Position numbers and translations under genes: made by a program. This document shows, piece after piece, positions 1-64,000 of a stretch of DNA of 64,000 nucleotides. Origin of the DNA: Phyllobates terribilis (taxonomy: Eukaryota); assembly GCF_046119375.1 (NCBI RefSeq), contig NW_027362765.1, positions 352,532,001 to 352,596,000 of the forward strand, read 5' to 3'. Each line of letters starts with the position of its first letter. Within the stretch, counting starts at the first letter, position 1. The notes beneath the pieces were generated by a model. The model was not told the origin of the DNA, ran no database searches, and saw nothing but the letters and a program-made list of their open reading frames with translations.

Positions 1-2661
1 TGGAAGCTGAATTCGTCACTCCTTGAGGAAGAAGCTGTGAGACGGTCTTTTGAGGAATTCTTTCAGAGCCAGGTACCATTGCTGGGCCTAAGTAACACTA
101 AGTCAGAGTGGTGGGAGATGTTCAAACATCGGGTGGCGAGATTCTTCCGGCAGCTCTCGAACCTCAGAAGCCTGAACAGGGATCGCCTGTATCAGAGCCT
201 GAGGAGGAAACTCGAGCATCTTGTCTCGACTGGAGGTAGCCGCGAGGAGATCTCCAGAGTGAAGTCCTTGCTGAAGAGGTGTCAGTACGATAGGCACGCA
301 TCTTTGGTTTTCGAGAGGGACTACGGGAAGTACTGCTCGCCCGACCCTTACAGAAACTGTAAGATGTCAGTGAATAGTAAGATAGTGACGGGGCTGGTGG
401 ACAGTACGGGGTCCCTGAGAAGGTCCAGATCAGGGATCTTGGAGGTCGTCAGTTCCTACTACTCACACCTCTTGGGAAGGAGGGAGCTTGATCGTGACGG
501 GATGTCGGCTTTCCTGGCTGAATCCGTTCCTGAGCCAGGGGCTGACCTCTCGCTGGGCGATTTGGCAGAAGTGATCAAAGAAGAGGAAGTGAGACTGGCG
601 ATCGATGGGCTTAGGCCCAAAAAGTCGCCAGGTCCGGATGGCTTAACATCCGAGTTCTTTAGGACCTTTAGGGACTCTTTGGTCCCCCTCATGACTCAGG
701 TGTTTAACGAGTGTCTCTCCTCGGGCACTCTGCCGAGATCATTAAGGAGGTCAGCTTTGATCATTTTGTCAAAGGGTACGGATCCGTCACGCATTGAGAA
801 CTGGCGTCCCATAGCGCTTCTCAATGTGGACAGGAAGATTTTGGCTAAGATACTTTTCAACAGGCTGGTGAAGTTTGCACCCCGGCTCCTTTCGGAGGTT
901 CAGCACTGTTGCGTTCCTGGCCGTAGCACTTTTAGTGCTGTTCTAGGTGTCCGAGAGACCGTGGAGCAAGGCAGGGCGGGCCTCTGGAAGGGGTTCTTGC
1001 TGACCCTGGATCAGGCAAAAGCCTTTGATCGTGTTAACCACGAGTACCTCTGGTCCACTCTTTTGAGGTATGGTCTGCCTGGAGGGTTTGTGGACTGGCT
1101 TAAGACCTTGTATGCAGGGGCTGAGACTTTCCCTCTGGTGAATGGGTGGATTGGACGACCTTTCGGGGTAGGATCCGGTGTCCGTCAGGGCTGTCCTCTT
1201 AGCCCTTTGCTTTACGCGTTTGCGATCGATCCCTTCCTCAGAAGGATCGAATGTGGACCGTTGGCGGGAGTGCAGATGGGCGGGGCGGCGCCGGAGGCTA
1301 TCCTGAGGGTGGTGGCCTACGCGGACGATGTCACCGTCTTTGTTTCTTCGCAAGAGGAGGCAGTGGTGGTGATGTCAGAAGTGGAACGCTACTCGGAGGC
1401 ATCCGGGTCCAAGGTCAACCAGGATAAGGCTGAGAGTCTCTGGCTGGGAGGCGGAGATCCCGGGTTTGATCTTCCGGACACCCTCCCCGAACCCCAAGAA
1501 CATGCCAAAGTCCTGGGCATCGAATTCGGCCAGGGTGATTACCCCACGAAAAACTGGGAAGGCAGAATCAAAGGTGTCGCCCAAAGAGTGGACCAATGGA
1601 GGGGTTGGTCTTTGACCCTGAGGGAAAGGGTTGGCCTGTGCAAAGCTTTCCTGCTCCCCTTGCTAATCTACCTGGGCAGTGTCTGTGTCTTGCCAGAGCC
1701 TCTCTAGACACGGGTCTACAGTCTGTTCTTCCAGATGTTATGGGGGAACAGACTGAACCTAGTCAAGCGGGAGGTCACTTACCGCACGAGGAGACTAGGG
1801 GGTTTGAATATGGTGAACCCCGTGGTGTTCCTAGTGAACACCTTCTTGAAAGTGAACGTGGCAAACCTCTGGAAAGAGAGGGCTCCTCCGTGGGTATTCT
1901 CCTGCAAGGGATGGTTTCAGCCTTTCTTCCAGGAATGGGAGACAGGGGGAAGATTGAAGGATCTTCGCACACCACACGGGCATCTCCCGGCTTATGTTAC
2001 CCCGGTTCTGAAAATGATCCGCCGGTGGGGTCTGGGAATGTGGGAGGTGAGGTCCCTCCCGAGGAAACTCCTCGATATGAGGGTCTTGCTTTCTCATTTT
2101 CAGAGTCCATTGGCCCTCAAAGACTGCCCAAGTCGGGATCTGGAGGTTGGGTTGAGTTTGTTAAATTCTAGCAGGATCCCCGAGAAGTACTGGGACTTGA
2201 CTTGGCGCTGCTTCCATGGTAAGCTGTATGTGAGGGACAATTTGAAGTTCAGGAGCTCCGAGGACAGGAATTGCCCCCGTGAGGCTTGTGCTAACGTGCT
2301 GGAAAGCATGGAGCACTTCCTGCTTCATTGTCCCTTTAATACAGAGGTGTACAACAGGGTGGGGGCTTCCATTGGTTGGCCGCGGCTGGCTACTCTGTCC
2401 TACGCCGGGTGGGCCTATGGAGCGTTCGGAGACCTTGGGAGAAGGGACCGAGACACTTTATTCATAGTCAGCGCAGTGGTCAGGTATTTCACGTGGAACG
2501 CACGAGTTTTAGTCTCGACGCAGAGTAAAATCCTCCATGTAGATGAAGTCTGTATGAACATCCTAGGTGACCTGGTGAAGGTACGTTCTCTGGAGTATGA
2601 AGGACTGGGTGCCCGGAGGGCGGCCCGTCTCTGGAGGGGCTTTTCCTTCAGGGTGCCTTAG
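1..2661 (+). pseudogene. ORF2 of copy A (RT plus C-terminal CCHC), interrupted by a nonsense codon
   Basis: RT motifs QAKAFDRV, VRQGCPLSPLLY and YADD; TAG at 1705-1707 where the other copies have TGG; the same frame continues as ORF 1735-2661 with CPREAC...EHFLLHC. Confidence 0.93.
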
Positions 2662-3481
2662 TCCGGTAGTACTCCTATATCCTGGTGGTGGGCTGATGTC
2701 TTTCCACCCTAGATTTTTGTTTTGTATTTCTGTCTCCTGAATAGAAGGTTTGCCGGCATCGAACTTGAGCCTTGGATGGTGAGTGTGTAGGTTGTGTTCT
2801 GTATATATTGTATATAATGTATAATAGGGGGTTTTAGTTAGGTTGGGTGGGGGTTTTGGGGGGGTTTTCATCGGCGGTGATAAGAGGACTGATCTGGCCT
2901 GGTCCAGGCCCCGCCTGGGGAAAAACTTTGGGGCCTGATCCTAGCTCGGAGTAATCCTGAACTTTGTGGCCAGAGCTGGATCAGGGGTGGCGGGATAGTT
3001 AGTGTAGGGCTGTGTTTTATATATATATATTAAAAAATTACAAAATATACAAAAAAAAAAAAAAAAAAAAGTTTAAAATTGTTCATGTCACTATTGTATA
3101 TATTGTTATTTTTGGTTTTCTGTGGTGTGAATGAGGTGCGGTAAGGAGGTGACTAAGGTCAGGCAGTGGGACCAGTAGGTTAGTGTTAGTGTCCGGTTGT
3201 ATATACGTTATATTAGGTTTAGTGTTTTATTGTATATAATCTTGTATATAGGACGGTGTTTTATGTGTATATAGGACGGTGTGAGTGTTGTGTGGGATTG
3301 TATATAGTAGTATGAATGAAGCTGGGCCGGGGGTCTTATAGGTTTTATAATAGTTATTTCCTGTATATATATATATATTCCTGCGGTGATTTATTTTGTT
3401 TCTATTTTCTGTGATTTGTCGTCTTGTTTTGTTCTTATGTTCGGTGTCCTGTAATGTATTATTGTTCTGTCATGTACTGTA
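1..3481 (+). mobile_element. Tx1-like (L1 clade) non-LTR retrotransposon, copy A; 5' part lies outside the window
   Basis: Near-identical to copies B, C and D from within ORF2 through the ~820-bp 3' UTR; the 3' end merges into the 32-bp minisatellite at ...CATGTACTGTA|TATATACAGG. Confidence 0.95.
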
Positions 3482-6400
3482 TATATACAGGAGGAGTGGT
3501 ACTGTGCAGTGTATATATACAGGAGGAGTGGTACTGTGCAGTGTATATACAGGAGGAGTGGTACTGTGCAGTGTATATATACAGGAGGAGTGGTACTGTG
3601 CAGTGTATATACAGGAGGAGTGGTACTGTGCAGTGTATATACAGGACAGGAGGAGTGGTACTGTGCAGTGTATATATACAGGAGGAGTTGTACTGTGCAG
3701 TGTATATACAGGAGGAGTGGTACTGTGCAGTGTATATACAGGACAGGAGGAGTGGTACTGTGCAGTGTATATATACAGGAGGAGTGGTACTGTGCGGTGT
3801 ATATATACAGGAGGAGTGGTACTGTGCGGTGTATATATACAGGAGGAGTGGTACTGTGCGGTGTATATATACAGGAGGAGTGGTACTGTGCGGTGTATAT
3901 ACAGGACAGGAGGAGTGGTACTGTGCAGTGTATATATACAGGAGGAGTGGTACTGTGCAGTGTATATATACAGGACAGGAGGAGTGGTACTGTGCAGTGT
4001 ATATATACAGGAGGAGTGGTACTGTGCAGTGTATATATACAGGACAGGAGGAGCTGTACTGTGCAGTGTATATATACAGGACAGGTGGAGTGGTACTGTG
4101 CACTGTATATATACAGGAGGAGTGGTACTGTGCAGTGTATATATACAGGACAGGAGGAGTGGTACTGTGCAGTGTATATATACAGGATAGGAGAAGTGGT
4201 ACTGTGCAGTGTATATATACAGGACAGGAGAAGTGGTACTGTGCAGTGTATATATACAGGAGGAGTGGTACTCTGCAGTGTATATATACAGGACAGGAGG
4301 AGTGGTACTGTGCAGTGTATATATACAGGACAGGAGGAGTGGTACCGTGCAGTGTATATATACAGGACAGGAGGAGTGGTGCTGTGCACTGTATATATAC
4401 AGGAGGAGTGGTACTGTGCAGTGTATATATACAGGACAGGAGGAGTGATACTGTGCAGTGTGTATATACAGGACAGGAGGAGTGGTACTGTGCAGTGTAT
4501 ATATACAGGAGGAGTGGTACTGTGCAGTGTATATACAGGACAGGAGGAGTGGTACTGTGCAGGGTATATATACAGGAGGAGTGGTACTGTGCAGTGTATA
4601 TATACAGGACAGGAGGAGTGGTACTGTGCAGTGTATATATACAGAAGAAGTGGTACTGTGCAGTGTATATATATATATAGGACAGGAGGAGTGATACTGT
4701 GCAGTGTATATATACAGGACAGGAGAAGTGGTACTGTGCAGTGTATATACAGGAGGAGCTGTACTGTGCAGTGTATATACAGGAGGAGTGGTACTGTGCA
4801 GTGTATATACAGGACAGGAGGAGTGGTACTGTGCAGTGTATATATACAGGAGGAGTTGTACTGTGCAGTGTATATACAGGAGGAGTGGTACTGTGCAGTG
4901 TATATACAGGACAGGAGGAGTGGTACTGTGCAGTGTATATATACAGGAGGAGTGGTACTGTGCGGTGTATATATACAGGAGGAGTGGTACTGTGCGGTGT
5001 ATATATACAGGAGGAGTGGTACTGTGCGGTGTATATATACAGGAGGAGTGGTACTGTGCGGTGTATATACAGGACAGGAGGAGTGGTACTGTGCAGTGTA
5101 TATATACAGGAGGAGTGGTACTGTGCAGTGTATATATACAGGACAGGAGGAGTGGTACTGTGCAGTGTATATATACAGGAGGAGTGGTACTGTGCAGTGT
5201 ATATATACAGGACAGGAGGAGCTGTACTGTGCAGTGTATATATACAGGACAGGTGGAGTGGTACTGTGCACTGTATATATACAGGAGGAGTGGTACTGTG
5301 CAGTGTATATATACAGGACAGGAGGAGTGGTGCTGTGCACTGTATATATACAGGAGGAGTGGTACTGTGCAGTGTATATATACAGGACAGGAGGAGTGAT
5401 ACTGTGCAGTGTGTATATACAGGACAGGAGGAGTGGTACTGTGCAGTGTATATATACAGGAGGAGTGGTACTGTGCAGTGTATATACAGGACAGGAGGAG
5501 TGGTACTGTGCAGGGTATATATACAGGAGGAGTGGTACTGTGCAGTGTATATATACAGGACAGGAGGAGTGGTACTGTGCAGTGTATATATACAGAAGAA
5601 GTGGTACTGTGCAGTGTATATATATATAGGACAGGAGGAGTGATACTGTGCAGTGTATATATACAGGACAGGAGAAGTGGTACTGTGCAGTGTATATATA
5701 CAGGAGGAGTGGTACTGTGCAGTGTATATATACAGGAGGAGTGGTACTGTGCAGTGTATATATACAGGACAGGAGGAGCTGTACTGTGCAGTGTATATAT
5801 ACAGGACAGGAGGAGTGGTACTGTGCAGTGTATATATACAGGACAGGAGGAGCTGTACTGTGCAGTGTATATATACAGGACAGGAGGAGTGGTACTGTGC
5901 ACTGTATATATACAGGAGGAGTGGTACTGTGCAGTGTATATATACAGGACAGGAGGAGTGGTGCTGTGCACTGTATATATACAGGAGGAGTGGTACTGTG
6001 CAGTGTATATATACAGGACAGGAGGAGTGATACTGTGCAGTGTGTATATACAGGACAGGAGGAGTGGTACTGTGCAGTGTATATATACAGGACAGGAGGA
6101 GTGATACTGTACAGTGTGTATATACAGGACAGGAGGAGTGGTACTGTGCAGTGTGTATATACAGGACAGGAGGAGTGGTACTGTGCAGTGTATATATACA
6201 GGACAGGAGGAGTGGTACTGTGCAGTGTGTATATACAGGAGAAGTGGTACTGTGCAGTGTATATACAGGACAGGAGGAGTGGTACTGTGCAGTGTATATA
6301 TACAGGAGGAGTGGTACTGTGCAGTGTATATACAGGACAGGAGGAGTGGTACCGTGCAGTGTATATATACAGGACAGGAGGAGTGGTACTGTGCAGTGTA

Positions 6401-6537
6401 TATATACAGGACAGGAGGAGTGGTACTGTGCAGTGTATATATACAGGACAGGAGGAGTGATACTGTGCAGTGTATATATACAGGAGAAGTGGTACTGTGC
6501 AGTGTATATACAGGACAGGAGGAGTGGTACTGTGCGG
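3482..6537 (+). repeat. Minisatellite A (target repeat): 32-bp unit CAGGAGGAGTGGTACTGTGCAGTGTATATATA with 30/35/37-bp variants
   Basis: Direct tandem periodicity (e.g. 3488 to 3520); variants add CAGGA or lose TA. Confidence 0.97.
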
Positions 6538-6728
6538 TGAGTTGATGTTATGGATTTATTCCCGGTGAAGTGTTTTTCTCAGGTTTATGGATTATTATAT
6601 TCAGTAATTAGTCTGTGCAGTAAACATATAAGTCAGAGTTCGGCTCCTATTCTGGTAATTACATGCCGGTGATCGATCAGTCGTTATACACAATCAATCA
6701 TGAATCATATTTGCATCATCACATGTCT

Positions 6729-8035
6729 GGAGCGCAGCTCTGGAGTCACGTGATACGGTGGAGCGCAGCTCTGGAGTCACGTGATACGGTGGAGCGCAGC
6801 TCTGGAGTCACCTGATACTGTGGAGTGCAGCTCTGGAGTCACCTGATACGGTGGAGCGCAGCTCTGGAGGCACCTGATACTGTGGAGCGCAGCTCTGGAG
6901 TCACCTGATACTGTGGAGCGCAGCTCTGGAGTCACCTGATACTGTGGAGTGCAGCTCTGGATTCACCTGATACGGTGGAGCGCCGCTCTGGATTCACCTG
7001 ATACGGTGGAGCGCAGCTCTGGAGTCACGTGATACGGTGGAGCGCAGCTCTGGAGTCACATGATACTGTGGAGCGCAGCTCTGGAGTCACCTGATACTGT
7101 GGAGCGCAGCTCTGGAGTCACCTGATACTGTGGAGCGCAGCTCTGGATTCACCAGATACGGTGGAGCGCAGCTCTGGAGCCACCTGATACTGTGGAGTGC
7201 AGCTCTGGAGCCACCTGATACGGTGGAGCGCAGCTCTGGAGCCACCTGATACGGTGGAGCGCAGCTCTGGAGCCACCTGATACTGTGGAGCGCAGCTCTG
7301 GAGCCACCTGATACTGTGGAGCGCAGCTCTGGAGCCACCTGATACTGTGGAGTGCAGCTCTGGATTCACCTGATACGGTGGAGCGCAGCTCTGGAGTCAC
7401 GTGATACGGTGGAGCGCAGCTCTGGAGTCACGTGATACGGTGGAGCGCAGCTCTGGAGTCACGTGATACGGTGGAGCGCAGCTCTGGATTCACCTGATAC
7501 GGTGGAGCGCAGCTCTGGATTCACCTGATACGGTGGAGCGCAGCTCTGGAGCCACCTGATACTGTGGAGTGCAGCTCTGGATTCACCTGATACGGTGGAG
7601 CGCAGCTCTGGAGGCACGTGATACTGTGGAGCGCAGCTCTGGAGTCACCTGATACTGTGGAGCGCAGCTCTGGAGTCACCTGATACTGTGGAGCGCAGCT
7701 CTGGATTCACCTGATACGGTGGAGCGCAGCTCTGGAGCCACCTGATACTGTGGAGCGCAGCTCTGGAGTCACGTGATACGGTGGAGCGCAGCTCTGGAGT
7801 CACGTGATACGGTGGAGCGCAGCTCTGGAGTCACGTGATACGGTGGAGCGCAGCTCTGGAGTCACGTGATACGGTGGAGCGCAGCTCTGGAGTCACGTGA
7901 TACGGTGGAGCGCAGCTCTGGAGTCACGTGATACGGTGGAGCGCAGCTCTGGAGTCACGTGATACGGTGGAGCGCAGCTCTAGAGGCACGTGATACTGTG
8001 GAGCGCAGCTCTGGAGTCACGTGATACGGTGGAGC
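6729..8035 (+). repeat. Minisatellite B, 31-bp unit GGAGCGCAGCTCTGGAGTCAC(G/C)TGATAC(GG/TG)T
   Basis: About 42 tandem units; the spurious ORFs are offset by 31 bp (7087/7118/7149). Confidence 0.97.
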
Positions 8036-8179
8036 TGCGCCAAAGACACGATCAGGCTGAATCCTGATGATTCCAGAGATAATCTAATGACATTGTGATT
8101 CTAATTAAACTATTAAGATCTCCGCTTGCTTCCATGATCGGGAGACCTCGTCCTGCTCACACTGACACTGTGTTTGTCA

Positions 8180-9103
8180 GGCCACAGCCCCACTATCAGC
8201 ATAAGACCACGGCCCCACTATCAGTATAAGACCACGTCCCCACTATCAGTATAAGACCACGGCCCCACTATCAGTATAAGACCACGGCCCCACTATCAGT
8301 ATAAGACCACGGCCCCACTATCAGTATAAGACCACGGCCCCACTATCAGTATAAGACCACGGCCCCACTATCAGTATAAGACCACGGCCCCACTATCAGT
8401 ATAAGACCACGGCCCCACTATCAGTATAAGACCACGGCCCCACTATCAGTATAAGACCACAGCCCCACTATCAGTATAAGACCACGGCCCCACTATCAGT
8501 ATAAGGCCACGGCCCCACTATCAGTATAAGGCCACGGCCCCACTATCAGTATAAGACCACGGCCCCACTATCAGTATAAGACCACGGCCCCACTATCAGT
8601 ATAAGGCCACGGCCCCACTATCAGTATAAGACCACGGCCCCACTATCAGTATAAGACCACGGCCCCACTATCAGTATAAGACCACGGCCCCACTATCAGT
8701 ATAAGACCACGGCCCCACTATCAGTATAAGGCCACGGCCCCACTATCAGTATAAGGCCACGGCCCCACTATCAGTATAAGACCACAGCCCCACTATCAGT
8801 ATAAGACCACGGCCCCACTATCAGTATAAGACCACGGCCCCACTATCAGTATAAGGCCACGGCCCCACTATCAGTATAAGACCACGGCCCCCACTATCAG
8901 TATAAGACCACAGCCCCACTATCAGTATAAGACCACGGCCCCACTATCAGTATAAGACCACGGCCCCACTATCAGTATAAGGCCACGGCCCCACTATCAG
9001 TATAAGGCCACGGCCCCACTATCAGTATAAGACCACAGCCCCACTATCAGTATAAGACCACGGCCCCACTATCAGTATAAGACCACGGCCCCACTATCAG
9101 TAT
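8180..9103 (+). repeat. Minisatellite C, 25-bp unit ACCACGGCCCCACTATCAGTATAAG
   Basis: About 37 nearly perfect tandem units. Confidence 0.97.
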
Positions 9104-9283
9104 TCGGTCAGTATTTGGTCAGTATTCGGTCAGTATTTTTTCTCAGGAGCCAAAACCAGGAGAGGAACAATCAGAGAAAAGGTAGAATAGAAACAAGTCA
9201 CCAATTCTGCATTTATCACCCACTGCTGAGAACAAATACTGACCGAATACTGACCAGATACTGATAGTGGGGCCGTGGCCTTA
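9078..9283. mobile_element. MITE-like non-autonomous DNA transposon (~206 bp) with long terminal inverted repeats
   Basis: Left arm TAAGACCACGGCCCCACTATCAGTATTCGGTCAGTATT... is the reverse complement of right arm ...AATACTGACCGAATACTGACCAGATACTGATAGTGGGGCCGTGGCCTTA; no coding capacity. Confidence 0.75.
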
Positions 9284-9589
9284 CAATGTTATCGGTCTGG
9301 TGTCATTAACCCCTCTTATACCGCAGCGATGTATTCTGGCTCTAAAAGTGCAGAATGTCAAGGACTGATAAACTGTAACAAACCCTCATGTGTGAGAAGC
9401 GCGAGGTCAAAGCACCTGATAAAGAGCTCAACATCTAAGGGGGTCAGTCCACAAGGGGCAGAAAGTGATGGTGTGATAGAGCAAGGAAAGTCCAGCTCCA
9501 GCCTGGAATAATGTGACATCACTGTGTGTATTATCCCTGTACTGTGACATCACAGACGGGGCGTGAGGTACAGGGGGCACGGGGTACAA

Positions 9590-10130
9590 GGGGGACAGGG
9601 GGGTACAGGAGGATGCGGGGTACAAGGGGACGCGGGGTACAGGCTGGACGCAGCACAGGGTACAGGCTGGGCGAGGCGCGGGAACAGGGTGAGCGAGGCG
9701 CGGGTACTGGCGGGGCGCGGGGTACAGGCGAGGAGTGGGGTACAGGCTGAGCGAGGCGCGGGGTACTGGCGGGGTACAGGCTGGGCGCGGGGTACAGGCG
9801 GGGCGCGGGGTACAGGCGGGGTCAGGGATACAGGCGGGGCACAGGCTGGGTGCGGGGTACAGGGTACAGGCTGGGCGCGGGGTACAGGCGGGGCGCAGGC
9901 GGGGTGCGGGGTACTGGCTGGGCGCGGGGTACTGGCTGGGTCAGGGATACTGGCGGGGCACAGGCTGGGCGCGGGGTACTGGCGGGGTCAGGGATACTGG
10001 CGGGGCACAGGCTGGGTGCGGGGTACAGGGTACAGGCTGGGCGCAGGGTACAGGCGGGGCGCGGGGTACAGGAGGGGCGCGGGGTACAGGCTGGGCGCGG
10101 GGTACAGGCGCGGTGCGAGGTACAGGTGCT
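9590..10130 (+). repeat. Degenerate G-rich repeat built from GCGGGGTACAGGC(TG/GG)GG modules
   Basis: Repeated GGGGTAC/GGCGCGGGG modules of irregular length. Confidence 0.85.
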
Positions 10131-10456
10131 CAGGCAGCCCCAGTTTCCAGCCTTGTAGCTGAGCCCGCTCCGCTCTCTGGTTATAACACAATGTGCGGCA
10201 ATCTTCAGCTCTTGTCCTCCATTATTTCGGCTCGATAGTCAGCAGCGCGGCCATTAGCCACAAATGAGGCATCACCGGGAGCCGATCCTCCGGCAAATGA
10301 AGAGGAAGCATCGGAGTGCAGCTCTGAAGGCTCCCCGAGAGTAAATGCTACTAATTAAGAGGCCGGTGTTAGACGCCATGTCATCAGTAACATACCGGGG
10401 CTCCGAATCCTCGGCCTCACCGGCCTCCTACTGATACTGAGTGACATTGTGCCTTA

Positions 10457-10783
10457 TACTCCAGTCACATCCAGAGCTGCATCCTCAATTGGTTCAGATA
10501 GCAGAACATGGATGAGGCCACAACATCAGCCAACAGGTTGGGGAGTCAGACACTGACGCTCACGGGGGTGTCCGTCTACACCGGTGACCCCCAACCTGTG
10601 GCCCTCCAGCTACTGCAAAACTACAACTCTCATCATGGCCTGACCGCTCCCAGCTATCATGGCATGATGGAAGCTGCATTTCTGCAACAGTTGGAAAGCG
10701 AGAGGTTGAGAAACACTGGTCCACCCAGTATGTGCACAGAATGTGGAAGAGTTATGAATGCAGCTCTGGATGTGACTAGAGTA
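10457..10783. mobile_element. Possible MITE-like element bounded by 26-bp inverted repeats
   Basis: TACTCCAGTCACATCCAGAGCTGCAT (10457-10482) versus ATGCAGCTCTGGATGTGACTAGAGTA (10758-10783): 25 of 26 bases complementary. Confidence 0.5.
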
Positions 10784-11197
10784 ATCCAAGATAATTGAAG
10801 CAAACGATTCCCAGTTATTTAATATGATAAAGAGATTTCTCCTGTAAGTGTCACCGGTGTGAGGCACGGAGGAGCGCGGCGTCTCGTGACAGAATTATTC
10901 AGTACTGTCCCTTTAAGAAGTGAAGTTGCAGGTAATCTGGGTCTTACCTCCGCCGGTCCGCGCACGAATTCAGTCGTCTGCTCGGCTCCTCCCACTTCTA
11001 GTGTCACATCCACCGAGGCAAACGGTCGGCTCGCCATCTGCTGCCGCTCGCGCATAAGTTGCTGCGGAAAAGAAAGTTCATTTGTTACATTGTTCCAAAA
11101 GCAGAAAGGAGACGTCAGGAGGATGGGGGCAAGGCGGACCCCAGATATCGCTAGGAAGGCTGGGGGTCAGCAATATGGCTGCCGAACAGTAGGTCAG

Positions 11198-12765
11198 TGA
11201 GTCATCAGCGTACGGTCCGTGAATCATCAGCGAACGGTCTTGGTGTCATCAGTGTACGGTCCGGGTGTCATCAGTGTACGGTCCCGGTGTCATCAGTGTA
11301 CGGTCCGGGTGTCATCAGTGTACGGTCTGGGTGTCATCAGTGTACGGTCCGGGTGTCATCAGTGTACGGTCCAGGAGTCATCAGGGTACGGTCCGGGTGT
11401 CATTAGTGTGTGGTCCGGGTGTCATCAGTGTACGGTCCGGGTGTCATCAGTGTACGGTCCGGGTGTCATCAGTGTACGGTCCAGGAGTCATCAGGGTACG
11501 GTCCGGGTGTCATCAGGGTACGGTCCAGGAGTCATCAGGGTACGGTCCGGGTGTCATTAGTGTGTGGTCCGGGTGTCATCAGTGTACGGTCCGGGTGTCA
11601 TCAGTGTACGGTCCGGGTGTCATCAGTGTACGGTCCGGGTGTCATCAGTGTACGGTCCGGGTGTCATCAGTGTACGGTCCGGGTGTCATCAGTGTACGGT
11701 CCGGGTGTCATCAGTGTACGGTCCGGGTGTCATCAGTGTAAGGTCCGGGTGTCATCAGTGTACGGTCCGGGTGTCATCAGCGTACGGCCCGGGTGTCATC
11801 AGCGTACGGTCCGGGTGTCATCAGCGTACGGTCCGGGTGTCATCAGCGTACGGTCCGGGTGTCATCAGCGTACGGTCCGGGTGTCATCAGCGTACGGTCC
11901 GGGTGTCATCAGCGTACGGCCCGGGTGTCATCAGCGTACGGCCCGGGTGTCATCAGCGTACGGCCCGGGTGTCATCAGTGTACGGCCCGGGTGTCATCAG
12001 CGTACGGCCCGGGTGTCATCAGCGTACGGTCCGGGTGTCATCAGCGTACGGTCCGGGTGTCATCAGTGTACGGTCCGGGAGTCATTAGGGTACGGTCCGG
12101 GTGTCATCAGGGTACGGTCCGGGTGTCATCAGTGTACGGTCCGGGTGTCATCAGTGTACGGTCCAGGAGTCATCAGGGTACGGTCCGGGTGTCATCAGGG
12201 TACGGTCCGGGTGTCATCAGTGTACGGTCCGGGTGTCATCAGTGTACGGTCCGGGTGTCATCAGTGTACGGTCCGGGTGTCATCAGGGTACGGTCCGGGT
12301 GTCATCAGGGTACGGTCCGGGTGTCATCAGTGTGTGGTCCGGGTGTCATCAGTGTACGGTCCGGGTGTCATCAGTGTACGGTCCGGGTGTCATCAGTGTA
12401 AGGTCCGGGTGTCATCAGGGTACGGTCCGGGTGTCATCAGTGTACGGTCCGGGTGTCATCAGTGTACGGTCCGGGTGTCAACAGTGTACGGTCCGGGTGT
12501 CATCAGTGTACGGTCCGGGTGTCAACAGTGTACGGTCCGGGTGTCATCAGTGTACGGTCCGGGTGTCAACAGTGTACGGTCCGGGTGTCAACAGTGTACG
12601 GTCCGGGTGTCATCAGTGTATGGTCCGGGTGTCATCAGTGTACGGTCCGGGTGTCAACAGTGTACGGTCCGGGTGTCATCAGTGTACGGTCCGGGTGTCA
12701 ACAGTGTACGGTCCGGGTGTCATCAGTGTACGGTCCAGGTGTCATCAGTGTACGGTCCGGGTGTC
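11198..12765 (+). repeat. Minisatellite D, 22-bp unit GTCATCAGTGTACGGTCCGGGT
   Basis: About 70 tandem units, period 22 (11581 to 11603). Confidence 0.97.
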
Positions 12766-12883
12766 CATTTTTACCATCAGTCATCAGTGTTTTTCACGGA
12801 TGGATAAAGAAAGAAATAAATGACAGAGCTGCTCCTGCCCTTTACACTGTTAAACAGGACGGCACACGGGGAATCAGTGTCAA

Positions 12884-13921
12884 ACCAGTGCTGGATTATA
12901 GGAGGAATCGGCGAGGACCAGCGCCGGATTATAGGAGGAATCGGTGAGGACCAGTGCCGGATTACTGGAAAATCAATGTAAAACCAGTGTCAGATTATAG
13001 GAGGAATCGGCGAGGACCAGTGCCGGATTACTGGAAAATCAATGTAAAACCAGTGTCAGATTATAGAAGGAATCGGCGAGGACCAGTGCCGGATTATAGG
13101 AGGAATCGGCGAAGACCAGCGCCGGATTATAGGAGGAATCGGCGAGGACCAGTGCTGGATTATAGGAGGAATCGGCGAGGACCAGTGCCGGATTATAGGA
13201 AGAATCGGTGAGGACCAGTGCCGGATTATAGGAGGAATCAGTGAGGACCAGTACCGGATTATAGGAGGAATCGGTGTGGACCAGTGCCTTATTATAGGAG
13301 GAATCGGTGAGGACCAGTGCTGGATTATAGGAGGAATCCGTGAGGACCAGTGCTGGATTATAGGAGCAATCGGTGAGGACCAGTGCCGGATTATAGGAGG
13401 AATCGGTGAGGACCAGTGCTGGATTATAGGAGGAATCGGTGAGGACCAGTGCCGGATTATAGGAGGAATCGGTGAGGACCAGTGCCGGATTATAGGAGGA
13501 ATCCGTGAGGACCAGTGCCGGATTATAGGAGGAATCGGTGAGGACCAGTGCCGGATTATAGGAGGAATCGGTGAGGACCAGTGCTGGATTATAGGAGCAG
13601 TCGGTGAGGACCAGTGCCGGATTATAGGAGCAGTCGGTGAGGACCAGTGCCGGATTATAGGAGGAATCGGTGAGGACCAGTGCCGGATTATAGAAGGAAT
13701 CCGTGAGGACCAGTGCTGGATTATAGGAGCAGTCGGTGAGGACCAGTGCCGGATTATAGGAGCAGTCGGTGAGGACCAGTGCCGGATTATAGGAGGAATC
13801 GGTGAGGACCAGTGCTGGATTATTGGAGCAGTCGGTGAGGACCAGTGCCGGATTATAGGAGGAATCGGTGAGGACCAGTGCCGGATTATAGGAGGAATCG
13901 GTGAGGACCAGTGCCGGATTA
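12884..13921 (+). repeat. Minisatellite E, 33-bp unit GGAGGAATCGGTGAGGACCAGTGCCGGATTATA
   Basis: About 30 tandem units; two early units carry a CTGGAAAATCAATGTAAAACCAGTGTCAG variant. Confidence 0.96.
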
Positions 13922-15879
13922 CGGGGAGCAATCCTTTTGTGTGTGGGTTCCTGGTAGCCACGTGATCACATTAGGAGTCACAGGGCTCAGTACACTACTC
14001 CGGGCCGCAGAGTCATGGTGACAGGAAGGGTCAGAGAGGGACAGAGGTAATGCTGGACGCCACACAAGTTGTTCCCCTTTACATAACAAGAACTCTCTGG
14101 ATAAATTGGGTGTAATTCACACAGTGTCTCTGCGCAGACAATAGAGGGGCCACGATTTAGGGGTCAGACTCCAAAATGTCCAGAGTAGAGAGTCCCTTTC
14201 AGTATATGAAAAGTGTGACACTGTAGCTTTAAGATAAAAAAAAAATATTGATACATATCAATAGTGATTGGAACTCAGGAGGATGAAGAAGCCAAAAACA
14301 TGGCATTAAAGGGGAAGTCACCCATATACCTATAAAGATGATGAACAAATGATGCCATCACCACTGCGGCCCCTTATTATACTGTATGGGGGTCCCCAAA
14401 CACCGAGCCGACCACTGTTATCACATGTCTGATTTATCACAAGATAGAGCGCACTTCCCCTTTAATTCAAGTCCAGTTCTGTGGGTATGAAGTTACTAAG
14501 TATCCAGTATCGAGCGGCATTAATGAGGCGCGAGGCACAAAATCGTTATCTGCCGGTTAATTGATCCTCTGCTTTCTTGTGAGCATTGCTTCATCTAGAG
14601 AACAGCTGCAGCCGCTCCGCGCCGGATCCGATACGACGGGAGATGGAGAGCATGGCGCCGATATAGTCAGCAGCGCTGTACGGTGCCGGGATCGCACCCA
14701 GCTTTCCCAGGAACCACAATTTAGTAATAACTGAACATAATTAACACTCAAACCAACAAGAGCGCGAAGGTCTAAACGCCGGCGGTAATGTCGCCTTCCT
14801 GCTCCTGTCATTTGGCGCGAGATCAGATCGGCGGCACTTTGGCGCTCGGCGCCTCCGACTAATGTCCTGCGCGGGGCGAGGACTCGGCGCTTCCTGACTC
14901 GTGTCGCGCACTTTCCGAGCCTGAATCACCTGGAGGAGCAGGTGTCGCTCGCTGCGTTAGCCGCCGCGCTATTTGCAGGATGTTCCTTAATGAAGATGAA
15001 AATGGCCGAGCTGATGGTGCTAATAGCGAGGTAATCACATTGTGCCGGCGATTCCGCGGCTCCGAGCCGCAGCACTTAGGTCATTTGCGCGTTGATGAAT
15101 CTTAAGTGTTTGTTGAACGCGGTCAGAGCCGCTTGTTGTCGGCAGCCATTAAAAAGCAGCGGCCTCAAGTGTCTCTTTGGAAAGCCGCAGCCGCCCCGCT
15201 CGTTCACCGCGCCTTTTATTATCTGACCAAAGTCAGGACGACGACTTCATCATTGACTGGTAAATTGCACGCGTCCAAATCTTCCGAGGAATTAACTGGA
15301 CGGCTGAGAAGAGGAGCACGTCTTATGTTCTGCTAAACACTGCGAAGTGCAGCGGAACGGAAGAACATTTAAAGGGAAACCGCCCCCAGAAAAACACAAG
15401 AAGAGGCAGAAGTCAGGGGACGAGTCTCAAGCCTTCTCATCCCCCCAAGTGTCGCTTTAGGGGTCTATATCCAGATTATCCGGCCATACATTATAACAAT
15501 ATAATCTCCGCCCCTTCGCAATTTACAATAAAGACACGTGTAGAAAATAATTATACAACCGCTGATAAATTGTAACAAGGAAAAGAAAACCATTAACATA
15601 ATTTAATTATTGTAAAAGTCTAATCGCAAACAGATGATCGCGCAGTCACACTTACTGATGTATGAAAGGCTCCCGTGCAGGGCCGCCACCGCCACACCGA
15701 GGCCATTAATCAGCGCATGGAGGCGAATCATAACCCTGCAAGCTTATGGCACTCACATCCATGATGAATAGTAAAAAGATGGCGGCAAGGCAAGTGCAAG
15801 ATATGCATTATAAGACGGTAAAGTAATCCGAGGAAGGAGAAAAACACAAAAGGGAGGAGGAAAATACAAAATAAACGAA

Positions 15880-16636
15880 TACTGCCCCTATATACAAAAA
15901 TATAACTACTATAACACTGCACATATGTACAAGAATATAACTACTATAATACTGCCCCCTATGTACAGGAATATAACTACTATAATACTGCTCCTATGTA
16001 CAAGAATATAACTACTATAATACTGCCTCTATGTACAAGAATATAACTACTATAATACTGCTCCTATGTACAAGAATATAACTACTATAATACTGCCCCT
16101 ATGTACATGAATATAACTACTATAATACTGCCACTATGTACAAGAATATAACTACTATAATACTGCTCCTATATACAAGAATATAACTACTATAATGCTG
16201 CCCCTATGTACAAGAATATAACTACTATAATACTGCCCCCTATGTACAAGAATTTATCTACTATAATACTGCCCCTATGGACAAGAATATAACTACTATA
16301 ATACTGCCCCTATGTACAAGAATATAACTACTATAATACTGCCCCCTATGTACAAGAATTTATCTACTATAATACTGCCTCTATGTACAAGAATATAACT
16401 ACTATAATACTGCCCACTATGCACAAGAATATATCTACTATAATACTGCTCCTATGTACAAGAATATAACTACTATAATACTGCCCCCTATGTACAAGAA
16501 TATAACTACTATAATACTGCCCCCTATGTACAAGAATATAACTACTATAATACTGCTCCTATGTACAAGAATATAACTACTATAATACTGCCCCCTATGT
16601 ACAAGAATATAACTACTATAATACTACCTCCTATAG
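15880..16636 (+). repeat. Minisatellite F, 35-36-bp unit ACTACTATAATACTGCCCCTATGTACAAGAATATA
   Basis: About 21 tandem AT-rich units. Confidence 0.96.
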
Positions 16637-16811
16637 TTATGTCACTGATTGAATTTGTCTTGCTATGTTTCAGATGTAATGATAGGAGTAGTTGTCCTCT
16701 ATATATTAATATATATACACAGGAGGCAGCACATGACATATTCACTGTGGTGGTCTTGTGGCTCAGGGCTGTGTGTTGAGAAAGATCTCAGTGATCAGTT
16801 CAGGTTTGGAT

Positions 16812-17920
16812 CTAGAGGACTATGTGGGACCCATTATACTGTATGGAGGACTATGTGGGGCCTATAATACTGTATGGAGGACTATGTGGGGCCATTATAC
16901 TGTATGGAGGACTATATGGGGCCATTATACTGTATGGAGGACTATGTGGGGCCCATTATACTGTATGGAGGACTATGTGGGGCCATTATACTGTATGGAG
17001 GACTATGTGGGGCCATTATACTGTATGGAGGACTATGTGGGGCCATTATACTATATGGAGGACTGTGTGGGGCCCATTATACTGTATGGAGGACTATGTG
17101 GGGCCATTATACTGTATGGAGGACTATGTGGGGCCATTATACTGTATGGAGGACTATGTGGGGCCCATTATACTGTATGGAGGATTATGTGGGGTCCATT
17201 ATACTGTATAGAGGACTATGTTGGGCCATTATACTGTATGGAGGACTATGTGGGGCCATTATACTGTATGGAGGACTATGTGGGGCCTATAATACTGTAT
17301 GGAGGACTATGTGGGGCCCATTATACTGTATGGAGGACTATGTGGGGCCCATTATACTGTATGGAGGACTATGTGGGGCCATTATACTGTATGGAGGACT
17401 ATGTGGGGCCATTATACTGTATGGAGGACTATGTGGGGCCTATAATACTTTATGGAGGAATATGTGGGGCCTATAATACTGTATGGAGGATTATGTGGGG
17501 CCCATTATTCAGTATGGAGGATTATGTGGGGCCCATTATTCAGTATGGAGGACTATGTGGGGCCCATTATTCTGTATGGAGGACTACGTGGGCCCTTTAT
17601 TCTGTATAGAGGACTATGTGAGCCCATTATACTGTATGGAGGACTACGTGGGCCCATTATTCTGTATGGAGGACTACGTGGGCCCATTATTCTGTATGGA
17701 GGACTATGTGGGGCCCATTATACTGTATGGAGGACTACGTGGGCCCATTATTCTGTATGGAGGACTACGTGGGCCCATTATTCTGTATGGAGGACTATGT
17801 GGGGCCCATTATACTGTATGGAGGACTACGTGGGCCCATTATTCTGTATGGAGGACTACGTGGGCCCATTATTCTGTATGGAGGACTATGTGGGGCCCAT
17901 TATACTGTATGGAGGACTAT
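16812..17920 (+). repeat. Minisatellite G, 30-31-bp unit ATGGAGGACTATGTGGGG(C)CCATTATACTGT
   Basis: About 36 tandem units. Confidence 0.96.
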
Positions 17921-18009
17921 TTGGTGCCGATAATACATAAAGCGGCCCACTGAGACTCTTTTCCCCAGGGTCCATGAACACCTGGAGCCGGCCCTGGGGT
18001 CATGTCCAG

Positions 18010-19020
18010 CCTCATCAGTGGGAAACCTCTACATGTGACCGTCATGTAAGTCTGTGCACCAACAGCAGACGAGGCAGAGCAGGACATTGAGGACTTCTAC
18101 GCTCAGGTTCAAGTAGATGGAACTATGAGTGAATCTGCTGAGGAGCATGTGCCATACAAGAAGTCCACACTAGGAGGGAACTGGATTCCTGCAACCACCC
18201 TGCAGATCGGCAGTAAGAGGAGAGAGGCCAAGGCTGAGGGCAAGCGGCAGGAGGCTACAGACAATCAATGCTAACGTCTAAAGAGAAACCAGGAAAGACT
18301 AGAAAAGCTTGAGTGCTGACCCACGAAGAAGCCTAGAAGAAGAACCAGATCACGGTGAAAGAAGTGATGAAGCCTTCCTTACCACGCCCAATAACCAAAG
18401 AAGAAAGAAGTGAGCGACCAGCGGGACATCAGGCAAGGGAGTCCTCATAAAGATCAACAATGAAGAAATGGAAATGGCCTCTTGTTAACCGCAAAGGTGG
18501 TTCAAGAGCTCAGATCAAGTGTGGATTAGCTCTGGCGCAGCCATGGTGAGCGTGGACAGAGTATGGAAGTGCAAGAACGTCTCAGTCATCGGCAAACGAA
18601 GGCCGATCACGGCACTTGTGACATATGGCTGCAAGACGTGGACACTCATACAAGGAGACAGAAGAAGAACTGATGCCATTGTGTTGGAGAAGACGACCGT
18701 GAATCCATGGACAGCGAGGATCACCAACAATGAAGTTCTTCATCAGAGAGATGTCCCTGGAAGGTGAGATCACCAGGTGGAGATCAGAGAGACCCAGCGT
18801 TGTCCCTGGAAGGTGAGATCACCAGGTGGAGATCAGAGAGACCCAGCGTTGTCCCTGGAAGGTGAGATCACCAGGTGGAGACGGACCTGTACTGGACACG
18901 TGAGGAGGAGATTCCCGGCGGGCCAAAGGATGGACATCATCAGCGAACCGAAGGAAGCCGCGAAAAACTGAGGAGCAGGCGAGAGCGGAGTGTCCAAGGG
19001 TGGGCCATGACGGAGAGAGG
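18010..19020 (+). mobile_element. Degenerate, internally deleted RTE-clade LINE remnant
   Basis: Translated fragments ISGKPLHVTVM*VCAPTADEAEQDIEDFYAQVQ (APE), RDIRQG (RT), VTYGCKTWTL...PWTARITN and SLEGEITRW...GHVRRR occur in RTE ORF order; motif identity is from recalled RTE/BovB consensus. Confidence 0.72.
18752..18877 (+). repeat. 49-bp tandem duplication (about 2.6 copies) inside the RTE remnant
   Basis: TGTCCCTGGAAGGTGAGATCACCAGGTGGAGA starts at 18752, 18801 and 18850. Confidence 0.9.
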
Positions 19021-19894
19021 CAGTCATCCATCCGTGGTGCAGCGACAGCGCTGGCCGCACGCTCCTGATTATCTTCATTACCTGGAGGATTATACGGGAG
19101 ATATAATCCAGGATCTGTCAGCAGTAATCCGCCATCTGTCAGCAGCGTCGGTCGCCTGTCACATTACTCCCTGAATCTTCTGTAATAATCTGCAGACGCT
19201 CAGGCCTGGAGATGTCGCTGCGATAACGATACAGAAATGCGCAGCATGACATGACGCACAACACCAGCGTATATATATATATCTACACGGCATCGTAATC
19301 TGACAGCGACTGATTATCAGGATGATTCATTATACAGGGAACCGGAGAAACCAGGAGAATGAGAGGGAACGGAGCAATATCCAGAGATCAATGGCGGACG
19401 GCTCGGAAACACACGGGCTCCTACACCGACGTGTGTGGATATATATATATATATATACTGTGGGGGTCCGCTCTGGTAGGCGAAGGCAGGACGCAGTAAG
19501 GGGCTCACGCAGGTTCCCAGTCCAGTGTTTTATTCACACTGGCGGCTGAACACACAGTCTGACATCAAACACAGCCAAAGTCCTTCTCGTTTCCACCACC
19601 TGGGTGAGGAGCCGGACGTGCCAGTCTGAACAGGTCCAATGCTGTCACAAAACCTCCCTCAGCTTTTACCAACCCCAAAAAACGTACTCTGAGGAGCTCT
19701 GGCCGAGTATTTATGCCGTCCTGAGGCCTTCAGCAATCCGGGCGCTGCCGCCCCAAAACCTCAGGATAGCAGAGACGGTCCAGGCCAGAAGATCACCTCC
19801 TTCCCTGCTGTATGCGAGAGGCACTTACTGGAAGGAACATGTCTCCCATCAACCACCATAACCCTCACTGCCTCATAATACCTGCAACCTGCAT

Positions 19895-20593
19895 ACACAG
19901 TACCACCTCTGCTGTATATATACACCGCACAGTACCACCTCTGCTGTATATATACACCGCACAGTACCACCTCTGCTGTATATATACACTGCACAGTACT
20001 ACCTCTGCTGTATATATACACCGCACAGTACCACCTCTGCTGTATATATACACCGCACAGTACCACCTCTGCTGTATATATACACCGCACAGTACCACCT
20101 CTGCTGTATATATACACCGCACAGTACCACCTCTGCTGTATATATACACCGCACAGTACCACCTCTGCTGTATATATACACCGCACAGTACCACCTCTGC
20201 TGTATATATACACCGCACAGTACCACCTCTGCTGTATATATACACCGCACAGTACCCCTCCTCCTGTATATATACACCGCACAGTACCACCTCTGCTGTA
20301 TATATACACCGCACAGTACCACCTCTGCTGTATATATACACCGCACAGTACCCCTCCTCCTGTATATATACACCGCACAGTACCACCTCTGCTGTATATA
20401 TACACTGCACAGCACCACTCCATATATACTCTGCACAGTACACCACTCCATATATACACTCTACAGTACCACTCCATATATACACTGCACAGCACCACTC
20501 CATATATACACTGCACAGTACCACTCCATATATACACTGCACAGTACCACTCCATATATACACTGCACAGTACCACTCCATATATACACTGCA
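19895..20593 (-). repeat. Minisatellite A array, 3' flank of copy B
   Basis: Reverse-complement units; 26-bp short variant next to the element, then a CAGCAGAGGTGGTACTGTGCGGTG variant. Confidence 0.95.
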
Positions 20594-21445
20594 GGTCTTT
20601 TTTTTATTGATAGAATAAGTACAGTACATGACAGAACAATAATACATTACAGGACACCGAACATAAGAACAAAACAAGACGACAAATCACAGAAAATAGA
20701 AACAAAATAAATCCCCCCAGGAATATATATATATATACAAGAAATAACTATTATAAAACCTATAAAACCCCCGGCCCAGCTTCATTCATACTACTATATA
20801 CAATCCCACACAACACTCACACCGTCCTATATACACATAAAACACCGTCCTATATACAAGATTATATACAATAAAACACTAAACCTAATATAACGTATAT
20901 ACAACCGGGAACTAACACTAACCTACTGGTCCCACTGCCTGACCTTACAGTCACCCCCTTACCGCACCTCATTCACACCACAGAAAACCAAAAATAACAA
21001 TATATACAATAGTGACATGAACAATTTTAAACTTTTTTTTTTTTTTTTTTTTGTATATTTTGTAATTTTTTAATATATATATATAAAACACAGACCTACA
21101 CTAACTATCCCGCCACCCCTGATCCAGCTCTGGCCACAAAGTTCAGGATTACTCCGAGCTAGGATCAGGCCCCAAAGTTTTTCCCCAGGCGGGGCCTGGA
21201 CCAGGCCAGATCAGTCCTCTTATCACCGCTGATGAAGAACCCCCCCCCCAAATCCCCCACCCAACCTAACTAAAACCCCCCATTATACATTATATACAAT
21301 ATATACAGAACACAACCTACACACTCACCATCCAAGGCTCAAGTTCGATGCCGGCAAACCTTCTATCCAGGAGACAGAAATACAAAACAAAAATCTAGGG
21401 TGGAAAGACATCGGCCCACCACCAGGATATAGGAGTACTACCAGA

Positions 21446-24400
21446 CTAAGGCACCCTGAAGGAAAAGCCCCTCCAGAGACGGGCCGCCCTCCGGGCACCC
21501 AGTCCTTCATACTCCAGAGAACGTACCTTCACCAGGTCACCTAGGATGTTCCTACAGACTTCATCTACATGGAGGATTTTACTCTGCGTCGAGACTAAAA
21601 CTCGTGCGTTCCACGTGAAATACCTCACTACTGCGCTGACTATGAATAAAGTGTCTCGGTCCCTTCTCCCAAGGTCTCCGAACGCTCCATAGGCCCACCC
21701 GGCGTAGGACAGAGTAGTCAGCCGCGGCCAACCAATGGAAGCCCCACCCTGTTGTACACCTCTGTATTAAAGGGACAATGAAGCAGGAAGTGCTCCATGC
21801 TTTCCAGCACGTTAGCACAAGCCTCACGGGGGCAATTCCTGTCCTCGGAGCTCCTGTACTTCAAATTGTCCCTCACATACAGCTTACCATGGAAGCAGCG
21901 CCAAGTCAAGTCCCAGTACTTCTCGGGGATCCTGCTAGAATTTAACAAACTCAACCCAACCTCCAGATCCCAACTTGGGCAGTCTTTGAGGGCCAATGGA
22001 CTCTGAAAATGAGAAAGCAAGACCCTCATATCGAGGAGTTTCCTCGGGAGGGACCTCACCTCCCACATTCCCAGACCCCACCGGCGGATCATTTTCAGAA
22101 CCGGGGTAACATAAGCCGGGAGATGCCCGTGTGGTGTGCGGAGATCCTTCACTCTTCCCCCTGTCTCCCATTCCTGGAAGAAAGGCTGAAACCATCCCTT
22201 GCAGGAGAATACCCACGGAGGAGCCCTCTCTTTCCAGAGGTTTGCCACATTCACTTTCAAGAAGGTGTTCACTAGGAACACCACGGGGTTCACCATATTC
22301 AAACCCCCTAGTCTCCTCGTGCGGTAAGTGACCTCCCGCTTGACTAGGTTCAGTCTGTTCCCCCATAACATCTGGAAGAACAGACTGTAGACCCATGTCC
22401 AGAGAGGCTCTGGCAAGACACAGACGCTGCCCAGGTAGATTAGCAAGGGGAGCAGGAAAGCTTTGCACAGGCCAACCCTTTCCCTCAGGGTCAAAGACCA
22501 ACCCCTCCATTGGTCCACTCTTTGGGCGACACCTTTGATTCTGCCTTCCCAGTTTTTCGTGGGGTAATCACCCTGGCCGAATTCGATGCCCAGGACTTTG
22601 GCATGTTCTTGGGGTTCGGGGAGGGTGTCCGGAAGATCAAACCCGGGATCTCCGCCTCCCAGCCAGAGACTCTCACACTTATCCTCGTTGACCTTGGACC
22701 CGGATGCCTCCGAGTAGCGCTCCACTTCTGACATCACCGCTGCTGCCTCCTCTTGCGAAGAAACAAAGACGGTGACATCGTCCGCGTAGGCCACCACCCT
22801 CAGGGTAGCCTCCGGCGCCGCCCCGCCCATCCGCACCCCCGCCAACGGTCCACAATCGATCCTTCTGAGGAAGGGATCGATCGCAAACGCGTAAAGCAAA
22901 GGGCTAAGAGGACAGCCCTGACGGACACCGGATCCTACCCCAAAAGGTCGTCCAATCCACCCATTCACCAGAGGGAAAGTCTCAGCCCCTGCATACAAGG
23001 TCTTAAGCCAGTCCACAAACCCTCCAGGCAGACCATACCTCAAAAGAGTGGACCAGAGGTACTCGTGGTTAACCCGATCAAAGGCTTTTGCCTGATCCAG
23101 GGTCAGCAAGAACCCCTTCCAGAGGCCCGCCCTGCCTTGCTCCACGGCCTCTCGGACACCTAGAACAGCACTAAAAGTGCTACGGCCAGGAACGCAACAG
23201 TGCTGAACCTCCGAAAGGAGCCGGGGTGCAAACTTCACCAGCCTGTTGAAAAGTATCTTAGCCAAAATCTTCCTGTCCACATTGAGAAGTGCTATGGGAC
23301 GCCAGTTCTCAATGCGTGACGGATCCTTACCCTTTGACAAAATGATCAAAGCTGACCTCCTTAATGATCTCGGCAGAGTGCCCGAGGAGAGACACTCGTT
23401 AAACACCTGAGTCAAGAGGGGGACCAAAGAGTCCCTAAAGGTCCTAAAGAACTCGGATGTTAAGCCATCCGGACCTGGCGACTTTTTGGGCCTAAGCCCA
23501 TCGATCGCCAGTCTCACTTCCTCTTCTTTGATCGCTTCTGCCAAATCGCCCAGCGAGAGGTCAGCCCCTGGCTCAGGAACGGATTCAGCCAGGAAAGCCG
23601 ACATCCCGTCACGATCAAGCTCCCTCCTTCCCAAGAGGTGCGAGTAGTAGGAACTGACGACCTCCAAGATCCCTGATCTGGACCTTCTCAGGGACCCCGT
23701 ACTGTCCACCAGCCCCGTCACTATCTTACTATTCACTGACATCTTACAGTTTCTGTAAGGGTCGGGCGAGCAGTACTTTCCGTAGTCCCTCTCGAAAACC
23801 AAAGATGCGTGCCTATCGTACTGACACCTCTTCAGCAAGGACTTCACTCTGGAGATCTCCTCGCGGCTACCTCCAGTCGAGACAAGATGCTCGAGTTTCC
23901 TCCTCAGGCTCTGATACAGGCGATCACTGTTCAGGCTTCTGAGGTTCGAGAGCTGCCGGAAGAATCTCGCCACCCGATGTTTGAACATCTCCCACCACTC
24001 TGACTTAGTGTTACTTAGGCCCAGCAATGGTACCTGGCTCTGAAAGAATTCCTCAAAATACCGTCTCACAGCTTCTTCCTCAATGAGTGACGAATTCAGC
24101 TTCCAATAGCCTCTTCCCATCCGAGGAGTCTCTGTAACATTCAGAGAAAACATAATCAAACAGTGATCGGAGAACTCCACCTCCACAACCGACAACGGTG
24201 AAGAGACGGCCTCCTCCTTCAAATAAAACCTATCTAGCCTAGACCTGCACTGACTACCTCTAAAAAAGGTGAATCCCGTGTCGCCCAGGTTGTGCCGGAT
24301 GTGGACATCCACCAGGCGAGCCTCACTCACTATCCTGTTTAACGCGACGCAGTCATAAGCCAGCCGGTCTCCGGAACCTCCTCTATCACAGGATCTCGTG

Positions 24401-24849
24401 ACATTGTTGAAATCCCCTCCGAAGACCACCTGCCGACTCGAAAATAAAAAAGGTTTGATCTTCAGGAAGAGACATTTGCGGTCCCACTTGGACTGGGAAC
24501 CATAGATGTTAATGAGCCGAAGCTCTTGTCCCCCCATGGAGACATCTAGGATCAAGCATCTCCCCATTTCTAATTCGATCACTCGTCTGCATTCAACCGC
24601 TGCGGTCTTAAAAAGGACCGCCACCCCGCTATACGGCTCGGCCGCAAGAGACCAGTAGGAGGGCCCATGCCTCCACTCCCGCCTTGCTTTATGCAAGGTT
24701 GATATATCGGTCAACCTGGTCTCCTGCAAAAACAAAATGTCGGCGTCAAGTTGGCCGAGAAAATGAAAGGCCGTGTACCTTGCCGCATCTGACTTTATGC
24801 TGCAAACATTAATAGTTGCCAGCGTCAACGGGGTGGGTGCCGCCATCAT
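21446..24849 (-). pseudogene. ORF2 of copy B (APE-RT-CCHC) with a 1-bp frameshift near the C-terminus
   Basis: APE motifs TINVCSIK, LQET, GGDFN, SRLDRF and SDH; RT YADD; GGTGGGGC (4 G) near 21743 versus GGTGGGGGC (5 G) in the other copies truncates the ORF at 1043 aa. This could be a homopolymer sequencing error. Confidence 0.85.
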
Positions 24850-24860
24850 GATTGATTGAA

Positions 24861-27800
24861 TTAGATAGCCTTTTTCTTCCCACCACTGACAGTCCCAACC
24901 TCTTCCTCCGATAATGACGAGTTTTTAGTGCGCTTAAGACAAACAGACTCATCCATTCTCTCCTTACATACATTCTTGCCCTCGTCTGGTGGTCCTGGGT
25001 TAGTCGTCCCCCCAGAGGGCTTTGTATTTGCCCCCCGAGAGGAAGACCCAGCCATCTCCTGAGCCCCAACCACCTTGTCCGCAACCTCCGGCCCCGGGTC
25101 CCCACTTCCCCCCTCCAGAGGGAGGTCCTGGAGAGCCCCGAACCGGTTGGAGAGATCCACCAGAGGGGGGGCGGCTGAACCCTCCAATGGCGCTTGGATC
25201 ACGGCCAGAGAGTCAGAGGGGTCGCACTCCAAAGAGGCAGCTCGAGACCTGGTCCCCCTCCTACCTCTGGCCGTTTTTCTGTTACCCTTTTTCTTTTTCT
25301 GTGACCACTCCCCCTCTCCCTCATCTAGACTGTCTCCAGAAGAGGGTTCCTGGGAAGACGTGGCGTCCTCTCGCTCTTCCCTTTCAAGTCTCTTGACTTC
25401 CTCGCTCAATTCGCTGTCTTTAGGATCTTCAGCTGCAAGTGAAGTACCTGGGTCAGAGTTTAGGGACATTACTCCCTGCCCCCTGTCCCCACGGCGCTTC
25501 TCCTGCCGCCTGATGGTGGATGGCGGCAGCTTGCTCCTCGCCGGTTCCCTGCCTCCCCCGCCCCTACTGGTCCCTTTACCGGCAAGATTAGTTCCAGCTT
25601 TCGCCTGTCCCGCACTCGCCGCTTTCAGGACCGCATTGGCAAAGGAACGCGGACAGCGACTGAACGGGTGACCGAGGTCACCACACAAGTTACACCTAAT
25701 CCTGCGACAGGCAGCAGCAAGATGACCGAGGTCCCCACACAGTGCGCATTTCTGGGTGGTACACTGCGCACTGAAGTGTGTAGGACTACCGCACCTGTGA
25801 CAGACCTTAGGCTGCCCCCGGTAGAAAATCAAGATCCTATCCCTCCCCAAAAAGGTTGAGGAGGGGATATGGGTAACAGTGTTTCCCGAAACCTTCAATC
25901 TCACCATGAAGGTCCAGGCCCCTGACCAGATACCATGGTCATCCAGATTCTTTTCGGGAATATTGGTGACCTCTCCGTATCGACTCACCCAGGTGGTAAT
26001 GTCCATACAGGAAAGCGACTCGTTACTAGTCAAAACGGTCACTTTCCTGACTGAATCTTGGCGGGTTATTGCCAGGGGAAAGAGACCATGCCATTCGGGG
26101 CGACTCCGAGCCAGCTCATGGCGAGACCAGAAAAGCTCAAGGCCCTCCGGTCTCACGAAGCTGACATCGAAGTAGGAGGTCCCGTAGGGATGGATCAAGG
26201 CAAAGATGTCATATGCCGCAAAGCCCATCCCCAGCAGGAGCTCAACCACCTTCGACCTATCAGGACAGGCATCCTTGCTTACCCACTGGAGACGGACCAC
26301 GTTCCTACGGTTATTCCTCTGCCCCGTTGTCGGCAGAGACCAGACAGTCTCTGCCCCTCTATCTCGGAAGGCTGAAAGACCATGTCTCTCTATCCAGAAA
26401 GACAGATCAACCTCCCTCCCCTCTACAGTGATGGAGCTCTCCCTTCTCCTCAGGGCGTCCAGGAGCTGCTGTTGCAAGTCACCATCCCCAGGGCCACCAG
26501 ACGAGGGCGCACTACTACCCCCAGCACTGACAGCTCCTGAATAGCTTTGGGCTGAAGCCCCCGCCAATCCTGGGGGGGCAGCGGGACCAGCACCTACTTC
26601 CCCCCCACCAACACCAGTGCTGCTCCCACCATTCACTCCAGTACTAGTCACATCATTCGCAGGACCATTACTCCCATCGTTCACTCCACTACTACTCACA
26701 CCATTCGCAGGACCATTACTCCCATCATTCATTACACCACTACCCCCAACATTTGCTGCACCACAACTCCCATCATTCCCACAACTCCCAGAATTCATTC
26801 CACCACTACCCCCACCATTTGCTACATCATCATTCACTGCACCACTACCCCCACCATTTGCTGCATCATCATTCACTGTACCACTAATTCCACCATTCCT
26901 ACTACTCTCATCATCTGCTCCACCATTACTGTCACCATCTGCTCCACCATTACTCCCATCATTCACTGCACCACTATTTCCATTCCCTTTACTTGTCACC
27001 CCATTACCTCTGCTGTTCTCTGCACCTTCCACAGTCACCTCCATTCCTTCCTCCCTTGTGTCTGGTGTCTCTGCACTCACACCTGCTGGGCCGGGGGAGG
27101 GGAGCACTCCCAGAGACTCCTTTCCCTGCAGCACCACACCCGTTTCCCTTTGGTTGCTGCTGGCTTTCTGCAGGTCGTCTCCTGGAGCGCCCCGCCCCCC
27201 TACTGCAGCATTTTGGTCCTTGTTCTGGCCAGACTGTTTTATCAGCACCTCTGCCCGCCCTGCACCCACAGACTTTGGGGTCTTAGTGTCCTTTTTGGGC
27301 GCTGGGGCACACTGCCCCCCTGTCGCAGCAGTGTGCCCAGTGTTCTTTGCTGATGTGTTTTTCACATCCTTTCCTGCCCCCCCAGTCCCGGTGATAACCG
27401 GCTTAGCCGCAGAGGGCAGGGTGGGAAACTCCACAGAACTTCCTATGTCCGGCGCTGTGAGTACCTCCACAGCCTCGCCCCCTGCACTGTTCCCCGCACA
27501 GATGGCAGCATCGCCGGACGTCCTCCTCCTCTCCCCACCTTGCCTCTGCCTCGAGCCCACTGCAGAGCCCGTGCCTTTAGGCTTGGTGGGGTTTAAACAG
27601 AAGGTGGCAGGCGCAACATCAGACATTGGTACATACTTGTAACTCACCACCTCCTGTGCAGCTCCTCCGGTCTTCCTCTTCCTCCTCTTGGTCTCCTCCA
27701 CTGGTTTGTCCTCACCGAAGGAAAACCGCGTCAGGTCCACTGGAGACTCCAGCAGTCGGATCTCCCTCAGCAGTCCTCCTTCCTCCTCCTCCCCCGACAC

Positions 27801-28457
27801 TCCAGCCTCTGCTGTCGGAGTCCTCTGCCCTGCAGGGAGACCACTGGAACTCCGGCTCTGCCCCTCACTGGCTCCAGCAACTGAGACTCCAGTCACCTCT
27901 TCATCCTCCTCCTCCTCTTCACTAAGGACGCCGGCTGGCGGTTCTCCTGAGGTGTTTAACCCCTTCATTTCTGAGAACCGCCGCTGGTTCTTAAACCTCT
28001 CCAGGAAGGGACCTGCACTTTTCTCAATCCCCTCCCGGAGGAGCACTAACCTGACCACCTCGTCTCTGAGGGCTTTAAACCTCTGGGAGGTCGCGGGTCT
28101 CTCCTTGTTGGACGCCCGGGTGTTCAGGACCCGGGCCTCCCTCAGCTCCTCTTTCAGCTGGGTTAGTGCTTTGCCGGCGTCCTCGTACTCTCGCAACGTG
28201 GCGACCACTCGGGAGGAGAAGGAACTTGTGGACTCGCTGGAGCTCATCTGCCCCCAGGATCTTACTGGGCTCTTGTTCCTGGGGCCTGGGGTGCCCCGGT
28301 CTCCCTCTCTGGGCTGGCGGTGAACAGTCTTGGGGTTGGAGCAGGTGGATGTACTCTTCCTCACCCTTCCCGATCTCCTCACTCCCTCCTGGGCCGGTTG
28401 TTGAGGCTCCTTCTCCCTCGCCGGCATAGACCGGGGGATAGGAGGCTGGGAAGCCAT
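24861..28457 (-). CDS. ORF1 of copy B (1198 aa), intact: coiled-coil/acidic N-terminus, G/N/S-rich region, RRM-like region, three CCHC knuckles
   Basis: Open ATG-to-TAA; knuckles CHRCGSPTHFSAQC, CALCGDLGHLAAAC and CNLCGDLGHPFSRC; lies directly upstream of ORF2. Confidence 0.92.
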   Translation of the reverse strand: MASQPPIPRSMPAREKEPQQPAQEGVRRSGRVRKSTSTCSNPKTVHRQPREGDRGTPGPRNKSPVRSWGQMSSSESTSSFSSRVVATLREYEDAGKALTQLKEELREARVLNTRASNKERPATSQRFKALRDEVVRLVLLREGIEKSAGPFLERFKNQRRFSEMKGLNTSGEPPAGVLSEEEEEDEEVTGVSVAGASEGQSRSSSGLPAGQRTPTAEAGVSGEEEEGGLLREIRLLESPVDLTRFSFGEDKPVEETKRRKRKTGGAAQEVVSYKYVPMSDVAPATFCLNPTKPKGTGSAVGSRQRQGGERRRTSGDAAICAGNSAGGEAVEVLTAPDIGSSVEFPTLPSAAKPVITGTGGAGKDVKNTSAKNTGHTAATGGQCAPAPKKDTKTPKSVGAGRAEVLIKQSGQNKDQNAAVGGRGAPGDDLQKASSNQRETGVVLQGKESLGVLPSPGPAGVSAETPDTREEGMEVTVEGAENSRGNGVTSKGNGNSGAVNDGSNGGADGDSNGGADDESSRNGGISGTVNDDAANGGGSGAVNDDVANGGGSGGMNSGSCGNDGSCGAANVGGSGVMNDGSNGPANGVSSSGVNDGSNGPANDVTSTGVNGGSSTGVGGGEVGAGPAAPPGLAGASAQSYSGAVSAGGSSAPSSGGPGDGDLQQQLLDALRRRESSITVEGREVDLSFWIERHGLSAFRDRGAETVWSLPTTGQRNNRRNVVRLQWVSKDACPDRSKVVELLLGMGFAAYDIFALIHPYGTSYFDVSFVRPEGLELFWSRHELARSRPEWHGLFPLAITRQDSVRKVTVLTSNESLSCMDITTWVSRYGEVTNIPEKNLDDHGIWSGAWTFMVRLKVSGNTVTHIPSSTFLGRDRILIFYRGQPKVCHRCGSPTHFSAQCTTQKCALCGDLGHLAAACRRIRCNLCGDLGHPFSRCPRSFANAVLKAASAGQAKAGTNLAGKGTSRGGGGREPARSKLPPSTIRRQEKRRGDRGQGVMSLNSDPGTSLAAEDPKDSELSEEVKRLEREEREDATSSQEPSSGDSLDEGEGEWSQKKKKGNRKTARGRRGTRSRAASLECDPSDSLAVIQAPLEGSAAPPLVDLSNRFGALQDLPLEGGSGDPGPEVADKVVGAQEMAGSSSRGANTKPSGGTTNPGPPDEGKNVCKERMDESVCLKRTKNSSLSEEEVGTVSGGKKKAI

Positions 28458-28556
28458 GCGTGCCTCCCAGTAGGCCTGCCTCTCCCTGGGGAGAAGAGAG
28501 GCAGACGACGACCCTCCTCCTGGAAGTGCTTGAGCTCAGGAGGCAGGTGCTACTCT

Positions 28557-31155
28557 CAGCACCACTCCTCCTGTCCTGTGTGTATACACTGCACAGTACC
28601 ACTCCTCCTGTCCTGTATATATACACTGCACAGTACCACTCCTCCTGTATATACACTGCACAGTGCCACTCCTCCTGCCCTGTATATATACACTGCACAG
28701 TACCACTCCTCCTGTATATATACACTGCACAGTACCACTCCTCCTGTCCTGTATATATACACTGCACAGTACCACTCCTCCTGTATATATACACTGCACA
28801 GTACCACTCCTCCTGTCCTGTATATATACACTGCACAGTACCACTCCTCCTGTATATATACACTGCACAGTACCACTCCTCCTGTATATATACACTGCAC
28901 AGTACCACTCCTCCTGTCCTGTATATATACACTGCACAGTACCACTCCTCCTGTATATATACACTGCACAGTACCACTCCTCCTGTCCTGTATATATACA
29001 CTGCACAGTACCACTCCTCCTGTATATATACACTGCACAGTACCACTCCTCCTGTATATATACACTGCACAGTACCACTCCTCCTGTCCTGTATATATAC
29101 ACTGCACAGTACCACTCCTCCTGTATATATACACTGCACAGTACCACTCCTCCTGTCCTGTATATATACACTGCACAGTACCACTCCTCCTGTATATATA
29201 CACTGCACAGTACCCCTCCTCCTGTCCTGTATATATACACTGCACAGTACCACTCCTCCTGTATATATACACTGCACAGTACCACTCCTCCTGTATATAC
29301 ACTGCACAGTACCACTCCTCCTGTACATATACACTGCACAGTACCACTCCTCCTGTCCTGTATATATACACTGCACAGTACCACTCCTCCTGTATATATA
29401 CACTGCACAGTACCCCTCCTCCTGTCCTGTATATATACACTGCACAGTACCACTCCTCCTGTATATATACACTGCACAGTACCACTCCTCCTGTCCTGTA
29501 TATATACACTGCACAGTACCACTCCTCCTGTATATATACACTGCACAGTACCCCTCCTCCTGTCTTGTGTATATATACACTGCACAGTACCACTCCTCCT
29601 GTATATATACACTGCACAGTACCACTCCTCCTGTCCTGTATATATACACTGCACAGTACCACTGCTCCTGTCCTGTATATATACACTGCACAGTACCACT
29701 CCTCCTGTCCTGTATATATACACTGCACAGTACCACTCCTCCTGTATATATACACTGCACAGTACCCCTCCTCCTGTCCTGTATATATACACTGCACAGT
29801 ACCACTCCTCCTGTATATATACACTGCACAGTACCACTCCTCCTGTCCTGTATATATACACTGCACAGTACCACTCCTCCTGTATATATACACTGCACAG
29901 TACCCCTCCTCCTGTCCTGTATATATACACTGCACAGTACCACTCCTCCTGTATATATACACTGCACAGTACCACTCCTCCTGTCCTGTATATATACACT
30001 GCACAGTACCACTGCTCCTGTCCTGTATATATACACTGCACAGTACCACTCCTCCTGTCCTGTATATATACACTGCACAGTACCACTCCTCCTGTATATA
30101 TACACTGCACAGTACCCCTCCTCCTGTCCTGTATATATACACTGCACAGTACCACTCCTCCTGTATATATACACTGCACAGTACCACTCCTCCTGTCCTG
30201 TATATATACACTGCACAGTACCACTCCTCCTGTATATATACACTGCACAGTACCCCTCCTCCTGTCCTGTATATATACACTGCACAGTACCACTCCTCCT
30301 GTATATATACACTGCACAGTACCACTCCTCCTGTCCTGTATATATACACTGCACAGTACCACTCCTCCTGTCCAGTATATATACACTGCACAGTACCACT
30401 CCTCCTGTCCTGTATATATACACTGCACAGTACCACTCCTCCTGTATATATACACTGCACAGTACCCCTCCTCCTGTCCTGTATATATACACTGCACAGT
30501 ACCACTCCTCCTGTATATATACACTGCACAGTACCACTCCTCCTGTCCTGTATATATACACTGCACAGTACCACTCCTCCTGTCCTGTATATATACACTG
30601 CACAGTACCACTCCTCCTGTCCTGTATATACACACTGCACAGTACCACTCCTCCTGTCCTGTATATATACACTGCACAGTACCACTCCTCCTGTCCTGTA
30701 TATATACACTGCACAGTACCACTCCTCCTGTCCTGTATATATACACTGCACAGTACCACTGCTCCTGTTCTGTATATATACACTGCACAGTACCACTCCT
30801 CCTGTCCTGTATATATACACTGCACAGTACCACTCCTCCTGTATATATACACTGCACAGTACCACTGCTCCTGTCCTGTATATATACACTGCACAGTACC
30901 ACTCCTCCTGTCCTGTATATATACACTGCACAGTACCACTCCTCCTGTATATATACACTGCACAGTACCACTCCTCCTGTCCTGTATATATACACTGCAC
31001 AGTACCACTCCTCCTGTCCTGTATATATACACTGCACAGTACCACTCCTCCTGTATATATACACTGCACAGTACCACTGCTCCTGTCCTGTATATATACA
31101 CTGCACAGTACCACTCCTCCTGTCCTGTATATATACACTGCACGGTACCACTTCT
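28557..31155 (-). repeat. Minisatellite A array, 5' flank of copy B
   Basis: About 75 reverse-complement units of 32/37 bp. Confidence 0.97.
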
Positions 31156-31491
31156 CCAGTAATTTGTTGCACAGATTCAGATCATAGAGGAAAAAAAAGT
31201 CTTTAACAAAACTGAAGTAAAGAATCCTGTGTAAATATTCAGTGCGAGGACGAGACGACAGATCTGTGGAAATATCTGCAGCTCAATGTGTTTTACAGAT
31301 TCTCGCTGAAATCCCACCTGGAGTCTCGCAGCGACTGATTAAATGCTATTAGGAGCACAGTAAAAATCCCGCTAGGAAGGAACGTCTCACAGGAGAGGAG
31401 AGGTGAAAAGAAAACGCAACGTCTTAATGTTTTCACAGAAATAATGAGAATCATGATAATATAATATTACCGAAAAATGCTGAGAAAAGCA

Positions 31492-32081
31492 TACAAGACA
31501 AGGGAGAAGTGGTACTGTGCAGTGTATATATACAGGAGGAGTGGTACTGTGCAGTGTATATATACAGGACAGGAGGAGTGGTGCTGTGCAGGGTATATAT
31601 ACAAGACAAGGGAGAAGTGGTACTGTGCAGTGTATATATACAGGAGGAGTGGTACTGTGCAGTGTATGTACAGGACAGGAGGAGTGGTACTGTGCAGTGT
31701 ATATATACAAGACAAGGGAGAAGTGGTGCTGTGCAGTGTATATATAGAGGAGGAGTGGTACTGTGCAGTGTATATATACAGGACAGGAGCAGTGGTACTG
31801 TGCAGTGTATATATACAGGACAGGAGGAGTGGTACTGTGCAGTGTATATATACAGGAGGAGTGGTACTGTGCAGTGTATATATAGAGGAGGAGTGGTACT
31901 GTGCAGTGTATATATACAGGACAGGAGAAGTGGTACTGTGCAGTGTATATATACAGGACTGGAGGAGTAGTACTGTGCAGTGTATATATACAGGACAGAA
32001 GTGGTACTGTGCAGTATATATACAGGACAGGAGGAGTGGTACTGTGCAGTGTACACACACAGGACAGGAGGAGTGGTGCTG
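31492..32081 (+). repeat. Minisatellite A array, 5' flank of copy C
   Basis: Plus-strand units with CAAGACAAGGGAGAAG and TAGAGGAGGAG variants. Confidence 0.95.
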
Positions 32082-32180
32082 AGAGTAGCACCTGCCTCCT
32101 GAGCTCAAGCACTTCCAGGAGGAGGGTCGTCGTCTGCCTCTCTTCTCCCCAGGGAGAGGCAGGCCTACTGGGAGGCCGGC

Positions 32181-35100
32181 ATGGCTTCCCAGCCTCCTAT
32201 TCCCCGGTCTATGCCGACCTGGGAGAAGGAGCCTCAACAACCGGCCCAGGAGGGAGTGAGGAGATCGGGAAGGGTGAGGAAGAACACATCCACCTGCTCC
32301 AACCCCGAGACTGTTCACCGCCAGCCCAGAGAGGGAGACCGGGGCACCCCAGGCCCCAGGAACAAGAGCCCAGCAAGATCCTGGGGGGAGATGAGCTCCA
32401 GCGAGTCCACAAGTTCCTTCTCCTCCCGAGTGGTCGCCACGTTGTGAGAGTACGAGGACGCCGGCAAAGCACTAACCCAGCTGAAAGAGGAGCTGAGGGA
32501 GGCCCGGGTCCTGAACACCCAGGCGTCCAACAAGGAGAGACCCGCGACCTCCCAGAGGTTTAAAGCCCTCAGAGACGAGGTGGTCAGGTTAGTGCTCCTC
32601 CGGGAGGGGATTGAGAAAAGCGCAGGTCCCTTCCTGGAGAGGTTTAAGAACCAGCGGCAGTTCTCAGAAATGAAGGTGTTAAACACCTCAGGAGAACCGC
32701 CAGCCGGCGTCCTTAGTGAAGAGGAGGAGGAGGATGAAGAGGTGACTGGAGTCTCAGTTGCTGGAGCCAGTGAGGGGCAGAGCCGGAGTTCCAGTGGTCT
32801 CCCTGCAGGGCAGAGGACTCCGACAGCAGAGGCTGGAGTGTCGGGGGAGGAGGAGGAAGGAGGACTGCTGAGGGAGATCCGACTGCTGGAAGAGGAGGAA
32901 GGAGGACTGCTGGGCGAGGAGGAGGAAGGAGGACTGCTGAGGGAGATCCGACTGCTGGAGTCACCAGTGGACCTGACGCGGTTTTCCTTCGGTGAGGACA
33001 AACCAGTGGAGGAGACCAAGAGGAGGAAGAGGAAGACCGGAGGAGCTGCACAGGAGGTGGTGAGTTACAAGTATGTACCAATGTCTGATGTTGCGCCTGC
33101 CACCTCCTGTGTAAACCCCACCAAACCTAAAGGCACGGGCTCTGCAGTGGGCTCGAGGCAGAGGCAAGGTGGGGAGAGGAGGAGGACGTCCGGCGATGCT
33201 GCCATCTGTGCGGGGAACAGTGCAGGGGGCGAGGCTGTGGAGGTACTCACAGCGCCGGACATAGGAAGTTCTGTGGAGTTTCCCACCCTGCCCTCTGCGG
33301 CTAAGCCGGTTATCACCGGGGCCGGGGGGGCAGGGAAGGATGTGAAAAACACATCTGCAAAGAACACTTGGCACACTGCTGCGACAGGGGGGCAGTGTGC
33401 CCAAGCGCCCAAAAAGGACACTAAGACCCCAAAGTCTGTGGGTGCAGGGCGGGCAGAGGTGCCGAGAAAACAGTCTGGCCAGAACAAGGACCAAAATGCT
33501 GCAGTAGGGGGGCGGGGCGCTCCAGGAGACGACCTGCAGAAAGCCAGCAGCAACCAAAGGGAAACGGGTGTGGTGCTGCAGGGAAAAGAGTCTCTGGGAG
33601 TGCTCCCCTCCCCCGGCCCAGCAGGTGTGAGTGCAGAGACACCAGACACAAGGGAGGAAGGAATGGAGGTGACTGTGGAAGGTGCAGAGAACAGCAGAGG
33701 TAATGGGGTGACAAGTAAAGGGAATGGAAATAGTGGTGCAGTGAATGATGGGAGTAATGGTGGAGCAGATGGTGAGAGTAATGGTGGAGCAGATGATGAG
33801 AGTAGTAGGAATGGTGGAATTAGTGGTACAGTGAATGATGATGCAGCAAATGGTGGGGGTAGTGGTGCAGTGAATGATGATGTAGCAAATGGTGGGGCTA
33901 GTGGTGGAATGAATGCTGGGAGTTGTGGTGTAGCAAATGTTGGGGGTAGTGGTGTAATGAATGATGGGAGTAATGGTCCTGCGAATGGTGTGAGTAGTAG
34001 TGGAGTGAACGATGGGAGTAATGGTCCTGCGAATGGTGTGAATAGTACTGGAGTGAATGGTGGGAGCAGCACTGGTGTTGGTGGGGGGGAAGTAGGCGCT
34101 GGTCCCGCTGCCCCTCCAGCATTGGCAGGGGCTTCAGCCCAAAGCTATTCAGGAGCTGTCAGTGCTGGGGGTAGTAGTGCGCCCTCGTCTGGTGGCCCTG
34201 TGGATGGTGACTTGCAACAGCAGCTCCTGGACGCCCTGAGGAGAGGGGAGAGCTCCATCACTGTAGAGGGGAGGGAGGTTGATCTGTCTTTCTGGATAGA
34301 GAGACATGGTCTTTCAGCCTTCCGAGATAGAGGGGCAGAGACTGTCTGGTCTCTGCCGACAACGGGGCAGAGGAGTAACCGTAGGAACGTGGTCCGTCTC
34401 CAGTGGGTAAGCAAGGATTCCTGTCCTGATAGGTCGAAGGTGGTTGAGCTCCTGCTGGGGATGGGCTTTGCGGCATATGACATCTTTGCCTTGATCCATC
34501 CCTACGGGACCTCCTACTTCGATGTCAGCTTCGTGAGACCGGAGGGCCTTGAGCTTTTCTGGTCTCGCCATGAGCTGGCTCGGAGTCGCCCCGAATGGCA
34601 TGGTCTCTTTCGCCTGGCAATAACCCGCCAAGATTCAGTCAGGAAAGTGACCGTTTTGACTAGTAACGAGTCGCTTTCCTGTATGGACATTACCACCTGG
34701 GTGAGTCGATACGGAGAGGTCACCAATATTCCCGAAAAGAATCTGGATGACCATGGTATCTGGTCAGGGGCCTGGACCTTCATGGTGAGATTGAAGGTTT
34801 CGGGAAACACTGTTACCCATATCCCCTCCTCAACCTTTTTGGGGAGGGATAGGATCTTGATTTTCTACCGGGGGCAGCCTAAGGTCTGTCACAGGTGCGG
34901 TAGTCCCACACACTTCAGTGCGCAGTGTACCACCCAGAAATGCGCACTGTGTGGGGACCTTGGTCATCTTGCTGCTGCCTGTCGCAGGATTAGGTGTAAC
35001 TTGTGTGGTGACCTCGGTCACCCGTTCAGTCGCTGTCCGCGTTCCTTTGCCAATGCGGTCCTGAAAGCGGCGAGTGCGGGACAGGCGAAAGCTGGAACTA

Positions 35101-35828
35101 ATCTTGCCGGTGAAGGGACCAGTAGGGGCGGGGGAGGCAGGGAACCGGTGAGGAGCAAGCTGCCGCCATCCACCATCAGGCGGCAGGAGAAGCGCCGTGG
35201 GGACAGGGGCCAGGGAGTAATGTCCCTAAACTCTGACCCAGGTACTTCACTTGCAGCTGAGGATCCTAAAGACAGTGAATTGAGCGAGGAAGTCAAGAGA
35301 CTTGAAAGGGAAGAGCGAGAGGACGCCACGTCTTCCCAGGAACCCTCTTCTGGTGACAGTCTAGATGAGGGAGAGGGGGAGTGGTCACAGAAAAAGAAAA
35401 AGGGTAACAGAAAAACGGCCAGAGGTAGGAGGGGGACCAGGTCTCGAGCTGCCTCTTTGGAGTGCGACCCCTCTGACTCTCTGGCCGTGATCCAAGCGCC
35501 ATTGGAGGGTTCAGCCGCCCCCCCTCTGGTGGATCTCTCCAACCGGTTCATGGCTCTCCAGGACCTCCCTCTGGAGGGGGGAAGTGGGGACCCGGGGCCG
35601 GAGGTTGCAGACAAGGTGGTTGGGGCTCAGGAGATGGCTGGGTCTTCCTCTCGGGGGGCAAATACAAAGCCCTCTGGGGGGACGACTAACCCAGGACCAC
35701 CAGACGAGGGCAAGAATGTATGTAAGGAGAGAATGGACGAGTCTGTTTGTCTTAAGCGCACTAAAAACCCGTCATTATCGGAGGAAGAGGTTGGGACTGT
35801 CAGTGGTGGGAAGAAAAAGGCTATCTAA
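32181..35828 (+). pseudogene. ORF1 of copy C with a premature stop and an in-frame 69-bp duplication
   Basis: TGA at 32445-32447 where B and D have CGA; duplicated EEEEGGLL(REIRLL) segment near 32880-32950; the rest is open to 35828. Confidence 0.9.
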
Positions 35829-35839
35829 TTCAATCAATC

Positions 35840-38800
35840 ATGATGGCGGCACCCACCCCGTTGACGCTGGCAACTATTAATGTTTGCAGCATAAAGTCAG
35901 ATGCGGCAAGGTACACGGCCTTTCATTTTCTCGGCCAACTTGACGCCGACATTTTGTTTTTGCAGGAGACCAGGTTGACCGATATATCAACCTTGCATAA
36001 AGCAAGGCGGGAGTGGAGGCATGGGCCCTCCTACTGGTCTCTTGCGGCCGAGCCGTATAGCGGGGTGGCGGTCCTTTTTAAGACCGCAGCGGTTGAATGC
36101 AGACGAGTGATCGAATTAGAAATGGGGAGATGCTTGATCCTAGATGTCTCCATGGGGGGACAAGAGCTTCGGCTCATTAACATCTATGGTTCCCAGTCCA
36201 AGTGGGACCGCAAATGTCTCTTCCTGAAGATCAAACCTTTTTTATTTTCGAGTCGGCAGGTGGTCTTCGGAGGGGATTTCAACAATGTCACGAGATCCTG
36301 TGATAGAGGAGGTTCCGGAGACCGGCTGGCTTATGACTGCGTCGCGTTAAACAGGATAGTGAGTGAGGCTCGCCTGGTGGATGTCCACATCCGGCACAAC
36401 CCGGGAGACACGGGATTCACCTTTTTTAGAGGTAGTCAGTGCAGGTCTAGGCTAGACAGGTTTTATTTGAAGGAGGAGGCCGTCTCTTCACCGTTGTCGG
36501 TTGTGGAGGTGGAGTTCTCCGATCACTGTTTGATTATGTTTTCTCTGAACGTTACAGAGACTCCTCGGATGGGAAGAGGCTATTGGAAGCTGAATTCGTC
36601 ACTCCTTGAGGAAGAAGCTGTGAGACGGTCTTTTGAGGAATTCTTTCAGAGCCAGGTACCATTGCTGGGCCTAAGTAACACTAAGTCAGAGTGGTGGGAG
36701 ATGTTCAAACATCGGGTGGCGAAATTCTTCCGGCAGCTCTCGAACCTCAGAAGCCTGAACAGGGATCGCCTGTATCAGAGCCTGAGGAGGAAACTCGAGC
36801 ATCTTGTCTCGACTGGAGGTAGCCGCGAGGAGATCTCCAGAGTGAAGTCCTTGCTGAAGAGGTGTCAGTACGATAGGCACGCATCTTTGGTTTTCGAGAG
36901 GGACTACGGGAAGTACTGCTCGCCCGACCCTTACAGAAACTGTAAGATGTCAGTGAATAGTAAGATAGTGACGGGGCTGGTGGACAGTACGGGGTCCCTG
37001 AGAAGGTCCAGATCAGGGATCTTGGAGGTCGTCAGTTCCTACTACTCGCACCTCTTGGGAAGGAGGGAGCTTGATCGTGACGGGATGTCGGCTTTCCTGG
37101 CTGAATCCGTTCCTGAGCCAGGGGCTGACCTCTCGCTGGGCGATTTGGCAGAAGTGATCAAAGAAGAGGAAGTGAGACTGGCGATCGATGGGCTTAGGCC
37201 CAAAAAGTCGCCAGGTCCGGATGGCTTAACATCCGAGTTCTTTAGGACCTTTAGGGACTCTTTGGTCCCCCTCTTGACTCAGGTGTTTAACGAGTGTCTC
37301 TCCTCGGGCACTCTGCCGAGATCATTAAGGAGGTCAGCTTTGATCATTTTGTCAAAGGGTAAGGATCCGTCACGCATTGAGAACTGGCGTCCCATAGCAC
37401 TTCTCAATGTGGACAGGAAGATTTTGGCTAAGATACTTTTCAACAGGCTGGTGAAGTTTGCACCCCGGCTCCTTTCGGAGGTTCAGCACTGTTGCGTTCC
37501 TGGCCGTAGCACTTTTAGTGCTGTTCTAGGTGTCCGAGAGGCCGTGGAGCAAGGCAGGGCGGGCCTCTGGAAGGGGTTCTTGCTGACCCTGGATCAGGCA
37601 AAAGCCTTTGATCGTGTTAACCACGAGTACCTCTGGTCCACTCTTTCGAGGTATGGTCTGCCTGGAGGGTTTGTGGACTGGGTTAAGACCTTGTATGCAG
37701 GGGCTGAGACTTTCCCTCTGGTGAATGGGTGGATTGGACGACCTTTCGGGGTAGGATCCGGTGTCCGTCAGGGCTGTCCTCTTAGCCCTTTGCTTTACGC
37801 GTTTGCGATCGATCCCTTCCTCAGAAGGATCGATTGTGGACCGTTGGCGGGAGTGCGGATGGGCGGGGCGGCGCCGGAGGCTATCCTGAGGGTGGTGGCC
37901 TACGCGGACGATGTCACCGTCTTTGTTTCTTCGCAAGAGGAGGCAGTGGTGGTGATGTCAGAAGTAGAACGCTACTCGGAGGCATCCGGGTCCAAGGTCA
38001 ACCAGGATAAGTGTGAGAGTCTCTGGCTGGGAGGCGGAGATCCCGGGTTTGATCTTCCGGACACCCTCCCCGAACCCCAAGAACATGCCAAAGTCCTGGG
38101 CATCGAATTCGGCCAGGGTGATTACCCCACGAAAAACTGGGAAGGCAGAATCAAAGGTGTCACCCAAAGAGTGGACCAATGGAGGGGTTGGTCTTTGACC
38201 CTGAGGGAAAGGGTTGGCCTGTGCAAAGCTTTCCTGCTCCCCTTGCTAATCTACCTGGGCAGCGTCTGTGTCTTGCCAGAGCCTCTCTGGACACGGGTCT
38301 ACAGTCTGTTCTTCCAGATGTTATGGGGGAACAGACTGAACCTAGTCAAGCGGGAGGTCACTTACCGCATGAGGAGACTAGGAGGTTTGAATATGGTGAA
38401 CCCCGTGGTGTTCCTAGTGAACACCTTCTTGAAAGTGAACGTTGCAAACCTCTGGAAAGAGAGGGCTCCTCCGTGGGTATTCTCCTGCAAGGGATGGTTT
38501 CAGCCTTTCTTCCAGGAATGGGAGACAGGGGGAAGATTGAAGGATCTTCGCACACCACACGGGCATCTCCCGGCTTATGTTACCCCGGTTCTGAAAATGA
38601 TCCTCCGGTGGGGTCTGGGAATGTGGGAGGTGAGGTCCCTCCCGAGGAAACTCCTCGATATGAGGGTCTTGCTTTCTCATTTTCAGAGTCCATTGGCCCT
38701 CAAAGACTGCCCAAGTCGGGTTCTGGAGGTTGGGTTGAGTTTGTTAAATTCTAGCAGGATCCCCGAGAAGTACTGGGACTTGACTTGGCGCTGCTTCCAT

Positions 38801-39244
38801 GGTAAGCTGTATGTGAGGGACAATTTGAAGTTCAGGAGCTCCGAGGACAGGAATTGCCCCCGTGAGGCTTGTGCTAACGTGCTGGAAAGCATGGAGCACT
38901 TCCTGCTTCATTGTCCCTTTAATACAGAGGTGTACAACAGGGTGGGGGCTTCCATTGGTTGGCCGCGGCTGGCTACTCTGTCCTACGCCGGGTGGGCCTA
39001 TGGAGCGTTCGGAGACCTTGGGAGAAGGGACCGAGACACTTTATTCATAGTCAGCGCAGTGGTCAGGTATTTCACATGGAACGCACGAGTTTTAGTCTCG
39101 ACGCAGAGTAAAATCCTCCATGTAGATGAAGTCTGTAGGAACATCCTAGGTGACCTGGTGAAGGTACGTTCTCTGGAGTATGAAAGACTGGGTGCCCGGA
39201 GGGCGGCCCGTCTCTGGAGGGGCTTTTCCTTCAGGGTGCCTTAG
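35840..39244 (+). CDS. ORF2 of copy C, intact 1134-aa APE endonuclease / reverse transcriptase / CCHC
   Basis: All catalytic motifs present (N..K, QET, GDFN, DRF, SDH; QG.PLSP; YADD; C..C...H....C). Confidence 0.95.
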   Translation: MMAAPTPLTLATINVCSIKSDAARYTAFHFLGQLDADILFLQETRLTDISTLHKARREWRHGPSYWSLAAEPYSGVAVLFKTAAVECRRVIELEMGRCLILDVSMGGQELRLINIYGSQSKWDRKCLFLKIKPFLFSSRQVVFGGDFNNVTRSCDRGGSGDRLAYDCVALNRIVSEARLVDVHIRHNPGDTGFTFFRGSQCRSRLDRFYLKEEAVSSPLSVVEVEFSDHCLIMFSLNVTETPRMGRGYWKLNSSLLEEEAVRRSFEEFFQSQVPLLGLSNTKSEWWEMFKHRVAKFFRQLSNLRSLNRDRLYQSLRRKLEHLVSTGGSREEISRVKSLLKRCQYDRHASLVFERDYGKYCSPDPYRNCKMSVNSKIVTGLVDSTGSLRRSRSGILEVVSSYYSHLLGRRELDRDGMSAFLAESVPEPGADLSLGDLAEVIKEEEVRLAIDGLRPKKSPGPDGLTSEFFRTFRDSLVPLLTQVFNECLSSGTLPRSLRRSALIILSKGKDPSRIENWRPIALLNVDRKILAKILFNRLVKFAPRLLSEVQHCCVPGRSTFSAVLGVREAVEQGRAGLWKGFLLTLDQAKAFDRVNHEYLWSTLSRYGLPGGFVDWVKTLYAGAETFPLVNGWIGRPFGVGSGVRQGCPLSPLLYAFAIDPFLRRIDCGPLAGVRMGGAAPEAILRVVAYADDVTVFVSSQEEAVVVMSEVERYSEASGSKVNQDKCESLWLGGGDPGFDLPDTLPEPQEHAKVLGIEFGQGDYPTKNWEGRIKGVTQRVDQWRGWSLTLRERVGLCKAFLLPLLIYLGSVCVLPEPLWTRVYSLFFQMLWGNRLNLVKREVTYRMRRLGGLNMVNPVVFLVNTFLKVNVANLWKERAPPWVFSCKGWFQPFFQEWETGGRLKDLRTPHGHLPAYVTPVLKMILRWGLGMWEVRSLPRKLLDMRVLLSHFQSPLALKDCPSRVLEVGLSLLNSSRIPEKYWDLTWRCFHGKLYVRDNLKFRSSEDRNCPREACANVLESMEHFLLHCPFNTEVYNRVGASIGWPRLATLSYAGWAYGAFGDLGRRDRDTLFIVSAVVRYFTWNARVLVSTQSKILHVDEVCRNILGDLVKVRSLEYERLGARRAARLWRGFSFRVP

Positions 39245-40067
39245 TCCGGTAGTACTCCTATATCCTGGTGGTGGGCTGATGTCTTTTCTCCCTAGATTTT
39301 TGTTTTGTATTTCTGTCTCCTGGATAGAAGGTTTGCCGGCATTGAACTTGAGCCTTGGATGGTGAGTGTGTAGGTTGTGTTCTGTATATATTGTATATAA
39401 TGTATAATAGGGGTTTTTAGTTAGGTTGGGTGGGGGATTTGGGGGGGTTCTTCATCAGCGGTGATAAGAGGACTGATCTGGCCTGGTCCAGGCCCCGCCT
39501 GGGGAAAAACTTTGGGGCCTGATCCTAGCTCGGAGTAATCCTGAACTTTGTGGCCAGAGCTGGATCAGGGGTGGCGGGATAGTTAGTGTAGGGCTGTGTT
39601 TTATATATATATTAAAAATTACAAAATATACAAAAAAAAAAAAAAAAAAAAGGTTTAAAATTGTCCATGTCACTATTGTATATCTTGTTATTTTTGGTTT
39701 TCTGTGGTGTGAATGAGGTGCGGTAAGGGGGTGACTGTAAGGTCAGGCAGTGGGACCAGTAGGTTAGTGTTAGTGTCCGGTTGTATATACGGTATATTAG
39801 GTTTAGTGTTTTATTGTATATAATCTTGTATATAGGACGGTGTTTTATGTGTATATAGGACGGTGTGAGTGTTGTGTGGGATTGTATATAGTAGTATGAA
39901 TGAAGCTGGGCCGGGGGTTTTATAGGTTTTATAATAGTTATTTCTTGTATATATATATATATATTCCTGGGGGGATTTATTTTGTTTCTATTTTCTGTGA
40001 TTTGTCGTCTTGTTTTGTTCTTATGTTCGGTGTCCTGTAATGTATTATTGTTCTGTCATGTACTGTA

Positions 40068-40571
40068 TATATACAGGAGGAGTGGTACTGTGCAGTGTAT
40101 ATATGGAGTGGTACTGTGCAGTGTATATATGGAGTGGTACTGTGCAGTGTATATATACAGGACAGGAGGAGTGGTACTGTGCAGTGTATATATACAAGAC
40201 AAGGGAGAAGTGGTACTGTGCAGTGTATATATAGAGGAGGAGTGGTACTGTGCAGTGTATATATACAGGACAGGAGCAGTGGTACTGTGCAGTGTATATA
40301 TACAGGACAGGAGGAGTGGTACTGTGCAGTGTATATATACAGGAGGAGTGGTACTGTGCAGTGTATATATAGAGGAGGAGTGGTACTGTGCAGTGTATAT
40401 ATACAGGACAGGAGAAGTGGTACTGTGCAGTGTATATATACAGGACTGGAGGAGTAGTACTGTGCAGTGTATATATACAGGACAGGAGAAGTGGTACTGT
40501 GCAGTATATATACAGGACAGGAGGAGTGGTACTGTGCAGTGTACACACACAGGACAGGAGGAGTGGTGCTG
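40068..40571 (+). repeat. Minisatellite A spacer between tandem copies C and D
   Basis: About 15 units; begins with 26-bp short variants and ends with the TACACACAC junction unit. Confidence 0.95.
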
Positions 40572-40670
40572 AGAGTAGCACCTGCCTCCTGAGCTCAAGC
40601 ACTTCCAGGAGGAGGGTCGTCGTCTGCCTCTCTTCTCCCCAGGGAGAGGCAGGCCTACTGGGAGGCCGGC

Positions 40671-43600
40671 ATGGCTTCCCAGCCTCCTATTCCCCGGTCT
40701 ATGCCGACCTGGGAGAAGGAGCCTCAACAACCGGCCCAGGAGGGAGTGAGGAGATCGGGAAGGGTGAGGAAGAACACATCCACCTGCTCCAACCCCGAGA
40801 CTGTTCACCGCCAGCCCAGAGAGGGAGACCAGGGCACCCCAGGCCCCAGGAACAAGAGCCCAGCAAGATCCTGGGGGGAGATGAGCTCCAGCGAGTCCAC
40901 AAGTTCCTTCTCCTCCCGAGTGGTCACCACGTTGCGAGAGTACGAGGACGCCGGCAAAGCACTAACCCAGCTGAAAGAGGAGCTGAGGGAGGCCCGGGTC
41001 CTGAACACCCGGGCGTCCAACAAGGAGAGACCCGCGACCTCCCAGAGGTTTAAAGCCCTCAGAGACGAGGTGGTCAGGTTAGTGCTCCTCCGGGAGGGGA
41101 TTGAGAAAAGCGCAGGTCCCTTCCTGGAGAGGTTTAAGAACCAGCGGCGGTTCTCAGAAATGAAGGTGTTAAACACCTCAGGAGAACCGCCAGCCGGCGT
41201 CCTTAGTGAAGAGGAGGAGGAGGATGAAGAGGTGACTGGAGTCTCAGTTGCTGGAGCCAGTGAGGGGCAGAGCCAGAGCTCAAGTGGTCTCCCTGCAGGG
41301 CAGAGGACTCCGACAGCAGAGGCTGGAGTGTCGGGGGAGGAGGAGGAAGGAGGACTGCTGAGGGAGATCCGACTGCTGGAGTCACCAGTGGACCTGACGC
41401 GGTTTTCCTTCGGTGAGGACAAACCAGTGGAGGAGACCAAGAGGAGGAAGAGGAAGACCGGAGGAGCTGCACAGGAGGTGGTGAGTTACAAGTATGTACC
41501 AATGTCTGATGTTGAGCCTGCCACCTCCTGTGTAAACCCCACCAAACCTAAAGGCACGGGCTCTGCAGTGGGCTCGAGGCAGAGGCAAGGTGGGGAGAGG
41601 AGGAGGACGTCCGGCGATGCTGCCATCTGTGCGGGGAACAGTGCAGGGGGCGAGGCTGTGGAGGTACTCACAGCGCCGGACATAGGAAGTTCTGTGGAGT
41701 TTCCCACCCTGCCCTCTGCGGCTAAGCCGGTTATCACCGGGGCCGGGGGGGCAGGGAAGGATGTGAAAAACACATCTGCAAAGAACACTGGGCACACTGC
41801 TGCGACAGGGGGGCAGTGTGCCCCAGCGCCCAAAAAGGACACTAAGACCCCAAATTCTGTGGGTGCAGGGCGGGCAGAGGTGCCGAGAAAACAGTCTGGC
41901 CAGAACAAGGACCAAAATGGTGCAGTAGAGGGGCGGGGCGCTCCAGCAGACGACCTGCAGAAAGCCAGCAGCAACCAAAGGGAAACGGGTGTGGTGCTGC
42001 AGGGAAAGGAGTCTCTGGGAGTGCTCCCCTCCCCCGGCCCAGCAGGTGTGAGTGCAGAGACACCAGACACAAGGGAGGAAGGAATGGAGGTGACTGTGGA
42101 AGGTGCAGAGAACAGCAGAGGTAATGGGGTGACAAGTAAAGGGAATGGAAATAGTGGTGCAGTGAATGATGGGAGTAATGGTGGAGCAGATGGTGGGAGT
42201 AATGGTGGAGCAAATGGTGAGAGTAGTAGGAATGGTGGAAGTAGTGGTACAGTGAATGATGATGCAGCAAATGGTGGGGGTAGTGGTGCAGTGAATGATG
42301 ATGCAGCAAATGGTGGGGGTAGTGGTGGAATGAATGGTGGGAGTAGTGGTGTAGCAAATGTTGGGGGTAGTGGTGTACTGAATGGTGGGAGTAGTGATGC
42401 AGCAAATGGTGGGAGAAGTAGTGGAGTGAATGATGGGAGTAATGGTCCTGCGAATGGTGTGAGTAGTAGTGGAGTGAATGGTGGGAGCAGCACTGGTGTT
42501 GGTGGGGGGGAAGTAGGCGCTGGTCCCGCTGCCCCCCCAGCATTGGCAGGGGATTCAGCCCAAAGCTATTCAGGAGCTGTCAGTGCTGGGGGTAGTCGTG
42601 CGCCCTCGTCTGGTGGCCCTGGGGATGGTGACTTGCAACAGCAGCTCCTGGACGCCCTGAGGAGAGGGGAGGGAGGTTGATCTGTCTTTCTGGATAGAGA
42701 GACATGGTCTTTCAGCCTTCCGAGATAGAGGGGCAGAGACTGTCTGGTCTCTGCCGACAACGGGGCAGAGGAGGGTAAGCAGTGAGTAAGCAAGGATGCC
42801 TGTCCTGATAGGTCGAAGGTGGTTGAGCTCCTGCTGGGGATGGGCTTTGCGGCATATGACATCTTTGCCTTGATCCATCCCTACGGGACCTCCTACTTCG
42901 ATGTCAGCTTCGTGAGACCGGAGGGCCTTGAGCTTCTCTGGTCTCGCCATGAGCTGGCTCGGAGTCGCCCTGAATGGCATGGTCTCTTTCCCCTGGCAAT
43001 AACCCGCCAAGATTCAGTCAGGAAAGTGACCGTTTTGACTAGTAACGAGTCGCTTTCCTGTATGGACATTACCACCTGGGTGAGTAGATACGGAGAGGTC
43101 ACCAATATTCCCGAAAAGAATCTGGATGACCATGGTATCTGGTCAGGGGCCTGGACCTTCATGGTGAGATTGAAGGTTTCGGGAAACACTGTTACCCATA
43201 TCCCCTCCTCAACCTTTTTGGGGAGGGATAGGATCTTGATTTTCTACCGGGGGCAGCCTAAGGTCTGTCACAGGTGCGGTAGCCCCACACACTTCAGTGC
43301 GCAGTGTACCACCCAGAAATGCGCACTGTGTGGGGACCTCGGTCATCTTGCTGCTGCCTGTCGCAGGATTAGGTGTAACTTGTGTGGTGACCTCGGTCAC
43401 CCGTTCAGTCGCTGTCCGCGTTCCTTCGCCAATGCGGTCCTGAAATCGGCGAGTGCGGGACAGGCGAAAGCTGGAACTAATCTTGCCGGTGAAGGGACCA
43501 GTAGGGGCGGGGGAGGCAGGGAACCGGTGAGGAGCAAGCTGCCGCCATCCACCATCAGGCGGCAGCAGAAGCGCCGTGGGGACAGGGGGCAGGGAGTAAT

Positions 43601-44207
43601 GTCCCTAAACTCTGACCCAGGTACTTCACTTGCAGCTGAGGATCCTAAAGACAGTGAATTGAGCGAGGAAGTCAAGAGACTTGAAAGGGAAGAGCGAGAG
43701 GACGCCACGTCTTCCCAGGAACCCTCTTCTGGTGACAGTCTAGATGAGGGAGAGGGGGAGTGGTCACAGAAAAAGAAAAAGGGTAACAGGAAAACGGCCA
43801 GAGGTAGGAGGGGGACCAGGTCTCGAGCTGCCTCTTTGGAGTGCGACCCCTCTGACTCTCTGGCCATGATCCAAGCGCCATTGGAGGGTTCAGCCGCCCC
43901 CCCTCTGGTGGATCTCTCCAACCGGTTCGGGGCTCTCCAGGACCTCCCTCTGGAGGGGGGAAGTGGGGACCCGGGGCCGGAGGTTGCGGACAAGGTCGTT
44001 GGGGCTCAGGAGATGGCTGGGTCTTCCTCTCGGGGGGCAAATACAAAGCCCTCTGGGGGGATGACTAACCCAGGACCACCAGACGAGGGCAAGAATCTAT
44101 GTAAGGAGAGAATGGATGAATCTGTTTGTCTTAAGCGCACTAAAAACCCGTCATTATCAGAGGAAGAGGTTGGGACTGTCAGTGGTGGGAAGAAAAAGGC
44201 TATCTAA
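40671..44207 (+). pseudogene. ORF1 of copy D, broken by two small deletions and stop codons
   Basis: 23-bp deletion near 42669, a 25-to-6-bp replacement near 42774, TGA at 42678 and 42783. Confidence 0.9.
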
Positions 44208-44218
44208 TTCAATCAATC

Positions 44219-47200
44219 ATGATGGCGGCACCCACCCCGTTGACGCTGGCAACTATTAATGTTTGCAGCATAAAGTCAGATGCGGCAAGGTACACGGCCT
44301 TTCATTTTCTCGGCCAACTTGACGCCGACATTTTGTTTTTGCAGGAGACCAGGTTGACCGATATATCAACCTTGCATAAAGCAAGGCGGGAGTGGAGGCA
44401 TGGGCCCTCCTACTGGTCTCTTGCGGCCGAGCCGTATAGCGGGGTGGCGGTCCTTTTTAAGACCGCAGCGGTTGAATGCAGACGAGTGATCGAATTAGAA
44501 ATGGGGAGATGCTTGATCCTAGATGTCTCCATGGGGGGACAAGAGCTTCGGCTCATTAACATCTATGGTTCCCAGTCCAAGTGGGACCGCAAATGTCTCT
44601 TCCTGAAGATCAAACCTTTTTTATTTTCGAGTCGGCAGGTGGTCTTCGGAGGGGATTTCAACAATGTCACGAGATCCTGTGATAGAGGAGGTTCCGGAGA
44701 CCGGCTGGCTTATGACTGCGTCGCGTTAAACAGGATAGTGAGTGAGGCTCGCCTGGTGGATGTCCACATCCGGCACAACCTGGGCGACACGGGATTCACC
44801 TTTTTTAGAGGTAGTCAGTGCAGGTCTAGGCTAGATAGGTTTTATTTGAAGGAGGAGGCCGTCTCTTCGCCGTTGTCGGTTGTGGAGGTGGAGTTCTCCG
44901 ATCACTGTTTGATTTTGTTTTCCCTGAATGTTACAGAGACTCCTCGGATGGGAAGAGGCTATTGGAAGCTGAATTCATCACTCCTTGAGGAAGAAGCTGT
45001 AAGACGGTCTTTTGAGGAATTCTTTCAGAGCCAGGTACCATTGCTGGGCCTAAGTAACACTAAGTCGGAGTGGTGGGAGATGTTCAAACATCGGGTGGCG
45101 AGATTCTTCCGGCAGCTCTCGAACCTCAGAAGCCTGAACAGGGATCGCCTGTATCAGAGCCTGAGGAGGAAACTCGAGCATCTTGTCTCGACTGGAGGTA
45201 GCCGCGAGGAGATCTCCAGAGTGAAGTCCTTGCTGAAGAGGTGTCAGTACGATAGGCACGCATCTTTGGTTTTCGAGAGGGACTACGGGAAGTACTGCTC
45301 GCCCGACCCTTACAGAAACTGTAAGATGTCAGTGAATAGTAAGATAGTGACGGGGCTGGTGGACAGTACGGGGTCCCTGAGAAGGTCCAGATCAGGGATC
45401 TTGGAGGTTGTCAGTTCCTACTACTCGCACCTCTTGGGAAGGAGGGAGCTTGATCGTGACGGGATGTCGGCTTTCCTGGCTGAATCTGTTCCTGAGCCAG
45501 GGGCTGACCTCTCGCTGGGCGATTTGGCAGAAGCGATCAAAGAAGAGGAAGTGAGACTGGCGATCGATGGGCTTAGGCCCAAAAAGTCGCCAGGTCCGGA
45601 TGGCTTAACATCCGAGTTCTTTAGGACCTTTAGGGACTCTTTGGTCCCCCTCTTGACTCAGGTGTTTAACGAGTGTCTCTCCTCGGGCACTCTGCCGAGA
45701 TCATTAAGGAGGTCAGCTTTGATCATTTTGTCAAAGGGTAAGGATCCGTCACGCATTGAGAACTGGCGTCCCATAGCACTTCTCAATGTGGACAGGAAGA
45801 TTTTGGCTAAGATACTTTTCAACAGGCTGGTGAAGTTTGCACCCCGGCTCCTTTCGGAGGTTCAGCACTGTTGCGTTCCTGGCCGTAGCACTTTTAGTGC
45901 TGTTCTAGGTGTCCGAGAGGCCGTGGAGCAAGGCAGGGCGGGCCTCTGGAAGGGGTTCTTGCTGACCCTGGATCAGGCAAAAGCCTTTGATCGGGTTAAC
46001 CACGAGTACCTCTGGTCCACTCTTTTGAGGTATGGTCTGCCTGGAGGGTTTGTGGACTGGCTTAAGACCTTGTATGCAGGGGCTGAGACTTTCCCTCTGG
46101 TGAATGGGTGGATTGGACGACCTTTTGGGGTAGGATCCGGTGTCCGTCAGGGCTGTCCTCTTAGCCCTTTGCTTTACGCGTTTGCGATCGATCCCTTCCT
46201 CAGAAGGATCGATTGTAGACCGTTGGCGGGGGTGCGGATGGGCGGGGCGGCGCCGGAGACTATCCTGAGGGTGGTGGCCTACGCGGACGATGTCACCGTC
46301 TTTGTTTCTTCGCAAGAGGAGGCAGCAGCGGTGATGTCAGAAGTGGAGCGCTACTCGGAGGCATCCGGGTCCAAGGTCAGCCAGGATAAGTGTGAGAGTC
46401 TCTGGCTGGGAGGCGGAGATCCCGGGTTTGATCTTCCGGACACCCTCCCCGAACCCCAAGAACATGCCAAAGTCCTGGGCATCGAATTCGGCCAGGGTGA
46501 TTACCCCACGAAAAACTGGGAAGGCAGAATCAAAGGTGTCGCCCAAAGAGTGGACCAATGGAGGGGTTGGTCTTTGACCCTGAGGGAAAGGGTTGGCCTG
46601 TGCAAAGCTTTCCTGCTCCCCTTGCTAATCTACCTGGGCAGCGTCTGTGTCTTGCCAGAGCCTCTCTGGACACGGGTCTACAGTCTGTTCTTCCAGATGT
46701 TATGGGGGAACAGACTGAACCTAGTCAAGCGGGAGGTCACTTACCGCACGAGGAGACTAGGGGGTTTGAATATGGTGAACCCCGTGGTGTTCCTAGTGAA
46801 CACTTTCTTGAAAGTGAACGTGGCAAACCTCTGGAAAGAGAGGGCTCCTCCGTGGGTATTCTCCTGCAAGGGATGGTTTCAGCCTTTCTTCCAGGAATGG
46901 GAGACAGGGGGAAGATTGAAGGATCTTCGCACACCACACGGGCATCTCCCGGCTTATGTTACCCCGGTTCTGAAAATGATCCGCCGGTGGGGTCTGGGAA
47001 TGTGGGAGGTGAGGTCCCTCCCGAGGAAACTCCTCGATATGAGGGTCTTGCTTTCTCATTTTCAGAGTCCATTGGCCCTCAAAGACTGCCCAAGTCGGGA
47101 TCTGGAGGTTGGGTTGAGTTTGTTAAATTCTACCAGGATCCCCGAGAAGTACTGGGACTTGACTTGGCGCTGCTTCCATGGTAAGCTGTATGTGAGGGAC

Positions 47201-47623
47201 AATTTGAAGTACAGGAGCTCCGAGGACAGGAATTGCCCCCGTGAGGCTTGTGCTAACGTGCTGGAAAGCATGGAGCACTTCCTGCTTCATTGTCCCTTTA
47301 ATACAGAGGTGTACAACAGGGTGGGGGCTTCCATTGGTTGGCCGCGGCTGGCTACTCTGTCCTACGCCGGGTGGGCCTATGGAGCGTTCGGAGACCTTGG
47401 GAGAAGGGACCGAGACACTTTATTCATAGTCAGCGCAGTGGTCAGGTATTTCACGTGGAACGCACGAGTTTTAGTCTCGACGCAGAGTAAAATCCTCCAT
47501 GTAGATGAAGTCTGTAGGAACATCCTAGGTGACCTGGTGAAGGTACGTTCTCTGGAGTATGAAGGACTGGGTGCCTGGAGGGCGGCCCGTCTCTGGAGGG
47601 GCTTTTCCTTCAGGGTGCCTTAG
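44219..47623 (+). CDS. ORF2 of copy D, intact 1134-aa APE-RT-CCHC
   Basis: Full open frame with all motifs, near-identical to copy C. Confidence 0.95.
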   Translation: MMAAPTPLTLATINVCSIKSDAARYTAFHFLGQLDADILFLQETRLTDISTLHKARREWRHGPSYWSLAAEPYSGVAVLFKTAAVECRRVIELEMGRCLILDVSMGGQELRLINIYGSQSKWDRKCLFLKIKPFLFSSRQVVFGGDFNNVTRSCDRGGSGDRLAYDCVALNRIVSEARLVDVHIRHNLGDTGFTFFRGSQCRSRLDRFYLKEEAVSSPLSVVEVEFSDHCLILFSLNVTETPRMGRGYWKLNSSLLEEEAVRRSFEEFFQSQVPLLGLSNTKSEWWEMFKHRVARFFRQLSNLRSLNRDRLYQSLRRKLEHLVSTGGSREEISRVKSLLKRCQYDRHASLVFERDYGKYCSPDPYRNCKMSVNSKIVTGLVDSTGSLRRSRSGILEVVSSYYSHLLGRRELDRDGMSAFLAESVPEPGADLSLGDLAEAIKEEEVRLAIDGLRPKKSPGPDGLTSEFFRTFRDSLVPLLTQVFNECLSSGTLPRSLRRSALIILSKGKDPSRIENWRPIALLNVDRKILAKILFNRLVKFAPRLLSEVQHCCVPGRSTFSAVLGVREAVEQGRAGLWKGFLLTLDQAKAFDRVNHEYLWSTLLRYGLPGGFVDWLKTLYAGAETFPLVNGWIGRPFGVGSGVRQGCPLSPLLYAFAIDPFLRRIDCRPLAGVRMGGAAPETILRVVAYADDVTVFVSSQEEAAAVMSEVERYSEASGSKVSQDKCESLWLGGGDPGFDLPDTLPEPQEHAKVLGIEFGQGDYPTKNWEGRIKGVAQRVDQWRGWSLTLRERVGLCKAFLLPLLIYLGSVCVLPEPLWTRVYSLFFQMLWGNRLNLVKREVTYRTRRLGGLNMVNPVVFLVNTFLKVNVANLWKERAPPWVFSCKGWFQPFFQEWETGGRLKDLRTPHGHLPAYVTPVLKMIRRWGLGMWEVRSLPRKLLDMRVLLSHFQSPLALKDCPSRDLEVGLSLLNSTRIPEKYWDLTWRCFHGKLYVRDNLKYRSSEDRNCPREACANVLESMEHFLLHCPFNTEVYNRVGASIGWPRLATLSYAGWAYGAFGDLGRRDRDTLFIVSAVVRYFTWNARVLVSTQSKILHVDEVCRNILGDLVKVRSLEYEGLGAWRAARLWRGFSFRVP

Positions 47624-48471
47624 TCCGGTAGTACTCCTATATCCTGGTGGTGGGCTGATGTCTTTCCACCCTAGATTTTTGTTTTGTATTTCTGTCTCCT
47701 GAATAGAAGGTTTGCCGGCATCGAACTTGAGCCTTGGATGGTGAGTGTGTAGGTTGTGTTCTGTATATATTGTATATAATGTATAATAGGGGGTTTTAGT
47801 TAGGTTGGGTGGGGGATTTGGGGGGGTTTTCATCAGCGGTGATAAGAGGACTGATCTGGCCTGGTCCAGGCCCCGCCTGGGGAAAAACTTTGGGGCCTGA
47901 TCCTAGCTCGGAGTAATCCTGAACTTTGTGGCCAGAGCTGGATCAGGGGTGGCGGGATAGTTAGTGTAGGTCTGTGTTTTATATATATATTAAAAAATTA
48001 CAAAATAAAAAAAAAATACAAAAAAAAAAAAAAGGTTTAAAATTGTTCATGTCACTATTGTATATATTGTTATTTTTGGTTTTCTGTGGTGTGAATGAGG
48101 TGCGGTAAGGGGGTGACTAAGGTCAGGCAGTGGGACCAGTAGGTTAGTGTTAGTTCCCGGTTGTATATACGTTATATTAGGTTTAGTGTTTTATTGTATA
48201 TAATCTTGTATATAGGACGGTGTTTTATGTGTATATAGGACGGTGTGAGTGTTGTGTGGGATTGTATATAGTAGTATGAATGAAGCTGGGCCGGGGGTTT
48301 TATAGGTTTTATAATAGTTATTTCCTGTATATATATATATATTCCTGGGGGGATTTATTTTGTTTCTATTTTCTGTGATTTGTCGTCTTGTTTTGTTCTT
48401 ATGTTCGGTGTCCTGTAATGTATTATTGTTCTGTCATGTACTGTACTTATTCTATCAATAAAAAAAAGACC

Positions 48472-50712
48472 TGCAGTGTATATATGGAGTGGTGCTGTGC
48501 AGTGTATATATACAGGAGGAGTGGTACTGTGCAGTGTATATATACAGGAGCGGTGGTACTGTGCAGTGTATATATACAGGAGGAGTGGTACTGTGCAGTG
48601 TATATATACAGGAGCGGTGGTACTGTGCAGTGTATATATACAGGAGGAGTGGTACTGTGCAGTGTATATATACAGGAGGAGTGGTACTGTGCGGTGTATA
48701 TATACAGGAGGAGTGGTACTGTGCAGTGTATATATACAGGAGCGGTGGTACTGTGCAGTGTATATATACAGGAGGAGTGGTACTGTGCGGTGTATATATA
48801 CAGGAGCGGTGGTACTGTGCAGTGTATATATACAGGAGCGGTGGTACTGTGCAGTGTATATATACAGGAGGAGTGGTACTGTGCAGTGTATATATACAGG
48901 AGGAGTGGTACTGTGCGGTGTATATATACAGGAGGAGTGGTACTGTGCAGTGTATATATACAGGAGCGGTGGTACTGTGCAGTGTATATATACAGGAGGA
49001 GTGGTACTGTGCGGTGTATATATACAGGAGGTGTGGTACTGTGCAGTGTATATATACAGGAGGAGTGGTACTGTGCAGTGTATATATACAGGAGAAGTGG
49101 TACTGTGCAGTGTATATATACAGGACAGGAGGAGTGGTACAGTGCAGTGTATATATACAGGAGCGGTGGTACTGTGCAGTGTATATATACAGGAGGAGTG
49201 GTACTGTGCGGTGTATATATACAGGAGGTGTGGTACTGTGCAGTGTATATATACAGGAGGAGTGGTACTGTGCAGTGTATATATACAGGAGAAGTGGTAC
49301 TGTGCAGTGTATATATACAGGAGGAGCGGTACTGTGCAGTGTATATATACAGGACAGGAGGAGTGGTACAGTGCAGTGTATATATACAGGAGAAGTGGTG
49401 CTGTGCAGTGTATATATACAGGACAGGAGGAGTGGTACTGTGCAGTGTATATATACAGGAGGAGTGGTACTGTGCAGTGTATATATACATTAGGAGTGGT
49501 ACTGTGCAGTGTATATATACAGGAGGAGTGGTACTGTGCAGTGTATATATACAGGAGAAGTGGTACTGTGCAGTGTATATATACAGGAGGAGCGGTACTG
49601 TGCAGTGTATATATACAGGACAGGAGGAGTGGTACAGTGCAGTGTATATATACAGGAGGTGTGGTACTGTGCAGTGTATATATACAGGAGGAGTGGTACT
49701 GTGCAGTGTATATATACAGGAGAAGTGGTACTGTGCAGTGTATATATACAGGAGGAGCGGTACTGTGCGGTGTATATATACAGGACAGGAGGAGTGGTAC
49801 AGTGCAGTGTATATATACAGGAGGAGTGGTACTGTGCAGTGTATATATACAGGAGAAGTGGTACTGTGCAGTGTATATATACAGGAGCGGTGGTACTGTG
49901 CAGTGTATATATACAGGAGGAGCTGTACTGTGCAGTGTATATATACAGGAGGAGCTGTACTGTGCAGTGTATATATACAGGAGGAGCTGTACTGTGCAGT
50001 GTATATATACAGGAGGAGTGGTACTGTGCAGTGTATATATACAGGAGCGGTGGTACTGTGCAGTGTATATATACAGGAGGAGTGGTACTGTGCGGTGTAT
50101 ATATACAGGACAGGAGGAGTGGTACTGTGCAGTGTATATATACAGGAGCGGTGGTACTGTGCAGTGTATATATACAGGACAGGAGGAGTGGTACTGTGCA
50201 GTGTATATATACAGGAGCGGTGGTACTGTGCAGTGTATATATACAGGACAGGAGGAGTGGTACTGTGCAGTGTATATATACAGGAGGAGTGGTACTGTGC
50301 AGTGTATATATACAGGAGCGGTGGTACTGTGCAGTGTATATATACAGGAGGAGTGGTACTGTGCAGTGTATATATACAGGAGCGGTGGTACTGTGCAGTG
50401 TATATATACAGGAGGAGTGGTACTGTGCAGTGTATATATACAGGAGGAGTGGTACTGTGCGGTGTATATATACAGGAGGAGTGGTACTGTGCAGTGTATA
50501 TATACAGGAGGAGTGGTACTGTGTGGTGTATATATACAGGAGGAGCTGTACTGTGCAGTGTATATATACAGGACAGGAGGAGTGGTACTGTGCAGTGTAT
50601 ATATACAGGAGGAGTGGTACTGTGCGGTGTATATATACAGGAGGAGTGGTACTGTGCAGTGTATATATACAGGAGGAGTGGTACTGTGTGGTGTATATAT
50701 ACAGGAGGAGCT
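48472..50712 (+). repeat. Minisatellite A array, 3' flank of copy D
   Basis: About 68 units; array-enriched CAGGAGCGGTGG variant. Confidence 0.97.
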
Positions 50713-51190
50713 GTACTGTGCAGTGTATATATCCCTCCATCAGCCGCTCGTCCTGGCAGCTTTCCTTTACTCTCACGTGTGTTGCGGTCGCTCTTCCCGG
50801 ACTCCTGTGTCCTCGTTGAGGACGGTTGATGATGAGTTTCTCTTTATTAATGGTTCCCTATGAGGGCGCAGAACGCACTTTCCACAGGTCATTGGCAGAA
50901 TTCGTGCAGACAGTCAGTATTACTGCCGTGAAGGAGACGCCGTTACCTCCAGCCCCCAAATTACCAGGAGATCTCCATCCACGTCCAATGTGAGGAGGAA
51001 AGGACTTGTCTGCACTGACACACAGTAACAAACTATATCAGGGTGTAAGGGGTAACGTTTCTCCTTGTGGAGAGTGACATGCCAGTGTGAGGAGACTTAT
51101 AGGTCGTGCAATGCTCCTTTGGGAAATTAAATATGCAAATTGTATCATCAGAGAGGAAGAGGAGGGGAACTCTAGCGCCACCTAATAATG

Positions 51191-51293
51191 GAAGTAGAAA
51201 TCCTAAAAGTCAATATCGACCCTTTATCGAGCCTTACCACAAAACTTGGGATTAAAGCCAAAGGGTTGATATTGAGTTTTAGGTTGCTACTTC
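51191..51293. other. Imperfect ~34-bp inverted repeat (hairpin) abutting the truncated end of the Gypsy remnant
   Basis: GAAGTAGAAATCCTAAAAGTCAATATCGACCCTT versus AAGGGTTGATATTGAGTTTTAGGTTGCTACTTC. Confidence 0.6.
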
Positions 51294-51560
51294 TGCCATC
51301 TCCGCAACTATGGATGACAGGGCAACGGCCTCCAGATAGCGGGTGGCAAAGTCGACCAGGGTGAGGATAAACTGCTTTCCGCTGCGGCTGGGTACAGCTA
51401 AGGGACCCCTGTCAAGGGCATGGATTGGAGCGGGGCACGACAGGGTGCTCCCCCCCATCCGTTGAATAACAGGACAAGAGGCTCGGTATTTCCACACCTC
51501 TTGAGCGACACTTGGCCAAGTCTTTTTGACACCCATGTGCCCATCTGCAGGAACATCATG
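51294..51560 (-). pseudogene. Integrase fragment (zinc-binding region and start of the core)
   Basis: AHDVPADGHMGVKKT...SCPVIQ...GPLAVPSRSGKQFILTLVDFATRYLEAVAL. Confidence 0.8.
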
Positions 51561-52001
51561 GGCCAGGAGCAGGAGTTAGGGTCGGTACTGCTAGGGTACC
51601 ACGAGTTGATGTTCCCGGGGACCAGGGTCTCTCGGGGCAGGATGCGGGCTTTTCCCGATATAACAGTCCACTCTCCTATCTATACACCTTCTTCCCCAGG
51701 TCAAGCGGCTGCACTGCAGTCAAGCTCTACGGTGGGGTCCGTGAGTTGGGCTTACCTAAAGTCCTTGCGATCTGTTTCCCTCCCAGTCAATGGCCACAGT
51801 CTGGTCAGGGGTGCTCACTGTTGCCGGCTCAGAGGTGAATGATGGAAGCTTGGAGTGTGGGTTATCCTCGGGAGGGGTGGCAGAAGGATCCACATCAGAA
51901 TGCTGCTTGGCTGCGGGTGATGAATGTGACAAATTGGCTGGACAGTCCTAGTCTTAGGTCATTACGCAAAATAACAGGTGTGGGGAGGCCGTCCATGAGT
52001 C

Positions 52002-53171
52002 TCACCTCGACCTCTCCCTGGTCGAGGTACCCCAGTCCAACTGCACACTTGCTAGAGGAATGTCCGAGCGCTGACCTCCTGCCAGGAAAATGGTCACTTG
52101 GCGCCCTGGTAAATAGTGTTCTGGTGGGACAATATCTGGGCTAACCATGGTGATGGAAGACCCAGTGTCCCGAAGTCCCTGGGCCTTGATGTCACCGACC
52201 TTGACAGGCTGTATGTGGCGATGGAGGTTGGCTGGTGTAAGGTGGCCAATCCAACGTAGAGTATGGAAAGGATATATCACTTCCTCCGCTGCTGGTGTAT
52301 CCCGGAGGTAACGTCCCTCAGACCCGGCTGACTCGTTTTGGCAGATGTTGACCGGCTGGGCTGGCAAACGGATTCCAGGCATCGGGCTCCAGCCCTGGGC
52401 ACACTCTTTGGCAACGTGTCCAAGGTGCCTGCATGTATAACAGCGTTGTGGGTTGGGCAAATCACGGGTACTGTTGGTAACCCTTTGTCCTGGTGGGTTT
52501 TCTGCTGGGTAGTGGTATAGTCCAGCTTGAGTGACTGGTGGCCGGTATAATCTTTGGTTGACGGGTCTTCTGGGATCGGTGGGCATATCAGGTCTCCAGC
52601 TGGGTCAGTTGGCTGTAAACTCGTCGGCTAATCGGGCTGCTTGCTCTGGGGTTTCGGGCTTCCGGTCGGTTACCCACTCTTGTATTTCTGGGGCCATTTT
52701 CTCCATACATTGCTCGAGCATGATTAAGTCCCGTAGGGTAGCAGCAGAGTAGGCAGCCCTATCGTCGATATAGCGGTTGCAGTGTCGTCGGAGTTGACTG
52801 GCAAATTCTACATAAGAGACCCCCTGGCGAGCCAGTATCCGGAACTTGGTGTGATATCTCTCGGGGTTGATGGTAAAAAGGGTCAGCAAGGTGTCCTTAA
52901 TAGTTCCATCGTCTAGGAAATCCTGAGGCCCATGCAACCGGGCAGCATCCCGTGCCCAGCCAGTCAAACTAGTCCACAGGTATTTAGCCCAATCAGCTGT
53001 GGGCACCTGGTGCATCCACATCAGAGTCTCAAAATCTTGCAGATGTTCATCGACTTTGGTGTTGGACTCGTTAAACACAGGCACATCTCTGTAGTGGAGA
53101 GGGGTTCCTTGGTGGGGGGCTATCAAAGGGGTAGGGTCCGGCGCTGGCGGTAGGGATACTGGAACTCCCAA
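52002..53171 (-). pseudogene. gag (SCAN domain, CCHC knuckle)-protease frame with one internal TGA
   Basis: LIMLEQCMEKMAPEIQEWVTDRKPETPEQAARLADEF (SCAN-like), CYTCRHLGHVAKEC and GLRDTGSSITMV; ORFs 52605-53171 and 52002-52586 are in the same frame, separated by TGA at 52605-52607. Confidence 0.83.
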
Positions 53172-53644
53172 AACTTATTCCATAACACAGGCCCTTTCTC
53201 CACTTGAGGCTCCAGGTCTCAATGACACCAACAACAACTGGATTCGGGCTGCTGGGGACTGGGTTGAATTCAGACCGCCACTAGGTCCTTGCTCTGGCAA
53301 TTCCTCTGGGTCCATCTCAGCGGAGTGTTCGTCGTCATCCACAATGTTATGGGCATTCTAATGGACCAATTTCTCGATCAAATCTGACCGAGTGTCCGTG
53401 GCCTGGAATTCAATCCGTTGAAGCTGGCACAGCTCCTGTAGTTGTGGCTATACATCCACTCCTGTCCTCTTCCCAAGACAGAGCTGGTGGGGTTGGACAT
53501 AGCGTCGTCTGAAACCCGCTGTGTATGCCTCACCTACGGTCTGCTGGGTCGGTCTATATGCCTCCCTGGTTGTGGAGCCCCTGGACTGTGTCTGTGAACA
53601 CCAGTCCCTGCAGTTCCCCGGTATCCGCAGGGCTGAGTAGTATG

Positions 53645-53659
53645 CCACCGCTGCCACCA
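53645..53659 (-). other. Primer-binding site complementary to the tRNA-Leu 3' end
   Basis: Minus strand TGGTGGCAGCGGTGG, 3 nt after the LTR's CA end; matches the recalled tRNA-Leu(AAG/TAG) end ...CCACCGCTGCCA-CCA. Confidence 0.8.
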
Positions 53660-53662
53660 ATA

Positions 53663-53990
53663 TGTGAAGACACGGGGGGTCAGTGGGTGCTCTTGTCCAC
53701 TGGCTGGCGGTCTTTAGAAAGACCGCATGGACCATGGACCAGGGCTCATACCACTGAAAGCCCGCTCTCTTTTCCCGTGGGCAGAACACTACTCAGACAA
53801 CACAGGGTGATGGTAAACAGCGTGGCAATAATTTATTGAACCACCAGCAATCAATAACATATAGAACAGTCCCAGCAAATACACGAGATGCTGCAAGCTA
53901 CAGAGTCTCACCCGTCTGCTGGCCTGCCGGGATTAGAGTCGTGAGATACGTGGCCGGGTGGCCTGATTGTCCCAACCTGGATTCTTCACA
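53663..53990 (-). repeat. 5' LTR (328 bp) of the Gypsy element
   Basis: TG...CA ends with an 8-bp terminal inverted repeat TGTGAAGA...TCTTCACA; AATAAA on the minus strand near 53835; immediately upstream of the PBS. Confidence 0.8.
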
Positions 53991-55404
53991 TCATCTCTGA
54001 GAGTTCAGCAATGGTCAATGCAGCGGTTCTGTATCTTTCCAGCCAGGGCTGTGGTCCCTTAGGCTCTCATCCTGTAGTGTCCCCCAGAACAGACGCAGAG
54101 ACCCCCTTTTTATTTTTTAGTTCACATTTGTCCATTCACAGGTCAAGTGTCAGGGATCATGATATTAATTCACAAAGCTCGAATATCCACAGCTCATCCC
54201 CCCCAATGTTGGCTGGAAAACACCCTACAATGGTATTTACCATATCTAGCAAGCATCCATTGTTCAGAGTCCCTGTATGGCAGACGATACACTGTAAGAG
54301 CTGATATAAGATGTGAATAGCAGCCATTCAACAATTACCAAATATCAACTCAAGTGATCAGCAGCCAAAAAAGAACAAAAATTCAAAAGTCAACATAAAA
54401 ATAAAGGTATATGGCTCCTGGCCTACAGAAAGTATGTCTGGCATAATTAAGAAGAAAAGCTGTGTCGTCACAGCCTCTCAGCGGAGTCTCTGCGCTGATA
54501 CATTGTAACAAACCATCAGGACGTGAGCTGCACGCCTCTCAGAGGAGTCTCTGTACTGATACATTGTAGCAGTTGCTCAGTTACTTCAGTAATTTTTCGC
54601 CCCTATTACCCTCCAGGACCCCAAAATAAAGTGTAACCACAAAGAGACCACACAGAGCGGAGGAGACGGGGAGCATGGAGGGCGCCACCAGGAGGATGAG
54701 GACATAAACTAATTCCTTAATCCCCCCATAAGAGCAGCCATTTTGCGGCACCCCTGGTGGTCTCCATGCATAATGAGGGCTCAGAGAAGTGACAGAAGTT
54801 TCTTATTATCTCTCTGGGCTGTGGATGATGGGGGTGATCGCACAATCTGAACGCCGCCATAGAATAGTCGCTTCACAATAGAGGCGGATGGGGAGAGAAT
54901 CGCAGCGTGAAGGTCACGTGTCCGGCGGCGGCAGAAACGGCTTCGGAATATTCGTGGTTTATTGTCAGTTTTGTTACAATGTGTAAGTCTCAACCAGGAG
55001 ACAAATCTGCAGTAAAGACCGATACATTGTAACAAACAGACATTGTGGCTCTAGGGGTCACCTCCAGCCTCCGGGTACGTGGTCCTGTCCTCTGTGTGCC
55101 GCCATATGCTGCCTGCACACAGTGTGAGCCCATACTATAGGGCCATGGACCCGTGTGACCCCTTGCGCATCACTTACTAATAAGAGCTGTGGTGGCGTCA
55201 CAGTGTCACAGGTAACACCGCGATTGCCATATAGTCACAGTGCATAAACCTCCGAACTATTATAAGCCCCCACAGGTCAGCAGCGGACCCTCCCCCTCCC
55301 CCGACCATTATAAAAGGCCCATTATAAAGTGCTGTAATCTGTGGTCTGACATCAAAGGATCCGAGTGACTGATCAAAGGACATTATCTACAGCAATAATG
55401 AGGC

Positions 55405-58400
55405 AGCGCCCCCCACAGGATGCATATCACAGCCCCCCACAGGATGCGTATCACAGCCCCCCACAGGATGAGTATCACAGCCCCCCCACAGGATGCATAT
55501 CACAGCCCCCCACAGGATGCGTATCACAGCCCCCCACAGGATGAGTATCACAGCCCCCCCACAGGATGCATATCACTGCCCCCCACGGGATGGGTATCAC
55601 AGCCCCTCACAGGATGCATATCACAGCCCCCCACAGGATGCGTATCACAGCCCCCCACGGGATGGGTATCACAGCCCCCCACAGGATGGGTATCACAGCC
55701 CCCCACAGGATGCATATCACAGTCCCCCACAGGATGCATATCACTGCCCCCCACGGGATGGGTATCACAGCCCACCACAGGATGCATATCACTGCCCCCC
55801 ACAGGATGCGTATCACAGCCCCCCACAGGATGAGTATCACAGCCCACCACAGGATGAGTATCACAGCCCCCCACAGGATGCATATCACAGCCCCCAACAA
55901 GATGAGTATCACAGCCCCCCACAGGATGCATATCACAGCCCCCCCCGGGATGGGTATCACAGCCCCCCACAGGATGAGTATCACAGCCCACCACAGGATG
56001 AGTATCACAGCCCCCCACAGGATGCGTATCACAGCCCCCAACAAGATGAGTATCACAGCCCCCCACAGGATGCATATCACAGCCCCCCACAGGATGCATA
56101 TCACAGCCCCCCCCGGGATGGGTATCACAGCCCCCCACAGGATGCATATCACAGCCCCCCACGGGATGGGTATCACAGCCCCCCACAGGATGCATATCAC
56201 AGCCCCCCACGGGATGGGTATCACAGCCCCCCACAGGATGCATATCACAGCCCCCCACGGGATGAGTATCACAGCCCCCCACAGGATGCATATCACAGCC
56301 CCCAACAAGATGATTATCACAGCCTCCCACAGGATGAGTATCACAGCCCCCCACAGGATGCATATCACAGCCTCCCACAGGATGCGTATCACAGCCCCCA
56401 ACAAGATGAGTATCACAGCCCCCCACAGGATGCATATCACAGCCCCCAACAAGATGATTATCACAGCCTCCCACAGGATGAGTATCACAGCCCCCCACAG
56501 GATGCATATCACAGCCTCCCACAGGATGCATATCACAGCCTCCCACAGGATGAGTATCACAGCCCCCCACAGGATGCATATCACTGCCCCCCAACAAGAT
56601 GAGTATCACAGCCTCCCACAGGATGCGTATCACAGCCCCCAACAAGATGAGTATCACAGCCCCCCACAGGATGCATATCACAGCCCCCAACAAGATGAGT
56701 ATCACAGCCCCCCACAGGATGCATATCACAGCCCCCCACAGGATGCGTATCACAGCCCCCCACAGGATGCGTATCACAGCCCCCAACAAGATGACTATCA
56801 CAGCCCCCCACAGGATGCATATCACAGCCCCCCACAGGATGCATGTCACTGCCCCCCACGGGATGGGTATCACAGCCCCTCACAGGATGCATATCACAGC
56901 CCCCCACAGGATGCGTATCACAGCCCCCCACAGGATGCGTATCACAGCCCCCAACAAGATGAGTATCACAGCCCCCCACAGGATGCATATCACAGCCCCC
57001 CACAGGATGCATATCACTGCCCCCCACGGGATGCGTATCACAGCCCCCAACAAGATGAGTATCACAGCCCCCCACAGGATGCATATCACAGCCCCCCACA
57101 GGATGCGTATCACAGCCCCCCACAGGATGCATATCACTGCCCCCCACAGGATGGGTATCACAGCCCCTCACAGGATGCGTATCACAGCCCCTCACAGGAT
57201 GCATATCACTGCCCCCCACGGGATGGGTATCACAGCCCCTCACAGGATGCATATCACAGCCCCCCACAGGATGCATATCACTGCCCCCCACTGGATGGGT
57301 ATCACAGCCCCCCACAGGATGCATATCACAGCCCCTCACAGGATGCATATCACTGCCCCCCACGGGATGGGTATCACAGCCCCTCACAGGATGCATATCA
57401 CAGCCCCCCACGGGATGGGTATCACAGCCCCTCACAGGATGCATATCACAGCCCCCCACAGGATGCATATCACAGCCCCCCACAGGATGCGTATCACAGC
57501 CCCCCACAGGATGCGTATCACAGCCCCCCACAGGATGCGTATCACAGCCCCTCACAGGATGAGTATCACAGCCCCCCCACAGGATGCATATCACTGCCCC
57601 CCACAGGATGCGTATCACAGCCCCCCACAGGATGCATATCACTGCCCCCCACGGGATGGGTATCACAGCTCACCACAGGATGCGTATCACTGCCCCCCAC
57701 GGGATGGGTATCACTGCCCCCCACGGGATGGGTATCACAGCCCCCCACAGGATGAGTATCACAGCCCCCCCACAGGATGCATATCACTGCCCCCCACAGG
57801 ATGCATATCACAGCCCCCCACAGGATGGGTATCACAGCCCCTCACAGGATGCATATCACAGCCCCCCACAGGATGCGTATCACAGCCCCCCACAGGATGC
57901 ATATCACTGCCCCCCACGGGATGGGTATCACAGCCCCCCACAGGATGCATATCACAGCCCCCCACAGGATGCATATCACTGCCCCCCACGGGATGGGTAT
58001 CACAGCCCCTCACAGGATGCATATCACAGCCCCCCACAGGATGCGTATCACAGCCCCCCACAGGATGAGTATCACAGCCCACCACAGGATGAGTATCACA
58101 GCCCCCCACAGGATGCATATCACAGCCCCCCACAGGATGTGTATCACAGCCCCCCACAGGATGCATATCACAGCCCCCCCACAGGATGCATATCACAGCA
58201 CCCCACAGGATGCGTATCACAGCCCCCCACAGGATGAGTATCACAGCCCCCAACAAGATGAGTATCACAGGATGAGTATCACAGCCCACCACAGGATGCG
58301 TATCACAGCCCCCCACAAGATGAGTATCACAGCCCCCCACAGGATGAGTATCACAGCCCACCACAGGATGAGTATCACAGCCCCCCACAGGATGCGTATC

Positions 58401-59615
58401 ACAGCCCCCCACAGGATGCATATCACAGCCCCCCACAGGATGCGTATCACAGCCCCCCACAGGATGAGTATCACAGCCCCCCACAGGATGCATATCACAG
58501 CCCCCCCACAGGATGCGTATCATAGCCCCCCACAGGATGCGTATCACAGCCCTCCACAGGATGAGTATCACAGCCCACCACAGGATGAGTATCACTGCCC
58601 CCCACAGGATGAGTATCACAGCCCACCACAGGATGCATATCACTGCTCCCCACAGGATGAGTATCACAGCCCCCCACAGGATGCGTATCACAGCCCCCAA
58701 CAAGATGAGTATCACAGCCCCCCACAGGATGCATATCACAGCCCCCCACAAGATGAGTATCACAGCCCCCCACAGGATGAGTATCACAGCCCCCCACGGG
58801 ATGGGTATCACAGCCCCCCACAGGATGAGTATCACAGCCCCCACACAGGATGCATATCACAGCCCCCCACGGGATGCATATCGCAGCCCCCTACAGAATG
58901 CGTATCACAGTCCCCCACGGAATGAGTATCACAGCCCCCCACGGGATGCATATCACAGTCCCCCATGGGATGAGTATCACAGCCCCCCACGGGATGAGTA
59001 TCACAGTCCCCCACGGAATGAGTATCACAGTCCCCCACGGGATGAGTATCACAGCCCCCCACGGGATGAGTATCACAGCCCCCTACGGGATCGGTATCAC
59101 AGCCCCCCACGGGATGAGTATCACAGCCCCCCACGGGATGCGTATCACAGCCCCCCACGGGATGAGTATCACAGCCCCCTACGGGATCGGTATCACAGCC
59201 CCCCACGGGATGAGTATCACAGCCCCCCACGGGATGCGTATCACAGCCCCCCACGGGATGCGTATCACAGCCCCCCACGGGATGCGTATCACAGCTCCCC
59301 ACGGGATGATTATCACAGCCCCACACAGGATGGGTATCACAGCCCCACGCAGGATGGGTATCACAGCCCCCCACAGGATGCGTATCACAGCCCCCCACAG
59401 GATGGGTATCACAGCCCCCCACAGGATGCGTATCACAGCCCCCCACAGGATGCGTATCACAGCCCCACACAGGATGCGTATCACAGCCCCCCACAGGATG
59501 ATTATCACAGCCCCCCACGGGATGAGTATCACAGCCCCCCATAGGATGGGTATCACAGCCCCCAAAGGGATGAGGATTACAGCCCCCCATGGGATGAGTA
59601 TCACAGCCCCCACGG
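55405..59615 (+). repeat. Minisatellite H, 24-bp unit ATCACAGCCCCCCACAGGATG(C/A/G)(A/G)T
   Basis: About 175 tandem units; occasional extra C shifts the frame. Confidence 0.97.
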
Positions 59616-60295
59616 GATGTGTATGACAGAGCTGGGGGGATTGACTGTTACCACTTCATTACAGGGGGTGGTGGGTTTAGGGTCTTTGTGGTCCTGGGGG
59701 AGGCCAATCTTAAAGTGGTTGATTAAAAACACATTTTCTTTCTTCCACAAATAGCGCCCCCATGTCCGCTGGATGTATCTGACATTGCACTGAAGTGAAT
59801 AGAGCGGAGCTGCATTCTCCTATGTGACCTATAGTCAGGGGTGGCGCTGTTTTTAAGCAGGAAGCCGCCACGTTTTTCTAATCTTGGACTGGCCTCCTGG
59901 AAGAATAGAAGAACACAGTAACTGAAGCAACTGGTGGGGGAGCACCGAAGTGGGGGGCAACACTGAGGACCCCGGTAACTGCCGGGTTTCCAACTTCTCA
60001 GATGAACTGATGAAATGTTGCGGCCGATGATCGCGCCGGTCACATGACACTGATGATCGTCAGCGGAACAAAACAAAACATTAATTGTATGAACGAGGCG
60101 GATCGGCCCTGACGGCTGATTTCATAATCCCCGTAATCCCGCGCCGTCCCTTTAATAACACTTTATTGATCCCTGAGACTAATCTCTGCTAAAAGACTCC
60201 GCGATCAATCGTAATCAGAGCACGTCTCTGTCTGTCATCTCAGCGCCAGGCGAGCGCCATCACACCGCCACAGCGCCAATCTCAGCCTCAGAGAA

Positions 60296-61787
60296 GGAAA
60301 CATTGTCTCTGCCCAGGACGGCGGGAATCCGGGACGTTACATTGTCTCTGCCCAGGACGGCGGGAATCCAGGACGTTACATTGTCTCTGCCCAGGACGGC
60401 GGGAATCCGGGACGTTACATTGTCTCTGCCCAGGACGGCGGGAATCCAGGACGTTACATTGTCTCTGCCCAGGACGGCGGGAATCCGGGACGTTACATTG
60501 TCTCTGCCCAGGACAGCGGGAATCCAGGACGTTACATTGTCTCTGCCCAGGACGGCGGGAATCCGGGACGTTACATTGTCTCTGCCCAGGACGGCGGGAA
60601 TCCGGGACGTTACATTGTCTCTGCCCAGGACAGCGGGAATCTGGCACGTTACATTGTCTCTGCCCAGGACGGCGGGAATCCGGGACGTTACATTGTCTCT
60701 GCCCAGGACGCGGGAATCCGGGACGTTACATTGTCTCTGCCCAGGACAGCGGGAATCCGGGACGTTACATTGTCTCTGCCTGGGACGCGGGAATCCGGGA
60801 TGTTACATTGTCTCTGCCCAGGACGCGGGAATCCGTGATGTTACATTGTCTCTGCCCAGAACAGCGGGAATCCGGGACGTTACATTGTCTCTGCCCAAGA
60901 CCAGGACGGCAGGAATCCGGGACGTTACATTGTCTCTGCCCAGGACAGCGGGAATCTGGGACGTTACATTGTCTCTGCCCAGGACGCGGGAATCCGGGAT
61001 GTTACATTGTCTCTGCCCAGGACAGCGGGAATCCGGGACGTTACATTGTCTCCGCCCGGGACGGCAGGAATCCAGGATGTTACATTGTCTCCGCCCGGGA
61101 CGGTGGGAATCCGGGATGTTACATTGTCTCTGCCCAGGACGGTAGGAATCTGGGACGTTACATTGTCTCTGCCCAGGACAGTGGGAATCCGGGACGTTAC
61201 ACTGTCTCTGCCCAGGACAGTGGGAATCCGGGATGTTACATTGTCTCTGCCCAGGATAGCGGGAATCCGGGACGTTACATTGTCTCTGCCCAGGACGGTG
61301 GGAATCCGGGACGTTACATTGTCTCTGCCCAGGACGGTGGGAATCCGGGACGTTACATTGTCTCTGCCCGGGACGGTGGGAATCCGGGACGTTACATTGT
61401 CTCTGCCCGGGACGGTGGGAATCCGGGATGTTACATTGTCTCTGCCTGGGACGGCAGGAATCTGGGACGTTACATTGTCTCTGCCCGGGACGGCGGGAAT
61501 CCGGGACGTTACATTGTCTCTGCCCAGGACGGCGGGAATCCGGGACGTTACATTGTCTCTGCCCAGGACGGCGGGAATCCAGGACGTTACATTGTCTCTG
61601 CCCAGGACAGCGGGAATCCGGGACGTTACATTGTCTCTGCCCGGGACGGTGGGAATCCGGGATGTTACATTGTCTCTGCCTGGGACGGCGGGAATCCGGG
61701 ACGTTACATTGTCTCTGCCCAGGACAGCGGGAATCCGGGATGTTACATTGTCTCTGCCCAGGACGGCGGGAATCCGGGACGTTTCAT
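60296..61787 (+). repeat. Minisatellite I, 39-bp unit GTTACATTGTCTCTGCCCAGGACGGCGGGAATCCGGGAC
   Basis: About 38 tandem units. Confidence 0.97.
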
Positions 61788-62304
61788 TGCTTTCTGGAGA
61801 GTCGTCAGATATGTCTCGCTGAGCTGTTCGCTGTTTGCTCCTCTCCTTTCCGCAGATGTTCTCCTGGAATCATTAACCCATCGCTGCTCAGTTCAATGAG
61901 GTTTCCCCCTAACACAGAGAATCAGTCCCCCACATCCAGCTCTCCTGCAGGACACCGCTGAGCTCTCCGGAGATCTGCAGAACATCGCTCGTCCTCCTGA
62001 TAGATACATAGTAATTCTCTGCAGAGTATTGCGCTGCTCCCTGTCTCTGGGTTCTGATGTCTGCAGTCGGGGGCGCTGTACACACATCACCATATGCGAT
62101 GCTGGACTGAGGCCCGCAGATGATCGCGGCCGGAAACGCAGTCTCACGTGTCGTGTTCTGCAGCCACCTGACATATGTGCAGCGGCTCCCCGGGGCCCCG
62201 ACATCAGGGGCCAAATCACTGAGCTCATCGCTCACACGTCACCGCGGCCGGATACGGGGTCCATGGAGGACAGCAAATCCGCCGACACCTCATAGTGCTG
62301 GGGG

Positions 62305-64000
62305 CACCACTGACCTCCCTGCAGAACATCGCTCCTCTACATCCAGACAGAGTGATATATCCTGCAGATTATTACACCACTGACCTCCCTGCAGAACATC
62401 GCTCCTCTACCTCCAGACAGAGTGATATATCCTGCAGATTATTACACCACTGACCTCCCTGCAGAACATCGCTCCTCTACCTCCAGACAGAGTGATATAT
62501 CCTGCAGATTATTACCCCACTGACCTCCCTGCAGAACATCGCTCCTCTACCTCCAGACAGAGTGATATATCCTGCAGATTATTACACCACTGACCTCCCT
62601 GCAGAACATCGCTCCTCTACCTCCAGATACATAGTGATATATCCTGCAGATTATTACACCACTGACCTCCCTGCAGAACATCGCTCCTCTACCTCCAGAT
62701 ACATAGTGATATATTCTGCAGATTATTACACCACTGACCTCCCTGCAGAACATCGCTCCTCTACATCCAGACAGAGTGATATATCCTGCAGATTATTACA
62801 CCACTGACCTCCCTGCAGAACATCGCTCCTCTACCTCCAGAGTGATATATCCTGCAGATTATTACACCACTGACCTCCCTGCAGAACATCGCTCCTCTAC
62901 CTCCAGACAGTGATATATCCTGCAGATTATTACACCACTGACCTCCCTGCAGAACATCGCTCCTCTACCTCCAGACAGAGTGATATATCCTGCAGATTAT
63001 TACCCACTGACCTCCCTGCAGAACATCGCTCCTCTACCTCCAGACAGAGTGATATATCCTGCAGATTATTACACCACTGACCTCCCTGCAGAACATCGCT
63101 CATCTACCTCCAGATACATAGTGATATATCCTGCAGATTATTACACCACTGACCTCCCTGCAGAACATCGCTCCTCTACCTCCAGATACATAGTGATATA
63201 TTCTGCAGATTATTACACCACTGACCTCCCTGCAGAACATCGCTCCTCTACCTCTAGACAGAGTGATATATCCTGCAGATTATTACACCACTGACCTCCC
63301 TGCAGAACATCGCTCCTCTACCTCCAGACAGAGTGATATATCCTGCAGATTATTACACCACTGACCTCCCTGCAGAACATCGCTCCTCTACCTCCAGACA
63401 GAGTGATATATCCTGCAGATTATTACACCACTGACCTCCCTGCAGAACATCGCTCTTCTACCTCTAGACAGAGTGATATATCCTGCAGATTATTACACCA
63501 CTGACCTCCCTGCAGAACATCGCTCCTCTACCTCCAGATACATAGTGATATATCCTGCAGATTATTACACCACTGACCTCCCTGCAGAACATCGCTCCTC
63601 TACCTCCAGACAGAGTGATATATCCTGCAGATTATTACACCACTGACCTCCCTGCAGAACATCGCTCCTCTACCTCCAGAGTGATATATCCTGCAGATTA
63701 TTACACCACTGACCTCCATGCAGAACATCACTCCTCTACCTCCAGACAGAGTGATATATCCTGCAGATTATTACACCACTGACCTCTCTGCAGAACATCG
63801 CTCCTCTACCTCCAGATACATAGTGATATATTCTGCAGATTATTACACCACTGACCTCCCTGCAGAACATCGCTCCTCTACCTCCAGACAGAGTGATATA
63901 TCCTGCAGATTATTACACCACTGACCTCCCTGCAGAACATCGCTCCTCTACCTCCAGATACATAGTGATATATCCTGCAGATTATTACACCACTGACCTC
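62305..64000 (+). repeat. Minisatellite J, 70-72-bp unit CACTGACCTCCCTGCAGAACATCGCTCCTCTACCTCCAGACAGAGTGATATATCCTGCAGATTATTACAC; runs off the window end
   Basis: Period 70 (62311/62381/62451/62521); 72-bp GATACATAGTG variant. Confidence 0.97.

Follow-up and report, generated by a model that had tools for sequence, protein, structure and literature searches.

Four LINE copies in a minisatellite of Phyllobates terribilis: probably one insertion multiplied at the DNA level, in a lineage likely to integrate at tandem-repeat sites

The window, a stretch of 64,000 nt from Phyllobates terribilis, contains four copies (c1-c4) of one LINE with pairwise identities of 98.4-99.0%. Do they record repeated homing to the tandem repeat in which they sit, as an earlier note proposed, or one arrival that was multiplied afterwards? 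The first copy, c1 (1..3480, forward strand), is cut by the start of the window, and its 3' UTR ends ~26 nt before the canonical terminus. c2 (20594..28556, reverse strand) is full length with canonical 5' and 3' termini, c3 (32082..40072, forward) is likewise complete at the 5' end and has a 3' UTR truncated exactly like that of c1, and c4 (40572..48471, forward) is canonical at both termini. No fragment of the element was found anywhere in the window outside these copies. The element is young. ORF1 is intact in c2 (24861..28457, reverse; 1198 aa), where it encodes two ZCCHC3-type RNA-binding domains and a CCHC knuckle and contains a coding internal repeat of 24/48 bp; it has one in-frame stop in c3 (32181-35828, forward), and one in-frame stop plus, by alignment, up to two frameshifting indels in c4 (40671-44207, forward). 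ORF2 is intact in c3 (35840-39244) and c4 (44219-47623), both forward and 1134 aa, is broken by one frameshift in c2 (21446..24849, reverse; APE, RT and zf-RVT), and is present in c1 as its 3' three-quarters (1-2661, forward), with one in-frame stop and the 3' UTR following.

The Pfam domains of ORF2 are Exo_endo_phos (residues 12-229), RVT_1 (513-756) and zf-RVT (971-1031). ORF1, separate and upstream across a gap of ~10 nt, contains RBD_ZCCHC3_1st, RBD_ZCCHC3_2nd and zf-CCHC. The top match of ORF2 among solved structures (PDB) is human LINE-1 ORF2p (8uw3, 8sxt, 9hdo; E = 1e-71), which covers APE plus RT; R2 structures match the RT region only (E = 1e-20 to 1e-26). On this sequence evidence we assign the element to the L1 superfamily, as a two-ORF LINE with predicted APE and RT activities and a CCHC/RRM-type ORF1. 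This ORF1 is not of the coiled-coil type II; RRM/CCHC combinations (type I-like) fit the Tx1 clade and do not define it (PMC5203782). No Tx1-named protein is found among the database matches, the closest of which, from frogs, coelacanth and teleosts, are RT proteins without names. The N-terminus of ORF1 is 89-100% identical to gene models from four chromosome-size contigs of P. terribilis, and 86% identical to one Ranitomeya imitator protein. The element terminates at its 3' end in AATAAA(A)nGA plus two bases and lacks a long poly(A).

All seven visible copy ends lie within minisatellite A (32/37-bp units), which keeps a constant orientation relative to the element. The 5' junctions of c2 (28556), c3 (32082) and c4 (40572) read ...GGAGTGGTGCTG|AGAGTAGCACC and are letter-identical in all three, and the 3' junctions of c2 (20594) and c4 (48471) are identical to each other at ...aataaaaaaaagacc|tgcagtg (...GACC|TGCAGTG). 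When the flanks are rejoined at these junctions, the unit is restored exactly as GGTACTG^TGCAGTG. No target-site duplication is visible at the window copies, and the 11 other tandem families of the window hold no LINE copy. All of these features of the ends, junctions and other tandem families, apart from the constant orientation and the missing duplication, had been described in the earlier note, and array coordinates, copy ends and re-reading of the junctions bear them out. c1 and c3 have another 3' junction, ...catgtactgta|tatatacagg.

The number of events behind these junctions can be judged from the arrays. Over 400 bp, the 5' flanks of c3 and c4 show 396 matches, one mismatch and three gap positions, and both run through one and the same series of idiosyncratic unit variants, at least 11 in number; in 411 background windows taken within the arrays, the best identity to the c4 5' flank is 94.3%, with per-array means of 87-91%. 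The series occupies the final ~400 bp of array A4 (31491..32081, forward), the c3 5' flank, and recurs in A5 (40073..40571, forward), which fills the interval between c3 and c4. A5 is a hybrid: one partial unit is followed by two 26-bp units of the 3'-flank type, then by the c3 5'-flank series, with an ACACAC unit last. Unequal crossing-over predicts such a mixture of 3'-type with 5'-type units. Among all units, ACACAC marks just the three that adjoin 5' ends and is missing from the ~266 others; in A3 (28557..31161, reverse), the c2 5' flank, which is built as a 69-bp higher-order repeat (32+37 bp), the ACACAC/GTGCTG variants are confined to the unit adjoining c2. The 26-bp variant is found solely beside 3' ends, with a run of at least five adjoining c2 in A2 (19896..20593, reverse), two beside c3, and one beside c4 at the head of A6 (48472..50732, forward), which continues with mostly 32-bp units. 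The c1 3' flank, A1 (3481..6539, forward), has units of 32, 37, 35 and 30 bp and none of 26 bp. A unique spacer (31162..31490) lies between the two inverted arrays at the centre of the head-to-head c2/c3 pair.

The copies themselves tell a similar story. In the 3' half, informative sites favour ((c1,c3),(c2,c4)) by 12:3:1, whereas c3 groups with c4 in the 5' 1.5 kb of the element, so that the internal genealogies follow the adjacent flanks. From the shared flank series, the edge units, the aberrant 3' junction of c1 and c3 and these flank-concordant genealogies, we concluded that the window represents about one insertion, multiplied at the DNA level. The window copies therefore do not count as the recurrent insertions of the earlier note; that note had itself named DNA-level duplication of a single insertion as the finding that would count against it, and the window copies look to be of this kind. 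Its case that the junctions recur beyond chance fails because the copies are not independent. DNA-level multiplication has costs of its own. For the c2 5' flank, as for every 3' flank, sharing reaches no farther than the first unit or units, so a DNA-level origin of c2 and c1 needs later array turnover, and the mosaic genealogies require several conversion events.

We considered whether four (at least three) site-specific retrotranspositions into minisatellite A, as first proposed, could account for the same pattern. The edge units would then be about one unit transduced 5' or 3' by transcripts that extend past the AGAGTAGC start and the GACC end into minisatellite units, or variants preferred by the endonuclease, and the likeness of the c3 and c4 flanks would mean that the original array had a higher-order period of ~400 bp. 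The nearly star-like divergence of the copies (13-19 private sites each), the short reach of sharing in the 3' flanks and the varying number of 26-bp units would suit such a history. However, the c3/c4 flank identity is far beyond the array background and the long arrays showed no ~400-bp period; the absence of the ACACAC and 26-bp variants from the ~266 other units leaves the preferred-variant model without free targets; and neither the truncated 3' junction common to c1 and c3 nor element genealogies that track the flanks are expected of separate arrivals. We regard independent insertion as unlikely, even though relatives in the lineage, discussed below, are target-specific.

With about one independent event, and with minisatellite A accounting for roughly one quarter of what the window holds outside the element (arithmetic on array coordinates), landing in this repeat is unremarkable. 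An ordinary L1-like element might therefore have inserted by chance in an abundant minisatellite, with segmental duplication following and without any target specificity. The frog loci considered here are generally rich in tandem repeats, and P. terribilis gene models include ORF1 exons in genic regions on four chromosomes, both of which would fit. The lack of a poly(A) tail and of a target-site duplication is, in contrast, unlike a promiscuous L1, and the relatives also speak against such a chance insertion.

Loci of relatives in Pristimantis, Eleutherodactylus and Engystomops were found by protein similarity alone. Their ORF2 is 73-80% identical to that of the window, with 56% for a fragmented copy at the Engystomops locus L009 (tblastn, stops ignored); a 1077-aa ORF2 is listed for L010, and no long ORF2 is listed for L011 or L012. 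Six loci allow a reading of both flanks (the window, the main L009 copy and L010-L013), and at every one of them the same repeat family lies on each side. In a repeat of ~97 bp, five 3' junctions from three species fall at the same nucleotide (±1): one in L012 (Pristimantis), one in L013 (E. coqui), two in L009 and one in L014 (both Engystomops). L012 and L013 also have their 5' junction in common, and the uninterrupted site of this repeat is present at 22500-22574 of L009. Measured from the 3' site, the 5' flanks of the relatives stop upstream by ~3 bases (L012, L013) to ~25 bp (L009). Target-specific LINEs are known by a precise 3' boundary combined with a variable 5' boundary (PMC4640811), and the relatives show this pattern. 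The Pristimantis locus L010 is flanked on both sides by a 34-bp minisatellite, with the 3' junction ...caataaaagagt|tgtagtgtaag; the first nine bases past the 3' junction agree at eight positions between the window and this site. One relative has the 3' junction TGTAGTGTA, where the corresponding window sequence is TGCAGTGTA. An insertion without specificity would have to treat the Pristimantis likeness as coincidence or as a product of related minisatellites, and would leave the five recurrent junctions and the matching flanks at six of six loci without an account; we judge it decidedly improbable.

L011 has an ORF2 98.8% identical to that of L010, yet it lies inside a 76-bp repeat. The two sites have in common a 12-bp motif, ..CTATGG(GGG)TGTC^T, in two different repeats, and one family is thus not restricted to a single repeat. 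In this family the flank starts directly after the last element base, and the missing tail argues against transduction as the source of the window's edge units. Two Engystomops loci point the other way, towards independent insertion. L009 has head-to-tail copies with a single repeat unit between them, and at L014 the 3' end of the element is followed by ~38 nt of repeat unit and then by unique intronic DNA, much like a transduced tail. Either off-target events occur at loci such as L014, or part of the unit travels with the element. The APE domains of these families are 74-81% identical to that of the window element, and three surface stretches vary, in a descriptive comparison, among families with different targets. 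The recurrent, precise tandem-repeat junctions of the relatives make target-specific integration likely at the level of the lineage and plausible in the window family; the window alone gives no proof. Of the earlier note's minisatellite-targeting family, site specificity stands for the lineage in three other frog species, and the window copies contribute about one event. Insertion at one phase of the 32-bp unit likewise depends on about one event together with the analogous Pristimantis junction.

The repeat could also be a product of the element, if minisatellite A arose by tandem amplification of terminal sequences as a tail repeat. There is a loose likeness between the element's first ~14 nt (AGAGTAGCACCTGC) and the unit (GGAGTGGTACTGTGC), and a 13-nt match to the unit occurs on the opposite strand of the 3' UTR, but comparison of unit and element gives no real homology. 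Arrays of up to 3 kb on both sides, a related 39-bp array in Engystomops that has no LINE inside, and the occurrence of one family (L010/L011) in two unrelated repeats also weigh against this origin, which we consider very improbable.

We suggest, as the probable explanation, that a neobatrachian lineage of LINEs homes to sites in tandem repeats and that the window derives from about one insertion multiplied at the DNA level. The APE endonuclease would nick a short motif on the bottom strand, in minisatellite A at the position given on the top strand by ...GGTACTG^TGCAGTG. Reverse transcription primed at the nick (target-primed reverse transcription, TPRT) would create the precise 3' junction, and second-strand processing a few to ~25 bp upstream the variable 5' junction. 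A single insertion may have landed between an ACACAC/GTGCTG-variant unit and 26-bp units. An inverted duplication would then yield c2 against c3, unequal crossing-over between flanking arrays would yield c3-c4, and gene conversion among the copies could have placed the c1-type 3' end on c3, perhaps in another order, while arrays far from the element edges were homogenised independently. For the window family, minisatellite A as the target rests on about one event.

Tx1L of Xenopus laevis is also a frog APE LINE with two ORFs, and it inserts at one defined sequence of the Tx1D transposon (PMC1950540, PMC4494074). The window element resembles it in lying inside repeated host sequence; the Tx1L target is a DNA transposon, whereas the window family occupies a 32/37-bp minisatellite and its relatives other tandem repeats. 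Kinship between the two is established here to the level of the L1 superfamily. Closer in habit are the Tx1 families of microsatellites and satellites (Kibi, Koshi, the crocodilian (TTCC)n/(TTTC)n elements and the 'Sat' families of PMC4494074 Fig. 3), which are APE LINEs inside tandem repeats with fixed orientation and phase and with target shifts between related families. With units of 26-37, 76 and ~97 bp, the frog targets are minisatellites and satellites, in contrast to microsatellites of 2-4 bp, and a further difference is the use of two unrelated repeats with a 12-bp motif in common by the L010/L011 family. As satellite- and microsatellite-targeting Tx1 families are already published (PMC4494074), the element does not represent a new kind. 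Human LINE-1 has the same domain order as the window ORF2; it differs in its coiled-coil type II ORF1, poly(A) tail, target-site duplications and loose TTTT/AA target, where the frog element combines a CCHC/RBD ORF1 with tandem-repeat sites and lacks both a long poly(A) and a visible duplication. R1, R2 and other rDNA- or repeat-specific LINEs share the precise 3' and variable 5' junctions and can place several copies in tandem target arrays (PMC4640811), although they belong to other clades with other targets, and the R2 endonuclease is restriction-like.

Genome scans can take a warning from this window: where satellites abound, several copies may show identical junctions because one insertion was multiplied by unequal crossing-over, and the series of unit variants in the flanks need to be compared before insertion events are counted. 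More broadly, the chances seem to us even that these loci belong to a so far undescribed neobatrachian radiation of L1/Tx1-like LINEs, whose families home to motifs of ~10-12 bp in different repeats (32/37, 34, 76 and ~97 bp) and switch targets from one family to another, with the window family as the dendrobatid member and GGTACTG^TGCAGTG in minisatellite A as its site. If so, related endonucleases at different repeat sites would form a natural series for studying how APE reads sequence. If a genome-wide census confirms it, a minisatellite- and satellite-homing LINE group of hyloid frogs would join the known target-specific APE elements.

The 64-kb window is very rich in satellites. Tandem Repeats Finder places minisatellite A, built of 32- and 37-bp units, in six arrays (3481-6539, 19896-20593, 28557-31161, 31491-32081, 40073-40571 and 48472-50732) and detects 11 further tandem families; these 12 families (units of 18-70 bp), together with the LINE copies, make up most of positions 1-64000. 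An Rfam search of the 64 kb found no family. The four LINE copies, c1 (1-3480, plus strand, incomplete at the window start), c2 (20594-28556, minus strand), c3 (32082-40072, plus strand) and c4 (40572-48471, plus strand), are 98.4-99.0% identical to one another and all lie between arrays of minisatellite A; outside them, the window holds no fragment of the element. ORF1 of c2 encodes 1198 amino acids with two ZCCHC3-type RNA-binding domains and a CCHC knuckle, and ORF2 of c3 and c4 encodes 1134 amino acids with Exo_endo_phos, RVT_1 and zf-RVT domains, for which human LINE-1 ORF2p is the top match among solved structures (E = 1e-71). None of the four copies has both ORFs open: c1 has one stop in ORF2, c2 an intact ORF1 and one frameshift in ORF2, c3 one stop in ORF1 and an intact ORF2, and c4 an intact ORF2 and an ORF1 with one stop and up to two frameshifting indels. 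ORF1 also contains a coding 24/48-bp tandem repeat (26623-26962, 33734-34066 and 42152-42487) that gives a Gly/Asn/Ser-rich region and differs in length, in frame, between copies. Elsewhere, two neighbouring ORFs on the minus strand (52002-53171) carry a SCAN domain and a CCHC zinc knuckle, and look like a gag-like LTR retrotransposon remnant or a SCAN-domain gene fragment.

The junctions on which the earlier note based its proposal of a minisatellite-targeting, Tx1-like retrotransposon are real. Three copies share the 5' junction ...ggagtggtgctg/agagtagcacc (the slash marks the boundary), c2 and c4 share the 3' junction ...aataaaaaaaagacc/tgcagtg, and rejoining the flanks restores a whole minisatellite unit with neither duplication nor loss. 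The orientation of the element relative to minisatellite A is constant throughout the window. Two points had been missed: the 5' end of c3 is likewise full length, and c1 and c3 have a common 3' junction, ...catgtactgta/tatatacagg, at which the 3' UTR is about 26 nt short. A 6-bp duplication could be read into the boundaries instead, since ACCTGC stands both close to the 5' end and at the 3' junction. That placement was not adopted, because it calls for a unit variant, with 11 bp inserted, that is seen nowhere else; copies that are not independent do, however, leave it some probability. Derivation of minisatellite A from the element was rejected, the sole matches between unit and element being 9-13 nt long.

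When the flanks were dissected one unit at a time, c3 and c4 proved to be preceded by an identical succession of idiosyncratic unit variants, at least 11 in number. Over 400 bp, the two 5' flanks align with 396 matches, one mismatch and three gap positions, against a background for the c4 flank of at most 94.3% and per-array means of 87-91% (411 windows in the long arrays). The short array that separates c3 from c4 has a hybrid make-up: it begins with 26-bp units of the type that follows the 3' end and continues with the unit series that precedes the 5' end, exactly as predicted by unequal crossing-over between the arrays flanking a single insertion. Of the roughly 270 units, just three carry the ACACAC variant, each of them abutting a 5' end. 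Units of 26 bp are confined to positions beside 3' ends, with at least five in a row at c2, two at c3 and one at c4; GTGCTG is a rare variant, enriched at junctions. The elements have the same history as their flanks: informative sites in the 3' 3.4 kb favour ((c1,c3),(c2,c4)) by 12:3:1, in agreement with the two types of 3' junction, and the first 1.5 kb groups c3 and c4 against c2, in agreement with their common 5' flank. Such concordant genealogies are predicted by duplication, unequal exchange and gene conversion, and not by independent retrotransposition. The head-to-head arrangement of c2 and c3, with a 330-bp unique spacer between them, points to an inverted duplication. Taken together, the shared flank series, the edge units and the concordant genealogies indicate that the window records about one insertion, two at most, and we consider c1-c4 to be, probably, DNA-level derivatives of that insertion. 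The earlier note therefore overcounted events, and it had itself named duplication of a single insertion as the finding that would overturn its reading. With A filling about one quarter of the window outside the LINE copies, a single landing there is not significant.

The case for targeting comes instead from relatives in three other hyloid frogs, whose loci were picked on protein similarity alone. Their ORF2 is 73-80% identical to that of the window (tblastn, stops ignored), or 56% for a fragmented copy in Engystomops pustulosus (locus L009). In Pristimantis euphronides, one element (L010) is flanked on both sides by a 34-bp minisatellite of 160 and 67 units. Its 3' junction reads ...caataaaagagt/tgtagtgtaag, and eight of the first nine bases of this 3' flank match those of the window (tgcagtgta). 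A second element of this species (L011) has an ORF2 98.8% identical to that of L010, but is flanked at either end by a 76-bp repeat; the 3' junction comes after ..CTATGG(GGG)TGTC in the 34-bp and the 76-bp repeat alike, and in both loci the 12 bp preceding the junction point are absent or replaced on the 5' side. A single repeat of about 97 bp flanks both sides of the elements in Pristimantis (L012), Eleutherodactylus coqui (L013, next to PEX1 in an intron, with both ORFs open) and E. pustulosus (L009). Five 3' junctions in this repeat (L012, L013, two copies in L009, and L014 of Engystomops) read ...aaaagat(t)/(a)tacaggatgtaac and agree in position to ±1 nucleotide across three species. The 5' junction is common to L012 and L013, and the two in L009 lie 10-25 bp further upstream; a precise 3' boundary and a variable 5' boundary are the signature of target-specific LINEs (PMC4640811). 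An uninterrupted copy of the target at L009 22500-22574 represents the empty site. The elements at these loci all terminate in AATAAA(A)nGA followed by one or two bases, and none has a long poly(A). All six loci with both flanks readable, the window's among them, lie in tandem repeats, with recurrent junctions, a pattern that chance cannot explain even in repeat-rich genomes. At L014, about 38 nt of repeat unit beyond the 3' end give way to unique intronic DNA, so off-target events, or carried unit fragments, do occur.

The repeats themselves deserve comment. The ~97-100-bp repeat is ~88-95% identical among Engystomops, Pristimantis and Eleutherodactylus (L009 8218-9271 and 18652-19706; L012 9224-9392 and 17406-17595; L013 8874-9318 and 17705-19822), is also found as solitary units (L009 2956-3040 and 22500-22574), and may be part of a dispersed element rather than a classical satellite. 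At L009 1-3120, two LINE copies stand head to tail with a single ~85-bp repeat unit between them, resembling c3-c4. In E. pustulosus, an array of 3 kb (L014 10353-13316) has a 39-bp unit that is 72-78% identical to minisatellite A and contains no LINE, which indicates that minisatellite A is an old family existing independently of the element. The unit of the window's 35-bp minisatellite (15878-16634) is that of a 36-bp array of 116 units in E. coqui (L013 3342-7480) minus one C; some frog minisatellite families are thus common to distant hyloid lineages, carried perhaps as parts of transposable elements.

We conclude that the lineage is likely to be target-specific for tandem-repeat sites. 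On the basis of one event and the analogous Pristimantis junction, it is plausible, at slightly better than even, that the target of the window's family is ...GGTACTG^TGCAGTG within minisatellite A. The earlier idea of minisatellite targeting is partly supported, by the relatives' loci rather than by the window with its single insertion or so; the combined reading, of a target-specific lineage whose window family is plausibly aimed at minisatellite A and whose copies stem from about one insertion, is one we favour with moderate confidence. On the model of site-specific LINEs of the APE type, such as Tx1L (PMC1950540), the bottom strand would be nicked at the motif, reverse transcription would be target-primed from the element's ...GACC terminus, and the second strand would be processed close to the nick site.

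Within P. terribilis, gene models on four chromosome-size contigs match the ORF1 N-terminus at 89-100% identity, so the family is spread across several chromosomes. Four of five such models (P0060-P0064) leave the ORF1 N-terminus after ...AAQEV for unrelated exons and P0061 leaves it earlier, which suggests that a splice donor within ORF1 gives rise to transcripts chimeric with host genes. A protein of Ranitomeya imitator matches the same N-terminus at 86% identity, and Anomaloglossus and Dendrobates have ORF2 fragments 77-80% identical; these similarities place the host among the dendrobatid frogs. The relatives' ENA and Logan contigs (L001-L003) stop within the element and so contain no junction; a scan of JGI metagenome contigs gave only distant LINEs, 25-27% identical. 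Distant ORF2 relatives in the characiform fish Metynnis hypsauchen (the P0084 cluster) are annotated as many neighbouring genes on two chromosomes, the arrangement that array-targeting LINEs would be expected to show.

The element can safely be called an L1-superfamily LINE. Target-specific APE LINEs fall chiefly in the Tx1 and R1 clades (PMC4640811), the Tx1 targets including a DNA transposon (Tx1L), U2, U5 and 5S genes, microsatellites and satellites (PMC4494074), and an RRM/CCHC-type ORF1 fits the Tx1 group (PMC5203782). Membership of that group is defined by reverse transcriptase phylogeny with named Tx1 references; no Tx1-named protein was among the matches from the ORF2, ORF1 C-terminal and exhaustive representative searches or the cluster look-ups, and we regard 'Tx1-like' as a lead. 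The endonuclease (APE) domains of families with different targets include three variable stretches. To us, the most attractive aspect is the natural series that these enzymes form, closely related (74-81% identity to the APE domain of the window's element) and aimed at different repeats.

What the first reader, a model, noticed from the sequence alone, without database searches (positions are those of the whole stretch)
20400..48500. Element-specific repeat variants at both ends suggest the retroelement carries, and may seed, its own target array
Seen: the unit just 5' of B, C and D always has TA(T/C)ACACACAGGACAGGAGGAGTGGTGCTG, an ACACAC variant I did not see elsewhere in the arrays. A 26-bp short unit (TGTATATATGGAGTGGTACTGTGCAG) appears only just 3' of B, C and D. 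The outer flanks of the different arrays share no sequence, so no common carrier element is apparent. Inference: terminal repeat units are part of the RNA template (read-through at both ends, homology-assisted priming and 5' joining). Each insertion would then add target units, a self-reinforcing loop between retroelement and satellite.
Basis: partly seen in the sequence, partly recalled or inferred. Interest (0 to 1): 0.72.

Follow-up and report, generated by a model that had tools for sequence, protein, structure and literature searches.

The report
Retrotransposon ends track its minisatellite target
A frog jumping gene carries one copy of its target repeat at its front end and sometimes a few at its back end, too few to build the repeat arrays, while a sister lineage with a nearly identical cutting enzyme but different ends lands in a different repeat, so pairing between the element's RNA ends and the DNA likely helps choose where it inserts.

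Summary
B, C and D are copies of an ~8-kb Tx1-like LINE (about 530 3' ends genome-wide) inserted at GTACTG|TGCAG in a 32/37-bp minisatellite. The 5' claim holds: about 130 of 170 ACACAC units sit at 5' junctions (27,613 plain units), and in 16 of 19 arrays of another unit type exactly one foreign 37-bp unit precedes the element. But only 58 of 98 copies have ACACAC, and C and D share one duplicated junction. The 26-bp unit is not element-specific: 148 of 156 lie in two arrays 2.6-3.6 Mb away; B, C and D probably got short tracts by 3' read-through. The 3' end is a templated A8-GACC, not poly(A). Seeding is not supported: most arrays lack elements and off-target copies bring no unit. New: a sister lineage with no fixed ORF2 amino-acid difference but its own cap and tail inserts into a 36-fold rarer 61-bp repeat; 401 of 406 tails of one type continue TGCA, 99 of 100 listed of the other TACA. 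Target choice thus tracks the ends, likely through RNA-DNA pairing, with ORF1 or unfixed ORF2 residues as rivals. No earlier scan note covered this.

The parts
1..3479 (+). Element A, 3' part (5' part lies left of the window); short-form 3' end lacking the A8-GACC tail
3480..3504 (+). Fixed partial 32-bp-type unit that ends all short-form copies
   Evidence: 19 of 19 sampled short forms; 124 copies
3478..6539 (+). 32/37-bp minisatellite array 3' of A
19896..20409 (-). Local array 3' of B (CAGCAGAGG-type units)
20410..20593 (-). Seven 26/28-bp units 3' of B, with three rare variants otherwise seen in the C5:349.9 Mb array; likely 3' transduction
20594..28556 (-). Element B, long form ending A8-GACC; ORF1 1224-aa frame (28457-24861), ORF2 broken by a frameshift near its end
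28557..28593 (-). Element-borne 37-bp 5' unit (cap) of B, TATACACAC type
28594..31157 (-). Array 5' of B
31503..32044 (+). Array 5' of C; its last ~400 bp recur before D
32045..32081 (+). 37-bp cap of C, TACACACAC type
32082..40065 (+). Element C, short form, both ORFs open; chimera of D's 5' ~1 kb and an A-type 3' part
40066..40142 (+). Short-form partial unit plus two 26-bp units 3' of C
40132..40571 (+). Near-identical copy of C's 5' flank (31641-32081), ending in D's cap (40535-40571)
40572..48471 (+). Element D, long form; ORF1 frameshifted; ORF2 44219-47623 (APE endonuclease, RT, zf-RVT)
48472..48497 (+). Single 26-bp unit 3' of D, same as the first unit after the four C5:349.9 Mb elements
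48498..50732 (+). Local array 3' of D (GAGCGGTGG-type units)

Best explanation
This is a Tx1-like non-LTR retrotransposon that inserts at one fixed point of a 32/37-bp minisatellite, carries one marked unit of that repeat at its 5' end and at times extra units at its 3' end, and likely uses these target-like RNA ends to prime and finish each insertion and probably to choose between repeats. Shown in DNA: the cut point (GTACTG|TGCAG), 14-19-bp target-site duplications in truncated copies, a templated A8-GACC 3' end, one foreign unit at the 5' junction, occasional foreign tracts of 1-10 units at the 3' junction, and a sister lineage with no fixed ORF2 difference whose own cap and tail go with a 61-bp repeat. 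Inferred: transcription starts near the start of the last upstream unit and reads past GACC into the array; the endonuclease nicks before TRCA; the read-through RNA pairs with the nicked strand, so priming is usually at the first unit boundary and sometimes at a later one; the cDNA's cap pairs with the 14-19-nt target overhang, so the C/T markers inside that heteroduplex are kept or lost, giving the graded variants. Net gain is probably about one unit per full-length insertion: real, but small against the arrays, which exist and spread without the element.
For: Cap: G at -4 in 95 of 98 copies, 37-bp type in 88 of 89 parsed last units, markers at background from unit -2 outward; one foreign unit after 26-, 31-, 32-, 39-, 40- and 74-bp local units in 16 of 19; where the first 3' unit has a variant in its first 11 nt the cap keeps the template form (e.g. 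L249, L238, L256, L217); the GGCG cap variant is linked to internal site 203, p=4e-5. 3' end; short form ends in a 32-type partial unit in 19 of 19 against 7 of 43 first units of long forms, and in L279 the local unit type resumes right after it. TSDs of 14-19 bp in six truncated 61-type copies and 17 bp in two 37-type copies. B and D are identical at all 552 compared sites of their last ~650 nt (median 7.5 differences to others) and both carry 26-bp tails. Sister lineage: 66 caps, 30 of 30 followed by the element; 107 tails, 103 TRCA, 99 of 100 listed TACA; 37-type tails 401 of 406 TGCA, 1 TACA; 61-mer 759 units against 27,613; no fixed difference in 1135 ORF2 codons, EN distance 2.45% between and 2.57% within the 61-type; hairpin loop identical in 71 of 82 and 12 of 14, and L358 (both ORFs open, in a 61-mer array) differs from the 37-type majority EN only by S118P, also found in 23 of 91 37-type copies. 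Off-target copies start TACA (12 of 12 fetched 61-type, chosen as TRCA) or TGCAG (L389). Precedent: PMC3774820, PMC6530143, PMC6795142 (passages).
Against: No transcript data. The family is heavily recombined (r2 falls from 0.25 under 50 bp to about 0.07 by 150 bp; 60-80% of non-CpG site pairs fail the four-gamete test), so DNA-level conversion could also move junction sequences and could have blurred ORF2 after insertion. The source of B and D is not any of the four C5:349.9 Mb copies as assembled (6-8 differences), B's first unit differs from D's by one base, and L257 is not close to L256 internally. A systematic search for shared 3' flanks between distant copies found only neighbours. ORF1's N-terminus has near-fixed differences (E15D, C39Y, F286S) and ORF2 has skewed ones (R162Q 13 of 19 vs 0 of 91; A953V 14 of 16 vs 0 of 87). 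Several off-target 61-type copies are only 79-89% like the reference tail, so may be an older lineage whose ORF2 was not seen. Without empty alleles, addition of the cap unit cannot be told from replacement of a local unit; in 3 of 19 no foreign unit appears.
Confidence: 0.66

Rival explanations
1. Proteins choose the target (a few ORF2 residues such as R162Q or A953V, or the ORF1 N-terminus that steers the particle to a chromatin site); cap and tail only hitch-hike, and gene flow has blurred ORF2 in the copies.
For: Near-fixed ORF1 differences and skewed ORF2 sites; R162 lies in a loop next to the residue aligned with L1 R155 (PMC1950540 passages); endonuclease swaps move specificity between SART1 and TRAS1 (PMC7265360 passages); mosaicism is strong.
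Against: No ORF2 residue is fixed; 6 of 19 61-type copies have R162, and its codon change is a CpG transition; two synonymous markers (3303, 4880) are more fixed than any ORF2 residue; ORF1 localisation would not explain TACA versus TGCA at off-target sites in unique DNA.
Confidence: 0.35
2. Junction variants and foreign 3' tracts were moved by ectopic gene conversion or unequal exchange between DNA copies, whose flanking repeats are homologous, not by RNA read-through.
For: C is a chimera that shares D's 5' flank; linkage decays within 150 bp; the 26-bp tails occur only within 4 Mb on C5.
Against: Exactly one foreign unit at 5' in 16 of 16 such cases but 0-10 at 3' is not what variable conversion tracts give; truncated copies with clean TSDs in unique DNA, which must be primary insertions, also end A-run-GACC; 124 short-form copies on many chromosomes share one partial unit. 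It may still explain C and part of the 26-bp tails.
Confidence: 0.2
3. One reading: the element founds and feeds its own arrays in a self-reinforcing loop.
For: One unit likely gained per insertion and up to 10 more at times; the ACACAC marker has spread to 13 places in one array next to an element cluster on C6; L205 has five cap-like units against unique DNA.
Against: 9 of 10 array loci in the first 165 Mb of C1 lack an element end; 0 of 12 off-target 61-type and 0 of 3 off-target 37-type 3' ends (L101, L389, L390) carry a unit; no sampled full-length copy has one unit or fewer on both sides; some arrays sit in an older carrier repeat, 85-95% identical between copies; only 40 ACACAC units lie inside arrays.
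Confidence: 0.1

Closest known systems
Target-specific Tx1-clade LINEs (Tx1L in Tx1D, Keno in U2, Kibi/Koshi in microsatellites, Tx1-Mar, satellite-targeting families named in the Fig. 3 legend of PMC4494074; passages and section 15 read)
   Same: Two ORFs, APE endonuclease + RT + zf-RVT, CCHC ORF1, fixed insertion point in a multicopy target, tandem copies, TSDs.
   Different: Target is a 32/37-bp minisatellite; the element carries a whole marked unit at 5'; two lineages about 1% apart in ORF2 use different repeats. The passages read state that target choice is mainly set by the endonuclease.
R2 elements whose RNA keeps upstream 28S sequence (PMC3774820, passages)
   Same: Target-derived 5' sequence on the template, cDNA/target heteroduplex, inherited duplications of target sequence with substitutions, target-derived bases pairing with the element's own leader.
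   Different: R2 has an RLE endonuclease, one ORF and an HDV-like ribozyme that sets the 5' end; no ribozyme was detected here.
3' read-through priming in R2Ol and R1Bm, and 3' transduction in R7Ag, R1Bm and L1 (PMC6530143, PMC6795142, PMC7265360, passages; the R1Bm paper itself was not held)
   Same: Read-through target sequence at the RNA 3' end anneals to the nicked DNA and raises efficiency and accuracy; downstream sequence can be transduced.
   Different: There it improves insertion at an endonuclease-defined site; here the ends go with the choice between two repeats while ORF2 is shared.
SART1/TRAS1 telomeric-repeat LINEs (PMC7265360, passages)
   Same: APE-type LINEs in tandem repeats; short RNA-target annealing can set where reverse transcription starts.
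   Different: They end in poly(A) and their specificity moves with the endonuclease domain.

Membership tests
Non-LTR retrotransposon, L1/Tx1 group | ORF2 with APE endonuclease, RT and C-terminal zinc-binding domain; ORF1 with CCHC knuckles | tested here: met
   Pfam PF03372, PF00078, PF13966; PF23057, PF23058, PF00098; EN matches L1 EN structures, E 6e-10
Non-LTR retrotransposon, L1/Tx1 group | Marks of target-primed reverse transcription: 5' truncation, fixed 3' end, TSD | tested here: met
   TSDs of 14-19 bp in eight truncated copies
Tx1 clade | RT groups with named Tx1 families in a phylogeny | tested here: inconclusive
   Nearest relatives are unnamed frog proteins (Bufo 76%, Xenopus 57%); the only element-named hit among the 120 listed for the RT region is a zebrafish 'transposon TX1' protein at 35%; no tree with curated Tx1 and L1 references was built
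Tx1 clade | Target preference for a multicopy sequence (over 20% of flanks, criterion in PMC4494074) | tested here: met
   401 of 406 long tails continue TGCA; 98 of 99 5' ends abut this repeat family
R2-like 5' processing | HDV-like ribozyme that cleaves in upstream target sequence | tested here: not met
   No Rfam family at gathering score on 40500-40800; 0 hits of a simple HDV descriptor in 4 copies; a diverged ribozyme is not excluded
R2-like 5' processing | Inherited target-derived 5' sequence giving uniform junctions | tested here: met
R1Bm/R2Ol-type read-through priming | Template RNA extends into downstream target sequence | not testable with these tools
   Only DNA signs: templated A8-GACC, short form, foreign tracts
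Self-seeding repeat-retroelement system | Insertions in unique DNA found new arrays; arrays depend on the element | tested here: not met

The most novel reading that the evidence does not exclude
A vertebrate APE-type LINE retargets itself with RNA: one shared endonuclease/RT nicks before TRCA, and about 40 nt of target-derived sequence at each RNA end decide which minisatellite is used, so exchanging the ends switches the target without changing ORF2. The ACACAC marker may be self-selected because it destroys the TATA box of the last unit and so forces transcription to start one unit upstream, keeping the cap.
Probability: 0.4. Interest if true: 0.85.

Novelty: new variant of a known kind. 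Interest (0 to 1): 0.62.

Why it matters
Target choice of APE-type site-specific LINEs is held to be set mainly by the endonuclease (PMC4494074, PMC7265360, passages). Two young lineages that share ORF2 yet keep to different repeats give a natural pair for testing how much the RNA ends contribute, how a LINE changes target in evolution, and whether such an enzyme could be redirected by editing only its RNA ends. The marked cap also gives a readable record of the poorly understood 5' joining step. The idea that the element builds its satellite matters less: the effect is small.

Tried and rejected
Whole-element tree of 91 of 99 copies (those with at least 6000 aligned bases): star-like, not usable for source-daughter links because copies are mosaics. 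Systematic search for identical 3' flanks between copies: only neighbouring or duplicated pairs scored. Ribozyme at the 5' end: nothing in Rfam or by descriptor. Cap-leader hairpin: predicted at -24.2 kcal/mol, z -2.28, 5 of 200 shuffles as good; weak alone, and the GGCG and GTCG cap variants break pairs. 'TSD plus 26-nt cap' as the whole story: rejected because several caps do not copy variants of the first 3' unit. C5:349.9 Mb copies as direct parents of B and D: not matched. Earlier scan notes: 8 shown, none on this element. Literature searches found no description of this family or of end-linked target switching; the library lacks most subscription papers, including Kojima and Fujiwara 2004 and Anzai 2005, and Repbase was not available, so absence from print is not established. 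No supplements were read.
Full report
What the window holds. Four copies (A-D) of an ~8-kb element lie in arrays of a 32/37-bp minisatellite. ORF1 has ZCCHC3-type RNA-binding domains and CCHC knuckles; ORF2 has an APE endonuclease, RT and zf-RVT. Nearest ORF2 relatives are frog proteins (Bufo 76%, Xenopus 57%), so the host is taken to be a frog. The genome has 328 exact matches to the element's inner 5' 35-mer, 406 long-form and 124 short-form 3' ends. I fetched 99 full-length loci: 94 of the first 100 listed minus five, plus neighbours.

The 5' variant. The ACACAC unit is in the window as stated. Genome-wide there are 170 against 27,613 plain units; 40 continue into another unit, so about 130 are at junctions, as were 26 of the first 30 inspected. 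Among 98 copies chosen by internal sequence, 58 have ACACAC, 11 a single C, 29 a plain or other unit, and 95 have G four bases before AGAG; from the second unit outward these markers fall to background. The decisive cases are arrays made of other unit types. In 16 of 19 (five in 26-bp arrays, six of nine in 74-bp arrays, five others; L250 left out because its neighbour is already 37 bp) exactly one foreign 37-bp unit stands between the local units and the element; in three the local unit runs up to the element with only its last bases of element type. The cap is therefore carried by the element. C and D count once: they share ~440 bp of flank, and C is D-like for its first ~1 kb and A-like afterwards.

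The 26-bp unit. All 156 matches are accounted for: 119 and 29 throughout two arrays at C5:349.9 and 348.98 Mb, 7 in the window, 1 on C2. Only 6 of 406 long-form junctions begin with it: four in the 349.9 Mb array, B and D. It is a local variant, not an element end. Yet B's seven units include three rare variants found in that array and nowhere else in the window, and B and D are identical over their last ~650 nt (0 of 552 sites; median 7.5 to other copies), which points to one source in a 26-bp array. None of the four assembled copies there matches (6-8 differences). Comparable foreign tracts follow c348 (3 units) and L257 (10 units) before the local type resumes; 13 other informative copies restart with the local unit at once.

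The 3' end. It is not poly(A): the A run is 8 long in 49 and 9 long in 10 of 66 parsed ends (two mis-parsed) and is followed by GACC. The short form has lost this tail and ends in a fixed 32-bp-type partial unit in 19 of 19 sampled, against 7 of 43 first units after long forms. Truncated copies show TSDs of 14-19 bp that begin at the base after GACC (six 61-type; two 37-type). Inference: bottom-strand nick at GTACTG|TGCAG, priming on read-through RNA, top-strand cut 14-19 nt downstream, and pairing of the cDNA's cap with that overhang, which places the C/T markers in a heteroduplex and explains the graded variants. R2 offers the precedent for both ends (PMC3774820, PMC6530143, PMC6795142; passages read).

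Seeding and the loop. The first 100 plain units listed fall in 10 loci over 165 Mb of C1; nine have no element end, and six of them were checked by BLAST within 1.5 kb with no hit (output partly cut). Off-target copies bring no unit (0 of 12 61-type, 0 of 3 37-type). Nine of 59 distinct 5' outer flanks belong to one older interspersed repeat, although the window's flanks are unrelated. About 530 insertions adding one to two units each would give at most about 4% of the 27,613 exact plain units, itself a lower bound (inference). Feedback exists but is rare: 13 ACACAC units in one C6 array beside an element cluster; 11 of the first 30 non-junction units have element sequence within 1.5 kb.

A sister lineage. 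One of the 99 copies (L280) sits in a different, 61-bp repeat with a different cap. That cap occurs 66 times, followed by the element in 30 of 30 inspected; it is a diverged copy of the 61-mer around its cut site. Of 107 tails of this type 103 continue TRCA, 99 of 100 listed TACA, the one TGCA being a variant 61-mer. Of 406 37-type tails 401 continue TGCA and one enters a 61-mer. The 61-mer has 759 exact units, 36 times fewer, so the 61-type avoids the commoner repeat. The two cut sites share TRCARTSTAT. Twenty 61-type loci were fetched, 21 with L280. No amino acid is fixed between lineages in 1135 ORF2 codons; EN distance is 2.45% between and 2.57% within the 61-type; near-fixed differences lie in the cap, 5' UTR, ORF1 N-terminus and last ~130 nt. 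The loop that aligns with L1's specificity hairpin (PMC1950540 passages) is the same in 71 of 82 and 12 of 14 copies, and L358, with both ORFs open, differs from the 37-type majority EN only by S118P. Against this: R162Q (13 of 19 vs 0 of 91) and A953V (14 of 16 vs 0 of 87) are skewed, ORF1 differs, and recombination is strong enough to have blurred ORF2 after insertion. I put RNA-end choice slightly ahead of protein choice.

How the 5' end is set is not shown. No ribozyme was found. Both caps are predicted to pair with the element's first ~20 nt, and their departures from their targets strengthen the fold (-23.9 vs -20.5 and -24.0 vs -13.7 kcal/mol). Plain units contain a TATAWAWR match 30 nt before the next unit; 71 of 98 caps lack it while about 80% of upstream units have it. 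With the recalled ~30-nt TATA-to-start spacing this suggests, untested, that transcription starts from the penultimate unit's TATA and that ACACAC persists because it blocks a start that would lose the cap.

Verdict. Observation partly confirmed; interpretation partly supported. The parts are known from R2, R1 and Tx1 elements (PMC4494074 passages and section 15, PMC7265360 and PMC3747384 passages); the whole-unit cap and the end-linked split between two minisatellites with shared ORF2 were not found in the searches listed. New variant of a known kind; interest 0.62.

Noticed in passing
L280, L317-L366 (e.g. G000:C8:205129297, C4:806267099): Sister lineage of the element in a 61-bp minisatellite, with its own 5' cap and 3' tail and near-identical ORF2.
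   Followed up: yes
all fetched copies, window 40572-48471 as reference: The family is highly mosaic: linkage decays within about 150 bp; template switching or gene conversion not told apart.
   Followed up: partly
window 31641-32081 and 40132-40571: C looks like a chimera whose 5' flank and first ~1 kb were copied from D, duplicating 440 bp of array.
   Followed up: partly
L033, L043, L054, L070, L072, L151, L170, L173, L206 (5' arm); L109, L162, L170, L206, L209 (3' arm): An interspersed repeat with ~500-bp arms carries some arrays; its 3' arm ends in a sequence that resembles a hAT-type terminal repeat (resemblance recalled, not tested).
   Followed up: partly
L035, L037, L041, L057, L076, L108, L099, L151, L047, L255: Tc1-like and at least two LTR-like elements (labels recalled from their ends) repeatedly insert in the TATATA stretch of the same minisatellite.
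   Followed up: no
G000:C2:751.59-751.61 Mb (L113-L119): A ~450-bp truncated copy inserted in an 18-bp satellite that begins TGCAGTGTA and was then amplified seven times with it.
   Followed up: partly
run X8 laid on window 40567: A contig of another organism (organism D) joins the element's leader to a 61-type cap, so that cap may predate this species.
   Followed up: no
G000:C6:13.069-13.080 Mb: Thirteen ACACAC units spread through one array just downstream of an element cluster.
   Followed up: partly
window 6728-17936 and 55408-64000: At least ten other unrelated minisatellites (22-70 bp units) fill the rest of the window; Gypsy-like gag and protease frames on the minus strand at 52002-53174.
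   Followed up: no
window 28594-31157 (-) and 31503-32044 (+): The arrays before B and C point away from each other across a 345-bp spacer; similar inverted array pairs occur at L077 and L078.
   Followed up: no
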